Source of the DNA: Macrostomum lignano | Lineage: Eukaryota | Direction: 5' to 3' | Length of the DNA: 64,000 nt | Assembly (NCBI GenBank): GCA_002269645.1 | Contig: NIVC01001170.1 | Location: 1-64,000 of the forward strand | Shown: positions 1 to 64,000 of the stretch, in pieces | Layout of the letters: each line of letters begins with the position of its first letter | Numbering within the stretch: position 1 is the stretch's first letter | Program-made: the position numbers and the translations under genes | Notes under the pieces: generated by a model | Databases searched by the model: none | What the model saw: the letters and a program-made list of their open reading frames with translations, nothing else | What the model was told of the DNA's origin: nothing

Positions 1-2053
1 GGGGGATACTTCCCCCCCCTCCCTACGCCATTGTTTACAGCTGCTGGAAACTAAAACTACAACGATTATTTGCTCTCATAATTTGTAAAATTTTAAACAT
101 GTAGGGCCTTGCCCTTGGGTCTTTGTGGTTCACTATTTTACGACAATTTATTTATGTCGTTTTCAAAAACACGTTTTCTAAGACATGGTAAACAAAAGTC
201 TTTCGCAATTGCAATTTCTGAAACGTCAATCTAAATATACTAAATCTCTAATATTTGTATGCTTGTAAACTACTAGTCTTCACCGACCGTCGATGTATCG
301 ACTGCTGCCAGTTATTAGTTAACCCAAATAACATTGATGCAGCAGGGATGCAACTGTCACGTTATTTGACGTTGGCCGTGACCCTTAAAAGGGCCGTTTT
401 AGTCCCAAAATAAGTTGAAGTCAACTTAGGCGAAGTGGATGGTGTAGCGGAGCACTTGCGATAAGGCAGGAACTGCCGTAGTTGTCTTTATTGTTAATAT
501 CAGTATTAAGTTTGGTTGTTACTGGCAATAAACAGACTATAGCTTTCTGGGCACTGGCGGCTGCAACAATGGGTTGAATATAATTTGGATATGAAGTCAA
601 GTGGCAGCGAATGACACAATGGCGACGTGACGTGAGCAGTGGCTATGAGCACAGTGAAGGCAGTGAAAACGTAGTGGCGAGTTTGGCGTCGGTCGTGGCG
701 TGAGACAGTCAAGTAAGTGTGTGAGCAGGCTGGCCCAGGCAGAGGGGCCGTGGTGAGAAATAAGGAGGCTCGAGCAGCCAGACAAACAGATAAGACAGCT
801 AAGAGGCAGCAGGGAAGAAAACCAAGAGAGCGAGAGGAGTGTGGAGTGCCCGCCGCCAGGCGGGGGTTTAATAAAAGAGCGCAGAGGGGGGTAGCGCGAG
901 CAACGAGTGATTTCATTGGCTGGCGAGAGAACTTAAAATTATCGATCGTGCCAATTTTATACGGTCGCGAGAGAGGATAGCAAAATATACAGTGAATTAG
1001 AAATTTCCACAAAATCGTTGGCATTACTACAAGTAAACGTCGCAATAAACGAATGGAAAAGTTTAGTTGAAACGGTGAAACTGAAGGGTTGAAACTATGG
1101 AGAAACAGTAGTCCAACGGCCCTTTTCGGGACCACCTTAAACTGACAACGTCACACAACGCAAGTTTTAGCGACAGAAATTTAACATGGACAAATTCGTC
1201 GAAACGCGAAAGCAAGCAAATTAGGCGATAAGTCTTCGATATAGCCAAAGTTAAAGCAAATAAAATTTAAGGTTTTCTTAAAAAAATTCTAGAAAGCTAA
1301 TGAATGACCTCTGATAGAATAAAATGCTTTCGATCGAATTGAAATATATTGGATATTGCGTTTCTTTGAGAATAAACAAAGCATATCTTGACCTTGAGAA
1401 GCACATTTATTTAGGAAGCATGCAGATGCACATCAGAAATAATGGATAGGCCAGTAGGCCTAAAGTAAACTTGATTAAAATGGAAATTTCGTCTGACTAG
1501 GCCTAATACCATTTGTGTTGTACTGAAATAATTAGTGCCTATACTGTATACATACACTAGTATACACAATTGTTCTTCCTTCATTGTTGCCAGATTTGAC
1601 TAAGCCTAGGCCTAGTTACTAGATTGTTGCCAAATTTGTCCATGTCCATGGTGAATCTAAATCTCTAATGCCAAATTTTTGTTTGTTGCCAAATTGGTCA
1701 GCACCTACACTTACAGTAGGGAATACAAATTTGCAAATATTGGGCCTAATAGGCCCTAGTCCTATTCCTAAATTCTGACACTAAGCCTGTTATTTCAAAG
1801 GCCTATGCCCTTGCCCTTGGGTTATAGTCCTATGCCCCTGCCCTTGCTTGCCCTTAGCTTATTCAAAACTAGCCTATACCCTATCTTGGCTATCTAATTG
1901 AAATTGCTAAATAGGCCTATTTATTGAATTATTGACTATGCAATAACTAACTTACTTACTAAATAAGTAACGTGTAACCATAGTAAGTGCCTAAGTAACC
2001 TTAAATGCTTTGACCTTAACCTTAAATTAAGGTCTAACATGGTTAAAATTTAA

Positions 2054-2807
2054 CTAACTAACTAACTAAATAAATCTGGCACCTCAGCCATTAAAAGGCT
2101 CTTATGTTACTAGAAATAATTGGGTTCTAGATTGGGAGTGTACAAATGTACACAAGGTTTCTAAGCTAGAAAGAGTGACTGTGGCCAATAAGCTAAGCAG
2201 GCAACACTAGTTGGGCAAAAGGTGGGCCCTACCCTTGCTTTCAGGGCATTAAGCCTACTCCAAGCTCAAATCAAAACCTCCCTAGGGCCAGAGAGGGTTG
2301 AGTGAACCATTCAGGGAAGCCTGTGCCTTCTCCAAGGTTAGAAATGCAAAAAAAACAGTCATAAGACCGCCCCCATAGCCATGGCAACCCAAAGGTGCCT
2401 TCCCACCTACTAAACCTGGTAGGCCTACTTTTGCCAGACAGTCTCTTATCTTTGAAGCGGCAAGAAGGCTAATCGCTGGGACTATTTCACCCTTTGCTTC
2501 ACCAACCCACTATTTTTATAAGGCCATGCCAATGGCCCGTCCTAGTTAGACTCAGTCCTGGTTCTGGCACATTCCAGCTTTAATAGAGTTGCTGGCTGTT
2601 TGCTCAAAGGACACTCCAAGGGAGACAGATCATCAGAGCATCAACTGGAACAAGTATAGGCCTGCCTTCCTATACAGCTACCCACAGCCCTTCCTGATTG
2701 ACTATTACCCTCCAACCTAGCCTACTAACTCATTATAAGCTTTCAGTTAGGCAGAGACAGGTGTCACAGGGGTACTGCAGTTAGGCATCTCTATGCGAAA
2801 CAAAACC
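2054..2807. mobile_element. Degenerate interspersed insertion with 18-bp direct repeats and a (CTAA)n end
   Basis: AACATGGTTAAAATTTAA is identical at 2036-2053 and 2808-2825. CTAACTAACTAACTAAATAAA follows the left copy. This resembles a retroposed copy with a TSD; the family is not recognised. Confidence 0.55.
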
Positions 2808-3169
2808 AACATGGTTAAAATTTAAAATTCTTATTGGATATAAGACAGATACTATATAACTAGATAGTTCACTTAGTTAATTTACTCTTAGTTATACTAC
2901 TCTTAGGACTAGCTATTAGTAGCCTAATAAAAATAGCCAAAATAAAGAATCAATTTTGCAAATTTTATAAAGTAGGCCTAGTTTTTTGATAGCAAGGCCA
3001 AGGCCATAATTTGATATTATTATTATATAATTTCAAATTATATATAATTTGATTTTTGATTTTAAAAATAAAATAAATAATATAATATATAATAATATAT
3101 CAAATTCTACTTTCATATATTTATACTGGTATTGTATAAGCTAAAGGCTAAGGAATTATCCTTATAATA

Positions 3170-3760
3170 TAGGAGCTTTTCCTTCTTAAAAGCTCCTTTA
3201 AGAGTTGCATCTTAGACATCTTCTAGCAATAGCTTATAGCACCTGAAGAAGATACATTGTCACATACTAGTTGGCAATCATTGCTATGTTTCTAGTAGAA
3301 TAGGTCCTATCTATGACTAGACTGCTATGAGCCACAACAATAGCCATTACTGCTTAGTGTTGCTTTGTGACTAGACCAATTTTAAAGGCAGCTCTGCTTT
3401 TTACAGGGACCCATTGCAATGACTGCTGTTTACTTTCAAGGTCAAAGCTGTGCACCCAAATCTTGTCTCCACTGATGACCTCCCAGGTGCTTGTTGACCT
3501 GCCTTTATCAAATATATCTAGCTGGGCTTGATACCAATGAGCCTCAGCTTGCTTTTATGCCTCAGTCAGGTAATGAGGCACTTAGCACGCAAACACCTTA
3601 CTTAGCTTGAGCTTTTCATGCAAAATGCTCAACATACTTCCCAATGAAATGTCAATAGCATTGGATAACTATTGCACTATTGATTGTGGATCTATGGGGA
3701 TCAATGCCTGCACTGCAGCCATATTTGCATCAGTTGTTAAATAGATACCTCATGCCACAA
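3170..3760 (-). pseudogene. Decayed mariner-type transposase
   Basis: The minus strand reads LHEKLKLSKVFAC*VPHYLTEA*KQ..WEVISGDKIWVHSFDLESKQQSLQWV. This corresponds to mariner WVPH(E/L)L, TGDETW and YDPE..QS..W motifs, with several stops. Confidence 0.75.
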
Positions 3761-5348
3761 TGCAGGTCAACTTGTTGAAATGTGCATTGCATACTTTCAA
3801 ATTGCACTTTTGAATTGCTATAGCCTGTAAGCTCTAAATCTAGCTCCAGAAATCCTTTCTATCATCCATTGAGTAACCACCACTTCATCTGCCAAGAATC
3901 TATGCATTGCACTAGACTTCTAGTATTGCTAATGCAAGTGTATGCTTGACAGTTTGAGCTATTTGTGCAAGTGGCCGTATAATCTTTGAGCTGAATATAG
4001 AATTTTGCATGACCATAGCCTATGAAAACTATTTGATTATATATATGATTGCAAATCATACTAGAAAAATTAAATGCATGATCCGTGTAGACAAGAAACT
4101 AGGCTTTACCAAATGCTCTTAAAGCAAACAAAGACAAACACTATACTTATATTGAGATTGGTTCATAGACTGCATAGTGTGTATATTATGGTTTATATAG
4201 CCTCCTTAACCCTTTTACCACCCTTTTATCCCCTTTCTGTGTGGCTTTGTTGGTTGGATTTTACTAAAGTCAAGGTAGTGAAAAAAGTTCTGCTTAGCTA
4301 GATGGCTTGTACAGCCCTCAGCCTCCACCCCTTCACCCTCTCCCCCCATTCAAACTGCTATAAGCTAGCAATAAGGTTGAAAAAGAAAGCATTTAGTGGA
4401 AATTTAGGCACAAAAACCTAGCTTAAAGTCAGGAATATACATTGTTTAAATGATTGAAAACTTCATTTCTTATCAAGTTAATTTTAATCACTAACAATTA
4501 TGTTTCTTATAGTTTGCATTTACACTACTATCCTAAGAGTAGTATTGTTTTTTAACCCTCTGTAAGATGGGGAATGACCTATCTACTTATATAGTATCTA
4601 TGGCAATATAAAAATAAAGATAAATAGTATATAAAAGGCAAGGGATAGATCTAGAGGGGGCCATGGCCAAAAAATTTTTGGGCTATAGTGCTTGGTATAG
4701 CTTGTCTTGCCCCAAAAAAATTTTAGATTGGTGCCTAATAGAAGGACACTAAGAAAAGGCAGAGGCATGTAATATAGATAATTACTATTTTTGTGGGAGA
4801 ATTTGTGTTAGTCATAAGATCTTTAGCTCTAGCTAATCAATACCAAATATATATGGCTACTAGACATTTCAACTCTAGTATTTATACTCTCTTATTGTAT
4901 TTCCATTCTATAATTTCCCCTTGGTGGCACGTACGAGTAATCTGTGCATTTTCTTTGCATCTATAAAAACAAGAATAAAATTGGGCACATTGACATAGCA
5001 CTCCAACGAACAAAAACTCCAGCAGAAAATATTCAAAAATGTTTTAAAAAATGTTCAATCAATTTGAAAACTATTGGTCTGGCAGTGGCACCAGTGCAGA
5101 CCCCAATGTCCAGTCTGCCAGCATAGCAACCAGCAAGTCTGTCCGGCCAAGCCGCATGTCCACGTCGGCTAATGCCGCAGGCCTAATGAGTCCCTGCAGT
5201 CCAAGTCAAAGCGTGCACGAAGGCCTTGCTCACTTTGAGCACCTGCAGCAGCAACAGAGAAGCGATCCAAATACACTTCCCACTGTTGGACAGTGTCCAG
5301 CCACGGCACAATGGACCGGGGTCTATCAGATATTGTCGAACTGCGTAG

Positions 5349-8300
5349 CCTGTCCTCGCTGTGGCCGCAGCTAAGCCTCGCCAGGTGCTCAACTCTCGTT
5401 GGGGTCATCGGTTTGTATTAGTCAGCTTGGAGCAGCCAACTTACTGCGATTTCTGCGGACAGGCGCTCTTTGGATTGGTGCATCGGTAATTCCTATGCTG
5501 TCTGCCCTTCCTATGCTGTCTGCCCTTCGTATGCTGTCTGCCCTTCCTATGCTGTCTGCCCTTCCTCTGCTGTCTATCTGCCTTTCCCCTGCTGTCTATC
5601 TGCCTTTCCTCTGCTGTCTATCTGCCTTCCCCCTGCTGTCTATCTGCCTTTTCTCTGCTGTCTATCTGCCTTTCCCCTGCTGTCTATCTGCCTTTCCTCT
5701 ACTGTCTATCTGCCTTTACTCTGCTGTCTATCTGCCTTTCCTCTGCTATTTATCTGCCTTTCCTCTGCTATCTGCCTTTCCTCTGCTGTCTATCTGCCTT
5801 TCCTCTGCTGTCTATCTGCCTTTCCTCTGCTGTCTATCTGCCTTTCCCTGCTGTCTATCTGCCTTTCCTCTGCTGTCTATCTGCCTTTTCTCTGCTGTCT
5901 ATCTGCCTTTCCTCTGCTGTCTATCCGCCTTTCCTCTGCTGTCTATCTGCCTTTCCCTGCTGTCTATCTGCCTTTCCTCTGCTGTCTATCTGCCTTTCCT
6001 CTGCTATTTATCTGCCTTTCCTCTGCTATCGCCTTTCCTCTGCTGTCTATCTGCCTTTCCTCTGCTGTCTATCTGCCTTTCCCTGCTATTTATCTGCCTT
6101 TCCTCTGCTGTCTATCTCCCTTTCCTCTGCTGTCTATCTGCCTTTCCTCTGCTGTCTATCTGCCTTTCCTCTGCTATTTATCTGCCTTTCCTCTGCTATC
6201 TGCCTTTCCTCTGCTGTCTATCTGCCTTTCCTCTGCTGTCTATCTGCCTTTCCCCTGCTATTTATCTGCCTTTCCTCTGCTGTCTATCTCCCTTTCCTCT
6301 GCTGTCTATATGCCTTTCCTCTGCTGTCTATCTGCCCTTCCTCTGCTGTCTATCCGCCTTTCCTCTGCTGTCTATCTGCCTTTCCTCTGCTGTCTATCTG
6401 CCTTTCCTCTGCTATTTATCTGCCTTTCCTCTGCTATCTGCCTTTCCTCTGCTGTCTATCTGCCTTTCCTCTGCTGTCTATCTGCCTTTCCCCTGCTATT
6501 TATCTGCCTTTCCTCTGCTGTCTATCTCCCTTTCCTCTGCTGTCTATATGCCTTTCCTCTGCTGTCTATCTGCCCTTCCTCTGCTGTCTATCCGCCTTTC
6601 CTCTGCTGTCTATCTGCCTTTCCTCTGCTGTCAATCTGCCTTTCCTCTGCTGTCTATCCGCCTTTCCTCTGCTGTCTATCTGCCTTTGCTGTCTATCCTT
6701 TGTTTTCTATTACTGCTATCTTCTCTTTATTTATTCTTTTATCTGTTATAATATTCTGCATTTATCAAAACTGCATAGTGCCAATTCCTACCTAACCTAA
6801 TGCTTGGAACATTAACCTTCCACGCAGGTGCGAATACTGCTGCACCACATGCCACACGATCTGTTCGGAGCGGCTCTGCCTCTCGTGCCGGCGTCCTTCG
6901 CCGTTTACTCGCGACACCAGCAACGGCAACAATGACGGCGACCTGTCCCCGTTTGACGTCTTCGAAACTGCCAAGTCCGACCTGTGGATGGTGAGATGGG
7001 ATCGGGACTCAAAGCAGTGATTAGGGATCTTTGAGATAGGAACCCAAAGCAGTGATTAGGGATCTGTGAGATCGGGACTCAAAGCAGTGATTAGGGATCT
7101 TTGAGATCGGGACTCAAAGCAGTGATTAGGAATCTTTGAGATCGGGACTCAAAGCAGTGATTAGGGATCTGAGAGATCGGGACTCAAAGCAGTGATTAGG
7201 GATCTGAGAGATCGGGACTCAAAGCAGTGATTAGGGATCTTTGAGATAGGAACCAAAGCAGTGATTAGGGATCTTTGAGATCGGGACTCAAAGTAGTGAT
7301 TAGGGATCTGAGAGATCGGGACTCAAAGCAGTGATTAGGGATCTTTGAGATAGGAACCCAAAGCAGTGATTAGGGATCTTTGAGATAGAACCCAAAGCAG
7401 TGATTAGGGATCTGAGAGATCGGGACTCAAAGCAGTGATTAGGGATCTTTGAGATAGGAACCCAAAGCAGTGATTAGGGATCTTTGAGATCGGGACTCAA
7501 AGCAGTGATTAGGGATCTGTGAGATCGGGACTCAAAGTAGTGATTAGGGATCTTTGAGATCGGGACTCAAAGCAGTGATTAGGAATCTTTGAGATCGGGA
7601 CTCAAAGCAGTGATTAGGGATCTGAGAGATCGGGACTCAAAGCAGTGATTAGGAATCTTTGAGATCGGGACTCAAAGCAGTGATTAGGGATCTGAGAGAT
7701 CGGGACTCGGTTTTGAATTATGCCTCTATTTTATCGACAACAGGCTCTCGGCTCCTCTTCTGTCGCGTCCACCCTGGCGGACCAGGAGGCCGTGGCCTAC
7801 ACGCCCCGACTTCGAGGTCAGCAGCAGCCGCAGCAGCTGGCGGCGGCGGCGGCCGCTTCGGAGGACGCCGAAGGTCAGAAACGGCGCAGCAGGCGCGGTG
7901 GCGGCCGCCGTCAACGACGCACTCGAACGTCCAGCGCGGATACCCTGCTCAGCGGTCAGAACAGTCTGCTGATGTCGCCCGGCGGCGACTGCAGCCTTGG
8001 CCAGATAGAGGGCGACGGCTGCGATGTCGATCAAGATGAGGATGAGTTCTCATCCCCTGAATCTAGCGATGGTGGCGACAACTATAGCACGGCGTCTACT
8101 GACGTCATGTCCTCCATGCTCACCTCCCCGATGTCGTCTTTGCCAGCGCCGCCGTCGCCGCCTGATTCGCCGATTCATTGTCGCCGACGTCAGGTCGACG
8201 CCGACGCTTGCGAATGCCGATTCGCCAGCCTGCTGTCCTCGGAGGCGGCCTACAGCTTGAGCAGTCTGGACACAGCCTCGTTGGCTCACGCCGGCATCCG

Positions 8301-8507
8301 GGTGCTGGAGTCCGGCTCTTCGGCTGATGGTGCCGGCGGAGACGCCGCTGGTAACGACGACAGCGGCGACTCCGACAAAGCAGCGATTGCTAGCGTCAGC
8401 GAGGCCAGGAGCTTTTACTGCGACTGGACGGCCGAGAGGCTTCGGCGGCATCTCAGCGAGCTGACAGCCAGGCTGCCCGGTAGACTGGGCTTTGGATTTA
8501 GATAGAT

Positions 8508-8567
<60 letters not shown>

Positions 8568-11522
8568 TAGTAGATAGATGGATAGATAGATAGATAGATA
8601 GATAGACGGGGAGATAGATGGATGGATAGATAGACAGACAGACAAACAGACAGACAGGTGGATATATACATGCACATGTCTGCAGTTAGATGGATGGATG
8701 GGTAGCCATGACACTCATAAACATAAGCCACCCAACTCCCCCAGCTGACAATGACCGATGGCCCCGGTGTATTTGAAAAACCCAGAGAACACAGTCACTG
8801 TTTGCAGAAAAGAAGCTAGAAGAGAGGACAAGCTAAACTATAAACAACTTGGTCACCATACCCCCCCCCCACCCGAATCCCCTTGCCAGGCCAGGAGTTC
8901 CGCCCCGTTCGCTCTTTAACCTCTACGTCGGCTGCCGCCGTTACTGACGACGACAAAGATGATAATGCGCCGCAATTTCGCGGCTCCCTCAGGGTGCACG
9001 TGAACCTCATGCGGCCAGTCAGAGCTGAGCAGCCGTCGGCGGCGTTCTTCCTGCCTAGGGGCAACGCCACCCTGCTGCACGACTTGGACAGCCGGGACAC
9101 GGCCGATCGGGTCGTCTCGCTGCTGCTAGCCAAGCACAGGATTAGAGACCCGCCGCATAAGTTTGCCTTGTTTGAGCACGAGATTAGGGGCGATCGGACT
9201 GGTGAGATTGGCTTAGGGATTGTTGCTAGGGTGTTTAGTCATGGTTGCTAGGGTATTTAGTGATGGTTGCTAGGGTATTTGAGTGATTTTGGTGATTGTT
9301 GCTAGGGAATTTAGTTATTGTTGCTAGGGTATTTGAGTGATTTTGGTGATTGTTGCTAGGGTATTTAGTGATTGTTGCTAGGGTATTTGAGTGATTTTGG
9401 TGATTATTGCTAGGGAATTTAGTGATTGTTGCTAGGGTATTTGGCGATTGTTGCTAGGGTATTTAGTGATTGTTGCTAGGGTATTTGGCGATTGTTTCTA
9501 GGTATTTAGTGATTGTTGCTAGGGTATTTGAGTGATTTTGGTGATTGTTGCTAGGGAATTTAGTGATTGTTGCTAGGGTATTTAGTAATGGTTGCTAGGG
9601 TATTTAGTGAATGTTGCTATGGAATTAAATAATTGTTGCTAGGGTATTTAGTGATGGTTGCTAGGGTATTTAGTGAATGTTGCTGGGGTATTTAGTGATT
9701 GTTGCTAGGGTATTTAGTGATGGTTGCTAGGGTATTTAGTGATGGTTGCTAGGGTATTTAGTGATGGTTGCTAGGGTATATTTAGTAATGGTTGCTAGGT
9801 TGTTCAGTGATTGTTGCTAGGGTATTTAAAATCCGTTTTACTAAAGTTTTCGCAGCTCTCAGAACGGTCTTTCTTTCTCGCTTGATTTCATTCGCGCAGT
9901 GATCGTTCGGAAACTGATGCAGCACGAGAGACCGCTAGAGATTCTGCTGTCCTGGACCACCCTGCCGCCAGCCGAGATGCAGTTGGCTTTCGAGAGACGA
10001 AAATTTATTTTACAAGAGAACGAGTCCTCGACTGTGGATGTGAGCGGCTTCGCTTAGCGATTGGCTTTCTCTTGTCTGCCTGGTTGCTTGGATTGGCTCT
10101 CCCTTCTTCCTCTCTCTCTCCGTCCCCTCTCCCCATCTCCCCTCTCCCGTCTCCCCTCTCTCCATCTCTCCGTCTCCCCCTCTCTCCGTCTCCCCTTGTC
10201 TCCCCGTCTCCCCTCTCCCCGTCTCCCCCTCTCTCCGTCTCCCCTCTCTCCGTCTCCCCTCTCCGCGTCTCCCCTCTCTCCGTCTCCCCCTCCCCGTCTC
10301 CTCTCTCCCCGTCTCCCCTCTCCCCGTCTCCCCCTCTCCCCGTCTCCCCCTCTCCCCGTCTCCCCCTCTCTCCGTCTCCCACTCCCCGTCTCCTCTCTCC
10401 CCGTCTCCCCCTCCCCGTCTCCTCTCTCCCCGTCTCCTCTCTCTCCGTCTCCCCCTCCCCGTCTCCTCTCTCTCCGTCTCCCCTCTCCGCGTCTCCCCCT
10501 CTCTCCGTCTCCCCCCCCCGTCTCCTCTCTCCCCGTCTCCCCTCTCCCCGTCTCCCCTCTCTTCGTCTCCCCCTCTCTCCGTCTCCCCTCTCCGCGTCTC
10601 CCCCTCTCTTCGTCTCCCCCTCTCTCCGTCTCCCCCTCCCCGTCTCCCCTCTCCCGTCTCCCCCTCTCCCGTCTCCCCCTCTCTCCGTCTCCCCCTCTCT
10701 CCGTCTCCCCTCTCCGCGTCTCCCCCTCTCTCCGTCTCCCCCTCCCCGTCTCCTCTCTCCCCGTCTCCCCCTCTCTCCGTCTCCCCCTCTCCCCGTCTCC
10801 CCTCTCCCCGTCTCCCCCTCTCTCCGTCTCCCCCTCCCCGTCTCCTCTCTCCCGTCTCCTCTCTCCCCGTCTCCTCTCTCTCCGTCTCCCCCTCCCCGTC
10901 TCCTCTCTCTCCGTCTCCCCTCTCCGCGTCTCCCCCTCTCTCCGTCTCCCCCTCCCCGTCTCCTCTCTCCCCGTCTCCCCTCTCCCCGTCTCCCCCTCTC
11001 TTCGTCTCCCCCTCTCTCCGTCTCCCCTCTCCGCGTCTCCCCTCTCTTCGTCTCCCCCTCTCTCCGTCTCCCCCTCCCCGTCTCCCCTCTCCCCGTCTCC
11101 CCTCTCCCCGTCTCCCCCTCTCCCCGTCTCCCTCTCTCTCCATCTCCTCTTGTCTCCCCCTCTCTCCATCTCCCCCTCTCTCCGTCTCCCCTTGTCTCCC
11201 CGTCTCTCCGTCTCCCCTTGTCTCCCCGTCTCTCCGTCTCTCCGTCACCCCTCTCTCCGTCTCACCCCACATATTTAAAAAAGTTATGCTTCATCGATAT
11301 TAAAAACCCAACCCCTGTCCGCAGTGGCACGCGTTCACCATACCGGAGTTGAACAATTTCCTACTCATTCTAAGCCTAGAAGAGGAACAGCGAGCCAAAG
11401 AGATTCGATTAACATTCGACATCACTAGAAGCCAATTGCGGCGCAGACTGTTTGAACTCGAAAAGCAACAGAAGCAGCAAAAGCAGCAACAAGCCGCCGT
11501 TCCCAACGAATCCGATGCTTAA
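5349..11522 (+). CDS. RASSF: RASSF1/RASSF5-type Ras-association domain protein (C1 - RA - SARAH); 5' end unresolved
   Basis: Exons with GT..AG and matching phases: <=5349-5485, 6828-6990, 7744-8479, 8890-9201, 9900-10039, 11325-11522 (TAA). The spliced C1 domain reads GHRFVLVSLEQPTYCDFCGQALFGLVHR|CEYCCTTCHTICSERLCLSC. The RA domain reads FRGSLRVHVNLMRPV..FFLPRG..KFALFEHE..|VIVRKLMQHERPL..FILQENE. The SARAH domain reads WHAFTIPELNNFLLILSLEEE. An in-frame TAG at 5346 blocks a simple upstream start. Confidence 0.9.
5490..6700. repeat. ~22-bp minisatellite (TATCTGCCTTTCCTCTGCTGTC) filling RASSF intron 1
   Basis: Directly visible; it starts a few nt after the donor at 5486. Confidence 0.95.
6999..7708. 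repeat. 33-35-bp minisatellite (GAGATCGGGACTCAAAGCAGTGATTAGGGATCTTT) filling RASSF intron 2
   Basis: About 20 directly visible copies. Confidence 0.95.
8498..8702. repeat. (GATA)n/(GACA)n/(GATG)n microsatellite in RASSF intron 3
   Basis: Directly visible. Confidence 0.95.
9215..9826. repeat. 22-bp minisatellite (GTGATTGTTGCTAGGGTATTTA) filling RASSF intron 4
   Basis: Directly visible, with variant units. Confidence 0.95.
10075..11265. repeat. Pyrimidine-rich (CCGTCTCCCCTCT-like) satellite filling RASSF intron 5
   Basis: Directly visible; the + strand has almost no A. Confidence 0.95.
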
Positions 11523-11679
11523 CAACCATTGCGTTCCGTCTTGCCCTTTGCGTTCTTTCGCGCCATTTTGTATAGTGCTTTGTTTACTGCTGCTTTTTGA
11601 ATATGTGTAGTAGTTCTTTGTCCGACTGCACTAGCCTTTTTTGATTTTTTACGTCTTTAGGTTTTAGGTTTTTAGATCT

Positions 11680-12110
11680 TTTAGGTCCTTGTCACCACTT
11701 GCAATATCCCCTGATGCTTCAGTAGGTCTTTGTCCTTACTGGCAATATCCCCTGATGCTTCAGTAGGTCTTTGTCACCGCTGGCAATATCCCCTGATGCT
11801 TCAGTAGGTCTTTGTCCTTACTGGCAATATCCCCTGATGCTTCAGTAGGTCCTTGTCACCACTTGCAATATCACATGATCCTTCAGTAGGTCTTTGTTAC
11901 CCCTTGCAATATCCCCTGATGCTTCAGTAGGTCTTTGTCACCACTGGCAATATCCCCTGATGCTTCAGTAGGTCTTTGTCACCACTGGCAATATCCACCG
12001 ATGCTTCAGTAGGTCTTTGTCCTTACTGGCAAAATCCCTGATCCTTAAGTAGGTCTTTGTCCTTACTGGCAATATCCCCTGATCCTTAAGTAGGTCTTTG
12101 TCACCGCTGG
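11680..12110. repeat. 41-bp minisatellite downstream of the RASSF stop
   Basis: GCAATATC recurs at 11701 and 11742, continuing for about 10 copies. Confidence 0.9.
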
Positions 12111-12549
12111 TTCTATGTTTGCTATAGTTTTTTTACAATTGCTTTTTCGTGAACTTTTTATGTTGTACGCAATAGCAGAATTTCACACCCACAATCACTC
12201 TCGGCTGCTTTTGTAATTGCTATTGTTTTTCCAAAGTTGTGCATCTTTCAATAATATTATTGGCCATTGTCTTCTTTAACATCTCCTAATAGTGAAGCAA
12301 AGCTCTATTTGAATCTTCTAAGAGGCAATATTTTTTCGCTTTGCTTATGCTGTATGTAGCAACATATTTGTGTACAAATACACTACTTCGTAGTAAAGTA
12401 AGTCTTGTACTCGGTAGAGAACAGTTATTGTACTATTATGAATTCAAATATAATGTAAAGCATAAAAATTCTCGAACTAATGGAATTTTTAATTAAAGGC
12501 ATTTTTGCATATTTTGTGAATATTTCGGCTAAACACACCGATAATGCCA

Positions 12550-12940
12550 GGCTAGTCATTTAGAGGTTGTAATGCTTGTCTTCTAATCAAGATTCGTGGG
12601 TTCGAATCCATCCATCCAAATTATAAGAATTCACTGCCGGGGCGCGGTCTAGCCTTTTTTGTAGAGTAAAACAAATTTTGTAGGAAAATTCACTTATTTT
12701 TACTGACAGTAGGCTAACGGCATTTGCATGTAATTATTGTCAAAAGCTTTTGCATCGTTTCGCAATCGCTTTGGTATGTTTAAATTGGCAATATTGACTG
12801 CGAGGAAAGTGGGCTAGCCAAGCCGAACGGTTACTTCGCTTGTGATCCATTGGTAAGATGCTTAACTTGAAATTAAGACAAGAGGGTTCGAATCCCTCCA
12901 AGCACCCCAAAATCGACTGTCGGCGCAATCTAGCCTTTTT
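12550..12940 (+). ncRNA. Two degenerate tRNA-like Pol III units in tandem (pseudo-tRNA or SINE heads)
   Basis: Each has GGTTCGAATCC, an anticodon-like hairpin, GGCTAG..CTAGCC ends and a T-run. The acceptor and D arms are imperfect. Confidence 0.4.
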
Positions 12941-15106
12941 GAAGTTCGATCACCACCTAACTGAATCTACGAATGATGATTTCGGACTTAATAGATAGAA
13001 TATCTCTAACCAAACAGAATTCAAGGTTACGAAAACGCAGTACTGTATACTGGCGTTGATTGTTCTAGTGCAAATTTTACTATTGCCGATATGTATCGTA
13101 ACAAACTTAACAAAGCGGAAATTACAAATTGCCACGTTTTAAGAATGTTGACAAATACGAGTAATTTTTGTATGTTAAATTTGTTGTTACGACATTTTTT
13201 ACTTTTAATATCTGCGAACTATAAAATTTACAATAATTCCTGATTCTTAAAAAATTACGAGTATATTCAAAGAAAGATTTATGATTTGTGGGTACATGTA
13301 AGTTCTTAAAATTTGTCACTGGGTCATGCCATCAGTTAAAGCATTTAGATAAGTAGCTTACACTCTTACTAACAGTAAACGGCTTGCAAACTTGTACATG
13401 TATTATGGCTTGCAGATTTATTTAAACAAATATATTTGGGGGCTTATTCATGAGACCAAAATTTCACAACGCCGAAAATTACGCTTTGTCCTTGCTACAT
13501 TAGGCTTTCTACGATGGCCGATCTTTCGGTACCTACACTGTATAGCGCAGATGATGCTCCTGCCCTTGACCAGCTTCGTACGGGGTGCAGCTTGGCCAAT
13601 TTTTCTGATAATTTACGTACATATAGTATTTCCCTGGCAGAATTGACACGTCCAGAGGGCCGGTCAGGTCTCGTTTTGCCGCTAACGGTCGACTCCAGTG
13701 CAACATTTGTAGGTTGGGCTTTTCCTAGTGTCATTCTTGCCTTTCAAATGGGAGTCATCGGTTATTACATGCATGTACTTGCCTCCTAGGGTGCCGGTGT
13801 TTGATGCTTCGTCACTGTCTTGGGCCTTCTGGACTGCATGTCGGGCGGGTTAGAGTGGATAGTGAATCTACGGATGATGCTTCTGGGGAAGCCATGAGTG
13901 CTGGCTGCTTCCCAGTGTGGACCTTCTCCATTTCGCTCAGTTTCGCTCAATATCAGGGCAGATCGGCCGTCCAGTTTAGCTTCGACCACACGAGGCGGGG
14001 GGCGTGCGTGGTTTGGTTATAGTCTGTCGGGGGCACGGCTGTCCTGGTTCGGACCAGCAGTAGCTTCTCGCGCCTCTATCGTTTGGTCTGCATGGTTGCC
14101 GCGAGAGCCGCTGTTGACGTACATGTACGTGTGGGCGCACGGAAGAGGTCCAGCGCCGGTTGAGGCGGCTGCAATTGAGGTGCGCGTGTCAGCCACAGGT
14201 CTGACATTCCGGGCCTCTGCCGGTCGAATTCTGCCGGTGCAACACCTGAGTTGGTTTCGATGCCTCCAGCCAGTAAAATTCGCGTACACGAGGTAGAGTG
14301 CAGCAGTTTTAGGGGTTCACCGTGAGTTCCCGGGAAGCGTATGCGTGATGTGTGTGCACCTGCGAAATGGCTAAATCAGCTGTCTGGGCTAAATCAGCTG
14401 CCGCTTCTCAGCTGCCACAATGGTTTTCGGCCCGGCAGATTTACCACTGAGCAAGTTGCAGCCATCCGGTGCATTTTCGAAACCTGCAAGACGCGCACTT
14501 AGCGCTCCATAGTGATAAAGTTTGACTTTTGCCAAGCCTTCGGCTGACTGACTGACCAGCAATTCCGCGAATTCTCTCCTACCACGGCGTTCCCTCGAAA
14601 TTCTATGATGGATCTGTACAAGCGACAGCCCTACTGAGGATTTCAGCACATGTATTAAAGGAAAGACCAATACAAATGAGATACTATTGAATAGCTACAG
14701 TAGAAAACTAAAGTAAAACAAATTGACGGATTATCATTTCACTGTTCACTACCAATTTAAAATAAAAAGTCCATTTAGACAAGACAAAATGCGCATTTTG
14801 GGTATGCATATGCCAAAAGATAATGTATTAGGTGTTATATTTTTAAACGTGCTTTCAAAAGACATTGATTTTGCTCCTTCGGCGAAAACTTGATTTCAAT
14901 ACTCGTAAAGTGCTCTTAACCCGTTCGAAAAAAACTGGAAATTCTCGGGATGTTTTGAGTAAAGTAAAATCTACGAGAGTTGGGGACCTCACACCAAATT
15001 AACAAGTTGAGACGGGGCAGTAGCACTAAATAGTTTTAATAAGTTTCAACAAAAACTGCATCTGTGTTAAACTGTTCAAATCATCTTTATTTAAATAGAC
15101 TCAAAT

Positions 15107-18100
15107 TCACTCGGAAAATCCGTTCGCCTCAGAAACAAACTGCGTTGCACCGCCCAGGTCGAAACCGCTGCTCGAGCCGAAGCTGTTCTGACTCGACGAT
15201 TGCCGTCTGGGGGCTTGCTTGGCCTTCCGGGAGCGCTTCTCCTTCGTCAATCCACTCTTCCTCGCTTTGCGGGCCCGTTTCCTGCCACTCCTAGGCTTAC
15301 GGGCGCCACGTCTCTTTCTGTTCTTTCTAGCCTTGCGACCACGTCTCTTGTTGTTCTTTCTGGCCTTGCGGCCACGTCTCTTGTTGTTCTTTCTAGCCTT
15401 GCGACCACGTCTCTTGTTGTTCTTTCTGGCCTTGCGAGCGCGTCTCTTTCTGTTCTTTCTAGCCTTGCGACCACGTCTCTTGTTGTTCTTTCTGGCCTTG
15501 CGACCCCGTCTCTTGTTGTTCTTTCTGGCCTTGCGACCACGTCTCTTGTTGTTCTTTCTGGCCTTGCGGCCACGTCTCTTGTTGTTCTTTCTAGCCTTGC
15601 GACCACGTCTCTTGTTGTTCTTTCTGGCCTTGCGAGCGCGTCTCTTTCTGTTCTTTCTAGCCTTGCGACCACGTCTCTTGTTGTTCTTTCTGGCCTTGCG
15701 ACCCGTCTCTTGTTGTTCTTTCTGGCCTTGCGACCACGTCTCTTGTTGTTCTTTCTAGCCTTGCGGCCACGTCTCTTGTTGTTCTTTCTACCCTTGCGAC
15801 CACGTCTCTTGTTGTTCTTTCTGGCCTTGCGACCACGTCTCTTGTTCTTTCTGGCCTTGCGGCCACGTCTCTTGTTGTTCTTTCTGGCCTTGCGAGCGCG
15901 TCTCTTGTTGTTCTTTCTGGCCTTGCGACCACGTCTCTTGTTCTTTCTGGCCTTGCGGCCACGTCTCTTGTTGTTCTTTCTGGCCTTGCGAGCGCGTCTC
16001 TTTCTGTTCTTTCTGGCCTTGCGACCACGTCTCTTGTTGTTCTTTCTGGCCTTGCGGCCACGTCTCTTGTTCTTTCTGGCCTTGCGAGCGCGTCTCTTTC
16101 TGTTCTTTCTGGCCTTGCGACCACGTCTCTTGTTGTTCTTTCTGGCCTTGCGGCCACGTCTCTTATTGTTCTTTCTGGCCTTGCGAGCGCGTCTCTTTCT
16201 GTTCTTTCTGGCCTTGCGGCCACGTCTCTTGTTGTTCTTTCTGGCCTTGCGGACACGTCTCTTGTTGTTCTTTCTGGCCTTGCGAGCGCGTCTCTTTCTG
16301 TTCTTTCTGGCCTTGCGGCCACGTCTCTTGTTGTTCTTTCTGGCCTTGCGGCCACGTCTCTTTCTGTTCTTTCTGGCCTTGCGGCCACGTCTCTTGTTCT
16401 TTCTGGCCTTGCGAGCGCGTCTTTTTCTGTTCTTTCTGGCCTTGCGGCCACGTCTCTTGTTCTTTCTGGCCTTGCGAGCGCGTCTTTTTCTGTTCTTTCT
16501 GGCCTTGCGGCCACGTCTCTTGTTGTTCTTTCTGGCCTTGCGAGCGCGTCTCTTTCTGTTCTTTCTGGCCTTACGAGAGCGTCTCTTTCTGTTCTTTCTG
16601 GCCTTGCGGCCACGTCTCTTTCTGTTCTTTCTGGCCTTGCGACCACGTCTCTTATTGTTCTTTCTGGCCTTGCGAGCGCGTCTCTTTCTGTTCTTTCTGG
16701 CCTTGCGGCCACGTCTCTTGTTGTTCTTTCTGGCCTTGCGGACACGTCTCTTGTTGTTCTTTCTGGCCTTGCGAGCGCGTCTCTTTCTGTTCTTTCTGGC
16801 CTTGCGGCCACGTCTCTTGTTGTTCTTTCTGGCCTTGCGGCCACGTCTCTTTCTGTTCTTTCTGGCCTTGCGGCCACGTCTCTTGTTCTTTCTGGCCTTG
16901 CGAGCGCGTCTTTTTCTGTTCTTTCTGGCCTTGCGGCCACGTCTCTTGTTCTTTCTGGCCTTGCGAGCGCGTCTTTTCTGTTCTTTCTGGCCTTGCGGCC
17001 ACGTCTCTTGTTGTTCTTTCTGGCCTTGCGAGCGCGTCTCTTTCTGTTCTTTCTGGCCTTACGAGAGCGTCTCTTTCTGTTCTTTCTGGCCTTGCGGCCA
17101 CGTCTCTTTCTGTTCTTTCTGGCCTTGCGACCACGTCCCTTGTTCTTTCTGGCCTTGCGGCCACGTCTCTTTCTGTTCTTTCTGGCCTTGCGACCACGTC
17201 TCTTTCTGTTCTTTCTGGCCTTGCGGCCACGTCTCTTGTTGTTCTTTCTGGCCTTGCGGCCACGTCTCTTTCTGTTCTTTCTGGCCTTGCGGCCACGTCT
17301 CTTGTTCTTTCTGGCCTTGCGAGCGCGTCTCTTTCTGTTCTTTCTGGCCTTACGAGAGCGTCTCTTTCTGTTCTTTCTGGCCTTGCTAGCGCGTCTTCTT
17401 CTGTTCTTTCTGGCCTTGCGAGCGCGTCTTCTTCTGTTCTTTCTGGCCTTGCGAGCGCGTCTTCTTCTGTTCTTTCTGGCCTTACGAGCGCGTCTCTTTC
17501 TGTTCTTTCTGGCCTTACGAGAGCGTCTCTTTCTGTTCTTTCTGGCCTTGCTAGCGCGTCTTCTTCTGTTCTTTCTGGCCTTGCGAGCGCGTCTTCTTCT
17601 GTTCTTTCTGGCCTTGCGACCACGTCTCTTTCTGTTCTTTCTGGCCTTACGAGGGCGTCTCTTGTTGTTCTTTCTAGCCTTGCGACCACGTCTCTTGTTA
17701 AATTTCTTAGCTTTTGGTTTGGTCACAGCGATATATTTTGTAGGCACTTTTTTTGGTATGCAGCTACCATTCTTGGCGACGTAGCCCTTTAGGCACTTGC
17801 ACTTGTAGGAGCCGATCTTGTTGATGCAGATCGCATTCGGGTCGCAGCGATCTTTTCCGCCGCAGCACTCGTCGATGTCTTTGCAAACAAAGCCGTTGCC
17901 GCGGAAGCCCTTCTTGCACTTGCACCTGTAGCTGCCTCTCTTATTGATGCACCTGGCGTTTCGGCTGCACCTGTGCTTGCCCTCCCTGCACTCGTTGACA
18001 TCGACGCACTGGCCGCTCATCATTCGGTAGCCGGATTTGCACCGGCAGGAGAAGGAGCCCGGCGTGTTCTTGCAGTCGGCGCCTCTCGGACACGGAAATT

Positions 18101-21100
18101 TCTTATTGGCGCACTCGTCAACATCCGTGCAGGTGAAGCCGTCGCCCATGTACCCGGCTGAAGTGTGGTAAGTTGAAATATTAAATTTGTGAGTTACTAC
18201 TTATTTTATTTCAAGAGGGTGCTATTATAAGTAATATCGTTGGATTTCAAGCCGACTTTTTTCTGCTTCTTGTCATACCTTCGATGCCTAATGATTTTTT
18301 TTCCTTTTCTATCATAGCCTTATCGTGTCAGCTCATAAAAATTAGCAAACATTAATTCAGTGAGAATTTATCACAAATTTTATGGTTGAGCCACTTGTTT
18401 TAATGATTTGATTAAAATTTAAAGCAACATAAATTCTCTTCGCATTTAGATTGCTGGGCCATAATAATACCGTGGAATAATTTTTGGAAAATGATGAAAA
18501 TTCTGCATCAAGGAAATATCTAAGGCCTGAAGTGGATTAGCGTTGTCGATTTGTAAGCGATAAGCACTATTTCATATCAGTTTGCGTCAGTGACATTATA
18601 TAATCTTGTTTTCATTTATGTTTTTTGTATGAGTATCAGGTCCTTTTATTGAATATAGAGTACTTAAACGATTGTTTTCAAGCTTCAACAAAAACAAAGC
18701 GTCGTTTTGCATAGATAAAAATCATACTGTAGAGCTAATAAATCTTATTAATACTGACCCTTGCAACGGCAGGTGTAGCCAGACTTGCGATCAATGCAGA
18801 CGGCATTCTTGGAGCACTTGGCCGTGCCGTCGCGGCACTCGTTCACTTCGATGCGTTTGCAAGTGTTGTAACCGTCTCCTCTGTAGCCCTTGTTGCAGCG
18901 GCAGGTGTAGGAGCCCAGAGTGTTGTGACACCTGGCGTCTTTGTGGCAACGATAAGTTCCGGCCTTGCACTCGTCAATGTCTGGATTTAGGGACAAAGAT
19001 TCGAATAAGTTTATTTGTGGTAGACATTTTTCAGAAAGACACAGAAAACTTTCATATATTGCAATTTCAAATCGACAAACCTCTGCAACTCTTTCCGTTG
19101 CCTCTGAAGCCGGGGTTGCACTTGCAATCGTAGCCGTCGTTCCTCTGGATGCATCTCGCGTACCGGCTGCACTTGTGCGTGCCATCGGCACACTGCCGTC
19201 TGTTGATGCATGTTCGTCCGTTGCCATAGAAACCGGGCTTGCAGCGACAGCGATAGGAGCCAGGTGTGTTGATGCACTGAGCAAAACGGTGACAGCGGTC
19301 CTTGCCCTCGGCGCATTCGTTAATGTCGCGGCAGACTTTGCCGTTACCGCGGTAGCCCTTGCGGCAGCGGCAAGTGTAAGAGCCGGGCGTGTTTCGGCAG
19401 TCGGCCTTGCGCGAGCAGCGGTTGGTGCCCAGGCGGCATTCGTCCACATCGGCACAGTTGTATCCATTGCCGCGGAATCCTCGTCGGCATCGGCAGGTGT
19501 AGCCTCCCGCCTTGTTCCGGCAGCTGGCGTTGGGGTCACAGCGATCGCGGCCGGTGCGGCACTCGTCAATGTCGGTGCAAACAAAGCCGTTCCCACGGTA
19601 GCCAGGTTTGCAGCGGCAGGAATAGCTGCCTCGTTTGTTGATACAATCGGCCTTGCCGCGGCTGCATTTGTGCTTGCCCAGCTTGCACTCATTCACGTCC
19701 TTGCAGGTGTAGCCGTCTCCATAGTAACCGCGTCGGCAACGGCAAGTGTAGCCAGTCTTCGTGTCCTTGCAATCGGCGTTCTTATGGCATCGAGCTTTAC
19801 CGCTAGCGCATCTCACAACTGGTTTCTTGCGCGGCTTTTTCACTGAGCGACGTTTGACAACGCGCTTCGGCTTCCTGCGACGTCTGCGTGTCTTTGGCTT
19901 CTTGGGGTTGCGACGTCTGCGACACTGGCGTCCATCACCAACAAACGGCGCTCGGCAGGCGCACTTGTAGCCTCCTGTTCTGTTCACACAGCGAGCCCGC
20001 TTACGGCTGCAGGTATGCGTGCCAAGGCGGCACTCGTTTACATCGCGGCACTGTCGACCATTGCCTGGCGAATTGAACAAACATTTGTTATAAATGTGTA
20101 GAAAAGTCGTGCACCAACGTCTAAATTGTATTTTCTACTTTTTTTACAATGAATACTATTAAAAACCGAAAGCAATAAGCAAGAAATCACAAGAACACCA
20201 CATTACCCGTGTATCCATCGCGGCACCGACACGCGTACGAGCCGACCTTATTGATGCAATCCGCCAGCTTGTGACAGCGGTCGGATCCATCGGCGCACTC
20301 GTCAACATCGCGGCAGGTGCGACCGTCGCCGCGGAATCCGCGCCGACAGGTGCAGTTGTAAGCGCCGGGCGTGTCGATGCAGTCGGCATTGGCGCTGCAT
20401 CGCGCCTCGCCAGTCGCGCACTCATTGACATTCTCGCATACGATGCCGTCGCCAGCGTAGCCTTGACGACAGACGCAGCGGAAAGAGCCAGGGGTGTTGA
20501 TGCAATCAGCGTTAACTGAGCACGTCTTGCAGCCGCTGCTGCACTCGTTGATGTCCTCGCAGAGGCGGCGACCGTCACCGCGGTAGCCTTCCTTGCAGCG
20601 GCAGGCGTATTCGCCGCCGGGCAAGTCAACACAGACGGCATCCCTGTGGCACCTGGCCTGACCAGATGAGCAGGCGCTCTTAGCTTTGCAGACCAGCCGG
20701 CCATCGCCTTCGTAGTTCTTGTTGCACACGCAGCCGTAGGAGCCCTGAAAATTTCGATGAGTAATAAGACCAAGTGAGGTGTAAATTAATCTTGCTTCTA
20801 GACTGAGTTCTAAGCCAAACCTATCGCACCACACCAGAAAAATATGCCAAGCTAAATTTCAGAGATCACGTTACAGTCTTCGACACTCACCGGTGTATTG
20901 ATGCACCTGGCATCCCGGTGGCAACGATGCTTGCCAGTCTTGCACTCGTTCACATCCTCGCACCGGCCGTCATCACCCGTGGGAGCGTAGCCCGACTTGC
21001 ACTTGCATTTGTAGCCTCGCGCGTTACTGTCGCTTTCTTTGCATACACCGTGGGATCCGCAAACTTTAGGATTCTTCTCGCAAGCGCTCTTCTTTTCGGC

Positions 21101-24100
21101 AACAGGCTTGCAACTTCGCTTACCGTCGCCACTGTAGCCAGAGCGACAGCGACAGACGAACGACCCGGGTGTGTTGCGGCATTTAGCGTTCCGATGGCAG
21201 GGCGACTTCTTAGCGGCGCACTCGTCAATGTCGCGACAGCGGCTTCCGTAGGCTTTGCCGGCGTATCCGCGCTTGCAGAAGCAGCCGCGCCGACCTTTGC
21301 CCAACCGGCAGGCGGCGTTCTTAGAGCAGCGTCTGAGGCGGCTGGACTTGATTCTTCTCCGGCCCATGCATTTGTAAGCTTTGGTGCAGTCATCGGAGAC
21401 CCAGGCGGCGCCAGCCTTACGGTAACGGCCCTTCTCGTCAATGCAGCCGCAGTCGCCGCTTCGCACGCAGTTCCGGCCGCTAAGCACGTAGCCGCGTCGG
21501 CAGACGCAGCCCTCTTGGTTGGTCAACGGGCACTGGGTGCGCGGTACGGCGTTGACGCGGCAGGTCTTCTGGCACGATGGCGTGTTGAAGCTGTAGCGCG
21601 AATTGGCCGGACACTTCATGGCTGAAAAAATGAAATAAGGTTTGCATCACTTTTCAAAAGGCTCTCGATAGTTAGTCAAGGTTTATGCCGGTACTGTGTT
21701 TGCAGTCACGGGCAGACACTTCACTATTAAAGCCACAGTGGCTTTGAATTCTATAGTCGCTAGGCATGCAAAAAGTAACAGTTTTTCGGGGTGGGGTTGA
21801 TTCTGTGAGTTTTTCGACGTAATATCGCTGCCAACAAGTTTTTCAATCGCTTTGTCGATAGTACTATTTTGCAACACAGCCAGCATAAACTATAGGGTTA
21901 GCTACATGAAAATAGAATTAAGACAAGACTCACGGCAGCCGTAGTAAGATCTCCATCTGGCGCGGTAGCCAGCCGAGGCGCACTCGTCGGCGATGGCCTC
22001 AAGTACGCGGCAGACGGTGCGCTTGGCGGCCTTCGGCTGTTTCAGCTGAGCGCAGACATCGTAACTGCATGAGCTGCTCGGATGAAAACGTGGGAGAAAC
22101 GTGTTGAAGGTGAGTTTCAGTTAGGACTAGAAGGTTAACTTTCACAACCTTTATTACCATAGGAAGTTGGCCTCACCTAAGATAGCCTGAGAAGTCCACC
22201 TTGCTTCGAGAGATGCACTTTGCGAATGGCCCAGCCCGATCTTTGATGGCACCGCACAGCCGGCTGCCGCGGATTCGCTTCAGCTGGCTGGCGCTGCACT
22301 CCGGGAAGTAGTCATTCTCGTCCGAGCAGGTATCGCCCCGGGCCTTCAATTTTTTGTCTCGCTTCTCGTCCGGCACGCGGTAGGAGTTGCCAACCAGAGC
22401 GAATTTGTTCGGCCGCTGGCTGACGTCCTCGCCAGTTCGGGTGGTGTAATCGTCCCGTTTGCCGTTGCAGTCGCCGCAGATGCCGGACATTCGACCGGCA
22501 TAGGCCGGCTTAACCATGATGATTGCGGTGGCGCGGCCGTTGAAGCTTACCTGAAGTCAGGGTTTTAGCACAAAAACATGTACGAGTATATACTCGTATT
22601 ACGCCATGGAACAAGTGCTTTCAAAAGGGGTACCATGGAAGTGGGAGATTTATCCCACTAGCTAACTTCAATTAATTTTCATTCCTTTTGTACATCAATC
22701 GTGTTCGCCATTCAGTCGATGTTGGTGTGCAGAAAAGAGAAGGAAATTATTGTTTTAGACTCGATTGGTAGATCGATATTGAAAGTGGCACCTGGAAAAT
22801 TTGCTATTTGTGCATCGCCCTGATTTCGGTCAAAGAGGCGCCCAATAAATGTAATACGTTAGACCGCTTTCTCGAAGTGCGCCTTCTGTCTCACCTTAAC
22901 GCCGCACTGAGCCGAGTAGAGCGACACATAGGGACCGTCTAGGAACACGTTGTATCCGCCGCCCAGATTCCTGACCGGCAGAGATCGCCTCTCTCCATCG
23001 ATAAGCACCCGCCTGTCCTGGCCAAGCTGCACCGTGTGCTTGCCGACTCGGGCTTCGACGAACTTCGTCCAGCTGACTGACTTCAACGAAGTCGAACGGT
23101 GCTTTCGGCGTCTTAGGCCTTCACGGCTCACGACGTGGTTGCGCACTCGGACGTCGAACTGGCATGGGCTGGAGGCTCCGTTCGGGCTGTCCAGCTGAGT
23201 CAGGGTGTAGGTGCACTTACCCATGAAGTGGATCCACTGGCCATCGTAGGTTCGATAATGGGGGTCACCGGAGGCCACGCAGGTGCAGGGCTCTGAATAG
23301 GTAATAAAATTTAAATGTAATTATTTTAATTTACTGCTGATACTTTATAATGTACATCTTCAAAGTATTGACTAGACTCAGCATGTGAAACGTAAGTCAA
23401 GCAATGCCATTGATGATTGATGATTAAAACTAAAAGTGACGCTTTGTACGAGCTATGTGTTCCAGAAATTGCAGTTTTCATTGTTTTCACTGTTTCTGCT
23501 GGCAGTGGCTGCTAATTTTAATAAACCTGCCTAGGCTGCCTGGCTATTAGATTTGAGAATAGATACCGGACTAGAGACTACTGGTGGTTAGACTGTATCA
23601 AGAAAAAAGCACGTGACAAAATAATTGTACAAATAGCTGGCTTAATGTACATGTACATCTGTTGGCTTGCGAAGCAATCGGATGGCAGATTTGGTAATGG
23701 AAAAACTGAAAGGAATGGGGTCCGTCCGGCTGATAGGCCGCGGGCCACAGACACTTAATTGGCCTTAGAGTGCCCTGACTATACGAAAAGAAAGACAGTT
23801 GAACTTGACTTGCAGACGTAAACAACTTGCCATTAGTTCAGCGTAATGTACATCATCAGCGCTCACTGAAAATGTACAAAGCAGCTTTGGGCTGAAAATA
23901 GGGGAGGGCAATAAAAATTAGGGCGGGCGGGGGTAGGAAAGACGCGGTCGGAGGGGTTAAGCTAGGAAGTTGAGTCTCGTAAAATGAAATAATTTCACTT
24001 TTTTTTGAACTGATCTATCCTTACTTGCAGTTGCAATGTACTGAAAGGGTCTATATCTGGGTAAGCTAGTTAAAACAAAAAAGGAACTCACTTCTGCAGC

Positions 24101-27100
24101 TCTTGACACCGTCGCCGAAATAGCCAGGCTTGCACTTGCATTGGAATCGGCCGCGACCAACATAAGCGCAGGCTCCGTGCTTGTGACAAGCCTTGCTGCA
24201 CTGCTGACCAGGGCGTTCTGGTTTGTTCGAATGTAAGTGAAATTTTAGCTCTGGTCCTTCGTATTTGCGGCACTATGCGATGCGTAAAGTGTAAGGTAAA
24301 ATTGAGGTGTAGGTACCACAAGGGTCTCTAAATTACACGACCAACCTACTTTCCTTGCAAGGGTTTCCAAGGATTTATATTTTACTTTACGGTCATGTTA
24401 AAGGAAAACAGGGTTGGTAACAAGGACACCCAAAATGACTCTTGACAGAGTCAAGAATCCAAGTGTCCAGTCATGTTCCTAAAGTGCCACTAGTGACTAT
24501 TCTTCTTCTAGTGACTACTCGCATTTCAACTCACTTCTGCACACGTATCCAGCCTTGCGCTTGCACGATTGGAAGCGCCACTTGCCGGACTCAAAGTAGG
24601 CGCACTTGCCCCTCGTCTTTCTAGCCGCCTTGGCGGCCCGACGTCTGGCGTACGAAGTCAACCGGCTGCCGTCTGAGAACACTGGCCGGCGGCTGCTCTT
24701 TGGGTGGATCAGGCCGAACCAGGTGGCGCCACCGGAGCGTCGCGATCTGCTGGCGCCAACCTCGCGCCTGATGGATGAGTGCGAGGTGTTGATTTTTTAA
24801 AGTTTGTGACTCTAAATTATCTGCAGTTTTTCAACCTGGTACGCAACAATCTGAAGGCTGCGTACGGCTGTTCAGTCCAAAGACTGGTGGGTCACAACAC
24901 ACTTTCAATTACCCCAGCTAATGCTGGTAGCAATTTTGCAGCTGGGTGAACTGAATCAATACAGAGTTAAGTGTTTTGCTCAAGGACACAAATTTGTTCC
25001 GAGTGGATGTAGAATTGAACCCCCGACCTTCAAGTCGGGAGTCAGACGCTCTAACCACTAGGCTACACCCCCTTATCACGTTAAGTGAGCTTTGAGCACA
25101 AGTGATAAAGCATCAACTCACAAGTATGCGCGCAGCTGACGGTTCTCCTTGCCGCTGGTGACGCTGGCCAGCTCGCCAGTAGCCAACTGGCAGGCTCTGT
25201 GGGCGCCGCGCCAAGAAGTGGCCGGGCTGGAGTAATAGCGAAGGCAGTAGCTGCCGGCCAGCCTCCAGCCGCGTGGGCACTCTGGATCAAGCGAGAATGG
25301 CAATCTCTGTCTGATCTGGCTTCTTTAGTCATAAGAATAAGATACTCGCACTCCTACGACTAATATTGATTATAACTTTATTTCATCAGGGGCATACTTA
25401 GGCGCATAACTCACCCTTGGCATTATTGGAGCACAATCTGCAGGTCAGGCCGCACTGCATAGTCATGCGCTTCGGGTACAACTGGCAGTAGCGCCTGGCC
25501 TTCCACTTCTGGCAAACAGCTGAACCGGCGGTGTCGCGACATGTTGGAACGCCTCTTCGGGCCACCTTGGAGCAGAAGCCGCAGGTGCGGGCGCATTTCT
25601 TTCCCATCGCCAAGGGAATCTTCTTGCACAGTCCGCTTTTACGAGCGTCGGAGCACTTTGAGCTGCGATTTCGGCATCTCGGACGCCGATTGCGGCTGAC
25701 CACAGCAACTTTCCTTGATTTCCTGCTGATCTTCCTGCGAGGCTTCCTGGACTTCCTTCTGTTCTTCCTGCGCGGCTTTCTGGACTTCCTATTCTTCCTG
25801 CGTGGCTTTCTGGACTTCCTGTTCTTCCTGCGTGGCTTTCTGGACTTCCTGTTCTTCCTGCGTGGCTTTCTGTACTTCCTGTTCTTTCTGCGTGGCTTCC
25901 TCGACTTCCTGTTCTTCCTGCGTGGCTTTCTGGACTTCCTGTTCTTTCTGCGTGGCTTTCTGGACTTCCTGTTCTTCCTGCGTGGCTTTCTGTACTTCCT
26001 GTTCTTTCTGCGTGGCTTCCTCGACTTCCTGTTCTTCCTGCGTGGCTTTCTGGACTTCCTGTTCTTTCTGCGTGGCTTTCTGGACTTCCTGTTCTTTCTG
26101 TGTGGCTTCCTCGACTTCCTGTTCTTCCTGCGTGGCTTTCTGGACTTCCTGTTCTTTCTGCGTGGCTTTCTGGACTTCCTGTTCTTTCTGTGTGGCTTCC
26201 TCGACTTCCTGTTCTTCCTGCGTGGCTTTCTGGACTTCCTGTTCTTCCTGCGTGGCTTTCTGGACTTCCTGTTCTTCCTGCGAGGCTTTCTGGACTTCCT
26301 GTTCTTTCTGCGTGGCTTCCTTGACTTCCTGTTTTTCCTGCGTGGCTTTCTAGACTTACTGTTCTTCCTGCGCGGCTTTCTGGACTTCCTTCTGTTCTTC
26401 CTGCGAGGCTTCCTCGACTTCCTGTTCTTCCTGCGTGGTTTTCTGGACTTCCTGTTCTTCCTGCGCGGCTTTCTGGACTTCCTGTTCTTCCTGCGTGGCT
26501 TTCTGGACTTCCTGTTCTTCCTGCGCGGCTTTCTGGACTTCCTTCTGTTCTTCCTGCGCGGCTTCCTCGACTTCCTATTCTTTCTGCGTGGCTTCCTCGA
26601 CTTCCTGTTCTTCCTGCGCGGCTTCCTCGACTTTTTGTTCTTCCTGCGTGGCTTTCTGGACTTCCTGTTCTTTCTGCGTGGCTTCCTCGACTTTCTGTTC
26701 TTCCTGCGAGGCTTCCTCGACTTCCTGTTCTTCCTGCGCGGCTTTCTGGACTTCCTATTCTTCCTGCGCGGCTTTCTGGACTTTCTTCTGTTCTTCCTGC
26801 GAGGCTTCCTCGACTTCCTGTTCTTCGTGCGTGGCTTTCTGGACTTCCTGTTCTTCCTGCGCGGCTTTCTGGACTTCCTTCTGTTCTTCCTGCGCGGCTT
26901 CCTCGACTTCCTGTTCTTCCTGCGCGGCTTCCTCGACTTCCTGTTCTTCGTGCGTGGCTTTCTGGACTTCCTGTTCTTTCTGCGTGGCTTTCTGGACTTC
27001 CTGTTCTTTCTGTGTGGCTTCCTCGACTTCCTGTTCTTCCTGCGAGGCTTTCTGGACTTCCTGTTCTTTCTGCGTGGCTTTCTGGACTTCCTGTTCTTTC

Positions 27101-30100
27101 TGTGTGGCTTCCTCGACTTCCTGTTCTTCCTGCGTGGCTTTCTGGACTTCCTGTTCTTCCTGCGTGGCTTTCTGGACTTCCTGTTCTTTCTGCGTGGCTT
27201 CCTCGACTTCCTGTTCTTCCTGCGTGGCTTTCTGGACTTCCTGTTCTTTCTGTGTGGCTTCCTCGACTTCCTGTTCTTCCTGCGTGGCTTTCTGGACTTC
27301 CTGTTCTTCCTGCGAGGCTTTCTGGACTTCCTGTTCTTTCTGCGTGGCTTCCTTGACTTCCTGTTCTTCCTGCGTGGCTTTCTGGACTTCCTGTTCTTCC
27401 TGCGAGGCTTTCTGGACTTCCTGTTCTTTCTGCGTGGCTTCCTTGACTTCCTGTTTTTCCTGCGTGGCTTTCTAGACTTACTGTTCTTCCTGCGCGGCTT
27501 TCTGGACTTCCTTCTGTTCTTCCTGCGAGGCTTCCTCGACTTCCTGTTCTTCCTGCGTGGTTTTCTGGACTTCCTGTTCTTCCTGCGCGGCTTTCTGGAC
27601 TTCCTGTTCTTCCTGCGCGGCTTTCTGGACTTCCTGTTCTTCCTGCGCGGCTTTCTGGACTTCCTTCTGTTCTTCCTGCGCGGCTTCCTCGACTTCCTAT
27701 TCTTCCTGCGTGGCTTTCTGGACTTCCTGTTCTTTCTGCGTCGCTTCCTCGACTTTCTGTTCTTCCTGCGAGGCTTCCTCGACTTCCTGTTCTTCCTGCG
27801 CGGCTTTCTGGACTTCCTATTCTTCCTGCGCGGCTTTCTGGACTTTCTTCTGTTCTTCCTGCGAGGCTTCCTCGACTTTCTGTTCTTCCTGCGTGGCTTT
27901 CTGGACTTCACCTTGCGTGGCTTACGACTGCGCTTCTTGCCAGAGGACTTGCGGCTGCGCTTCCTGTTCACTTTGCGTGACTTGCGGCTACGCTTTCTGT
28001 TCACCTTGCGTGACTTGCGGCTGCGCTTCTTGCCAGAGGACTTGCGGCTGCGCTTCCTGTTCACCTTGCGTGACTTGCGGCTGCGCTTCTTGCCAGAGGA
28101 CTTGCGGCTGCGCTTCCTGTTCACTTTGCGTGACTTGCGGCCACGCTTTCTGTTCACCTTGCGTGACTTGCGGCTGCGCTTCTTGCCAGAGGACTTGCGG
28201 CTGCGCTTCCTGTTCACCTTGCGTGACTTGCGGCTGCGCTTCTTGCCAGAGGACTTGCGGCTACGCTTCCTGTTCACTTTGCGTGACTTGCGGCCACGCT
28301 TCCTGTTCACCTTGCGTGACTTGCGGCCACGCTTCCTGTTCACCTTGCGTGTCTTGCGGCCACGCTTCCTGTTCACCTTGCGTGACTTGCGGCTGCGCTT
28401 CTTGCCAGAGGACTTGCGGCCACGCTTTCTGTTCACCTTGCGTGACTTGCGGCTGCGCTTCTTGCCAGAGGACTTGCGGCTACGCTTCCTGTTCACCTTG
28501 CGTGACTTGCGGCTACGCTTCTTGCCAGAGGACTTGCGGCTGCGCTTCCTGTTCACCTTGCGTGACTTGCGGCTGCGCTTCTTGCCAGAGGACTTGCGGC
28601 TGCGCTTCCTGTTCACTTTGCGTGACTTGCGGCCACGCTTCCTGTTCACCTTGCGTGACTTGCGGCCACGCTTCCTGTTCACCTTGCGTGACTTGCGGCC
28701 ACGCTTTCTGTTCACTTTGCGTGACTTGCGGCTGCGCTTCTTGCCAGAGGACTTGCGGCTGCGCTTCCTGTTCACTTTGCGTGACTTGCGGCTGCGCTTC
28801 TTGCCAGAGGACTTGCGGCTGCGCTTCCTGTTCACTTTGCGTGACTTGCGGCCACGCTTTCTGTTCACCTTGCGTGACTTGCGGCTGCGCTTCTTGCCAG
28901 AGGACTTGCGGCTACGCTTCCTGTTCACCTTGCGTGACTTGCGGCTGCGCTTCTTGCCAGAGGACTTGCGGCTGCGCTTTCTGTTCACCTTGCGTGACTT
29001 GCGGCCACGCTTTCTGTTCACCTTGCGTGACTTGCGGCTGCGCTTCTTGCCAGAGGACTTGCGGCTGCGCTTCCTGTTCACCTTGCGTGACTTGCGGCTG
29101 CGCTTCTTGCCAGAGGACTTGCGGCCACGCTCCCTGTCCACCTTGCGTGACTTGCGGCTGCGCTTCTTGCCGGAGGACTTGCGGCCACGCTTCCTGTTCA
29201 CCTTGCGTGACTTGCGGCTGCGCTTCTTGCCAGAGGACTTGCGGCTACGCTTCCTGTTCACCTTGCGTGACTTGCGGCTGCGCTTCTTGCCAGAGGACTT
29301 GCGGCTGCGCTTCTTGCCAGAGGACTTGCGGCTGCGCTTCCTGTTCACCTTGCGTGACTTGCGGCTGCGCTTCTTGCCAGAGGACTTGCGGCTGCGCTTC
29401 CTGTTCACCTTGCGTGACTTGCGGCTGTGCTTCTTGCCAGAGGACTTGCGGCTGCGCTTTCTGTTCACCTTGCGTGACTTGCGGCTGCGCTTCTTGCCAG
29501 AGGACTTGCGGCTGCGCTTCCTGTTCACTTTGCGTGACTTGCGGCCACGCTTCCTGTTCACCTTGCGTGACTTGCGGCCACGCTTCCTGTTCACCTTGCG
29601 TGACTTGCGGCTGCGCTTCTTGCCAGAGGACTTGCGGCTGCGCTTTCTGTTCACTTTGCGTGACTTGCGGCCACGCTTTCTGTTCACCTTGCGTGACTTG
29701 CGGCTGCGCTTCTTGCCAGAGGACTTGCGGCTACGCTTTCTGTTCACCTTGCGTGACTTGCGGCCACGCTTCCTGTTCACCTTGCGTGACTTGCGGCTGC
29801 GCTTCTTGCCAGAGGACTTGCGGCTGCGCTTCCTGTTCACCTTGCGTGACTTGCGGCTGCGCTTTTTGCCAGAGGACTTGCGGCTGCGCTTCCTGTTCAC
29901 CTTGCGTGACTTGCGGCCACGCTTTCTGTTCACCTTGCGTGACTTGCGGCTGCGCTTCTTGCCAGAGGACTTGCGGCTACGCTTTCTGTTCACCTTGCGT
30001 GACTTGCGGCTGCGCTTCTTGCCAGAGGACTTGCGGCTGCGCTTCCTGTTCACTTTGCGTGACTTGCGGCCACGCTTCCTGTTCACTTTGCGTGACTTGC

Positions 30101-33100
30101 GGCTGCGCTTCCTGTTCACTTTGCGTGACTTGCGGCTGCGCTTCTTGCCAGAGGACTTGCGGCTGCGCTTCCTGTTCACTTTGCGTGACTTGCGGCCACG
30201 CTTCCTGTTCACTTTGCGTGACTTGCGGCTGCGCTTCCTGTTCACTTTGCGTGACTTGCGGCTGCGCTTCTTGCCAGAGGACTTGCGGCTGCGCTTCCTG
30301 TTCACTTTGCGTGACTTGCGGCTGCGCTTCCTGTTCACTTTGCGTGACTTGCGGCCACGCTTTCTGTTCACCTTGCGTGACTTGCGGCTGCGCTTCTTGC
30401 CAGAGGACTTGCGGCTACGCTTTCTGTTCACCTTGCGTGACTTGCGGCCACGCTTCCTGTTCACTTTGCGTGACTTGCGGCTGCGCTTCTTGCCAGAGGA
30501 CTTGCGGCTACGCTTCCTGTTCACCTTGCGTGACTTGCGGCTGCGCTTCTTGCCAGAGGACTTGCGGCTACGCTTCCTGTTCACCTTGCGTGACTTGCGG
30601 CTGCGCTTCTTGCCAGAGGACTTGCGGCTGCGCTTCCTGTTCACTTTGCGTGACTTGCGGCCACGCTTCCTGTTCACCTTGCGTGACTTGCGGCTGCGCT
30701 TCTTGCCAGAGGACTTGCGGCTGCGCTTCTTGCCAGAGGACTTGCGGCTGCGCTTCCTGTTCACCTTGCGTGACTTGCGGCTGCGCTTCTTGCCAGAGGA
30801 CTTGCGGCTGCGCTTCCTGTTCACCTTGCGTGACTTGCGGCCACGCTTCCTGTTCACCTTGCGTGACTTGCGGCTGCGCTTCTTGCCAGAGGACTTGCGG
30901 CTGCGCTTCCTGTTCACCTTGCGTGACTTGCGGCTGCGCTTCTTGCCAGAGGACTTGCGGCTGCGCTTCCTGTTCACCTTGCGTGACTTGCGGCTGCGCT
31001 TCTTGCCAGAGGACTTGCGGCTGCGCTTCCTGTTCACCTTGCGTGATTTGCGGCTGCGCTTCTTGCCAGAGGACTTGCGGCTGCGCTTCCTGTTCACCTT
31101 GCGTGACTTGCGGCCACGCTTTCTGTTCACCTTGCGTGACTTGCGGCTGCGCTTCTTGCCAGAGGACTTGCGGCTACGCTTTCTGTTCACCTTGCGTGAC
31201 TTGCGGCTGCGCTTCTTGCCAGAGGACTTGCGGCTGCGCTTTCTGTTCACCTTGCGTGACTTGCGGCTGCGCTTCTTGCCAGAGGACTTGCGGCTGCGCT
31301 TCCTGTTCACTTTGCGTGACTTGCGGCCACGCTTCCTGTTTACCTTGCGTGACTTGCGGCTGCGCTTCCTGTTCACCTTGCGTGACTTGCGGCTGCGCTT
31401 CTTGCCAGAGGACTTGCGGCTGCGCTTCCTGTTCACTTTGCGTGACTTGCGGCCACGCTTCCTGTTCACCTTGCGTGACTTGCGGCTGCGCTTCTTGCCA
31501 GAGGACTTGCGGCTGCGCTTCCTGTTCACTTTGCGTGACTTGCGGCTGCGCTTCTTGCCAGAGGACTTGCGGCTGCGCTTCCTGTTCACTTTGCGTGACT
31601 TGCGGCTGCGCTTCTTGCCAGAGGACTTGCGGCTGCGCTTCCTGTTCACTTTGCGTGACTTGCGGCCACGCTTCCTGTTCACCTTGCGTGACTTGCGGCT
31701 GCGCTTCTTGCCAGAGGACTTGCGGCTACGCTTCCTGTTCACCTTGCGTGACTTGCGGCTGCGCTTCTTGCCAGAGGACTTGCGGCTGCGCTTCCTGTTC
31801 ACTTTGCGTGACTTGCGGCCACGCTTCCTGTTCACCTTGCGTGACTTGCGGCCACGCTTCCTGTTCACTTTGCGTGACTTGCGGCCACGCTTTCTGTTCA
31901 CTTTGCGTGACTTGCGGCTGCGCTTCTTGCCAGAGGACTTGCGGCTGCGCTTCCTGTTCACTTTGCGTGACTTGCGGCTGCGCTTCTTGCCAGAGGACTT
32001 GCGGCTGCGCTTCCTGTTCACTTTGCGTGACTTGCGGCCACGCTTCCTGTTCACCTTGCGTGACTTGCGGCTGCGCTTCTTGCCAGAGGACTTGCGGCTA
32101 CGCTTCCTGTTCACCTTGCGTGACTTGCGGCTGCGCTTCTTGCCAGAGGACTTGCGGCTGCGCTTCCTGTTCACTTTGCGTGACTTGCGGCCACGCTTCC
32201 TGTTCACCTTGCGTGACTTGCGGCCACGCTTCCTGTTCACCTTGCGTGACTTGCGGCTGCGCTTCTTGCCAGAGGACTTGCGGCCACGCTTCCTGTTCAC
32301 CTTGCGTGACTTGCGGCCACGCTTCCTGTTCACCTTGCGTGACTTGCGGCTGCGCTTCTTGCCAGAGGACTTGCGGCTGCGCTTCTTGCCAGAGGACTTG
32401 CGGCTGCGCTTCCTGTTCACCTTGCGTGACTTGCGGCTGCGCTTCTTGCCAGAGGACTTGCGGCTGCGCTTCCTGTTCACCTTGCGTGACTTGCGGCTGC
32501 GCTTCTTGCCAGAGGACTTGCGGCTGCGCTTCCTGTTCACTTTGCGTGACTTGCGGCCACGCTTCCTGTTCACCTTGCGTGACTTGCGGCTGCGCTTCTT
32601 GCCAGAGGACTTGCGGCTACGCTTTCTGTTCACCTTGCGTGACTTGCGGCTGCGCTTTTTGCCAGAGGACTTGCGGCTGCGCTTCCTGTTCACCTTGCGT
32701 GACTTGCGGCTGCGCTTCTTGCCAGAGGACTTGCGGCTGCGCTTCCTGTTCACTTTGCGTGACTTGCGGCCACGCTTCCTGTTCACCTTGCGTGACTTGC
32801 GGCTGCGCTTCTTGCCAGAGGACTTGCGGCTGCGCTTCCTGTTCACCTTGCGTGACTTGCGGCTGCGCTTCTTGCCAGAGGACTTGCGGCTGCGCTTCCT
32901 GTTCACTTTGCGTGACTTGCGGCCACGCTTCCTGTTCACCTTGCGTGACTTGCGGCTGCGCTTCTTGCCAGAGGACTTGCGGCTGCGCTTCCTGTTCACC
33001 TTGCGTGACTTGCGGCTGCGCTTCTTGCCAGAGGACTTGCGGCTGCGCTTCCTGTTCACTTTGCGTGACTTGCGGCCACGCTTCCTGTTCACCTTGCGTG

Positions 33101-36100
33101 ACTTGCGGCTGCGCTTCTTGCCAGAGGACTTGCGGCTGCGCTTCCTGTTCACTTTGCGTGACTTGCGGCTGCGCTTCTTGCCAGAGGACTTGCGGCTGCG
33201 CTTCCTGTTCACTTTGCGTGATTTGCGGCCACGCTTCCTGTTCACCTTGCGTGACTTGCGGCTGCGCTTCTTGCCAGAGGACTTGCGGCTGCGCTTCCTG
33301 TTCACTTTGCGTGACTTGCGGCCACGCTTCCTGTTCACCTTGCGTGACTTGCGGCTGCGCTTCTTGCCAGAGGACTTGCGGCTACGCTTTCTGTTCACCT
33401 TGCGTGACTTGCGGCTACGCTTCTTGCCAGAGGACTTGAGGCTACGCTTCCTGTTTACCTTGCGTGACTTGCGGCTGCGCTTCTTGCCAGAGGACTTGCG
33501 GCTACGCTTCCTGTTCACCCTTCGTGACTTGCGGCCGCGCCTACTGCTAGAAGACTTTCTTGAGGACATGCGGCTGCGCCTTCTGCCAGAGGACTTTTTC
33601 GAGGACATGCGGCTGCGCCTTCTGTCAGAGGACTTTCTCGAGGACATTCGGCTGCGCCTTCTGCCCGAGGACTTGCTGGAACTGTGGCTACGCTGCTGTC
33701 GGGCGCTGCTCGAGCGGTCGTTTCTCTCACCTGAAAGTGTTGTTTGTTTTACGTCATAGCAATATCTCTAAAGGAAATTACGAGTAGACGGATTGAAAGT
33801 GATTGGGAAAACTTACCGGTTGTTATGTCGTAGCCGTCCTCGTCAATGATGGTTGTCTCATCGATAATCTCAGTGATTAACTCGTCAGCGTCATCTGGAA
33901 AAAAGTTTTTACAGAGCTTCCTGCTGAGGCCGTCGTTTATGCATTTGAGTGGGACATTTTCGAGGTATTCATAAATCCTAATTGAAGTATTCTCAAATGC
34001 AACTAGCTAATTACCGTCTCTGCTGCGACTGCTGCCAGATCTTCTTGAGCTGGAACCGGATGACGCTGAAAGATCGGCAATTTTAAGGTATTTTTGATTA
34101 AACAAATGCAGTTAAAATGGAAACAAAAGTTCGTGTAGTGGATTAGCTTGCACAGCTTTAAGACAATTTCTAGGGAGGATGAGATGAGATGAAATGAGAA
34201 CTGGGAGTTTCATTAATTAGGAAGCAGCCAAGCTTACAATGTCCAGAGCCGGACGAGTCCTCCACAACAGTCCAGGTGGTCCATTCTCCACTGTTGGTGG
34301 AGCCACCTGAATGGTTTGAAGAGTTCGTTACAGGGCGGGGATTAGTGCAGTCTTAATTTAGCCAACGACATATCTACAGATACTATTCGAATAGCTTAGC
34401 AATTTTCACTCACTTGTCCCAGACTGACTGTCGCTGGTGCTATCGGATCTCCTTCTGGAGCCCGACGAGGCTGAAAGAATTTAGCAGTAATTTTCGAGAG
34501 ATTGTAATATAGAATAAATTGTGAGATCAGAGCCGAGAGTATAATGCACTAGATGTAGAATGTAGAGCCTACTGAGTCCATCAGAGTCCTCTTGTCAAAA
34601 GATGATGTCCAAAGAGATTAGTATATCAGCGCTTAGTGAGACTAGACGATAGTCTAAAGAGACTGGATCTCAGTGTATAGTGGAGACTAGATAGTCTAAA
34701 GAGACTGGATCTCAATAGTGAGACTAGATGATAGTCTAGATAGATTGGATCGCAGTCTTCAGAAGCCCGTGTATATAACTCTGAGAGAACAAGGAATATC
34801 ATAAGATGAGAAACTAATTTAAGAAATTGAACGCAAATCTTACACTGTCCAGAGCTGGACGAGTCCTCCACAACAGTCCAGGTGGTCCATTCTCCACTGC
34901 TGGAGGAGCCTGAGGTGCGGATGATTATCAGTTGGTTTTCTTACAGTTTCAATGTTAAATCATAATTATAAATCGGGTTATTCGTGCACACTTATTGGAC
35001 TAACCCTCACTGCTGCCGCCGCCAGACCTCTTTCTGGAGCTGCCGGAGCTGGATGACGCTAAAATCATTGTGAGATGGTCAGTTGCTAAATTCGGTTGTC
35101 AACTGTAAATGGAATACTGAAGACTGAGGACTAAGGGAAGGTATTGGAATCAGGGAAAGCATAGGAATCAGGGGAATCAGGGGAATCAGGGGGAAGCAAA
35201 GGAAGCAGGGAAAGCAGGGGAATCAGGGGGAAGCAAAGGAAGCAGGGAAGCAGGGGAAGCAGGAAAAGCAAGGGAAGCAGGGGAATCAGGGGAAGCAGGG
35301 GAAGCAGGAAAAGCAAGGGAAGCAGGGGAATCAGGGGAATCAGGGGAATCAAGGGAATCAGGGGAAGCAGGAAAAGCAAGGGAAGCAGGGGAATCAGGGG
35401 AATCGGGGGAATCAGGGGAATCAGGGGAAGCAGGGGAAGCAGGGGGAGCATGGGAATCAGGGGAAGCAGGGGAAGCAGGGGGAGCATGGGAAGCAGGGAC
35501 TCAGGGGAATCAGGGGAAGCAGGGGAAGCAGGGGAAGCAGGGGAAGCAGGGGAAGCAGGGGGAGCATGGGAAGCAGGGGACTCAGGGGAAGCAGGGGAAG
35601 CAGGGTGAGCATGGGAAGCAGGGGACTCAGGGGAATCAGGGGAATCAGGGAAAGCAGGAAAAGCAAGGGAAGCAGGGGAATCGGGGAATCAGGGGAATCA
35701 GGGGAAGCAGGGGAAGCAGGGGGAGCATGGGAAGCAGGGGACTCAGGGGAATCAGGGTAAGCAGGAGAAGTGATACATGTAGAGGATTTAGCAAAAACAA
35801 AGGCCAAGCAGCAACTTACAGCTGGAGTCGCCACCAGACGTGTCCACAACCCACTCGGTCCACGAAGTGGACACCACGGATTGGACGTCGTCACCTGATG
35901 ATTATCGCACAGAGGATTTAGTATATTAGCAATCTATACAGTTGATTTGTTGATTTTCGAACAGTCTTCATATTTATTTACCCGACTTCGCGTCTCCGGA
36001 GCTCGTGCTCCACTCAGTCCACTCGCCCCATACGGTCTCTAGAAACAAGAAAGTATTGGTCAGGAGTACATACATGTACGGTGGAGTGAGCGCTTGGCAC

Positions 36101-36349
36101 CAGCATTTATATTACGGGCTTCACACCTACGCTAACATATCTTCAAGTCAAGTAAGTCAAATTCTATCAGCTTACCTTCGCTTGAGGCCACTGTGACTCC
36201 AATGCAGAATACTGCAGTGAAAAAATGTGTTCGGAACTTGGTAACTTTTTCTCTATTGACAGCAAAAGAACAGCAACAACAAAAGCAGAAACAAGTCACC
36301 AACCTGCAAGGAGCAGCACGCCGAGTTTTTGCATTCCTGGCGCGCTCAT
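15107..36349 (-). CDS. Mlig-ap1: Giant secreted Lys/Arg-rich adhesive protein, ap1 orthologue (signal peptide, KR-A, 2xShK, CTL, EGF, vWD, C8, TIL, ~19 EGF/cbEGF, KR-B)
   Basis: 22 exons, phases consistent: 36349-36304, 36211-36176, 36038-35982, 35894-35820, 35058-35011, 34909-34844, 34470-34414, 34306-34238, 34065-34015, 33894-33817, 33730-25415, 25281-25122, 24767-24535, 24217-24092, 23292-22895, 22550-22177, 22073-21934, 21621-20891, 20744-20207, 20064-19081, 18980-18759, 18157-15107. The N-terminus [27 protein letters not shown] is a signal peptide. The C-terminus is ..[14 protein letters not shown], followed by AATAAA at 15091-15086. Exons sum to 15,856 nt, or ~5,285 aa after restoring two 1-nt deletions. 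The name rests on my recollection of the published ap1 architecture (two KR regions, CTL, vWD, C8, TIL, EGFs), not on a search. Confidence 0.9.
15240..17720 (-). repeat. Coding tandem array KR-B: (G/A)RKARKN(N/R)KRR units
   Basis: 30/33-nt units in the last exon. The frame is broken at ~16975 and ~15703 by single-base losses in homopolymer runs. Confidence 0.9.
24845..25068 (-). mobile_element. tRNA-derived SINE in an ap1 intron
   Basis: The minus strand reads GGTGTAGCCTAGTGGTTAGAGCGTCTGACTCC..GGGGGTTCAATTC (A/B boxes), then GTGTCCTTGAGCAAAACACTTAAC..GAACAGCCGTACGCAGC. It is homologous to 63755-63975. Confidence 0.8.
25431..25676 (-). other. Two ShK (ShKT) domains within ap1
   Basis: [35 protein letters not shown] and [37 protein letters not shown] each have six Cys and end in CxxxCxxC. 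Confidence 0.85.
25720..33540 (-). repeat. Coding tandem array KR-A: SRKSSGKKR and (S/G)[10 protein letters not shown] units (~33540-27905), then [10 protein letters not shown] units (~27905-25720)
   Basis: 27/33-nt units followed by 30/33-nt units, all within one uninterrupted 8,316-nt exon (ORF track 25398..33647). Confidence 0.95.
35140..35765. repeat. 9-bp G-rich minisatellite (CAGGGGAAG/CAGGGGAAT) filling an ap1 intron
   Basis: Directly visible between micro-exons 4 and 5. Confidence 0.95.
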
Positions 36350-37505
36350 CTTCTTCCCGGCTTCGTCAACTTTCTACTTGAGCCGACTCAACCAGGCCGT
36401 CTTATTTCCAACAGAGATCTACTTAGTAAATGTTGAAAAGTATCTTTGCTTCACTCGAACGGAGCTGCGGTCTTGTAGTTGCTAACCAAACTATTTGCAA
36501 GATTGGTCGTTAGAAAATCAAATCTCGGACGAGACTTTCAAACGAGCGTGAAGGAGCGGTGACTCCGATCCGCAAGGTCAATTTATAACAAACTTGGTTG
36601 GCGCCGTTTTGACCAGCTGTCGCGTCAAAAACGAGACCCGTTTTCGACCACACCCACTGCAGTGGACGCTATGCCGGTCGTAAAAACCTGCTGCGGCTGC
36701 GATCGCCCACATTCGCTAAAGAACTGCTTCAAAAGAAAATTTTCACTCGTCAGCAAATTTTTTTAAAGTAGAAAAAAGTGTTTTCTCCCCTTTGACGGCA
36801 ACAGCCGATCATCGATTTTATTTTTTCGGATTTACGCAAATGCTCGTCAGCTCATTCGCCACACAGGCAGCTAGCGACAGCTTGTTAGTCATCGTAAAAT
36901 CTTTCTGCAATATCGAATCTGTTGCTACGTGGCGGTCGCTTGAAAATTTCTGCTTACCTTTCATTTTTTCTGTCGTTTATTGCTCAAAACGTTTTTATAG
37001 TTTCAGAGGAGGAATAAAGTACCGAAAAGGCGCGAACTAAATTTTGGTGGATTAAAGTTCTGTAAACTTACGAATTTACCTTCGTCTGATAGTAGCCTAA
37101 AGCTGAATTGTCGCCCTAAAGATGGCTTGTTTGTTTGGGGATGCTTGAACTAAGGACCACTGTACAATCGTAGTATACCAGAACGTAAAACTCAAGATCC
37201 TTGATCTATGCAACATGTTGATTTATCACTGATTATTATGCGATGAAAAAATGATTGTTTCCTATCCCCGCAGTGAATTTTTTCAGGGAATAGGCCTCCT
37301 AAAATTACACGATCTTCGAGTTTTGCGTCCTGTTATACTATATATACGATTATGCCTGATGCAACACATGATGTACATATGAGGGGACATGCCAATGCTT
37401 TGTCCCCCGGCCCCCCACCCCACCTTGTTGACCCATTATGGAAATCAATAATTTTGCTTCAGGGTGACAAAACGTAGCGCCTGCAGGATCAAAATAAGTG
37501 CATGT

Positions 37506-37660
37506 GGCGCTAAAATGAGTGCCTGTGGCGCTAAAATGAGTGCCTGCGGCGCTAAAATGAGTGCCTGTGGCGCTAAAATGAGTGCCTGTGGCGCTAAAAT
37601 GAGTGCTGGCGGCGCTAAAATGAGTGCCTGCGGCGCTAAAATGAGTGCTTGCGGCGCTAA
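37506..37660. repeat. 21-bp tandem repeat (GGCGCTAAAATGAGTGCCTGT)
   Basis: About 7 copies; probably internal to a MITE ending GGCGACGCCCCTG near 37780. Confidence 0.85.
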
Positions 37661-37834
37661 AATGATTGATGATAACACAGATTCGGAAATAATGTACATT
37701 TAGGAATTTAGTCATGTACATGTACATGTATAATTCTCGGCTTTTGTCCTCCCCACTATAAAATCCATGGCGACGCCCCTGGTTAAGTGAGTTGGCTTAA
37801 AATTTCATATCATCTACATGTATAATGTACAGTG

Positions 37835-39406
37835 CAAGGACAACTTGATAACTCAGGACCGGAAACGAGCCAATTCATGGCGAAAAAAGTATGAGGCTCG
37901 TTTAAAAGCATTGTTCTATGGTTTACCATACTAACAACGCTTCAGTCAAAGATTGATTGTTTAACGATGATTGAAAATTTTGCCATAGACAATTTATTTT
38001 ATATGTATTGTACTAAACGTTCAATGCATGAAAAACATTAGGAATAGAAAATCATAGGAAAGCTACGCATTTTAACACATGCGCTAACAAATACATGGAT
38101 GAACAAAACAAAAAGCATAGATGAACTAAATACGCATTTTAACACAAACTGTGCGTTAACAAATTAAGCGTGAAAAAACGTAGAATACGCATTTTTACAT
38201 ACATTTAAACAAATTAAGCGTGGAAAAACGTAGAATACGCATTTTTACATACATTTAAACAAATTGAGAGCATAGAAAAACGTAGAATATGCACTTTACA
38301 CACACGTCACCAAATTGAGCACAGAGAAACAGAATACGCATTTAAGCACACATTTAAGCAAAACCAAGCATAGAATAAACATAGAATGCATTTTAAAATG
38401 TGTGTAGTGAAGCATTAAAAGCAATTAGCTAATTGTTATGACACATCAGCATTTATCAAATCACATTTCTTCTCCCGTGACTTACGTCCCCTTGATTTAT
38501 TGAAAGGTGCAATTATCGAATTTGCCGTTGAAATTGAGAATGATGCTTGTTTTCTCGTCACGGTCCTTAGTTGTCATCTGCACGATCTCAGATGTATCAG
38601 CAGCATCACCCACGTCACGACAGCAGCTACGGAAGCTCCGGTTGAAACATTGACATGGGATTAGAATGTATCCAGAACCGAATGGTCATCCATCGTAGGA
38701 TCTTCTAAGAAACGGATGAACTCCGCTAGGTCAGCGTCGCCAGCGTGGTCGGTTGCACTCAGCAGAGAAAGGAAATCCATTTCGCTTGAAGACACTCCAT
38801 TAACTAGAGAATCAGTAGGCAGATTTTTCCATTTTATTAGATGCATTTTAGTGGTTGATGTTAAAGCAAGCAAGCTTATATCAAGCCACAGTCCCCTGCA
38901 TTTCTCTACTCTATATTCACTCGATAGTCTATGGTACAGTTGGAATCGCTCCATAGCGCTTCCTATGGCAGTGTCGATGTCGTTGTCAATGTCTATGGCC
39001 AAAACCTGCGCAGTCTAGGACGTTTCTGATTCGCTGAGACATCGTTAAACAATCGGCGTTAAACAACGCTTCAGCGTTAAACAATGCTTCTAGTCGAGTA
39101 TGCTAAACGATAGTGACAATAAGTCTATACATACGGTACTTACCTCTAGTACCGTATGTATAATCTCCCATTGTGTATTTTCACGACGGTTACTTTATGT
39201 AATAAAACTATTCAACATTTAAGAAAACCGACCCTGCACCCGCCTTCTGACTGCCTATCAAAAAGTCAAATATGATACGAGTATACATTGGCAACTGAAA
39301 GCATGCGCATACGCACGGGCCATAGAACAATGCTTTTTAACGAGCCTCATACTTTTTTCGCCTTGAATTGGCTCGTTTCCGGTCCTGAGTTATCAAGTTG
39401 TCCTTG
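37835..39406. mobile_element. Non-autonomous DNA transposon (P- or hAT-type) with 87-bp TIRs and an 8-bp TSD
   Basis: TIRs at 37835-37921 and 39320-39406 (CAAGGACAACTTGATAACTCAGGACCGGAAACGAGCC...) differ by about 2 mismatches. GTACAGTG flanks both ends (37827-37834, 39407-39414). Confidence 0.9.
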
Positions 39407-41030
39407 GTACAGTGATATATGCGTATAGGACTTGGGTTTTAAAATTGACATAAAAATCGGTTTGCAGAAACTATACATTATAAGGTAGGATTAAATTGAC
39501 CCTGCAGAACATAAAACTATCGAGATTGTAAAATTCAAATCAAACAGTTTAACTTTTGCTACATGTACATTCTACGAATCCCACGGCAGATGCACATGCA
39601 AGAGTATTTGACTGCTAACAAGTATCCTCCTGGGATGTACAGTAGTATAAAGAATCAACAAAATGTAAATGCATGTTGAAGTAGAGGCGTACATGTAGTA
39701 AGAACAGCTTATGTATGTGAGCGTACTGCAATCTTAAAATATAGTACATATATGTACTTGTGGCGTGTAAGTCATTTTCCTCGAAAGACCCGACATTACA
39801 TGCACAATGTGCAAAATGCAATCTACAAAATGCAATCTGAACGTACATTGTCTTCAGTTTGCAACCTGAATGCAATAGTACTCCAGTGTTACAATGTCAA
39901 AGTCGGTTATTCAAGTCGGCATTAACTTTGAAAATTTTCAAATGTCTTTCGAAATGTCTACGAGTACGTAATAAAGATACTGTAGTTAATGTTGATATTC
40001 TAAATTAAATCTATTGGAGCACTGGATTATTAAAACAAAACGACAATATTAGCACTCTGAAATATCTCAAAGTATCAGCCTAAATACAGTAACAAAGACC
40101 AAGTCTAAAAAGGGCATTTATTATTTTTAATATACAATTCAGAACAGAACTGGTAAGCGCACAATATTTATTAATAATATTTCAATTAGAAACGATAAAC
40201 AAGCCCTCTAAAAAGACCAACAGCCTCAATAACTACGGGACCAGGTAGGAATTTCTAGCAGTTAAAAACCCTGAAATAAATATAAACAAACAATGTTGAA
40301 TTGAAATTTAATGACGCAAGTTAATAAATAATTGTATTCTTATATTATATTAACAGAATAAAATCTACTGACAATTTATCTTTGTATCCAAATAATCAAG
40401 AGTAATTTCTCAGTTAGCTTCTGAGTTGTCCCAGAACAGATGAGGGACTTCACAGCTAGGGAACAAGTTGATGACTCGGTAGGCCTTCCACCTCATAAAC
40501 CAAAAGCTTGTGCATACGCAAGACTGACGGCTGAGTTAAAATAGGATTCACAACACAAGTTTGTAGCAGAGTAAACTATTATAGTAGAGATACACACCAA
40601 TGAAAATATAGGGAATCAAAGTGATTAATTAGATAACGCAAGTATTTATTAATTATTATTACACATAATTTCGGGTATTAGAAGCCGCTGCACAGTTTAT
40701 AACCTGATTACACTACTTACCAAGTAAGCAGCATCAACGGCGCCACACCCGCCGGGATTCTGAAGTAGTGTTTTTATACCTTTTCTAACTTTCAATTTAC
40801 GAAGGAACATATTTTAGTACGCTATATTTTGTTGAATCCAAACCAGACTTGATATAACTATCAGAGTTCCTCCTACTAGTGAAATGTTGCCAATAAGTTT
40901 GTGTTACACAATAATGTACATGCCAACCCCAATAATAGTAGTTTAAAAAAGTAAAAAGCCACGAATTAGATCCGACCCGTAATTAATTCTTCATCAAGTG
41001 TGCAAGGATGTCGGCACAGAGCCGGCCCTC

Positions 41031-43951
41031 TCAGTTGCCCTCGCTGGCCAGCTGGGCCATGATCTCCCGCTCCAGCTCGTCGTCTTCTTCTCCGGCAGGC
41101 CCAGCAGCAGCAGCAGCGGATTTAGTCTGCTCAGAATTGACCAGCTCAAATTCTTTCAGCTCGCGTTGCAGCTCGCCTTCCCAATCGTCCGCATCCTCGC
41201 CACCAGCTGCCGATCCGACAGCAGTGGCGGCGGTGCCGCCGCCGATTTGCTGGCGTTCAACTGAGGACAGGGCGGCTGGCTGCTGGTTTGCCAGCTCCGA
41301 GCTGGCGAAGTCGCCACAGTCCGCTCCGTCGTTGTCGTCGTCATCCTCGTCGGCAGCTCCAGGGATGGCTGCTCTTGGAGAGTCTCTCGACGAAGCCGGG
41401 GAGGACCGCAACTGCTGCTGCTGCAGATAAGCCGACGAAGACGAAGGCGGAGGCGAGACTTTCTCGTAGCCGGCGTCGCTCGAAGTCGACGCGGAATCGG
41501 CGGCAGCGGCTCCGCCGGCATTCGCAGCCGCGGCGACTGCCGAGGCTGAACCGCTGAAGGCGGCATTGGATCTGGCCAGGGCCGACAGCTGCGAGGACTG
41601 ACGGATGAGGCTCACCTGGGCGATGAGGCACCGGGGGAGGGGTGCTGAGACTGGGCCAGTAAAGGGCAGCAATAAAACAGCATCAAAGTAATTTGGGGAA
41701 AGAGGAGGTTGAGCCCTGTGAAAACGGTCAAGAAGCGCCCCAGAGTTGTTGCAGGTGGTACAGGTAAAATAAGACAGACAAAGAAGTGATTTTCAACGTT
41801 TTTTAAACGACGAGATGTCACGTTACAAGTCGGCAAGAAGTCGTCAAAGAGTTGCCCAAGAGTCGAGTTGAGGCGTTTTAGTCTGCGACGCCAGTGACTC
41901 TGGCGCGACGGTATAGCGACTATCATACATGCTTAACACCTGGCCGATTCGGCCGGGTGGCGAGAGGTCTGGCCAAAGTAAATCGCAAGAATGCTAATCC
42001 GAAAAAAACGTTGTACCAATTAGATGACGAGGTGATTGGCCTTAATAATACAGTTATAGTTACTCCTTTCGTTTACCCAAAATTACGGTAATTTTTGCTT
42101 CAGGGTTTTTTCATAGGCAAGTCGCATTTTTGGTCAAAAAGTAAGTCGCACGGCCGGGTGAAACTTTAAAGCTAGGCATGTATGGCGACTATGGAGCGGA
42201 AGAGTCGTAGTTGAGGCGTGCTAGATTTGCTGAAGTCACTGAGTTGTGTTTGAATTTGCGTCGCTTGATGAGTTATGAGTCAAGTCTCTAGCAAAGTTTA
42301 GCGCTAACACAATGCCTATTGGACGACTCACGTTTTCAAACTCAAACTTAAATCAATTCAAACTCTTACCCTATAGAAATAATTCCGCCAGAATTCGGCC
42401 TCTTTAACGCGTTTCGGCACCAATTCGAATCGCATCTTGCGCAAATTATCGTCAACTTCTAGCGTTGCCATGGCAACAGGCGAGCAGGACTCCAAATCGA
42501 AGGAGAAACTGGCGCCCTGCGGCGGACTGCGCAGAAAATTCCTAGTATCCTTGCTCAGAGCCAGAATCTGCTCGCGCAGCTGCTCTTCGTTCTCGTAGCC
42601 AACCCAGGGCGGCACGGCGGCCTCGGCCCGCGCCCGGCGCTCCGACTGGCTGCTGGCGAATTCCTTCTGCTGCCGATCGAACTCTTCGACAATGTTGGGC
42701 GCCGCGGCCAGCTGCTTGGCTTTGCTGGTGACACTGGTTGTGGCTCGCTTGCCGAACGTGTAGATATATGAGCCAAGGTCCTTGGCCGTGTGCAGCAGCT
42801 CCTTTGACGGGTCCTTCTGCTGCTGCTGGTGTTCAGTTGGGGAATGAGAATGGCTAATTAAGAGATATTCAACGAATTGAACGCGAAGGCTGAAGGTTCA
42901 GAAGCTCCGCGTGGGTGAAGGTCAGTGACTAACGAAGGGATATTTGATGCAGACAAATTTGGTCGACATGCTGATAAAATTTAAAGGCTTGGCAAGGCAG
43001 CACATTTGCGTGTAAGCTACTTTCAGTTCAGTAGTAAGTTACGCTTAAAGCATTTTAATGTGTCTTTTTAAGACAAGGCTCTTTTGTTGGCTCTTACCCC
43101 CGTCAGGCATAAAACCTTAAACTCCCAATTTTTATTACCTTCCTCGGTTGTTCCAGCTCTAATCTGCCATGTACATTTCAGACTCAGTGGCTAATGTAAA
43201 TTATGGCTGAACCAATTAGCAAGCTGTTTACGTCTGAAAGCTTGGCTTCTAAACTTATCAGTCATCTCAATTGCCTTTATTCTCTTAAAATAGCTTATAT
43301 ATTCTTCATTGCTACTGAACTGAAAGTAGAAAGCTGTTTTGCTAAGCATTTATGCCTGAGTGGCCTATCTAGACACTCAGTATCTGTGGGCTGCACTGAA
43401 TACACTGACTGGTGCTTATGGGAAACATCAAACCTTCTGACAGAATCGTTGAATATCTCGACCGTCTGGAGGGCTGGCGACTTGATTCTTGTTTGAGAAA
43501 GTGCGAAAAAATTTTCAGGGGAGGGGGATACCCTTTGGTAGTTTTAATGTTAAAAAGGATATTTTTTTCAATTTTGTACCGTGACTGATGACGCAAAAGT
43601 CAGGGACACTATACACCTGTAAGTATGGTCCATGATCACTAAAATAGTTTTAAATTTTGGCTGCCATTCAAGCTTAAGTATTTCTGAATATGCTTAGAAA
43701 AATTTAATACAAATTAGTTTATGAGCCTATATAGCTCATTGACATAGAATATAGCAAGTATCAAATAAAAGACTCTGTCTTACCCCAGTCTCCTTTCCAG
43801 AGATATTGGCATCAACATTCACACCTGGCTCTGTTTCCTGCTCAGACAGATTTTTCTTATTAGCCAAATGAGCAGCATCTTCATCATTGTCTGTTGGTGC
43901 AGCTGCTGGAGTGGCACCGGCACCCCACCAGTTTTTTACACTGGATAGCAT
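41031..43951 (-). CDS. SYAP1: Synapse-associated protein 1 / Sap47, BSD-domain protein
   Basis: Exons 43951-43784, 42825-42370 and 41615-41031, all phase 0. Motifs: MLSSVKNWWG, ELLHTAKDLGSYIYTF, AAVPPWVGYENEEQLREQILALSKDTRNFLRSPP, KMRFELVPKRVKEAEFWRNYFYR|VSLIRQSSQL. The C-terminus WEGELQRELKEFELV is also typical of the family. Confidence 0.9.
41924..42184. mobile_element. MITE, CATACATGC family, copy A
   Basis: TIR CATACATGC..GCATGTATG; 8-bp TSD GCGACTAT (41916-41923, 42185-42192). Confidence 0.85.
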
Positions 43952-44126
43952 GTTCTTTTAGCCTTTTTGTTGAATTAGACCAGCTTACATTAATAGTAAA
44001 ACAATTTATAAACCAATTAAACAATTTATAATATATATAGAACAAAGCAATGTTTAAAAAAGATATAGGTATGTCAATTTAAATATTTAAAATTTTTTGC
44101 CTTAACTATTGAATATCTTTTTTGAT

Positions 44127-44414
44127 CATACATGCGCAACTGCTGGCTGACCTGGCCGCCGTAAATTGTGGTGGACCAGGGGTAAGTCGCAAAAATGCCC
44201 ACCCCAAAGAAAAATAGAATAAGAAGAAAAGAATACAGACATAGTACTAATTAGATGACGAGGCATTTAGCCCTTTTAAGAGAGTCATAGTTACTCCTGC
44301 TGTTTACCCAAAATTGCATTAATGTTGCTCTAGGGTTTCTTTCACAAGTGTCGCATTTTTGGTCAAAAAGTAAGTCGCACGGCAAGTGTAAATCAGGGGG
44401 GTTGCGCATGTATG
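44127..44414. mobile_element. MITE, CATACATGC family, copy B
   Basis: TIR CATACATGCGCAAC..GTTGCGCATGTATG. It shares the internal AATTAGATGACGAGG..TTTTGGTCAAAAAGTAAGTCGCACGG with copy A. The TSD is imperfect. Confidence 0.75.
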
Positions 44415-45688
44415 TTTTTTTATATTTGTTTTTTGATCACTCTTTTTTATTTTATTGCATTTATTTTATACTTTTTTTTCATGCATCCACTTTATAAAGT
44501 TTGTTGGTACTTAGTTGATTGTGTTTATGAGATATTTGCCTTGTCTCTTAGCTATGTGTTGCATATACTTTAACAACAATAAATATAAAGAAACTAGTGC
44601 AAAGATAACAAAGGAAAAGATAGTTTTTTCATCGCAAGTCAAAGAGAACCCTAACTCTTGACTTAATCATGCTTTAAAAAGCTTAGTCCATATAGCCATA
44701 TATTGAGAAGTCTTCTCTTCCAATATTTAGAGAAATTAAATTATAATTAACTGATTAGCTATGCTAAGGCAAAAAATGAATTGCATTTTTGGCAATCTCT
44801 TACTTTACTACATTAAATTGTGATTTTTTTCATTAGGTCATTATGAGATTGTTATAAGTATTAAGCAAGCAAGTCAATAATAGTTTGCCACCTAGTAGAG
44901 AAAGTTGCCAAACTCTTTCCCTAGAAAAGGCAGCACAATAGATACTCATTCAATTGGCTCTCAAATAGCCATATAGTTATTTTGCAAGCTATTGTAGGTC
45001 CACAATATGTCAATTATTATGTAAATGCTAAACCTAAAAACAAGAAAACTAAATAACTTAACCACAATGAGACTGATGGCACAATTTTGTGCCAAGCAGC
45101 AAAACTGCCCCCAACTAACACCTGGCCCAGACTGGTGGATTAGAGCAGTCAAACTCTTTTCATGACTGCTCTTCTATACCACCACACCTATTCCCAACAG
45201 CTTGGTTTGATATCATGCCATGGAATTTTTTAGTTCAAGTTTTTAAGCTTGTATACAAACTTCTTGACTGAAGCAACTTTTCAAGTAGTCTTTGCCAAGT
45301 AGATTTTGACACACAGCCCTAATGTTTCTACCAGTGCAGTCAAACTTGTCTTTAGCCTTATAGCATTGTATTACTAGCAGCATTGTACTTGGACGAGCAT
45401 AGTATAAATTAAATCATAAGCTCTGAGTCTGATTCAGAGACCAACAATGTGACAGAGTCCCCAATAGTTATGATGATGAGTCTCTAAGTGACTATGAAGA
45501 GCTGTATTTAGACATACATGAAGAACAGAACCTTGTAGTTCCACCTGGTAATTGGGTGCTTATACTCTGTTTCATACCTTTATTGCATTTTTTCAAACTC
45601 TTGAATAGTTATACTGTTGCAACACCAATATATCAGGTCCATCAACATATGTTTTCTGGCTCTCTTGGTTTTCACATTATTTATACAA

Positions 45689-45842
45689 GCGCAACCTTGG
45701 GAATCACCCGGCTGTTTCTATTGGCAACACATGCATGTAAGTCGCTATTGGCTGAGAGTAGTCACGTGACTATTATTCCGTTTAATAGCAACTTACATGT
45801 GTGTTGCCAATAGAAATGGCCAAGTGAATCCCAAGGTTGCAC
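45689..45842. mobile_element. Palindromic MITE-like element, copy 1
   Basis: The arms GCGCAACCTTGGGAATCAC..ATGTAAGTCGCTATT fold back around a central GTCACGTGAC. It is homologous to 52267-52422. Confidence 0.8.
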
Positions 45843-48134
45843 CCAAGCATGACATTATTTTTACATGTTTTTTTTATCAAATATATACATAATTCCCCAT
45901 TATTTATTACTTTTTTTCAAGTAATTTTTATTACAAAACTTGTTCTTTATATAATAATAATTAACTTAGGCTTTACTAAAACTAAACATACTCTTACCAA
46001 GAATTTTTGCTATAAGAGCATACTCTGTTTATAGTAGCATCTATCTTAGCAATATAATGTATAGAATTACATTTGCTTATATACTTAAACTATATCCTAG
46101 CCTATGAGTCTATGACTAAGGCTATGAAAAACACTGAAAAAGTAAGTCACTTTAACAACAAGACAATTTTAGACCATTTTGGTGAATGTTAGGCCTAGTA
46201 TATAGGGATTGGGCTCTGTATTATTTGTGATATGCATGTGCTCCTTATTTATGGCTCATACTCTATGCATATATCTGCTTTATTGTGACTTTAATATGCA
46301 CTATTATTATGAGTTTTTAGCTCTTGAGTTAGGGTGGCTACTATTAAACCTCACTTATAATGAATTGTACTAGATTGTTTTGTCAGTGCACTTGGCTCTT
46401 TTGTCTTGCCTTGCATACTTTGCTTTCAACTTGCTCTATTTAATAGTGATTCTCAAAATACATGGTCATAGACAATTATATACCCAATGGGAAAAGGGCA
46501 GCCTTCAATTTTTTAGTCCTTTTTGATGCTAGTCTTAAAAATAATCTTTAGCATTGAAAGATAAACTACAATGTTTCTATAAGTTAAAAAGTCATTTAAA
46601 CAAAAATTCTATCAGCATATCTATATTCAGTTTTGGAAGGCAATCATTTAAATGAATTGATATACATAATTGATTTCCTATATGCTAAAAATTTGTTCTA
46701 AAATTATAAAAGAAAAAGTAACATTTTATCATTTTTTCACTCTCTTAGCAAACAATTTATTCTGCAAATATAAGTAGTGCAATTTTGGTGTGAAGAGTGT
46801 GATTCAATAAAATAGGTGCTTATTGAGTAGAGTAGGCCCTAAGTGTTCTACAAAGTAAAAAAGATAGATTGCTGAATAGAAAGGATTTCCTAGAAGTAGA
46901 CATAAGCTGTTGCAACCAAAATAGGCCTAGTGTAATACAGATATAGTATTAAGTCAAGATAGACTCTAGGTAGTACTAATAAGCCAGAAACCCCTTGGTC
47001 AATTGGTCATTGGTAATGCCATGTTGGACTATAGAAGTTGGTGATTAAGACTAAGGCCTAGTAGTCAGCAGTATCTTATCGCCTAGGCACTGAAGCTACT
47101 AAGGTAAATCATACTGACAATCAATAGCTTATACATAGCCTATGTTACAGCTATGTATGTAACAGGTAGTAGGCCTATATTAAGGCAAAAGAGGTAAGAT
47201 ATGGTAAAGTAGGAGACTTAGTAGGCCTAATAGCAACTTGGTACTGGTGGGATTACAATTACAGAAGATAGAAAAATTTCCCTGTAACAACTTGGTGGCA
47301 TTTTAGTGGGATGTACATGTATCAGAGAGAAGAAATAGATCTAGAACAAATAGGTAGTATTAAGCCTAGTGGGATATAGACTAACTACTAAGATATTATA
47401 TAATCCTACAACAAATGCCCTACTATTCTACCAGTACTACCAGATTCTACCAGAAACATCCAAATAAAGTAGGTCTAAGAAACGCCTTTAATACCTCAGG
47501 CTCAACAAAATTTTATGGTTTAGGCGGTAGGCCTAATTCACAGCACACCCTTGCCATAAAATTTTTAGGCCCTAATCAAAAAATGAATTGAAAATTTACA
47601 ACATAGGCCTAGTTCTTATATGAAACTTGCTACCTAGGACCTATCATTAAGTAGGCATAGCCTAGACTTAAGTCAACCCCTATTACTAGTATCACTAGTA
47701 TCACTAGACAGGGACCCCTATCACTATTACTAGGCCTACCTGCCTAGCAAAGCAAGCTCCCATACATAGTCATAGGCCCCTATATTGAAATTAAAAAAAT
47801 AAAATAATTAATGAAGAAAAAAGTAGATTCTGTAATTTTAAGTCACTATTCGCTAACTAGATCAGAGATTCCAATGTACACGGTACACAAAATTTGGTCA
47901 ATTACAGGATGTCTCGGGTGCACGTAATCTGACTCATCCGGAAATTAAAATAGATCGGTTAAAACACTTTAAAACAAGTTAAACACATGCAGGTACGCAT
48001 GAGTTTTGTCGTTCTTTCTTTAAAGTTTGTTCGCACATCCTTTCAGAGCATATCAATTCATGCTTATTATATTATTCTCACTTGTTACCGACGTGGCTGT
48101 TACCGAAATGGCTGTTACCGAAGTGGACTGTTAC

Positions 48135-49990
48135 CAGTGCTGGGCAAGTTAATCAATTTTTTTAACTCGTTAAAAGTTAAAAAGTTAATTTAATTGCTCC
48201 AAAAAAATTAACTGTAACTAGTTAATTATTTAACTTTTGCCCAAAATTTAACTTCTGAAAAGTTAAAGTTAATAATTCTCTAACGGAAAAAGTGACATTT
48301 TCCCGGACATGCGTCCGGCGCGTTTTTTAAATTTCAGGTCGGCGCGGCGCGGCTGTGGCCAGGTCGCGGTGCGGCGCGCCGCGCCGCGGTGGCGCGACGC
48401 AGCGCAGGAGGTCGTTCGGCGGCGCGGGAAGTCGCGCGGCGGCGCGACATGGCGCAGAATGGTGCAATGCGACAAGGAAATATCTATGCAGCGCGACGCG
48501 GAGCAGCGCAGCAGGGAAGGCAGAATTGCAACTACATGTATACAACTAGGGATGTCGACCCCGGCAGGGCTCCCCGGGGCCCCGGGGAGCTTGTCGGGGA
48601 ATACTCCCCGGGGAATTAGACCGGGGACCCCGGGGAGAAAAAAGCATTTTTAACTAAATTTTTGCCATTTAAATAAGAAAATCATTCACAGAAAGCTGAT
48701 TGAAACTCTGTCTATGCTTTTTTTACCGCAAAACTGCTTATTTCAATGTATTATTTCAAACACAACACACGTTTGAATGGGGGGGGGTTCATAAGACCGA
48801 AATTTCACAACGCCGAAACACCATACTTCACAAGACCGAAACTTCATAAGATCGAAATTTCACATCGTAGAAAACCTTACAATAAGGATTGTATTGCATG
48901 CAGAATTTTCGGCGTTGTGAAATTTCGGTCTTATGAAGTTCGGTCTTGTGAAGGGTAGTGCTTTTCGGCGTGTTGTGAAATGAGTCTTTCAATCAAGCAA
49001 ATTGAACGTACGAGCGTAGAAAGCCGTCAGGAAAAAGAAGCCTTACTGACTGTTGTGTTGGTCTGCGTTGACGGCTTGACGCATTTGACGCAGGCACAGC
49101 GCTGTATCCTGCGTCAGTCACTGACGCATAGGGGGTGTCATACAATAACAAAATACTCCCTATTAGACAGGACAAAATGGTGATTTAGATGTATCTGCAA
49201 GAAATTAAAATTCCGATTATAAAAACAGTCTCATTCATTAATTATCCTCCCTCGAGTGCAGCTGCTGAGTATGCATTTTCCGCCTCCGGAGTCTGGACCC
49301 TTTCTGATAAAGGTGCGCGCACGATTTGGTGATGCCATATTGTCAAATACAGTTTTAAACAAACATTGCCTTAAGTTTTTACCCTTGCGCCTTGAACATG
49401 TAGTCCATCCAAAGCTTTAATCAAAGTTTAAGAAATGCCACTTAGTGACTTAAGATCTAAGTCATCCGCCGTTTTTTACTTCTTTTTTCCCCGGAGTCCC
49501 CGGGGTCCCCGGGGAATGGCAGTAAATTACCCGGGTCCCCGATAAGAAAATTCCCCGGGGAATCGACATCCCTATGTACAACGATAACTTCTAGTAGTCC
49601 TTGGGTAGAATATCAATAGATAATAATTGAAGATTCCAGAATCTTCCGGAATATTCAATACATTATAACTTGTAACTGAAATTATATACATGTAATAGTA
49701 GTTTGTGACGCGTTAAATAATGCTTAGAAAGGCGAAGTTATTTTATGTATGTATTAATTTTACTTTTTAATGGCATACAAGCTGTTGAAACCCGCGGATT
49801 TTGACCCCGGGGAACTCTATTTCCCGGAATTATTAACTTTTGTCATTTAACTTTAACTTACAGAAAAAAATTAACGATTTTTGTTAACTAGTTAATACAT
49901 AAAAAATTTAACGAAAATTTAACGATTTTTAAAAAAATTTAACTAGTTAATTAACTAGTTAAACAATTAACTAGTTAACGCCCAGCACTG
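48135..49990. mobile_element. hAT-type non-autonomous element (outer)
   Basis: TIR CAGTGCTGGGC..GCCCAGCACTG; perfect 8-bp TSD ACTGTTAC (48127-48134, 49991-49998); subterminal TTAAC repeats. Confidence 0.9.
48547..49574. mobile_element. hAT-type non-autonomous element nested in 48135-49990
   Basis: TIR TAGGGATGTCGA..TCGACATCCCTA, an Ac-like TAGGGATG start. The TSD matches 7/8 (TATACAAC / TGTACAAC). Subterminal CCCCGGGG repeats are present. Confidence 0.85.
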
Positions 49991-50519
49991 ACTGTTACCG
50001 TCTAGCCCTTGGCCTAGACTTTGACTTTAACGTCAGCTGACCAGTAGAAAATTATATAAATTCAATCAAATTTATGAAAATGCTGTTGTCAAAAAGGTCT
50101 AGCAGAGAAAATATAAAAAAAATATTTTGTTCAAGTCTATATGCTCATTGAATTTTTTATACATTTGCGACAGTTAGAAACATAAACACTTTGTTTTACC
50201 CAGTTTTTGTTTTTTGTGCTATGCATTCTGTTTTTAAATTTTATTTAATTTAGACTTAGCTGAAAACACATGCACGTTCAGAGGACTTAGCTGTCTGCTT
50301 ACTCTGCTATCTGAAAGAAATAAAATTTTCTAGAAGTAAATTTAGCCTTACAAACGCTACGCTGGTGACTAAAGCTTTTTTGCATATTACTCTTTTTGCC
50401 GTGACAATTTGTAGCTTGTGAACTAATATTTTACTGTAAAATATAAGGCCCGAAACCGAAGGCCCAGGCCTTTTTCGCTATATCCTCTATTAAAGCACAG
50501 AGTTAATTATAATTTTACA

Positions 50520-53500
50520 ATGCCCTTTAAGTTTTTGAAGCAGCTTAAGGTGGTTGAACTTAAAGAGAAGTTGTATATACGCAAGCTTGATGTGTCTGGA
50601 AACAAGGCAGATCTTGTTGAACGCCTACGAAAGGTATTAAATCCTTGATTAGGCTAGGCCTTTTTCTTTCCTGTTTTCGTAGTTTTATATTTGTACATTA
50701 ATTGCTCGCTTTATTGTCCTTTTAATGCTAGTCTACTGGCTTTTAGTTAAAAAATAGCAAAAAATTAAGAGTTAGGCCAGCATTATCTAGCAAACTCATT
50801 GTCTTAATCTCTTAGTTTGATCTGTTAGTTTAATCTCTGGATTATTTTTAAAAGAGCTTTTCTTGATTGATATTTAACTACTGTATTCAAAGTATAGAAG
50901 GATTTCCATGCACAACTGAAGGTAAATTTTAGTTTTAGTCTCTTATACAATAGGGGGCCTAGTACAAGTCATAATTTTACTTTGGCTAGGGGCCTATGCA
51001 ACAATCCACAATACACAAAACAGTTCATAATAAACTCATTTTGTTAGGCCTATCATAGTTATCCCTAACAATATTTCACTTTTATTCTAGCTATAAGTTT
51101 AAGTGTTGATTGAATTTAAAAATATCATTACATTATACAATACAAAGCCAAAGGCAGACTAAAACAAAAAGTGCACCAATGCAGTTTAATAGAATGGTGC
51201 ATAATACTTTCAATAAGACTATTGTATTTTGCAGTTTTTATACTTATACTATAGAAAAAACATGTCTAAGACCAGGATGGAATTCTTACACAAAAGTTGT
51301 TAGGCGTTTGTGCATACTTGTCAAATTCATGCTCGCTGGTGCGCTGAAAAGGAGCCTACTTGCATGCTCTTAAAAAAGGTGTGTGTGTGCTCTATCGTAT
51401 GCACTTGCAAAGAAGTTGTTTGCCATAGAATCATAGACAGGATTTGACTTTAAATGCATTTAACATGGTTATATGCCATGCCACACTCCAGATCATATAG
51501 TAAACGGTGTAAGACCAAGATGGCCACACACCAAGATGGCCACAGCTGGGGTGGGGGTCACGGAGAATGACAACTGGTTTTCTATTGGATAGCTTCAGGT
51601 GGGGAGATGTGGGGTTGCAATGGGGTGGGGGTTTAGACAGGCAGTCAAAATTTTATTAGTATATTGCAAGGCTAAAGACAAAAATGGTTACGAGTCTTAA
51701 TTTTCTACTTATAGTAGGCCCCTAAAAGGTGTAAACATATTTCATATTAAACAAATCTCTTCTTCATATAAAATCTGGTGTAGCTTTTTTTTCCATTTCT
51801 CTTATTGGTCGAGACTAATTTACTTGTTTAAAGGGATAAAAACTGGGTAAATTTCATGCCCTGTTCAAAATTCATCTGTCTCATTCACTGACAGCAGTCT
51901 AAGCACTTAGATACAAAATGGCAGGCGCATATCCATGTGTGGTCTGTCTGCAGCCAGTTTGCGATGGACAAGAAGCAATTGAGTGTTCTCAATGCTTGAA
52001 TTGGCAGCACCGTGCATGTGACAGTCGCGTCACGATCGATCGGTATTCTGCATTGAGAAATGTCGGTGAGTTTTTCTGGCTTTGCAATCAATGCAATAGA
52101 TGGGCTCCTGCAGGTAACTTAGCAGTGTCTCAAGCTGCAGATGCTGCAGTGATACATGTACAAGCCCCGAATTCTGGACCAGCGGCTGTTCCTCTGCCTG
52201 CTGAAAATCCAGAACCAGTGCATTTGATTCCGGCACAAGCAGAAAATTTTCTTTACTATCATACGTGCGCAACCTTGGGAATCACCCGGCCATTTCTATT
52301 GGCTACACACACATGTAAGTCGCTATTGGCTGAGAGCAGTCACGTGACTACTATTCCATCCAATAGCGACTTACATGTGTGTGTTGCCAATAGAAACGGC
52401 CGAGTGAATCCCAAGGTTGCGCCCAAGCATGTTTACTATTTTACTATCTTTACTATCTTTAATAGCATGACACGGCCTTCACACATGGGGGCTCCAAGGC
52501 CTCCATGCTCCTTCCAGTGATTTTTTTAGAATAGTCTTTGGCTCTTAGCAAAGACAGCACACTGCCCCCATCCACCAGAAGGTGCATGGGTGGGCACATT
52601 CTCGATTGGATATTTTACAACAAAATCTCTCCTGCGTTGCCTTCTAGCTGGCCTCAGCTGGTACAAGTCGGGCACTTTTTCAAACATAGGCTTCTTTCCT
52701 ATGTTTGCTATCTATCTTTCCTATCTTTCCTTCTTTCCTAAGGGGAGAGAGTGGAGACCAGAGATAAATGAGAAGAGAGAGCAAAGATGAAAGAGAAGAG
52801 AGGTGAGGGAAGATTGACAAGCGAAGATGGGAGAGAGGAGATAGGAAAGAAGAGAAGAGAAGAAAGAGAGAAGAGAGAGAGAGAAAACAAAATAGAAGAT
52901 AGAAGTTTCAAAGGATCTGAGGGACATAGAGAGAGACAAGAGGCCAGAGATTTTGCCAATACATGTTTTCAAAAGATAAGTTTTTGTTTGACAACAACAA
53001 CAACAGAGTACGCTGCCAGTTCACAAAAGCAGCGTCAGATGGCGCGCTACAAAGCTTGGGCGCGAATAAAAGCCGCACCGCCGGCAGAGTCCGGGGCGCC
53101 GGCGTCAGCCAGCAGACAGTCGACGTAGCGCCAAGTCTTCGCCTGTCCCCACCGGTAGGGTGCCTGCAACGTAAGTAGCAGCACCTCCTACACCGGCTCC
53201 GGACAGTAGGCCTCGGCGCGGATGACGTGGCCTGCCAGCTGGTGTCACCGACGGCGCAGCAGATCGCTAGGACGGGCCAGGCTGGCGCGATGATAGAGCG
53301 CTGTGTTGGTGACTCGCTTGTTGCCGATCTTGAAGGCGGCGCGCAGCAGGCCAGCGTGCGCCGCGTCGACTTGAGCCTCGAGCGAGTCTGTCAGCGTCCA
53401 GGTCTCGGCATTGTATAACAGGACAGTCTCGATCACCGCCTGGAACAGCGCCGCCCTCTGGTGGTCCGGTAGGGCCTCGGACTGCAGGACTGACCTTATA

Positions 53501-56500
53501 GAACGAAAGGCAGCCCAAGCAAGTCCTCGGCGACGCCGCAGATCCTCGCGGACGTCGGGAACCAGACCGCCAAGGTAGACGAACTGCTGACATCTTGGAA
53601 GCTCACTCGCCTGTCCGTCAGCGCCTTGGCAGAAAATTGCAGCCTCGGTGTCGTCCGGCACGCATAGCACGACGGTCTTCTGCATGTTGACCACCAGGCC
53701 GACGCTTGCCGCAACGGCAACCAGCCTATCCAGCTGTCGTTTGTTTGAGTATGACTTCAGATTTTAGAACTAGATATAAGCTGAGCTGAGAGAGAAGATG
53801 AAAGTAGAGGCTGAGAGTAGAGAGAGGCTGAGAGTGGAGAGGCCGAGAATAGAGAGGTTGAGAGTAGATAGAGGCTGAGAGTAGAGAGGTTGAGAGTAGA
53901 GAGGCTAGTTCACATTGTTCTCAATCCCATTCCACTATACATGTAGTTTTTATCTAATGTGACTAAGCCAGGTGCTTTTAGTGCAGGGGTTGGCAAACTT
54001 TTTACCTCGATTGAGAACCTAGCTCATGACTGCCCTTCTATAGTCTGCTTCGTTGGCCCCCAAAGCGAAGCGAGGAGTCCTGATGACAGCAGGCCAGAGG
54101 TGAGGAGAGAGGGTAAGGAATAGAGAAGAGAAATACAAACTAACAAACATAGGATAAAGGAGAGGCAAAGGAATAAAGGAGAAGAGAGTTGATGAGAGGA
54201 GAGATTAAATATGAGCAGAGAGAGATCAGAGGAGAAGGGAGATTAATGGAGAGGAGAAAGGTGGGAAGGGAGAAGAGAATGAAGAGGAAAAGGGAGATGA
54301 GAGCAGAGGTGAGGAGAGAAGAGAGGATAGAGATGAGGAGAGAGGAGAGGAGAGAGGTGAGGAGAGGAGAAGGCAAGAGATGGGAGAGGAGAGGGCAGAG
54401 ATGAGAAAGAGAAAAGATTAGAGACGAGAGAGCAGAGATAAGAGAGAAAAGATAAGAGACAAGAGTGTAGAGATGAGAGAAAAGATCAGAGAAAAGAGGG
54501 CACTCCAATTTTTGCTTACTTCTATCATAACTAATACCTTTAACCTCTACCTTTAACTTTTAACATATACAAACAACACGTCAGTTTTAGTATATTAAAG
54601 ATAGGTTTGAAACTATTATCCATGGTCCAAAAACCAAATGTATTGTGCTAGTAGTGCTACTAGCTTTAGTAGGTAGTAATACCTGCTGTAAAGGGAAGTG
54701 TTTTTTGTTTTACTTAGTCTAATTTCACTAACGAAATATGTCTTCTCCGAGACTTGAAGCTAGGTCATACCCCACCCCAATCACAGCCAATAGGAAATGA
54801 GGAAATATATAGACCTATTCCTATCCAAGCAGCCATTCAGAGCTGTGGCCATCTTGGTGTGTGGCCATCTTGGTCATGTGCCTAGTATATGCCCAAAAAT
54901 TCGGGCATGCATTGGCCTTGCACACCAAAGTTAGGCATGCACAGTTGGCGTGCATCACTCCTGAGAAAATAGTATGCGTGCACACCTGGCGTGTACTTTA
55001 TAGAATCACGGGTAAGAGTTATTGTAAAGTAGAAAAAAGATGAAAAGAGTTCATTTTCAAGCATAAATTTCAAGCTTTCCGGTTTTTTCCAGCTTGTAAA
55101 AGACTATTTACACAAATTTTTGCCTATATAAACTTTCCGCTATAAATAGTATCGCCAAAAAAGCTTTAGAAGCAACAAAATTATCTATCTAATATTAAAG
55201 GTCTATTATGCAATTTAAAAAAAGGAAAAAAAGGTTGTTTATTGTCACAACGTAAAAAAAGGTATTTTATTATTGCAACACCGGCATATTTTTGAGAATG
55301 GGCGTGCACTAAATTTTTTTTGGCATGCATTTGTAATTATTCAATTTTTGTTCGGGCGTGCACCCAGCATGATCCAGAGTATGCATGCCATATAGTGTAT
55401 GTGCGCTCAAGTTCTACTTTTCATAGTCTGGAAGGTTGTGTTTACGCTGGAAAATTTTAAACAAAAATAAAACAAAGAATAAAAGTTTTTAGCAAAAAAA
55501 GTTACTTTGAAGTTTAGTGAAACTCTTATAATTTTTAAAGAATATTTTCTCTAAAAATTATAGTGTTCAAGCTACTATACACTTAAAGTATAACTTTCTA
55601 ATTTATGTCGGCATAAGAATTGAAAAACTAGAAATTTCATTTTTTAGCATATAGACCCACCATGCTCTGTATCATGATTTTTTACAGCTAGCGTGTACAC
55701 TGCTCGTTTTCCTACCCCAAGCAAGAATTCCATCCTGGGACTAAGATATATTGTAAATTTCATTATGCATTCTGATATAATTAAGTATTATATAGTATAC
55801 CATATAAAAAATTTAGAACAACTCTACAATCAATGTACAAGGGGTGTCCCAAAAGTCTATGCAAAGTCTTTTTGTGACTACACTGGCTATTTACCAAAAT
55901 CATACATGCCCAACTTTGAAATTTCACCTAGCTTTGCAACTTACTTTGTGACCAAATATGCAACTTACTGATTAAAGAAGCTCTACTAAAGCAAAAATTA
56001 ATGTGACTTGTGTAACTATGCATTATTATCATGAGTATATTATTAAGTAACTATGACTATATTTTAGGCTAAATTCTTTGTCATCTAATTAGTAGTACAA
56101 TGTCTACTTTTTTAATTTTGGGTTAGCATTTTTGTGACTTACATTTGCTAGACCTTTTGTGCCACCTAGCCAAATTGGCCAGGTCAGCTAAGTGTTAGGC
56201 ATGTATGACCAAAATGGTCTTTTCTTATTACAAAAATGAATATTATTAAAAAGAAACATCTCACTAAAATCACAATAATCCTATTGGAAAGGTTAAGTAT
56301 TTGACAAGTCAATAGTAGTATGCTATCCAATCACTCTTATTTGGTTACCAAACACTTATTTGAAAAAAGCAGTACTATAAAATTTTTTATCAAGTAGCTA
56401 GCTTTCAAGTTTCAAACATGGCATCAGAGATGTTGTGTATCACCCTGCATTTGGCCTTGGCCCTTGATATGGGCCCAAGACACCCCAATAAAATATCATG

Positions 56501-59500
56501 TTGGTACTGACCATTGGGTTGTTGGGGTCCTCAAAATAGAGTCAATAATTTAGAGTGACAATATATTAGCCAAACATTTATCATTCATATATAAAATTTG
56601 TTTTGGTTTGCTGAATTATAAAAATGTTGCTTAGAATCATTAAGTCATTTTAAGCTACTCTATTGCAACCCATAGATTAATTTAACAATTTTATTATAAG
56701 ATGTGTTATTGATACTTGGTTAAAAGTGTCCCCTTAATTTAATGCCTTCAATTTGTTATTAACCTGCAAAATTTTAGAACATGGAAGAAAATGGCGAAGA
56801 TGCTAGTGAATACCAGTTTGAAATTGAGACACGCGGTAAGATTATTGATTAATGTTTTTCTCACACTTTACTTGTTATTAATTAAGGCGTAACTGTGCGA
56901 AGTGCAAACGTTATGAAAACTTCACCTTTCTATTGTTTTATTTTAGATGGCGATAATGCCCGGCTAAATGATTCGAAAAAAGAAGATCCACCAACAACTA
57001 TAGAGTCTGACATCTACTCAACTGACGTTGTAGACTATGTTGATGTGAGTAGTGGGTTATATGATTTTTTATTGTTGTAGCAGCAGTTTACTTTTTTATT
57101 GATAAATGAGTTATGGCGAGACTAATATAATATTCTCTTAAACTTTGCAGGACGTTCAGGAAGAGTCTGGTGGTAAGCAATCATGTTTACATTCTTATTT
57201 GCATCGTCAGCTTTCATCTGCACTCCCTTATCCTTCAGTGAAAGCAGAGTGTCCCTAATTGAATCCCGCAGTTGAAAATTTGTCAGAAAAAGTTGCAACC
57301 GAAGAAGACGGAGACAACGATTCTATGGCCGATGCTCACCTAGCGAGTCAGCAGGATGAGGAGCCGCAATTGCAGGAGTCTGGCAACGCGTCTAGCATCG
57401 CTAAAGATGAAGATAAACAACAAGAAGATGAATCTGCAAGCGCCGCTGAAGTTCATTCAAACGCGATAGTGTCAAAGCCGGTTTCAACTACTGCCGCTGA
57501 GGAGGCTTCGCTAGAGGTGCACGTTGAACAAACGGACGATCTCGACGAAGATTTGGCTAAGCATCAACGCTTGTCGTTGTCTTCTGCGGCTAAAAAGAGT
57601 CAGCAAGCTCATAAGTGGGCTTCTAAATCTAATGGGTTTGTAGTTTCGTTTTGTCTATTTTTATTGATGACTTTGCTGCATCTTAACTATTGTTTTGAAT
57701 AATTTATTAAAAATTCCACTTTGCCAGCTCCGCTTCCGGACAGTCTTCTGCCGCTTCTAAGTCTAATGCTGTACCCGCGTCTAAAGGTAAGTCGGCAAAC
57801 TATTGTTTAATTGTGAAACGGCTTCCCTTACTATACGAGTTACTGATGACTGCAAGTTTCAATTTGTGGCAAGTTTGTTTAAATGTTGAAAAATGGCGGG
57901 ACGGGGGGTCTGCTGTTGCAATATGCAGCCTACAACTGATTCGACTGCAGCACGAATTGTCAAACAAAGACCGAGTCGACTGCAAGCCAGGATCTACTAC
58001 AGAGATTCAATCTGTTCGACTGCTGTCAGAGCCTACTAACTCCGTGGACATCTAAATTGATCTTGGGTTTTATTTCTTTTGGTACATAACGATTTCAGTC
58101 GACAGAACCATGGATTAAACAACAATAAAGATCATTGGTCTTGCACTCCAGTTATTGTGGTATATGTCTGTGCTTCAAGTCAAGAATCCGCAGTTCGAAG
58201 CAACAGCATTAAAGAGGATTAGAAAACAAATAAACAACTGATCCTTGGGCACCATAAGTATTGTGGTAATAATGTTTTAGGCCCAAGTTTCCACAGCTCA
58301 AATCGAGAATATTCAAGAAGAACAAAGAACTTAAAGCATTGATCGTGGGATCCAATTCTTGTGGTAATAATTTTTATTCAAGTTTCCACAGCTCTAATTG
58401 ACATGATAACAACAAGGACAATCTGCAACTATTAAATCAACGCTTTGTTGCGCATGTCAAGTCTTCAAAGTAAATAAATTGACGAAACTTATTGCTCTGT
58501 CTTGTCTTTGAGTTCGAAACGTCGGTAAAAAAAGACAGGAAACGCTGGGGAAGAAAAACTATTCGCCCAAAATATTTAAATTTCGTTCTTGCAGACAGCA
58601 AAAGCCTGTGGGTTAGCAACATCCACAGCAGTACAAAGGCCGTGGATCTCAAACAGCTATTTAGCAAGCACGGCAAAGTTCTCGCTGCTAAAATTGTTGT
58701 CAACGCTAAAGGATCCAATCAGAAGCGCTACGGCCTCATACAGATGTCATCGGCTGACGAGGCTGACAAATGCCAGAAGAGTCTGCACAAGACTAGCTTG
58801 CATGGTCGGACAATCTACGTTGACCGGGCCAATTCGGAGCCATCTACTACTAAAAAAGCAGAGTCAGCATCATTGACTACTACTAAGTCGTCTTCATCAG
58901 CGGAAGCGACTACCGACGCGACTAAGTCTGCAACCACTGGCTCGTCGAAGTTAGAGACGACATCGACGACAAAGACTGCCGACAATAAGCCAAAGCCCGG
59001 CGTTATCAAGTTGCCAATTACGTCGTTCTCTTCTAACCAGGAGTCGGCGCGGACAGCGGCGGCTTCGGCTTCAATGTCGCGCGGCGGCAGCGGTCCGATC
59101 TCCAATTAGCGGACGCGCCGGCAGCGCCAGAAGCCGATCGAGGCAGCGTCAGCAGCACGGCCGACCGTCTACTGATCAGCGCCGGAGCGCCGGTAGCGAT
59201 CGTCGACGCGGTAGCGCCGACGGCGCCGGTAATATTAGTAGAGTCCCCAGTGCTTTGCAGGGTGATCGGCGACGGTCCAGCGGCGGCAGTCGGGACCGCA
59301 ATAACCGAGGACGAACTGCCAGCAGTCGGGATCGGGACAGTCGGGCGCGGACAGGAACAAGTCGGGACAGACTTGCCGAGGCGCATCATCAGCATCGACC
59401 TGGCGCTCACACGTCTGCCCGGTCTAATCCTCCGCGAGAGCGGCGCACCTCGATGGAGAATAGCGGAATCCGGCGCCAAGCTGGCGCTCCTAGTTCCGGC

Positions 59501-61284
59501 GCTAGAAATGCACTGCTTGGCAGCGACCATTCGGCCAGCGCTAAAGGCGTCCGAGAAGACGATTTGCGTCACCTTTTGGCTGCCAGGGACGCCAAGAAGG
59601 CCGCAGAAGACGAGAAAGTGCGCCTAGAACGCGAACGCCGCCAACTAGAAGAATGGAAGAGGCGCGAAGAGGCGCGCACCCGCGAAAAGTTCGAACAGAT
59701 GCAATACCTATTGCAAAAAGAGAAGGCCAATCTGGAGCGCGAGAAGCAAGAAATGAAACGTGAACAAGAGCGAGCTCTGATTGAAGAGAAACGCCGACTG
59801 GAACGGGAGAAAGAAGAGTACAGACGAATGAAGGAGCACCTGGAGGCTGAGCGACGCCAGCGCGAGGAGCGCGAGCGACGTGAACGGGCCGAACGTGAGG
59901 CGCGCGAACGCTGGGAGCGCGAGCGGAAAGCGCGCGAAGAGCGAGATCGACGCGAACGCGCCGAACGCGAGGCGGCAGTCGTGGCCGCTGCTAAAGAGCG
60001 CGAACGCGTCGAACGAGAGCGCGCCGAACGCGAGCGACAAGAGCGCGCTGAACGGGAGGCGCGCGAACGCCACGATCGAGAGGCGCGCGATCGAATGTCT
60101 AGGAAGCGCAACTCTAGCCGCGAGCGGGACGATCGTAAGCGATCAGCCTACGATTCGAGAGGAGGAGGCGGCGGCGGCTCCCGTCGGGATGGCGAGCGCG
60201 ACAGAAGTCGGGATTATCACGGTGGCCAGGAGCAGCGCCAGCATAGGTAATGCAAAGTAATTTCGATCGCAAAAGTCAAAGGCACAGTGTGTTGCGGTCA
60301 GCACGGTCCACAGACCCGCGCGGCTTTGGGAATTTTGCCAGTGGTTTCTTAAAGCATTTTTAAACTTGCTTTTAACTAGACTCTTCAGAAAAGGTGTTCA
60401 GCATCGGAGTCCGTCGGCCTCTTCGACTATATCAAGCCTGATGCATGCATGCTGTTATGTTGGGTGAAACTGAAATTATTATTGTCAGTGTTTGAGTTAT
60501 ATACTGAGTATTATTGCTTCCTTCATGAGGGTTTTTCCACAGCTACTCAGCTAATTTTCGTGTAGTGTAAAGTACTATGATAAGATAATTAATAAATATT
60601 TATCGTTAGGCATGCACAATTTACTGTAGTTTAGGGACTGGCCCTCAAGGGTGTTAATTGCACTGGGAATCGAGCCTGGGCCGCTGCGCTGGCACATCAG
60701 AGCGCCGCCTCCTTGGCTGATGTACAAAACGGCTACGACTGAATTTGTTTTCATAACAAAAAATAGCTTAAACCTTTCCTTCTTGCTACTGGACTGATAG
60801 TACTAAGAGTTTATTGCCATTTTATTACTATAGCCGAGGCCGCCAGCCCGAGCCAGATCAGCAGTCGCAGCGCTACTATCACCGCGGCGAGCCTCAGCGT
60901 CAGCATCAGCGAGGCGCTGGCGGTCATCATTTCTCTGCTCAGCAGCCGCAGCAGCCTAGCGGGCCAACCCTGGCCTGGACTGGCGGCAGCGGAGCAGCTG
61001 GTAGCTTAATTGGCGCCCACCTGCCTACAGCTCCAACTTTGCCCACTGGCATTGCCGGCGTCAGCTCCGCCCGGCCGCCGCAGCCGCCCCAGCTGCCGCC
61101 GCATCATCTGGCGCATCATCATCATCAGCCTCCACCGTCTGCAGCGGCGGCCTACATGTCTGGCCGGGTTGCTATGCCTGGTGCTGGCGGTTCAACCGGC
61201 TCTGGATCGGGCGGCGGTGCGCCAATGTTCCTTGGCGGATCGGCTAGTCACGGCTACGACGTGTCCTCTTCGAGGCGATTTTGA
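50520..61284 (+). CDS. SAFB: Scaffold attachment factor B / SLTM-like protein (SAP, acidic region, RRM, Arg/Glu-rich coil, Gly-rich tail)
   Basis: Exons 50520-50633 (SAP: LKVVELKEKLYIRKLDVSGNKADLVERLRK), 56778-56835 (NMEENGEDASEYQF), 56947-57044, 57151-57172, 57272-57635 and 57728-57786. The RRM exon runs from 58595 to 58949 or 59009 (donor uncertain): [58 protein letters not shown]. The last exons are 59041-60246 (ERE/RER-rich) and 60834-61284. Confidence 0.85.
51918..52266 (+). pseudogene. PHD-finger ORF, probably transposon-borne and truncated by a MITE
   Basis: CVVCLQPVCDGQEAIECSQCLNWQHRACDSRVTIDRYSALRNVGEFFWLCNQC fits the C4HC3 pattern. Confidence 0.7.
52267..52422. mobile_element. Palindromic MITE-like element, copy 2 (interrupts the PHD ORF)
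   Basis: Near-perfect ~60-bp inverted arms with a central GTCACGTGAC. Confidence 0.8.
52992..53739 (-). mobile_element. 5'-truncated RTE-clade LINE fragment
   Basis: RT C-terminal motifs FVYLGG..RRGLAWAAF..ETVLLYNAETWTLT..LAGHVIR, with premature stops. It has a (GTT)n 3' tail. TTTGTTTGA flanks both ends (52983-52991, 53740-53748) as a probable TSD. Confidence 0.85.
54100..54500. repeat. AG-rich low-complexity tract (similar tracts at 52780-52940 and 53780-53910)
   Basis: Directly visible. Confidence 0.85.
55901..56207. mobile_element. MITE, CATACATGC family, copy C (inverted relative to A, CpG-free)
   Basis: TIR CATACATGCC..GGCATGTATG; 8-bp TSD ACCAAAAT (55893-55900, 56208-56215). Confidence 0.85.
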
Positions 61285-61849
61285 ACTGATTGCTATAATT
61301 ACTATTTTATTAACTACTAATTCATATTGGTTTCAAATGCGTCAAAGTTTTCCTAACATCTTTTAGTTAGCGTTACCGGTCTGACATTGAGGCAAACAAA
61401 AATAATATCTCCTAGACTAGCACTTATATCCCCTATTCTAAAGACATGGATTGTCTGCTTGCGTCAACATTAGTATCTTACTATCTTTAGTTTTTATGTT
61501 CGTTTCCCAGCATCTATAATGTTGTGTTTGTAATGTTGCCGTTATAAACCTATATGCGCTTGTGTGTTGACTAATAATTCAAATATTTCTATGTTGCTAA
61601 TGCAGTATATCGACCGATTTCAATTAATAGTACAACTTTCTGTATCCGAGGCTGTTACGAGTTGTAACCAACTGTGTTTCTTTAAATAAGAGTTTTCTAA
61701 TTTATATTTAGTAGCTAGTAGTAAAATATAGTTTTCAGTTCGGGGTTCGGAGTGTTAACTTAACGCCCATGAGGGCCAATGGCTGTAGCACAGAGTGAGT
61801 GCATGTCTGAGAGATGATGCTTTTCAACATCGGAGTCTGGACACAGTAG

Positions 61850-62200
61850 TAAACAGTGGAGTCAGTAGACAGTGGAGTCAGTAGACAGTAGAGTCAGTAG
61901 ACAGTAGAGTCAGTAGACAGTGGAGTCAGTAGACAGTAGAGTCAGTAGACAGTGGAGTCAGTTGACAGTGGAGTCAGTTGACAGTGGAGTCAGTTGACAG
62001 TGGAGTCAGTAGACAGTGGAGTCAGTTGACAGTGGAGTCAGTAGACACAATAGTCAGTAGACAGTGGAGTCAGTAGACACAATAGTCAGTAGACAGTGGA
62101 GTCAGTAGACACAATAGTCAGTAGACAGTGGAGTCAGTAGACACAATAGTCAGTAGACGGTGGAGTCAGTAGACACAATAGTCAGTGGACATTAGATCAT
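61850..62200. repeat. 16-bp minisatellite (GAGTCAGTAGACAGTG)
   Basis: Directly visible between the SAFB and LATS genes. Confidence 0.95.
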
Positions 62201-62409
62201 GTAGACGCTGTAGTGGACATTAGATAATGTAGACGCAGTAGTGGACATTAGAGTCAGTAGTAAGTAGTCACTGTCATGACCCCAGAACAACAGAAGGTCG
62301 ACTGCATTTGTGACCCTAACTGCTGCCTGCCTTTCATAGAAGGACTTAGAAAAATGAAAATTATAGAATCTCATTCTCATAGTAAGCTAAAGTTTCATGT
62401 CGATTTCAG

Positions 62410-63567
62410 CAGACCGACGCCGCTTCCGCCGCTGTCGGCAATCAGCCGCCGCCGCCGCTGCCGCCGCGTCGAATCCGGCCGGCATTGGCGGCCGCTGTGC
62501 AGACTAGGCCGCCTGTGGTACTGCGCACCGTGTGCAGCCGGGAGATACCCAGGCCCACTGCTTTCCGAGCCGAGCCTGTCGCTTCTGTTGCCGCCGCTGC
62601 CGCTGCCGCTGCCGCCGGCGGCGCCGCACCGGTCGTGGTTACCTCGGCAACCGGGTCCGTAGCTACGGCGAATTCTTCGCCAAGCTCGGCAGTGGGTCCG
62701 CCAGCTTATCCTACAGCATGGTTTGCCGCCACAGCTGCTCCAGTGTCTGCTACTGTTGTGTCAGCTACTTCGTTAACCTGCTTGCCTAGCTATGTGCAAC
62801 AACAGCAACAGCAGCTGCAGTTCCAGCAGCAGGTGCCTGTGCAGTTTCTCATGCAGTACCGGCAGCAACAGCAGCAGCAGCAATTCCAACAGTATCGCCC
62901 AATCAATGCGCCCGCAGCCCCGGCGCCGCCGCCGCGCACTGCCAGACGCAGCTCCTTAATAGGTAGCAATAATGTGAATTTAGCCAGCGCCGCTCTGTCT
63001 TCGTCGGGAGGCGGCGGCGGCGGCGGCGTTGGTGGCGCAGTCCAGCCAGTGTTTTATTCGCCGACATTATCCACGCCGGGGGGCATCGGCGACACCGGCA
63101 CTATGATTGTTCGTTGCAGCTCTTTAGGCGCTTTGAATACGTCAACTTCTTCGTCGGCTGAGGCAGCCGCAGTAGCCGATAGTAGTCGACGCCGGCCTCG
63201 GCTTGTTGAACAGCAGCAGCAGCAGCAGGCTCTCGCTGGCGCTACTGGCGGCGGCAGCGACGTTGCTAGCCTCACCGACACTGACAGTCAGGTTGGCGGC
63301 GACGATCTCGGGCCTCTAGAATCGCCTGGCTCGCCGCCGCCGATGTCAACAACACCGTTGACTCAACCGTTGCAGCAGCAGCACGAGGCTTCTCTACACC
63401 AGCTGCCCCAGTCGCAGCAGCAGCATCAGCAGCGATCTGCATCAACTATTAGACACGTGCCCGCAGCCGCTTGTAAATTCTATTTGGAGCATCATTTCGA
63501 AAATCTGATGAAGCATCATCACGAGAGAATTAAACGGCGACAGAAACTAGAAGAAGAGATGAATAAG
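62410..63567 (+). CDS. LATS: LATS/Warts kinase, N-terminal exon (gene continues beyond the window)
   Basis: The exon is open from the acceptor at 62409 to the donor AAG|GTGCGT at 63567. It ends in AACKFYLEHHFENLMKHHHERIKRRQKLEEEMNK, matching the LATS MOB-binding segment (AFKFFMEQHVENVLKSHQQRLHRKKQLENEM). It also carries a PPxY motif (GPPAYP). The kinase domain is not in the window. Confidence 0.8.
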
Positions 63568-63754
63568 GTGCGTATAAATCATAACGTTATGTCACAGTAA
63601 CCCTTAGTAACCCATCGTAAGCGTGAATGGCGCCACGGACCCCGACCCCCCTAAAAAGAATCAACAATAAAATGCAGTTACGCACAGGATTCGAACCTCC
63701 GAGTTTTGTTTAGAGATTTATCCGAAACTCGATTTTTACCAATTCTTTTCCACA

Positions 63755-63975
63755 GGCTGTAGCCGAGTGGTTAGAGTATCGGACTCACGACTGAAAGGTC
63801 GGGGTTTGTTCCCGACCCAGTTGGACCAATTTGTGTCCTTGAGCAAGACATTTAACCCTGCATTGCTTCAGTTCATCCAGCTGTAAAATGGGTGCCAGCA
63901 TTGGCTGGGGTAATTGAGGGTGTGTGTGGCGACCCCCAGTCCTTGAACTGAACAGCCGTACGCAGCATTTAGATG
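63755..63975 (+). mobile_element. tRNA-derived SINE, same family as 24845-25068
   Basis: GGCTGTAGCCGAGTGGTTAGAG..GTGTCCTTGAGCAAGACATTTAACC..CTGAACAGCCGTACGCAGC. Confidence 0.8.
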
Positions 63976-64000
63976 CGCCGCGCCATAGCTGTCGGTTGCA

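What the first reader, a model, noticed from the sequence alone, without database searches (positions are those of the whole stretch)
1440..56750. Multi-kb C>T/G>A hypermutated domains (CG>TA) at the 5' ends of broadly expressed genes: a possible 'inverse CpG island' or RIP-like process
Seen: about 1.4-4.95, 43.7-47.9, 50.1-51.9 and 54.6-56.7 kb are nearly CpG-free and rich in TAG/CTA. I count roughly ten CpG in 1.5-4.9 kb, whereas neighbouring exons are CpG-dense. These domains sit upstream of RASSF exon 1 and around the first exons of SYAP1 and SAFB. The 5' flank of the adhesive gene (36.3-37.3 kb) keeps its CpGs. Established: 5mC decay gives CG>TG/CA; reaching TA needs a second, non-CpG deamination, as in fungal RIP. 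Inference: a localised germline deamination or methylation process acts near these promoters, opposite to vertebrate CpG islands. I do not know of this being described in flatworms.
Basis: partly seen in the sequence, partly recalled or inferred. Interest (0 to 1): 0.8.

Follow-up and report, generated by a model that had tools for sequence, protein, structure and literature searches.

The report
CpG-free blocks beside flatworm gene starts
Several 1-5 kb stretches next to the first coding exons of three housekeeping-type genes of the flatworm Macrostomum lignano have lost almost all their CG dinucleotides by C-to-T mutation in place, most likely the scar of local germline DNA methylation, which would show where this animal puts its little-studied methylation.

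Summary
A two-state segmentation finds near-CpG-free blocks at 1364-5143, 43044-47846, 50709-51922 and 55447-56780 (CpG o/e 0.10-0.22, P 1e-8 to 1e-39). Neighbouring exons and other non-coding DNA sit near 1.0. The blocks are 20% of the window but hold 2.2% of its CpGs.

The loss happened in place. Copies of two MITE families inside the blocks lost 20/20 and 5/8 CpGs by C>T/G>A on both strands. Sister copies outside lost 0-1. Within SYAP1, the ATG exon has o/e 0.10 and later exons 0.93-1.06.

The window is Macrostomum lignano: it encodes the Mlig-ap1 peptide [14 protein letters not shown]. Reviews say this species keeps DNMT1 and DNMT3 and has low-level 5mC of unknown pattern. Best explanation: regional germline methylation followed by deamination.

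The RIP-like reading fails, because the process follows region, not repeats. The "promoter" claim is untestable here because TSSs are unknown. The CpG-normal islands inside 43-57 kb are mostly young TE insertions.

New: the palindrome TAGGCCTA occurs 14 times, all inside these blocks.

The parts
1364..5143 (.). CpG-poor block 1, directly upstream of the RASSF ATG (5051). GC 37%, CpG o/e 0.10. It contains a mariner-like fossil.
   Evidence: HMM segmentation: 13 CpG seen, 130 expected, P=3e-39. Sequence read. RASSF exons.
43044..47846 (.). CpG-poor block 2. It covers the 5' 0.7 kb of SYAP1 intron 1, the SYAP1 ATG exon and 3.9 kb upstream. CpG o/e 0.21. Many of the residual CpGs sit in two younger MITE copies.
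43784..43951 (-). SYAP1 ATG exon (MLSSVKNWWG...), lying inside block 2. One CpG, o/e 0.10. The later SYAP1 exons (42361-42897, 41034-41792) have o/e 1.06 and 0.93.
47851..50707 (.). CpG-normal island between blocks 2 and 3 (o/e 1.21). It is 1.85 kb of young TE plus about 1 kb of native DNA that includes the SAFB SAP exon (about 50520-50633, plus strand). Candidate unmethylated bidirectional promoter.
48136..49987 (.). Young hAT-like non-autonomous transposon. TIR CAGTGCTGGGC, intact 8-bp target duplication ACTGTTAC. It carries a nested MITE at about 48548-49577 (TIR TAGGGATGTCGA). It also carries the very CpG-dense stretch 48300-48500.
   Evidence: Read directly from the sequence. CpG profile.
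50709..51922 (.). CpG-poor block 3 in SAFB intron 1 (o/e 0.22). Its right part runs into the inverted-repeat-bounded composite.
51513..54875 (.). Composite insert bounded by a perfect 35-nt inverted repeat (51513-51547 / 54841-54875). It holds a PHD-finger ORF (51918-52520), a hairpin MITE (52261-52431), AG-rich low-complexity DNA and a CpG-normal LINE fragment.
53245..53694 (-). Open 149-aa ORF that reads like the C-terminal part of a non-LTR (LINE) reverse transcriptase. It lies inside the CpG-normal piece 53011-53844 (o/e 1.01). The LINE identification rests on my reading of the translation, not on a profile search.
55447..56780 (.). CpG-poor block 4 in SAFB intron 1 (o/e 0.10). It contains an old MITE copy that has lost every CpG.
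41923..42184 (+). MITE copy (termini CATACATGC...GCATGTATG) in CpG-normal SYAP1 intron 2. It keeps about 20 CpGs and serves as the reference for polarising changes.
55896..56208 (-). Copy of the same MITE family inside block 4. All 20 CpGs aligned to the 42-kb copy are destroyed, including CCGG>CTAG twice. Differences read from the 42-kb copy to this one: C>T 21 and G>A 27, against T>C 8 and A>G 6.
44242..44419 (+). Partial copy of the same MITE family inside block 2. About half of its aligned CpGs are lost.
45683..45851 (.). Hairpin MITE copy inside block 2. It has lost 5 of 8 arm CpGs (CG>TG or CG>CA). The sister copy at 52261-52431 has lost 1 of 8.
3357..3700 (-). Mariner-like transposase fossil. 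The only PDB hits are Mos1 transposase chains, and the match is weak (E=0.26). Its conserved W and Q codons now read TAA.
   Evidence: No Pfam hit.
1455..2980 (.). Cluster of 6 exact TAGGCCTA palindromes plus 8 one-mismatch variants. It sits at the end of block 1 that is far from the RASSF ATG.
46190..47738 (.). Cluster of 7 exact TAGGCCTA palindromes plus 4 one-mismatch variants. It sits at the end of block 2 that is far from the SYAP1 ATG. One more exact copy lies at 51045.

Best explanation
The blocks are the mutational footprint of regional cytosine methylation in the germline of Macrostomum lignano.

How it works, as inferred. DNMT1/DNMT3 keep a few sharply bounded 1-5 kb stretches methylated. 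These stretches flank the 5' coding ends of RASSF, SYAP1 and SAFB. 5-methylcytosine deaminates to thymine on either strand, so CpG decays to TpG/CpA roughly 5-30 times faster than other sites change. A weaker excess of C>T at CpA then moves TpG/CpA on to TpA. The end state is AT-rich, CpG-free, TAG/CTA-rich DNA whose surviving C and G sit in CC, CT and GC contexts. Everything lying in a block decays: unique DNA, old TE fossils and even the SYAP1 ATG exon. Recently inserted TEs are still CpG-rich.

Shown here: the depletion, its sharp borders, its origin by mutation in place, its strand symmetry, and that it follows region rather than repeats.

Inferred: that methylation is the cause, that CpA is co-targeted, and how the blocks relate to transcription start sites.
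For: 1. Depletion is extreme and local: o/e 0.10-0.22 against about 1.0 in flanking exons, introns and intergenic DNA.
2. Mutation happened in place and depends on region. The MITE copy in block 4 lost 20/20 CpGs, while its sister copy in SYAP1 intron 2 keeps about 20 and lost 0 of 5 testable sites. The hairpin MITE in block 2 lost 5/8 arm CpGs against 1/8 in its sister copy.
3. In that younger copy, the per-site transition fraction is 5/18 at CpG positions, about 6/64 at other C/G and 3/80 at A/T.
4. Both strands are hit equally. C>T is 21 and G>A is 27. GC and AT skews of the blocks are within +/-0.09. This argues against a single-strand deaminase or a transcription-coupled process.
5. Coding sequence follows the block it lies in. 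The SYAP1 ATG exon has o/e 0.10 and GC 44%. Later exons have 0.93-1.06 and GC 56-62%.
6. The dependence on the 3' neighbour (CpG far above CpA) is what DNA-methyltransferase-dependent deamination gives. The CpG + 2.5x CpA model reproduces TG/CA, TA, CT/AG and CC/GG of block 1.
7. The organism is M. lignano. The Mlig-ap1 antibody peptide [14 protein letters not shown] is encoded in the ORF at 25398-33647. Reviews state that it retains DNMT1 and DNMT3 and has low-level 5mC.
8. The blocks hold only 2.2% of the window's CpGs. Methylation confined to them would read as 'low global methylation'.
9. A small outside hint. The distal 400 nt of the promoter fragment of the ubiquitous EFA gene has o/e 0.45. 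The four tissue-specific promoter fragments have 0.83-1.16.
Against: - No methylation data were available here, so the cause is inferred from sequence.
- The classic vertebrate-type footprint, a TG/CA excess, is absent. TG/CA is 1.07-1.14 and TA about 1.0. Plain CpG decay does not fit without an extra CpA term.
- In the old MITE copy, C>T is as frequent at CpT (13/30) as at CpA (9/31). The CpA preference therefore rests on the composition model, not on direct counts.
- GpC o/e of 1.45-1.55 in the blocks is reproduced by neither model.
- 3' exons of the same broadly expressed genes are not depleted, unlike canonical invertebrate gene-body methylation.
- The TE comparisons use two families and few sites. 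Part of the asymmetry could reflect different insertion ages.
- The primary bisulfite paper (Wasik 2015) could not be read.
Confidence: 0.6

Rival explanations
1. Age alone. CpG is hypermutable everywhere in non-coding DNA of this genome. The blocks are simply the oldest DNA, and everything that is CpG-normal is young (recent TEs, tandem repeats) or under constraint.
For: The CpG-normal islands inside 43-57 kb are largely young insertions. One is the hAT-like element with an intact 8-bp target duplication. Another is a LINE fragment with an open 149-aa ORF. CpG loss in TE copies scales with their divergence. The blocks contain old fossils.
Against: Ancient conserved exons (SYAP1 BSD exon, SAFB RRM exon, RASSF RA exon) have o/e 0.9-1.2, which selection on coding sequence is unlikely to maintain (my inference), while the SYAP1 ATG exon has 0.10. 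The 42-kb MITE copy is 19% diverged from its sister copy in block 2. Yet it shows no loss at the 5 CpGs that can be tested. Block borders do not coincide with recognisable insertion ends.
Confidence: 0.13
2. A RIP-like or other enzymatic hypermutation. A DNMT-like or APOBEC/AID-like deaminase hits these regions in bursts and converts CG directly to TA.
For: CCGG>CTAG occurs twice in one old MITE copy. The bulk deficit of CpG equals the surplus of TpA, with no TG/CA build-up. A model with CpA co-targeting fits. TpA/ApT is 1.0-1.16 in the blocks, against 0.81-1.08 in controls (derived).
Against: The process is not triggered by repeats. A sister MITE copy at 42 kb and the hairpin MITE copy at 52.3 kb are spared. 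Unique exons are hit. Young repeats inside the blocks are intact. (CpA+TpG)/(ApC+GpT) is 1.2-1.4, above the RIP cut-off of 1.03. The younger TE copy shows only single-step CG>TG/CA. There is no strand-coordinated clustering. The context dependence is on the 3' neighbour, not the 5' neighbour as for APOBEC/AID enzymes (established knowledge).
Confidence: 0.07
3. A regional AT-biased mutation or repair regime that does not depend on methylation. Examples are chromatin that is poorly repaired, or a lack of GC-biased gene conversion. CpG would be lost as a side effect.
For: Non-CpG C>T/G>A is also about twice as frequent in the block-4 MITE copy as the reverse change (26/95 against 14/98). GC content is 8 points lower in the blocks than in control DNA.
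Against: A context-free AT bias cannot bring CpG o/e to 0.1 while GpC o/e stays at 1.45-1.55 and CC/GG and CT/AG rise. CpG positions mutate several times faster than other C/G positions in the same copy.
Confidence: 0.08
4. An assembly or sequencing artefact.
For: None found.
Against: The blocks contain intact splice-flanked exons, TE copies with ordinary structure and a specific over-represented motif. Non-CpG cytosines are retained, which excludes bisulfite-like conversion.
Confidence: 0.02

Closest known systems
Mosaic germline methylation footprints in invertebrates: the low-CpG o/e class of methylated gene bodies described in Ciona, honeybee, oyster and annelids. The comparison rests on my own knowledge and on the background section of PMC11292947.
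   Same: There is a sharp mosaic of CpG-depleted and CpG-normal DNA within one genome. Depletion is linked to broadly expressed genes and absent from a tissue-specific gene (Mlig-ap1). The organism has DNMT1 and DNMT3.
   Different: Depletion covers only a 3-5 kb block at the 5' coding end, or upstream of it, and leaves the 3' exons at o/e about 1. By my recollection it is much deeper than the 0.3-0.6 typical of methylated invertebrate genes (o/e 0.1 here). There is no TG/CA surplus.
5'-biased gene-body methylation of holometabolous insects (bees, wasps, ants). From my own knowledge.
   Same: If the TSSs lie in the CpG-normal DNA at 1.4 kb or below and at 47.85-50.7 kb, each gene has an unmethylated promoter. 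A depleted block then covers the first 3.3-4.6 kb of the transcription unit.
   Different: In insects the signal is mainly on 5' exons. Here it is mainly on intronic or intergenic DNA, and whether the blocks are transcribed is unknown.
Bulk vertebrate genome outside CpG islands.
   Same: CpG o/e is 0.2 or below through 5mC deamination, and unmethylated islands keep their CpGs.
   Different: By my recollection vertebrate DNA has TG/CA about 1.2 and TA about 0.73. The blocks have TG/CA 1.07-1.14 and TA 0.88-1.09. Here the depleted state is the exception (20% of the window), not the rule.
Fungal repeat-induced point mutation (RIP).
   Same: C>T/G>A on both strands, dependence on the 3' neighbour, AT-rich and TpA-rich products, and stop codons made from Q and W codons.
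   Different: RIP targets duplicated sequence wherever it lies. Here the target is a region, repeats outside it are spared, and unique exons inside it are hit. The CpA-depletion index is not met.

Membership tests
Methylation-driven CpG-depleted domain (5mC deamination footprint) | CpG o/e far below local expectation, with sharp contrast to the flanks | tested here: met
   o/e 0.10-0.22 against about 1.0. Poisson P from 1e-8 to 3e-39.
Methylation-driven CpG-depleted domain (5mC deamination footprint) | Loss occurs in place by CG>TG/CA transitions, symmetric on both strands | tested here: met
   Two MITE families were polarised against sister copies outside the blocks: 20/20 and 5/8 CpGs lost. 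C>T 21 against G>A 27. Block skews within +/-0.09. Sample is small.
Methylation-driven CpG-depleted domain (5mC deamination footprint) | Compensating excess of TpG/CpA | tested here: not met
   TG/CA o/e is 1.07-1.14 in the blocks and 0.90-1.17 in controls. TG+CA per kb is unchanged. A CpG-only model predicts 1.32-1.40.
Methylation-driven CpG-depleted domain (5mC deamination footprint) | The organism has maintenance and de novo DNA methyltransferases | not testable with these tools
   The window holds no DNMT gene and the genome could not be searched. Reviews state that M. lignano retains DNMT1 and DNMT3.
Methylation-driven CpG-depleted domain (5mC deamination footprint) | Residual CpGs of the domain are methylated in germ cells | not testable with these tools
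   This needs bisulfite, EM-seq or nanopore data. The primary paper was not held.
Canonical invertebrate gene-body methylation | Depletion extends over the exons of the transcription unit of broadly expressed genes | tested here: not met
   Only the SYAP1 ATG exon is depleted (0.10). SYAP1, SAFB and RASSF downstream exons have o/e 0.91-1.47.
Canonical invertebrate gene-body methylation | Promoter/TSS unmethylated and CpG-normal | tested here: inconclusive
   TSSs are unknown. CpG-normal DNA lies at 1-1359 and 47851-50707. However, TATA-like strings sit 80-90 nt upstream of all three ATGs, two of them inside or at the edge of blocks.
Repeat-induced point mutation (RIP) | Mutation targets duplicated sequences irrespective of location | tested here: not met
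   MITE copies at 42 kb and 52.3 kb are spared and copies inside blocks are hit. Unique exon sequence is hit. Young TEs inside the blocks are intact.
Repeat-induced point mutation (RIP) | RIP indices: TpA/ApT at least 0.89 and (CpA+TpG)/(ApC+GpT) at most 1.03 | tested here: not met
   The first index is 1.0-1.16, but controls also give 0.81-1.08, so it does not discriminate. The second is 1.22-1.39 in the blocks (derived).
APOBEC/AID-type editing | Specificity for the 5' neighbour and strand-coordinated clusters | tested here: not met
   The dependence is on the 3' neighbour, with CpG far above the rest. C>T and G>A are balanced and there is no skew.

The most novel reading that the evidence does not exclude
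M. lignano builds an 'anti-CpG-island' architecture. Sharply bounded blocks next to housekeeping gene starts are methylated by DNMT3 in both CG and CA contexts and so decay all the way to TA. The blocks are seeded or delimited by clusters of the palindrome TAGGCCTA. This word contains no CG, CA or TG, so it survives the decay. That would be a sequence-specified methylation domain of a kind not described in animals.
Probability: 0.12. Interest if true: 0.8.

Novelty: new variant of a known kind. Interest (0 to 1): 0.5.

Why it matters
Free-living flatworms are the one part of the phylum said to have kept DNMT1 and DNMT3. A 2022 review states that the genomic pattern of their methylation is unknown.

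If these blocks are the methylated fraction, they give exact coordinates to test. They also explain why global 5mC looks low, because the methylated DNA has almost no CpG left. And they suggest a layout that differs from the gene-body pattern of molluscs and annelids: 5'-proximal blocks, with 3' exons spared.

The spectrum, with no TG/CA build-up, hints at non-CpG methylation or another C>T route. The TAGGCCTA clusters give a candidate cis-element.

If bisulfite data show nothing at these blocks, an unknown region-specific mutational process would need explaining.

Tried and rejected
- A protein search with the SAFB RRM ORF found nothing at E<=1e-10. I took this to mean that M. lignano is not in that collection. 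I therefore spent no further large searches, and no homeologous locus or other genomic copies could be fetched.
- Pfam on the three minus-strand frames of block 1 gave no family. The mariner fossil is supported only by a weak (E=0.26) hit to Mos1 in the PDB, the only protein matched.
- Rfam found nothing inside the blocks.
- A self-BLAST of the blocks found no similarity between blocks 1 and 2. They are not copies of one element.
- The idea that the very CpG-dense stretch 48300-48500 is the shared promoter island was dropped. It lies inside a hAT-like transposon with an intact target duplication.
- The idea that TA gains track CpG losses by flanking context was tested and failed. GCGC>GTAC is not seen; r=-0.34.
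- TAGGCCTA as the deaminated form of a common CpG-bearing word (YRGGCCYR) was rejected. No such progenitor is frequent elsewhere in the window.
- A literature search for TAGGCCTA gave only primers and unrelated bacterial sites among the top-ranked papers.
- Wasik et al. 2015, the primary bisulfite data, is not held.

Full report
**What is there**

The window has GC 46.9% and an overall CpG o/e of 0.875. Per kilobase, CpG o/e drops to:
- 0.06-0.12 at 2-5 kb,
- 0.00-0.40 at 43-48 kb,
- 0.30-0.52 at 50-52 kb,
- 0.28-0.60 at 54-57 kb.

Most other kilobases lie between 0.8 and 1.4. CpG-free gaps reach 846 nt in the first block and 1301 nt at 45779-47080.

A two-state HMM on 'C followed by G' gives these poor segments:
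- 1364-5143: 13 CpG seen, 130 expected, P=3e-39.
- 43044-47846: 30 seen, 142 expected, P=4e-30.
- 50709-51922, 52422-53004, 53875-54942 and 55447-56780.

Three other poor segments are tandem repeats whose unit simply lacks CG. Excluding those, the blocks make up 20% of the window and hold 68 of its 3080 CpGs, or 2.2%.

**Organism and genes**

The 2749-codon ORF at 25398-33647 (minus strand) is a lysine/arginine repeat protein. It contains [14 protein letters not shown]. That is the peptide used to raise the Mlig-ap1 antibody in Macrostomum lignano (PMC6410801). EGF and TIL domains lie next to it, as described for Mlig-ap1.

- RASSF is on the plus strand. Its ATG is at 5051, and its RA and SARAH exons are at 8.8-11.5 kb.
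- SYAP1 is on the minus strand. Its ATG exon is at about 43784-43951, its BSD exon ORF at 42361-42897 and its 3' exon ORF at 41034-41792.
- SAFB is on the plus strand. Its SAP exon is at about 50520-50633 and its RRM exon ORF at 58.5-59.1 kb.

So block 1 ends about 0.1 kb before the RASSF ATG. Block 2 covers the SYAP1 ATG exon, 0.7 kb of intron 1 and 3.9 kb upstream. Blocks 3 and 4 lie in SAFB intron 1.

**The depletion is mutational and arose in place**

Two small transposon families have copies both inside and outside the blocks.

Family 1 has termini CATACATGC...GCATGTATG.
- The copy at 41923-42184, in CpG-normal SYAP1 intron 2, keeps about 20 CpGs.
- The copy at 55896-56208, in block 4, has none.
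- The aligned sites read CG>CA, CG>TG and, twice, CCGG>CTAG.
- Over 299 aligned columns, reading from the 42-kb copy to the block-4 copy, there are 21 C>T and 27 G>A, against 8 T>C and 6 A>G.
- Transition fractions by context are 22/40 at CpG positions, which destroys every CpG, then 9/31 at CpA, 13/30 at CpT, 4/34 at CpC and 14/164 at A/T.

Family 2 is a hairpin MITE.
- Aligning its four arms shows that the block-2 copy (45683-45851) lost 5 of 8 arm CpGs, all as CG>TG or CG>CA.
- The sister copy at 52261-52431 lost 1 of 8.

Within SYAP1, the ATG exon inside the block has o/e 0.10 at GC 44%. Its later exons have 1.06 and 0.93 at GC 56-62%. GC and AT skews of the blocks are within +/-0.09. The process therefore acts on whatever lies in the region, on both strands, with a strong preference for CpG.

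**What the CpG-normal islands inside 43-57 kb are**

- The stretch 48136-49987 is a hAT-like non-autonomous transposon. It has the inverted ends CAGTGCTGGGC and an intact 8-bp target duplication, ACTGTTAC. It carries a nested MITE at about 48548-49577. The very CpG-dense stretch 48300-48500 belongs to this transposon.
- A perfect 35-nt inverted repeat (51513-51547 / 54841-54875) bounds a composite insert. The insert holds a PHD-finger ORF, the hairpin MITE and a CpG-normal piece (53011-53844, o/e 1.01). That piece contains an open 149-aa ORF that reads like the C-terminal part of a LINE reverse transcriptase. The LINE reading is my own and was not confirmed by a profile search.
- After removing the hAT element, about 1 kb of CpG-normal native DNA remains (47851-48135 and 49988-50707). 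It includes the SAFB SAP exon.

So 43.0-56.8 kb is essentially one depleted region. It is interrupted by younger, still CpG-rich insertions and by one short native CpG-normal piece.

**The spectrum**

I compared the blocks with 18.4 kb of CpG-normal non-coding DNA from the same window. Per kb, the blocks have 39 fewer CpG, 37 more TpA and unchanged TG+CA.
- TG/CA o/e is 1.07-1.14 in the blocks and 0.90-1.17 in controls.
- TA o/e is 0.88-1.09 in the blocks and mostly 0.71-0.91 in controls.
- CT/AG and CC/GG are raised by about 0.2.
- TAG/CTA o/e is 1.37 in the blocks and 0.80 in controls. CAG/CTG falls.

I then ran forward simulations.
- With CpG transitions 30-fold faster and nothing else context-dependent, TG/CA is 1.32-1.40, TA 0.78-0.93, CT/AG 1.11 and CC/GG 1.04-1.11. 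This holds at every time point, including equilibrium, where the starting sequence no longer matters.
- Block 1 shows 1.10, 1.09, 1.26 and 1.31.
- Adding a 2.5-fold higher C>T rate at CpA gives 1.05-1.13, 1.08-1.15, 1.23-1.26 and 1.19-1.22.

But the TE copies show that the route is stepwise. The younger copy has only single steps, and the old one has about 9 single steps and 2-3 TA. The direct counts do not single out CpA over CpT. Neither model explains the GpC o/e of 1.45-1.55.

**Mechanism**

Three features together point to methyltransferase-dependent deamination: dependence on the 3' neighbour, strand symmetry, and targeting of a region rather than of repeats. They do not fit an APOBEC/AID-type enzyme or RIP.
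- The RIP index (CpA+TpG)/(ApC+GpT) is 1.22-1.39, above the cut-off of 1.03.
- Repeats outside the blocks are spared.

Reviews state that M. lignano, unlike planarians and parasitic flatworms, retains DNMT1 and DNMT3 and has low-level 5mC. [quoted passage not shown] If only the blocks are methylated, about 2% of CpGs would be methylated. That fits 'low-level'. I could not read the primary bisulfite paper, so methylation at these blocks remains an inference.

**Relation to promoters**

This cannot be settled here. TATA-like strings lie 80-90 nt upstream of all three ATGs: TATAAAA at about 4962, TATATATATTATAAA at about 44025-44037 on the minus strand, and AAATATAAGG at about 50440.

That gives no single rule.
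- If instead the TSSs lie in the CpG-normal DNA at 1.4 kb or below and at 47.85-50.7 kb, one rule fits all three genes. The promoter is unmethylated, and the first 3.3-4.6 kb of the transcription unit is depleted (3.4 kb, 4.6 kb, and 3.3 kb after removing the insert).

In the second case the blocks could be first introns, or outrons, since 39% of M. lignano genes are trans-spliced (PMC5730564). That would be a 5'-restricted form of ordinary mosaic methylation rather than an inverse CpG island.

One small outside hint comes from the distal 400 nt of published promoter fragments. The fragment of the ubiquitous EFA gene has o/e 0.45. The MYH6, ELAV4, APOB and CABP7 fragments have 0.83-1.16.

**An unexpected motif**

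The palindrome TAGGCCTA occurs 14 times in the window, against 0.96 expected. None of 100 shuffles reached 14.
- All 14 copies lie inside the blocks: six at 1455-2980, seven at 46190-47738 and one at 51045.
- The two clusters sit at the block ends far from the ATG exons. Copies are somewhat denser towards those ends.
- The flanks differ, so these are not copies of one repeat.
- No CpG-bearing progenitor word is common elsewhere in the window.
- One-mismatch variants cluster in the same two places.
- The word contains no CG, CA or TG, so it would survive the inferred decay.

Its role is unknown. A binding site or a boundary element is a reasonable guess. The top-ranked papers from a full-text search for the word showed only primers and unrelated bacterial sequences.

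**Verdict**

The finding is real. It is best read as the footprint of regional germline methylation in a flatworm that kept its methyltransferases. The layout (5'-proximal blocks, 3' exons spared) and the spectrum (no TG/CA build-up) are unusual. RIP-like hypermutation is not supported.

Noticed in passing
1455-2980, 46190-47738, 51045: The palindromic 8-mer TAGGCCTA occurs 14 times against 0.96 expected, and every copy lies inside a CpG-poor block. The two clusters sit at the block ends far from the ATG exons. The flanks are unrelated and one-mismatch variants co-cluster with the exact copies. The word contains no CG, CA or TG. Its function is unknown.
   Followed up: partly
48136-49987: Young hAT-like non-autonomous transposon with TIR CAGTGCTGGGC and an intact 8-bp target duplication ACTGTTAC. 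It inserted into a 15-mer array (TGTTACCGAAGTGGC). It carries a nested MITE at about 48548-49577, rich in CCCCGGGG, and a very CpG-dense stretch (39 CpG in 200 nt).
   Followed up: partly
51513-54875: A perfect 35-nt inverted repeat (GACCAAGATGGCCACAC...) bounds a 3.4-kb composite. The composite holds a PHD-finger ORF (51918-52520), a hairpin MITE, AG-rich low-complexity DNA and a LINE RT-like fragment (53245-53694, minus strand). No clear target duplication was seen.
   Followed up: partly
12811-12940: An Rfam hit to Vault RNA (50 bits, E=4e-8) overlaps a tRNA-model hit (46.5 bits). It could be a vault RNA gene or a tRNA-derived SINE, in CpG-normal DNA between the RASSF 3' end and the Mlig-ap1 repeats at 15 kb.
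   Followed up: no
5400-12110: The RASSF introns are filled with at least five different tandem arrays: a 22-mer x52, a 35-mer x20, a 22/44-mer x13, an 8/15-mer TCCCCGTC x75-150 and a 41-mer x10. Some units are CpG-free and some are CpG-rich.
   Followed up: no
15200-36300: The large minus-strand gene is Mlig-ap1, the cohesive adhesion protein. The window shows K/R-repeat arrays of 30/33-nt and 60/93/153-nt units, EGF/TIL exons and the exact antibody peptide [14 protein letters not shown]. Its exons, introns and 5' flank are CpG-normal.
   Followed up: partly
37835-37921 / 39320-39406: 87-nt inverted repeats, 98% complementary and 1.4 kb apart. This is probably a young DNA transposon in the CpG-normal Mlig-ap1/SYAP1 intergenic region.
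   Followed up: no
24849-25070 / 63755-63974: A dispersed repeat of about 220 nt, 81% identical, in inverted orientation. One copy is in an Mlig-ap1 intron and the other near the window end.
   Followed up: no
External: PMC5730564, Supplementary Data 1: The first 400 nt of the published EFA (ubiquitous) promoter fragment has CpG o/e 0.45 and 19 TAG/CTA. The MYH6, ELAV4, APOB and CABP7 fragments have o/e 0.83-1.16. This points the same way as the finding, but it is one gene and 400 nt.
   Followed up: partly
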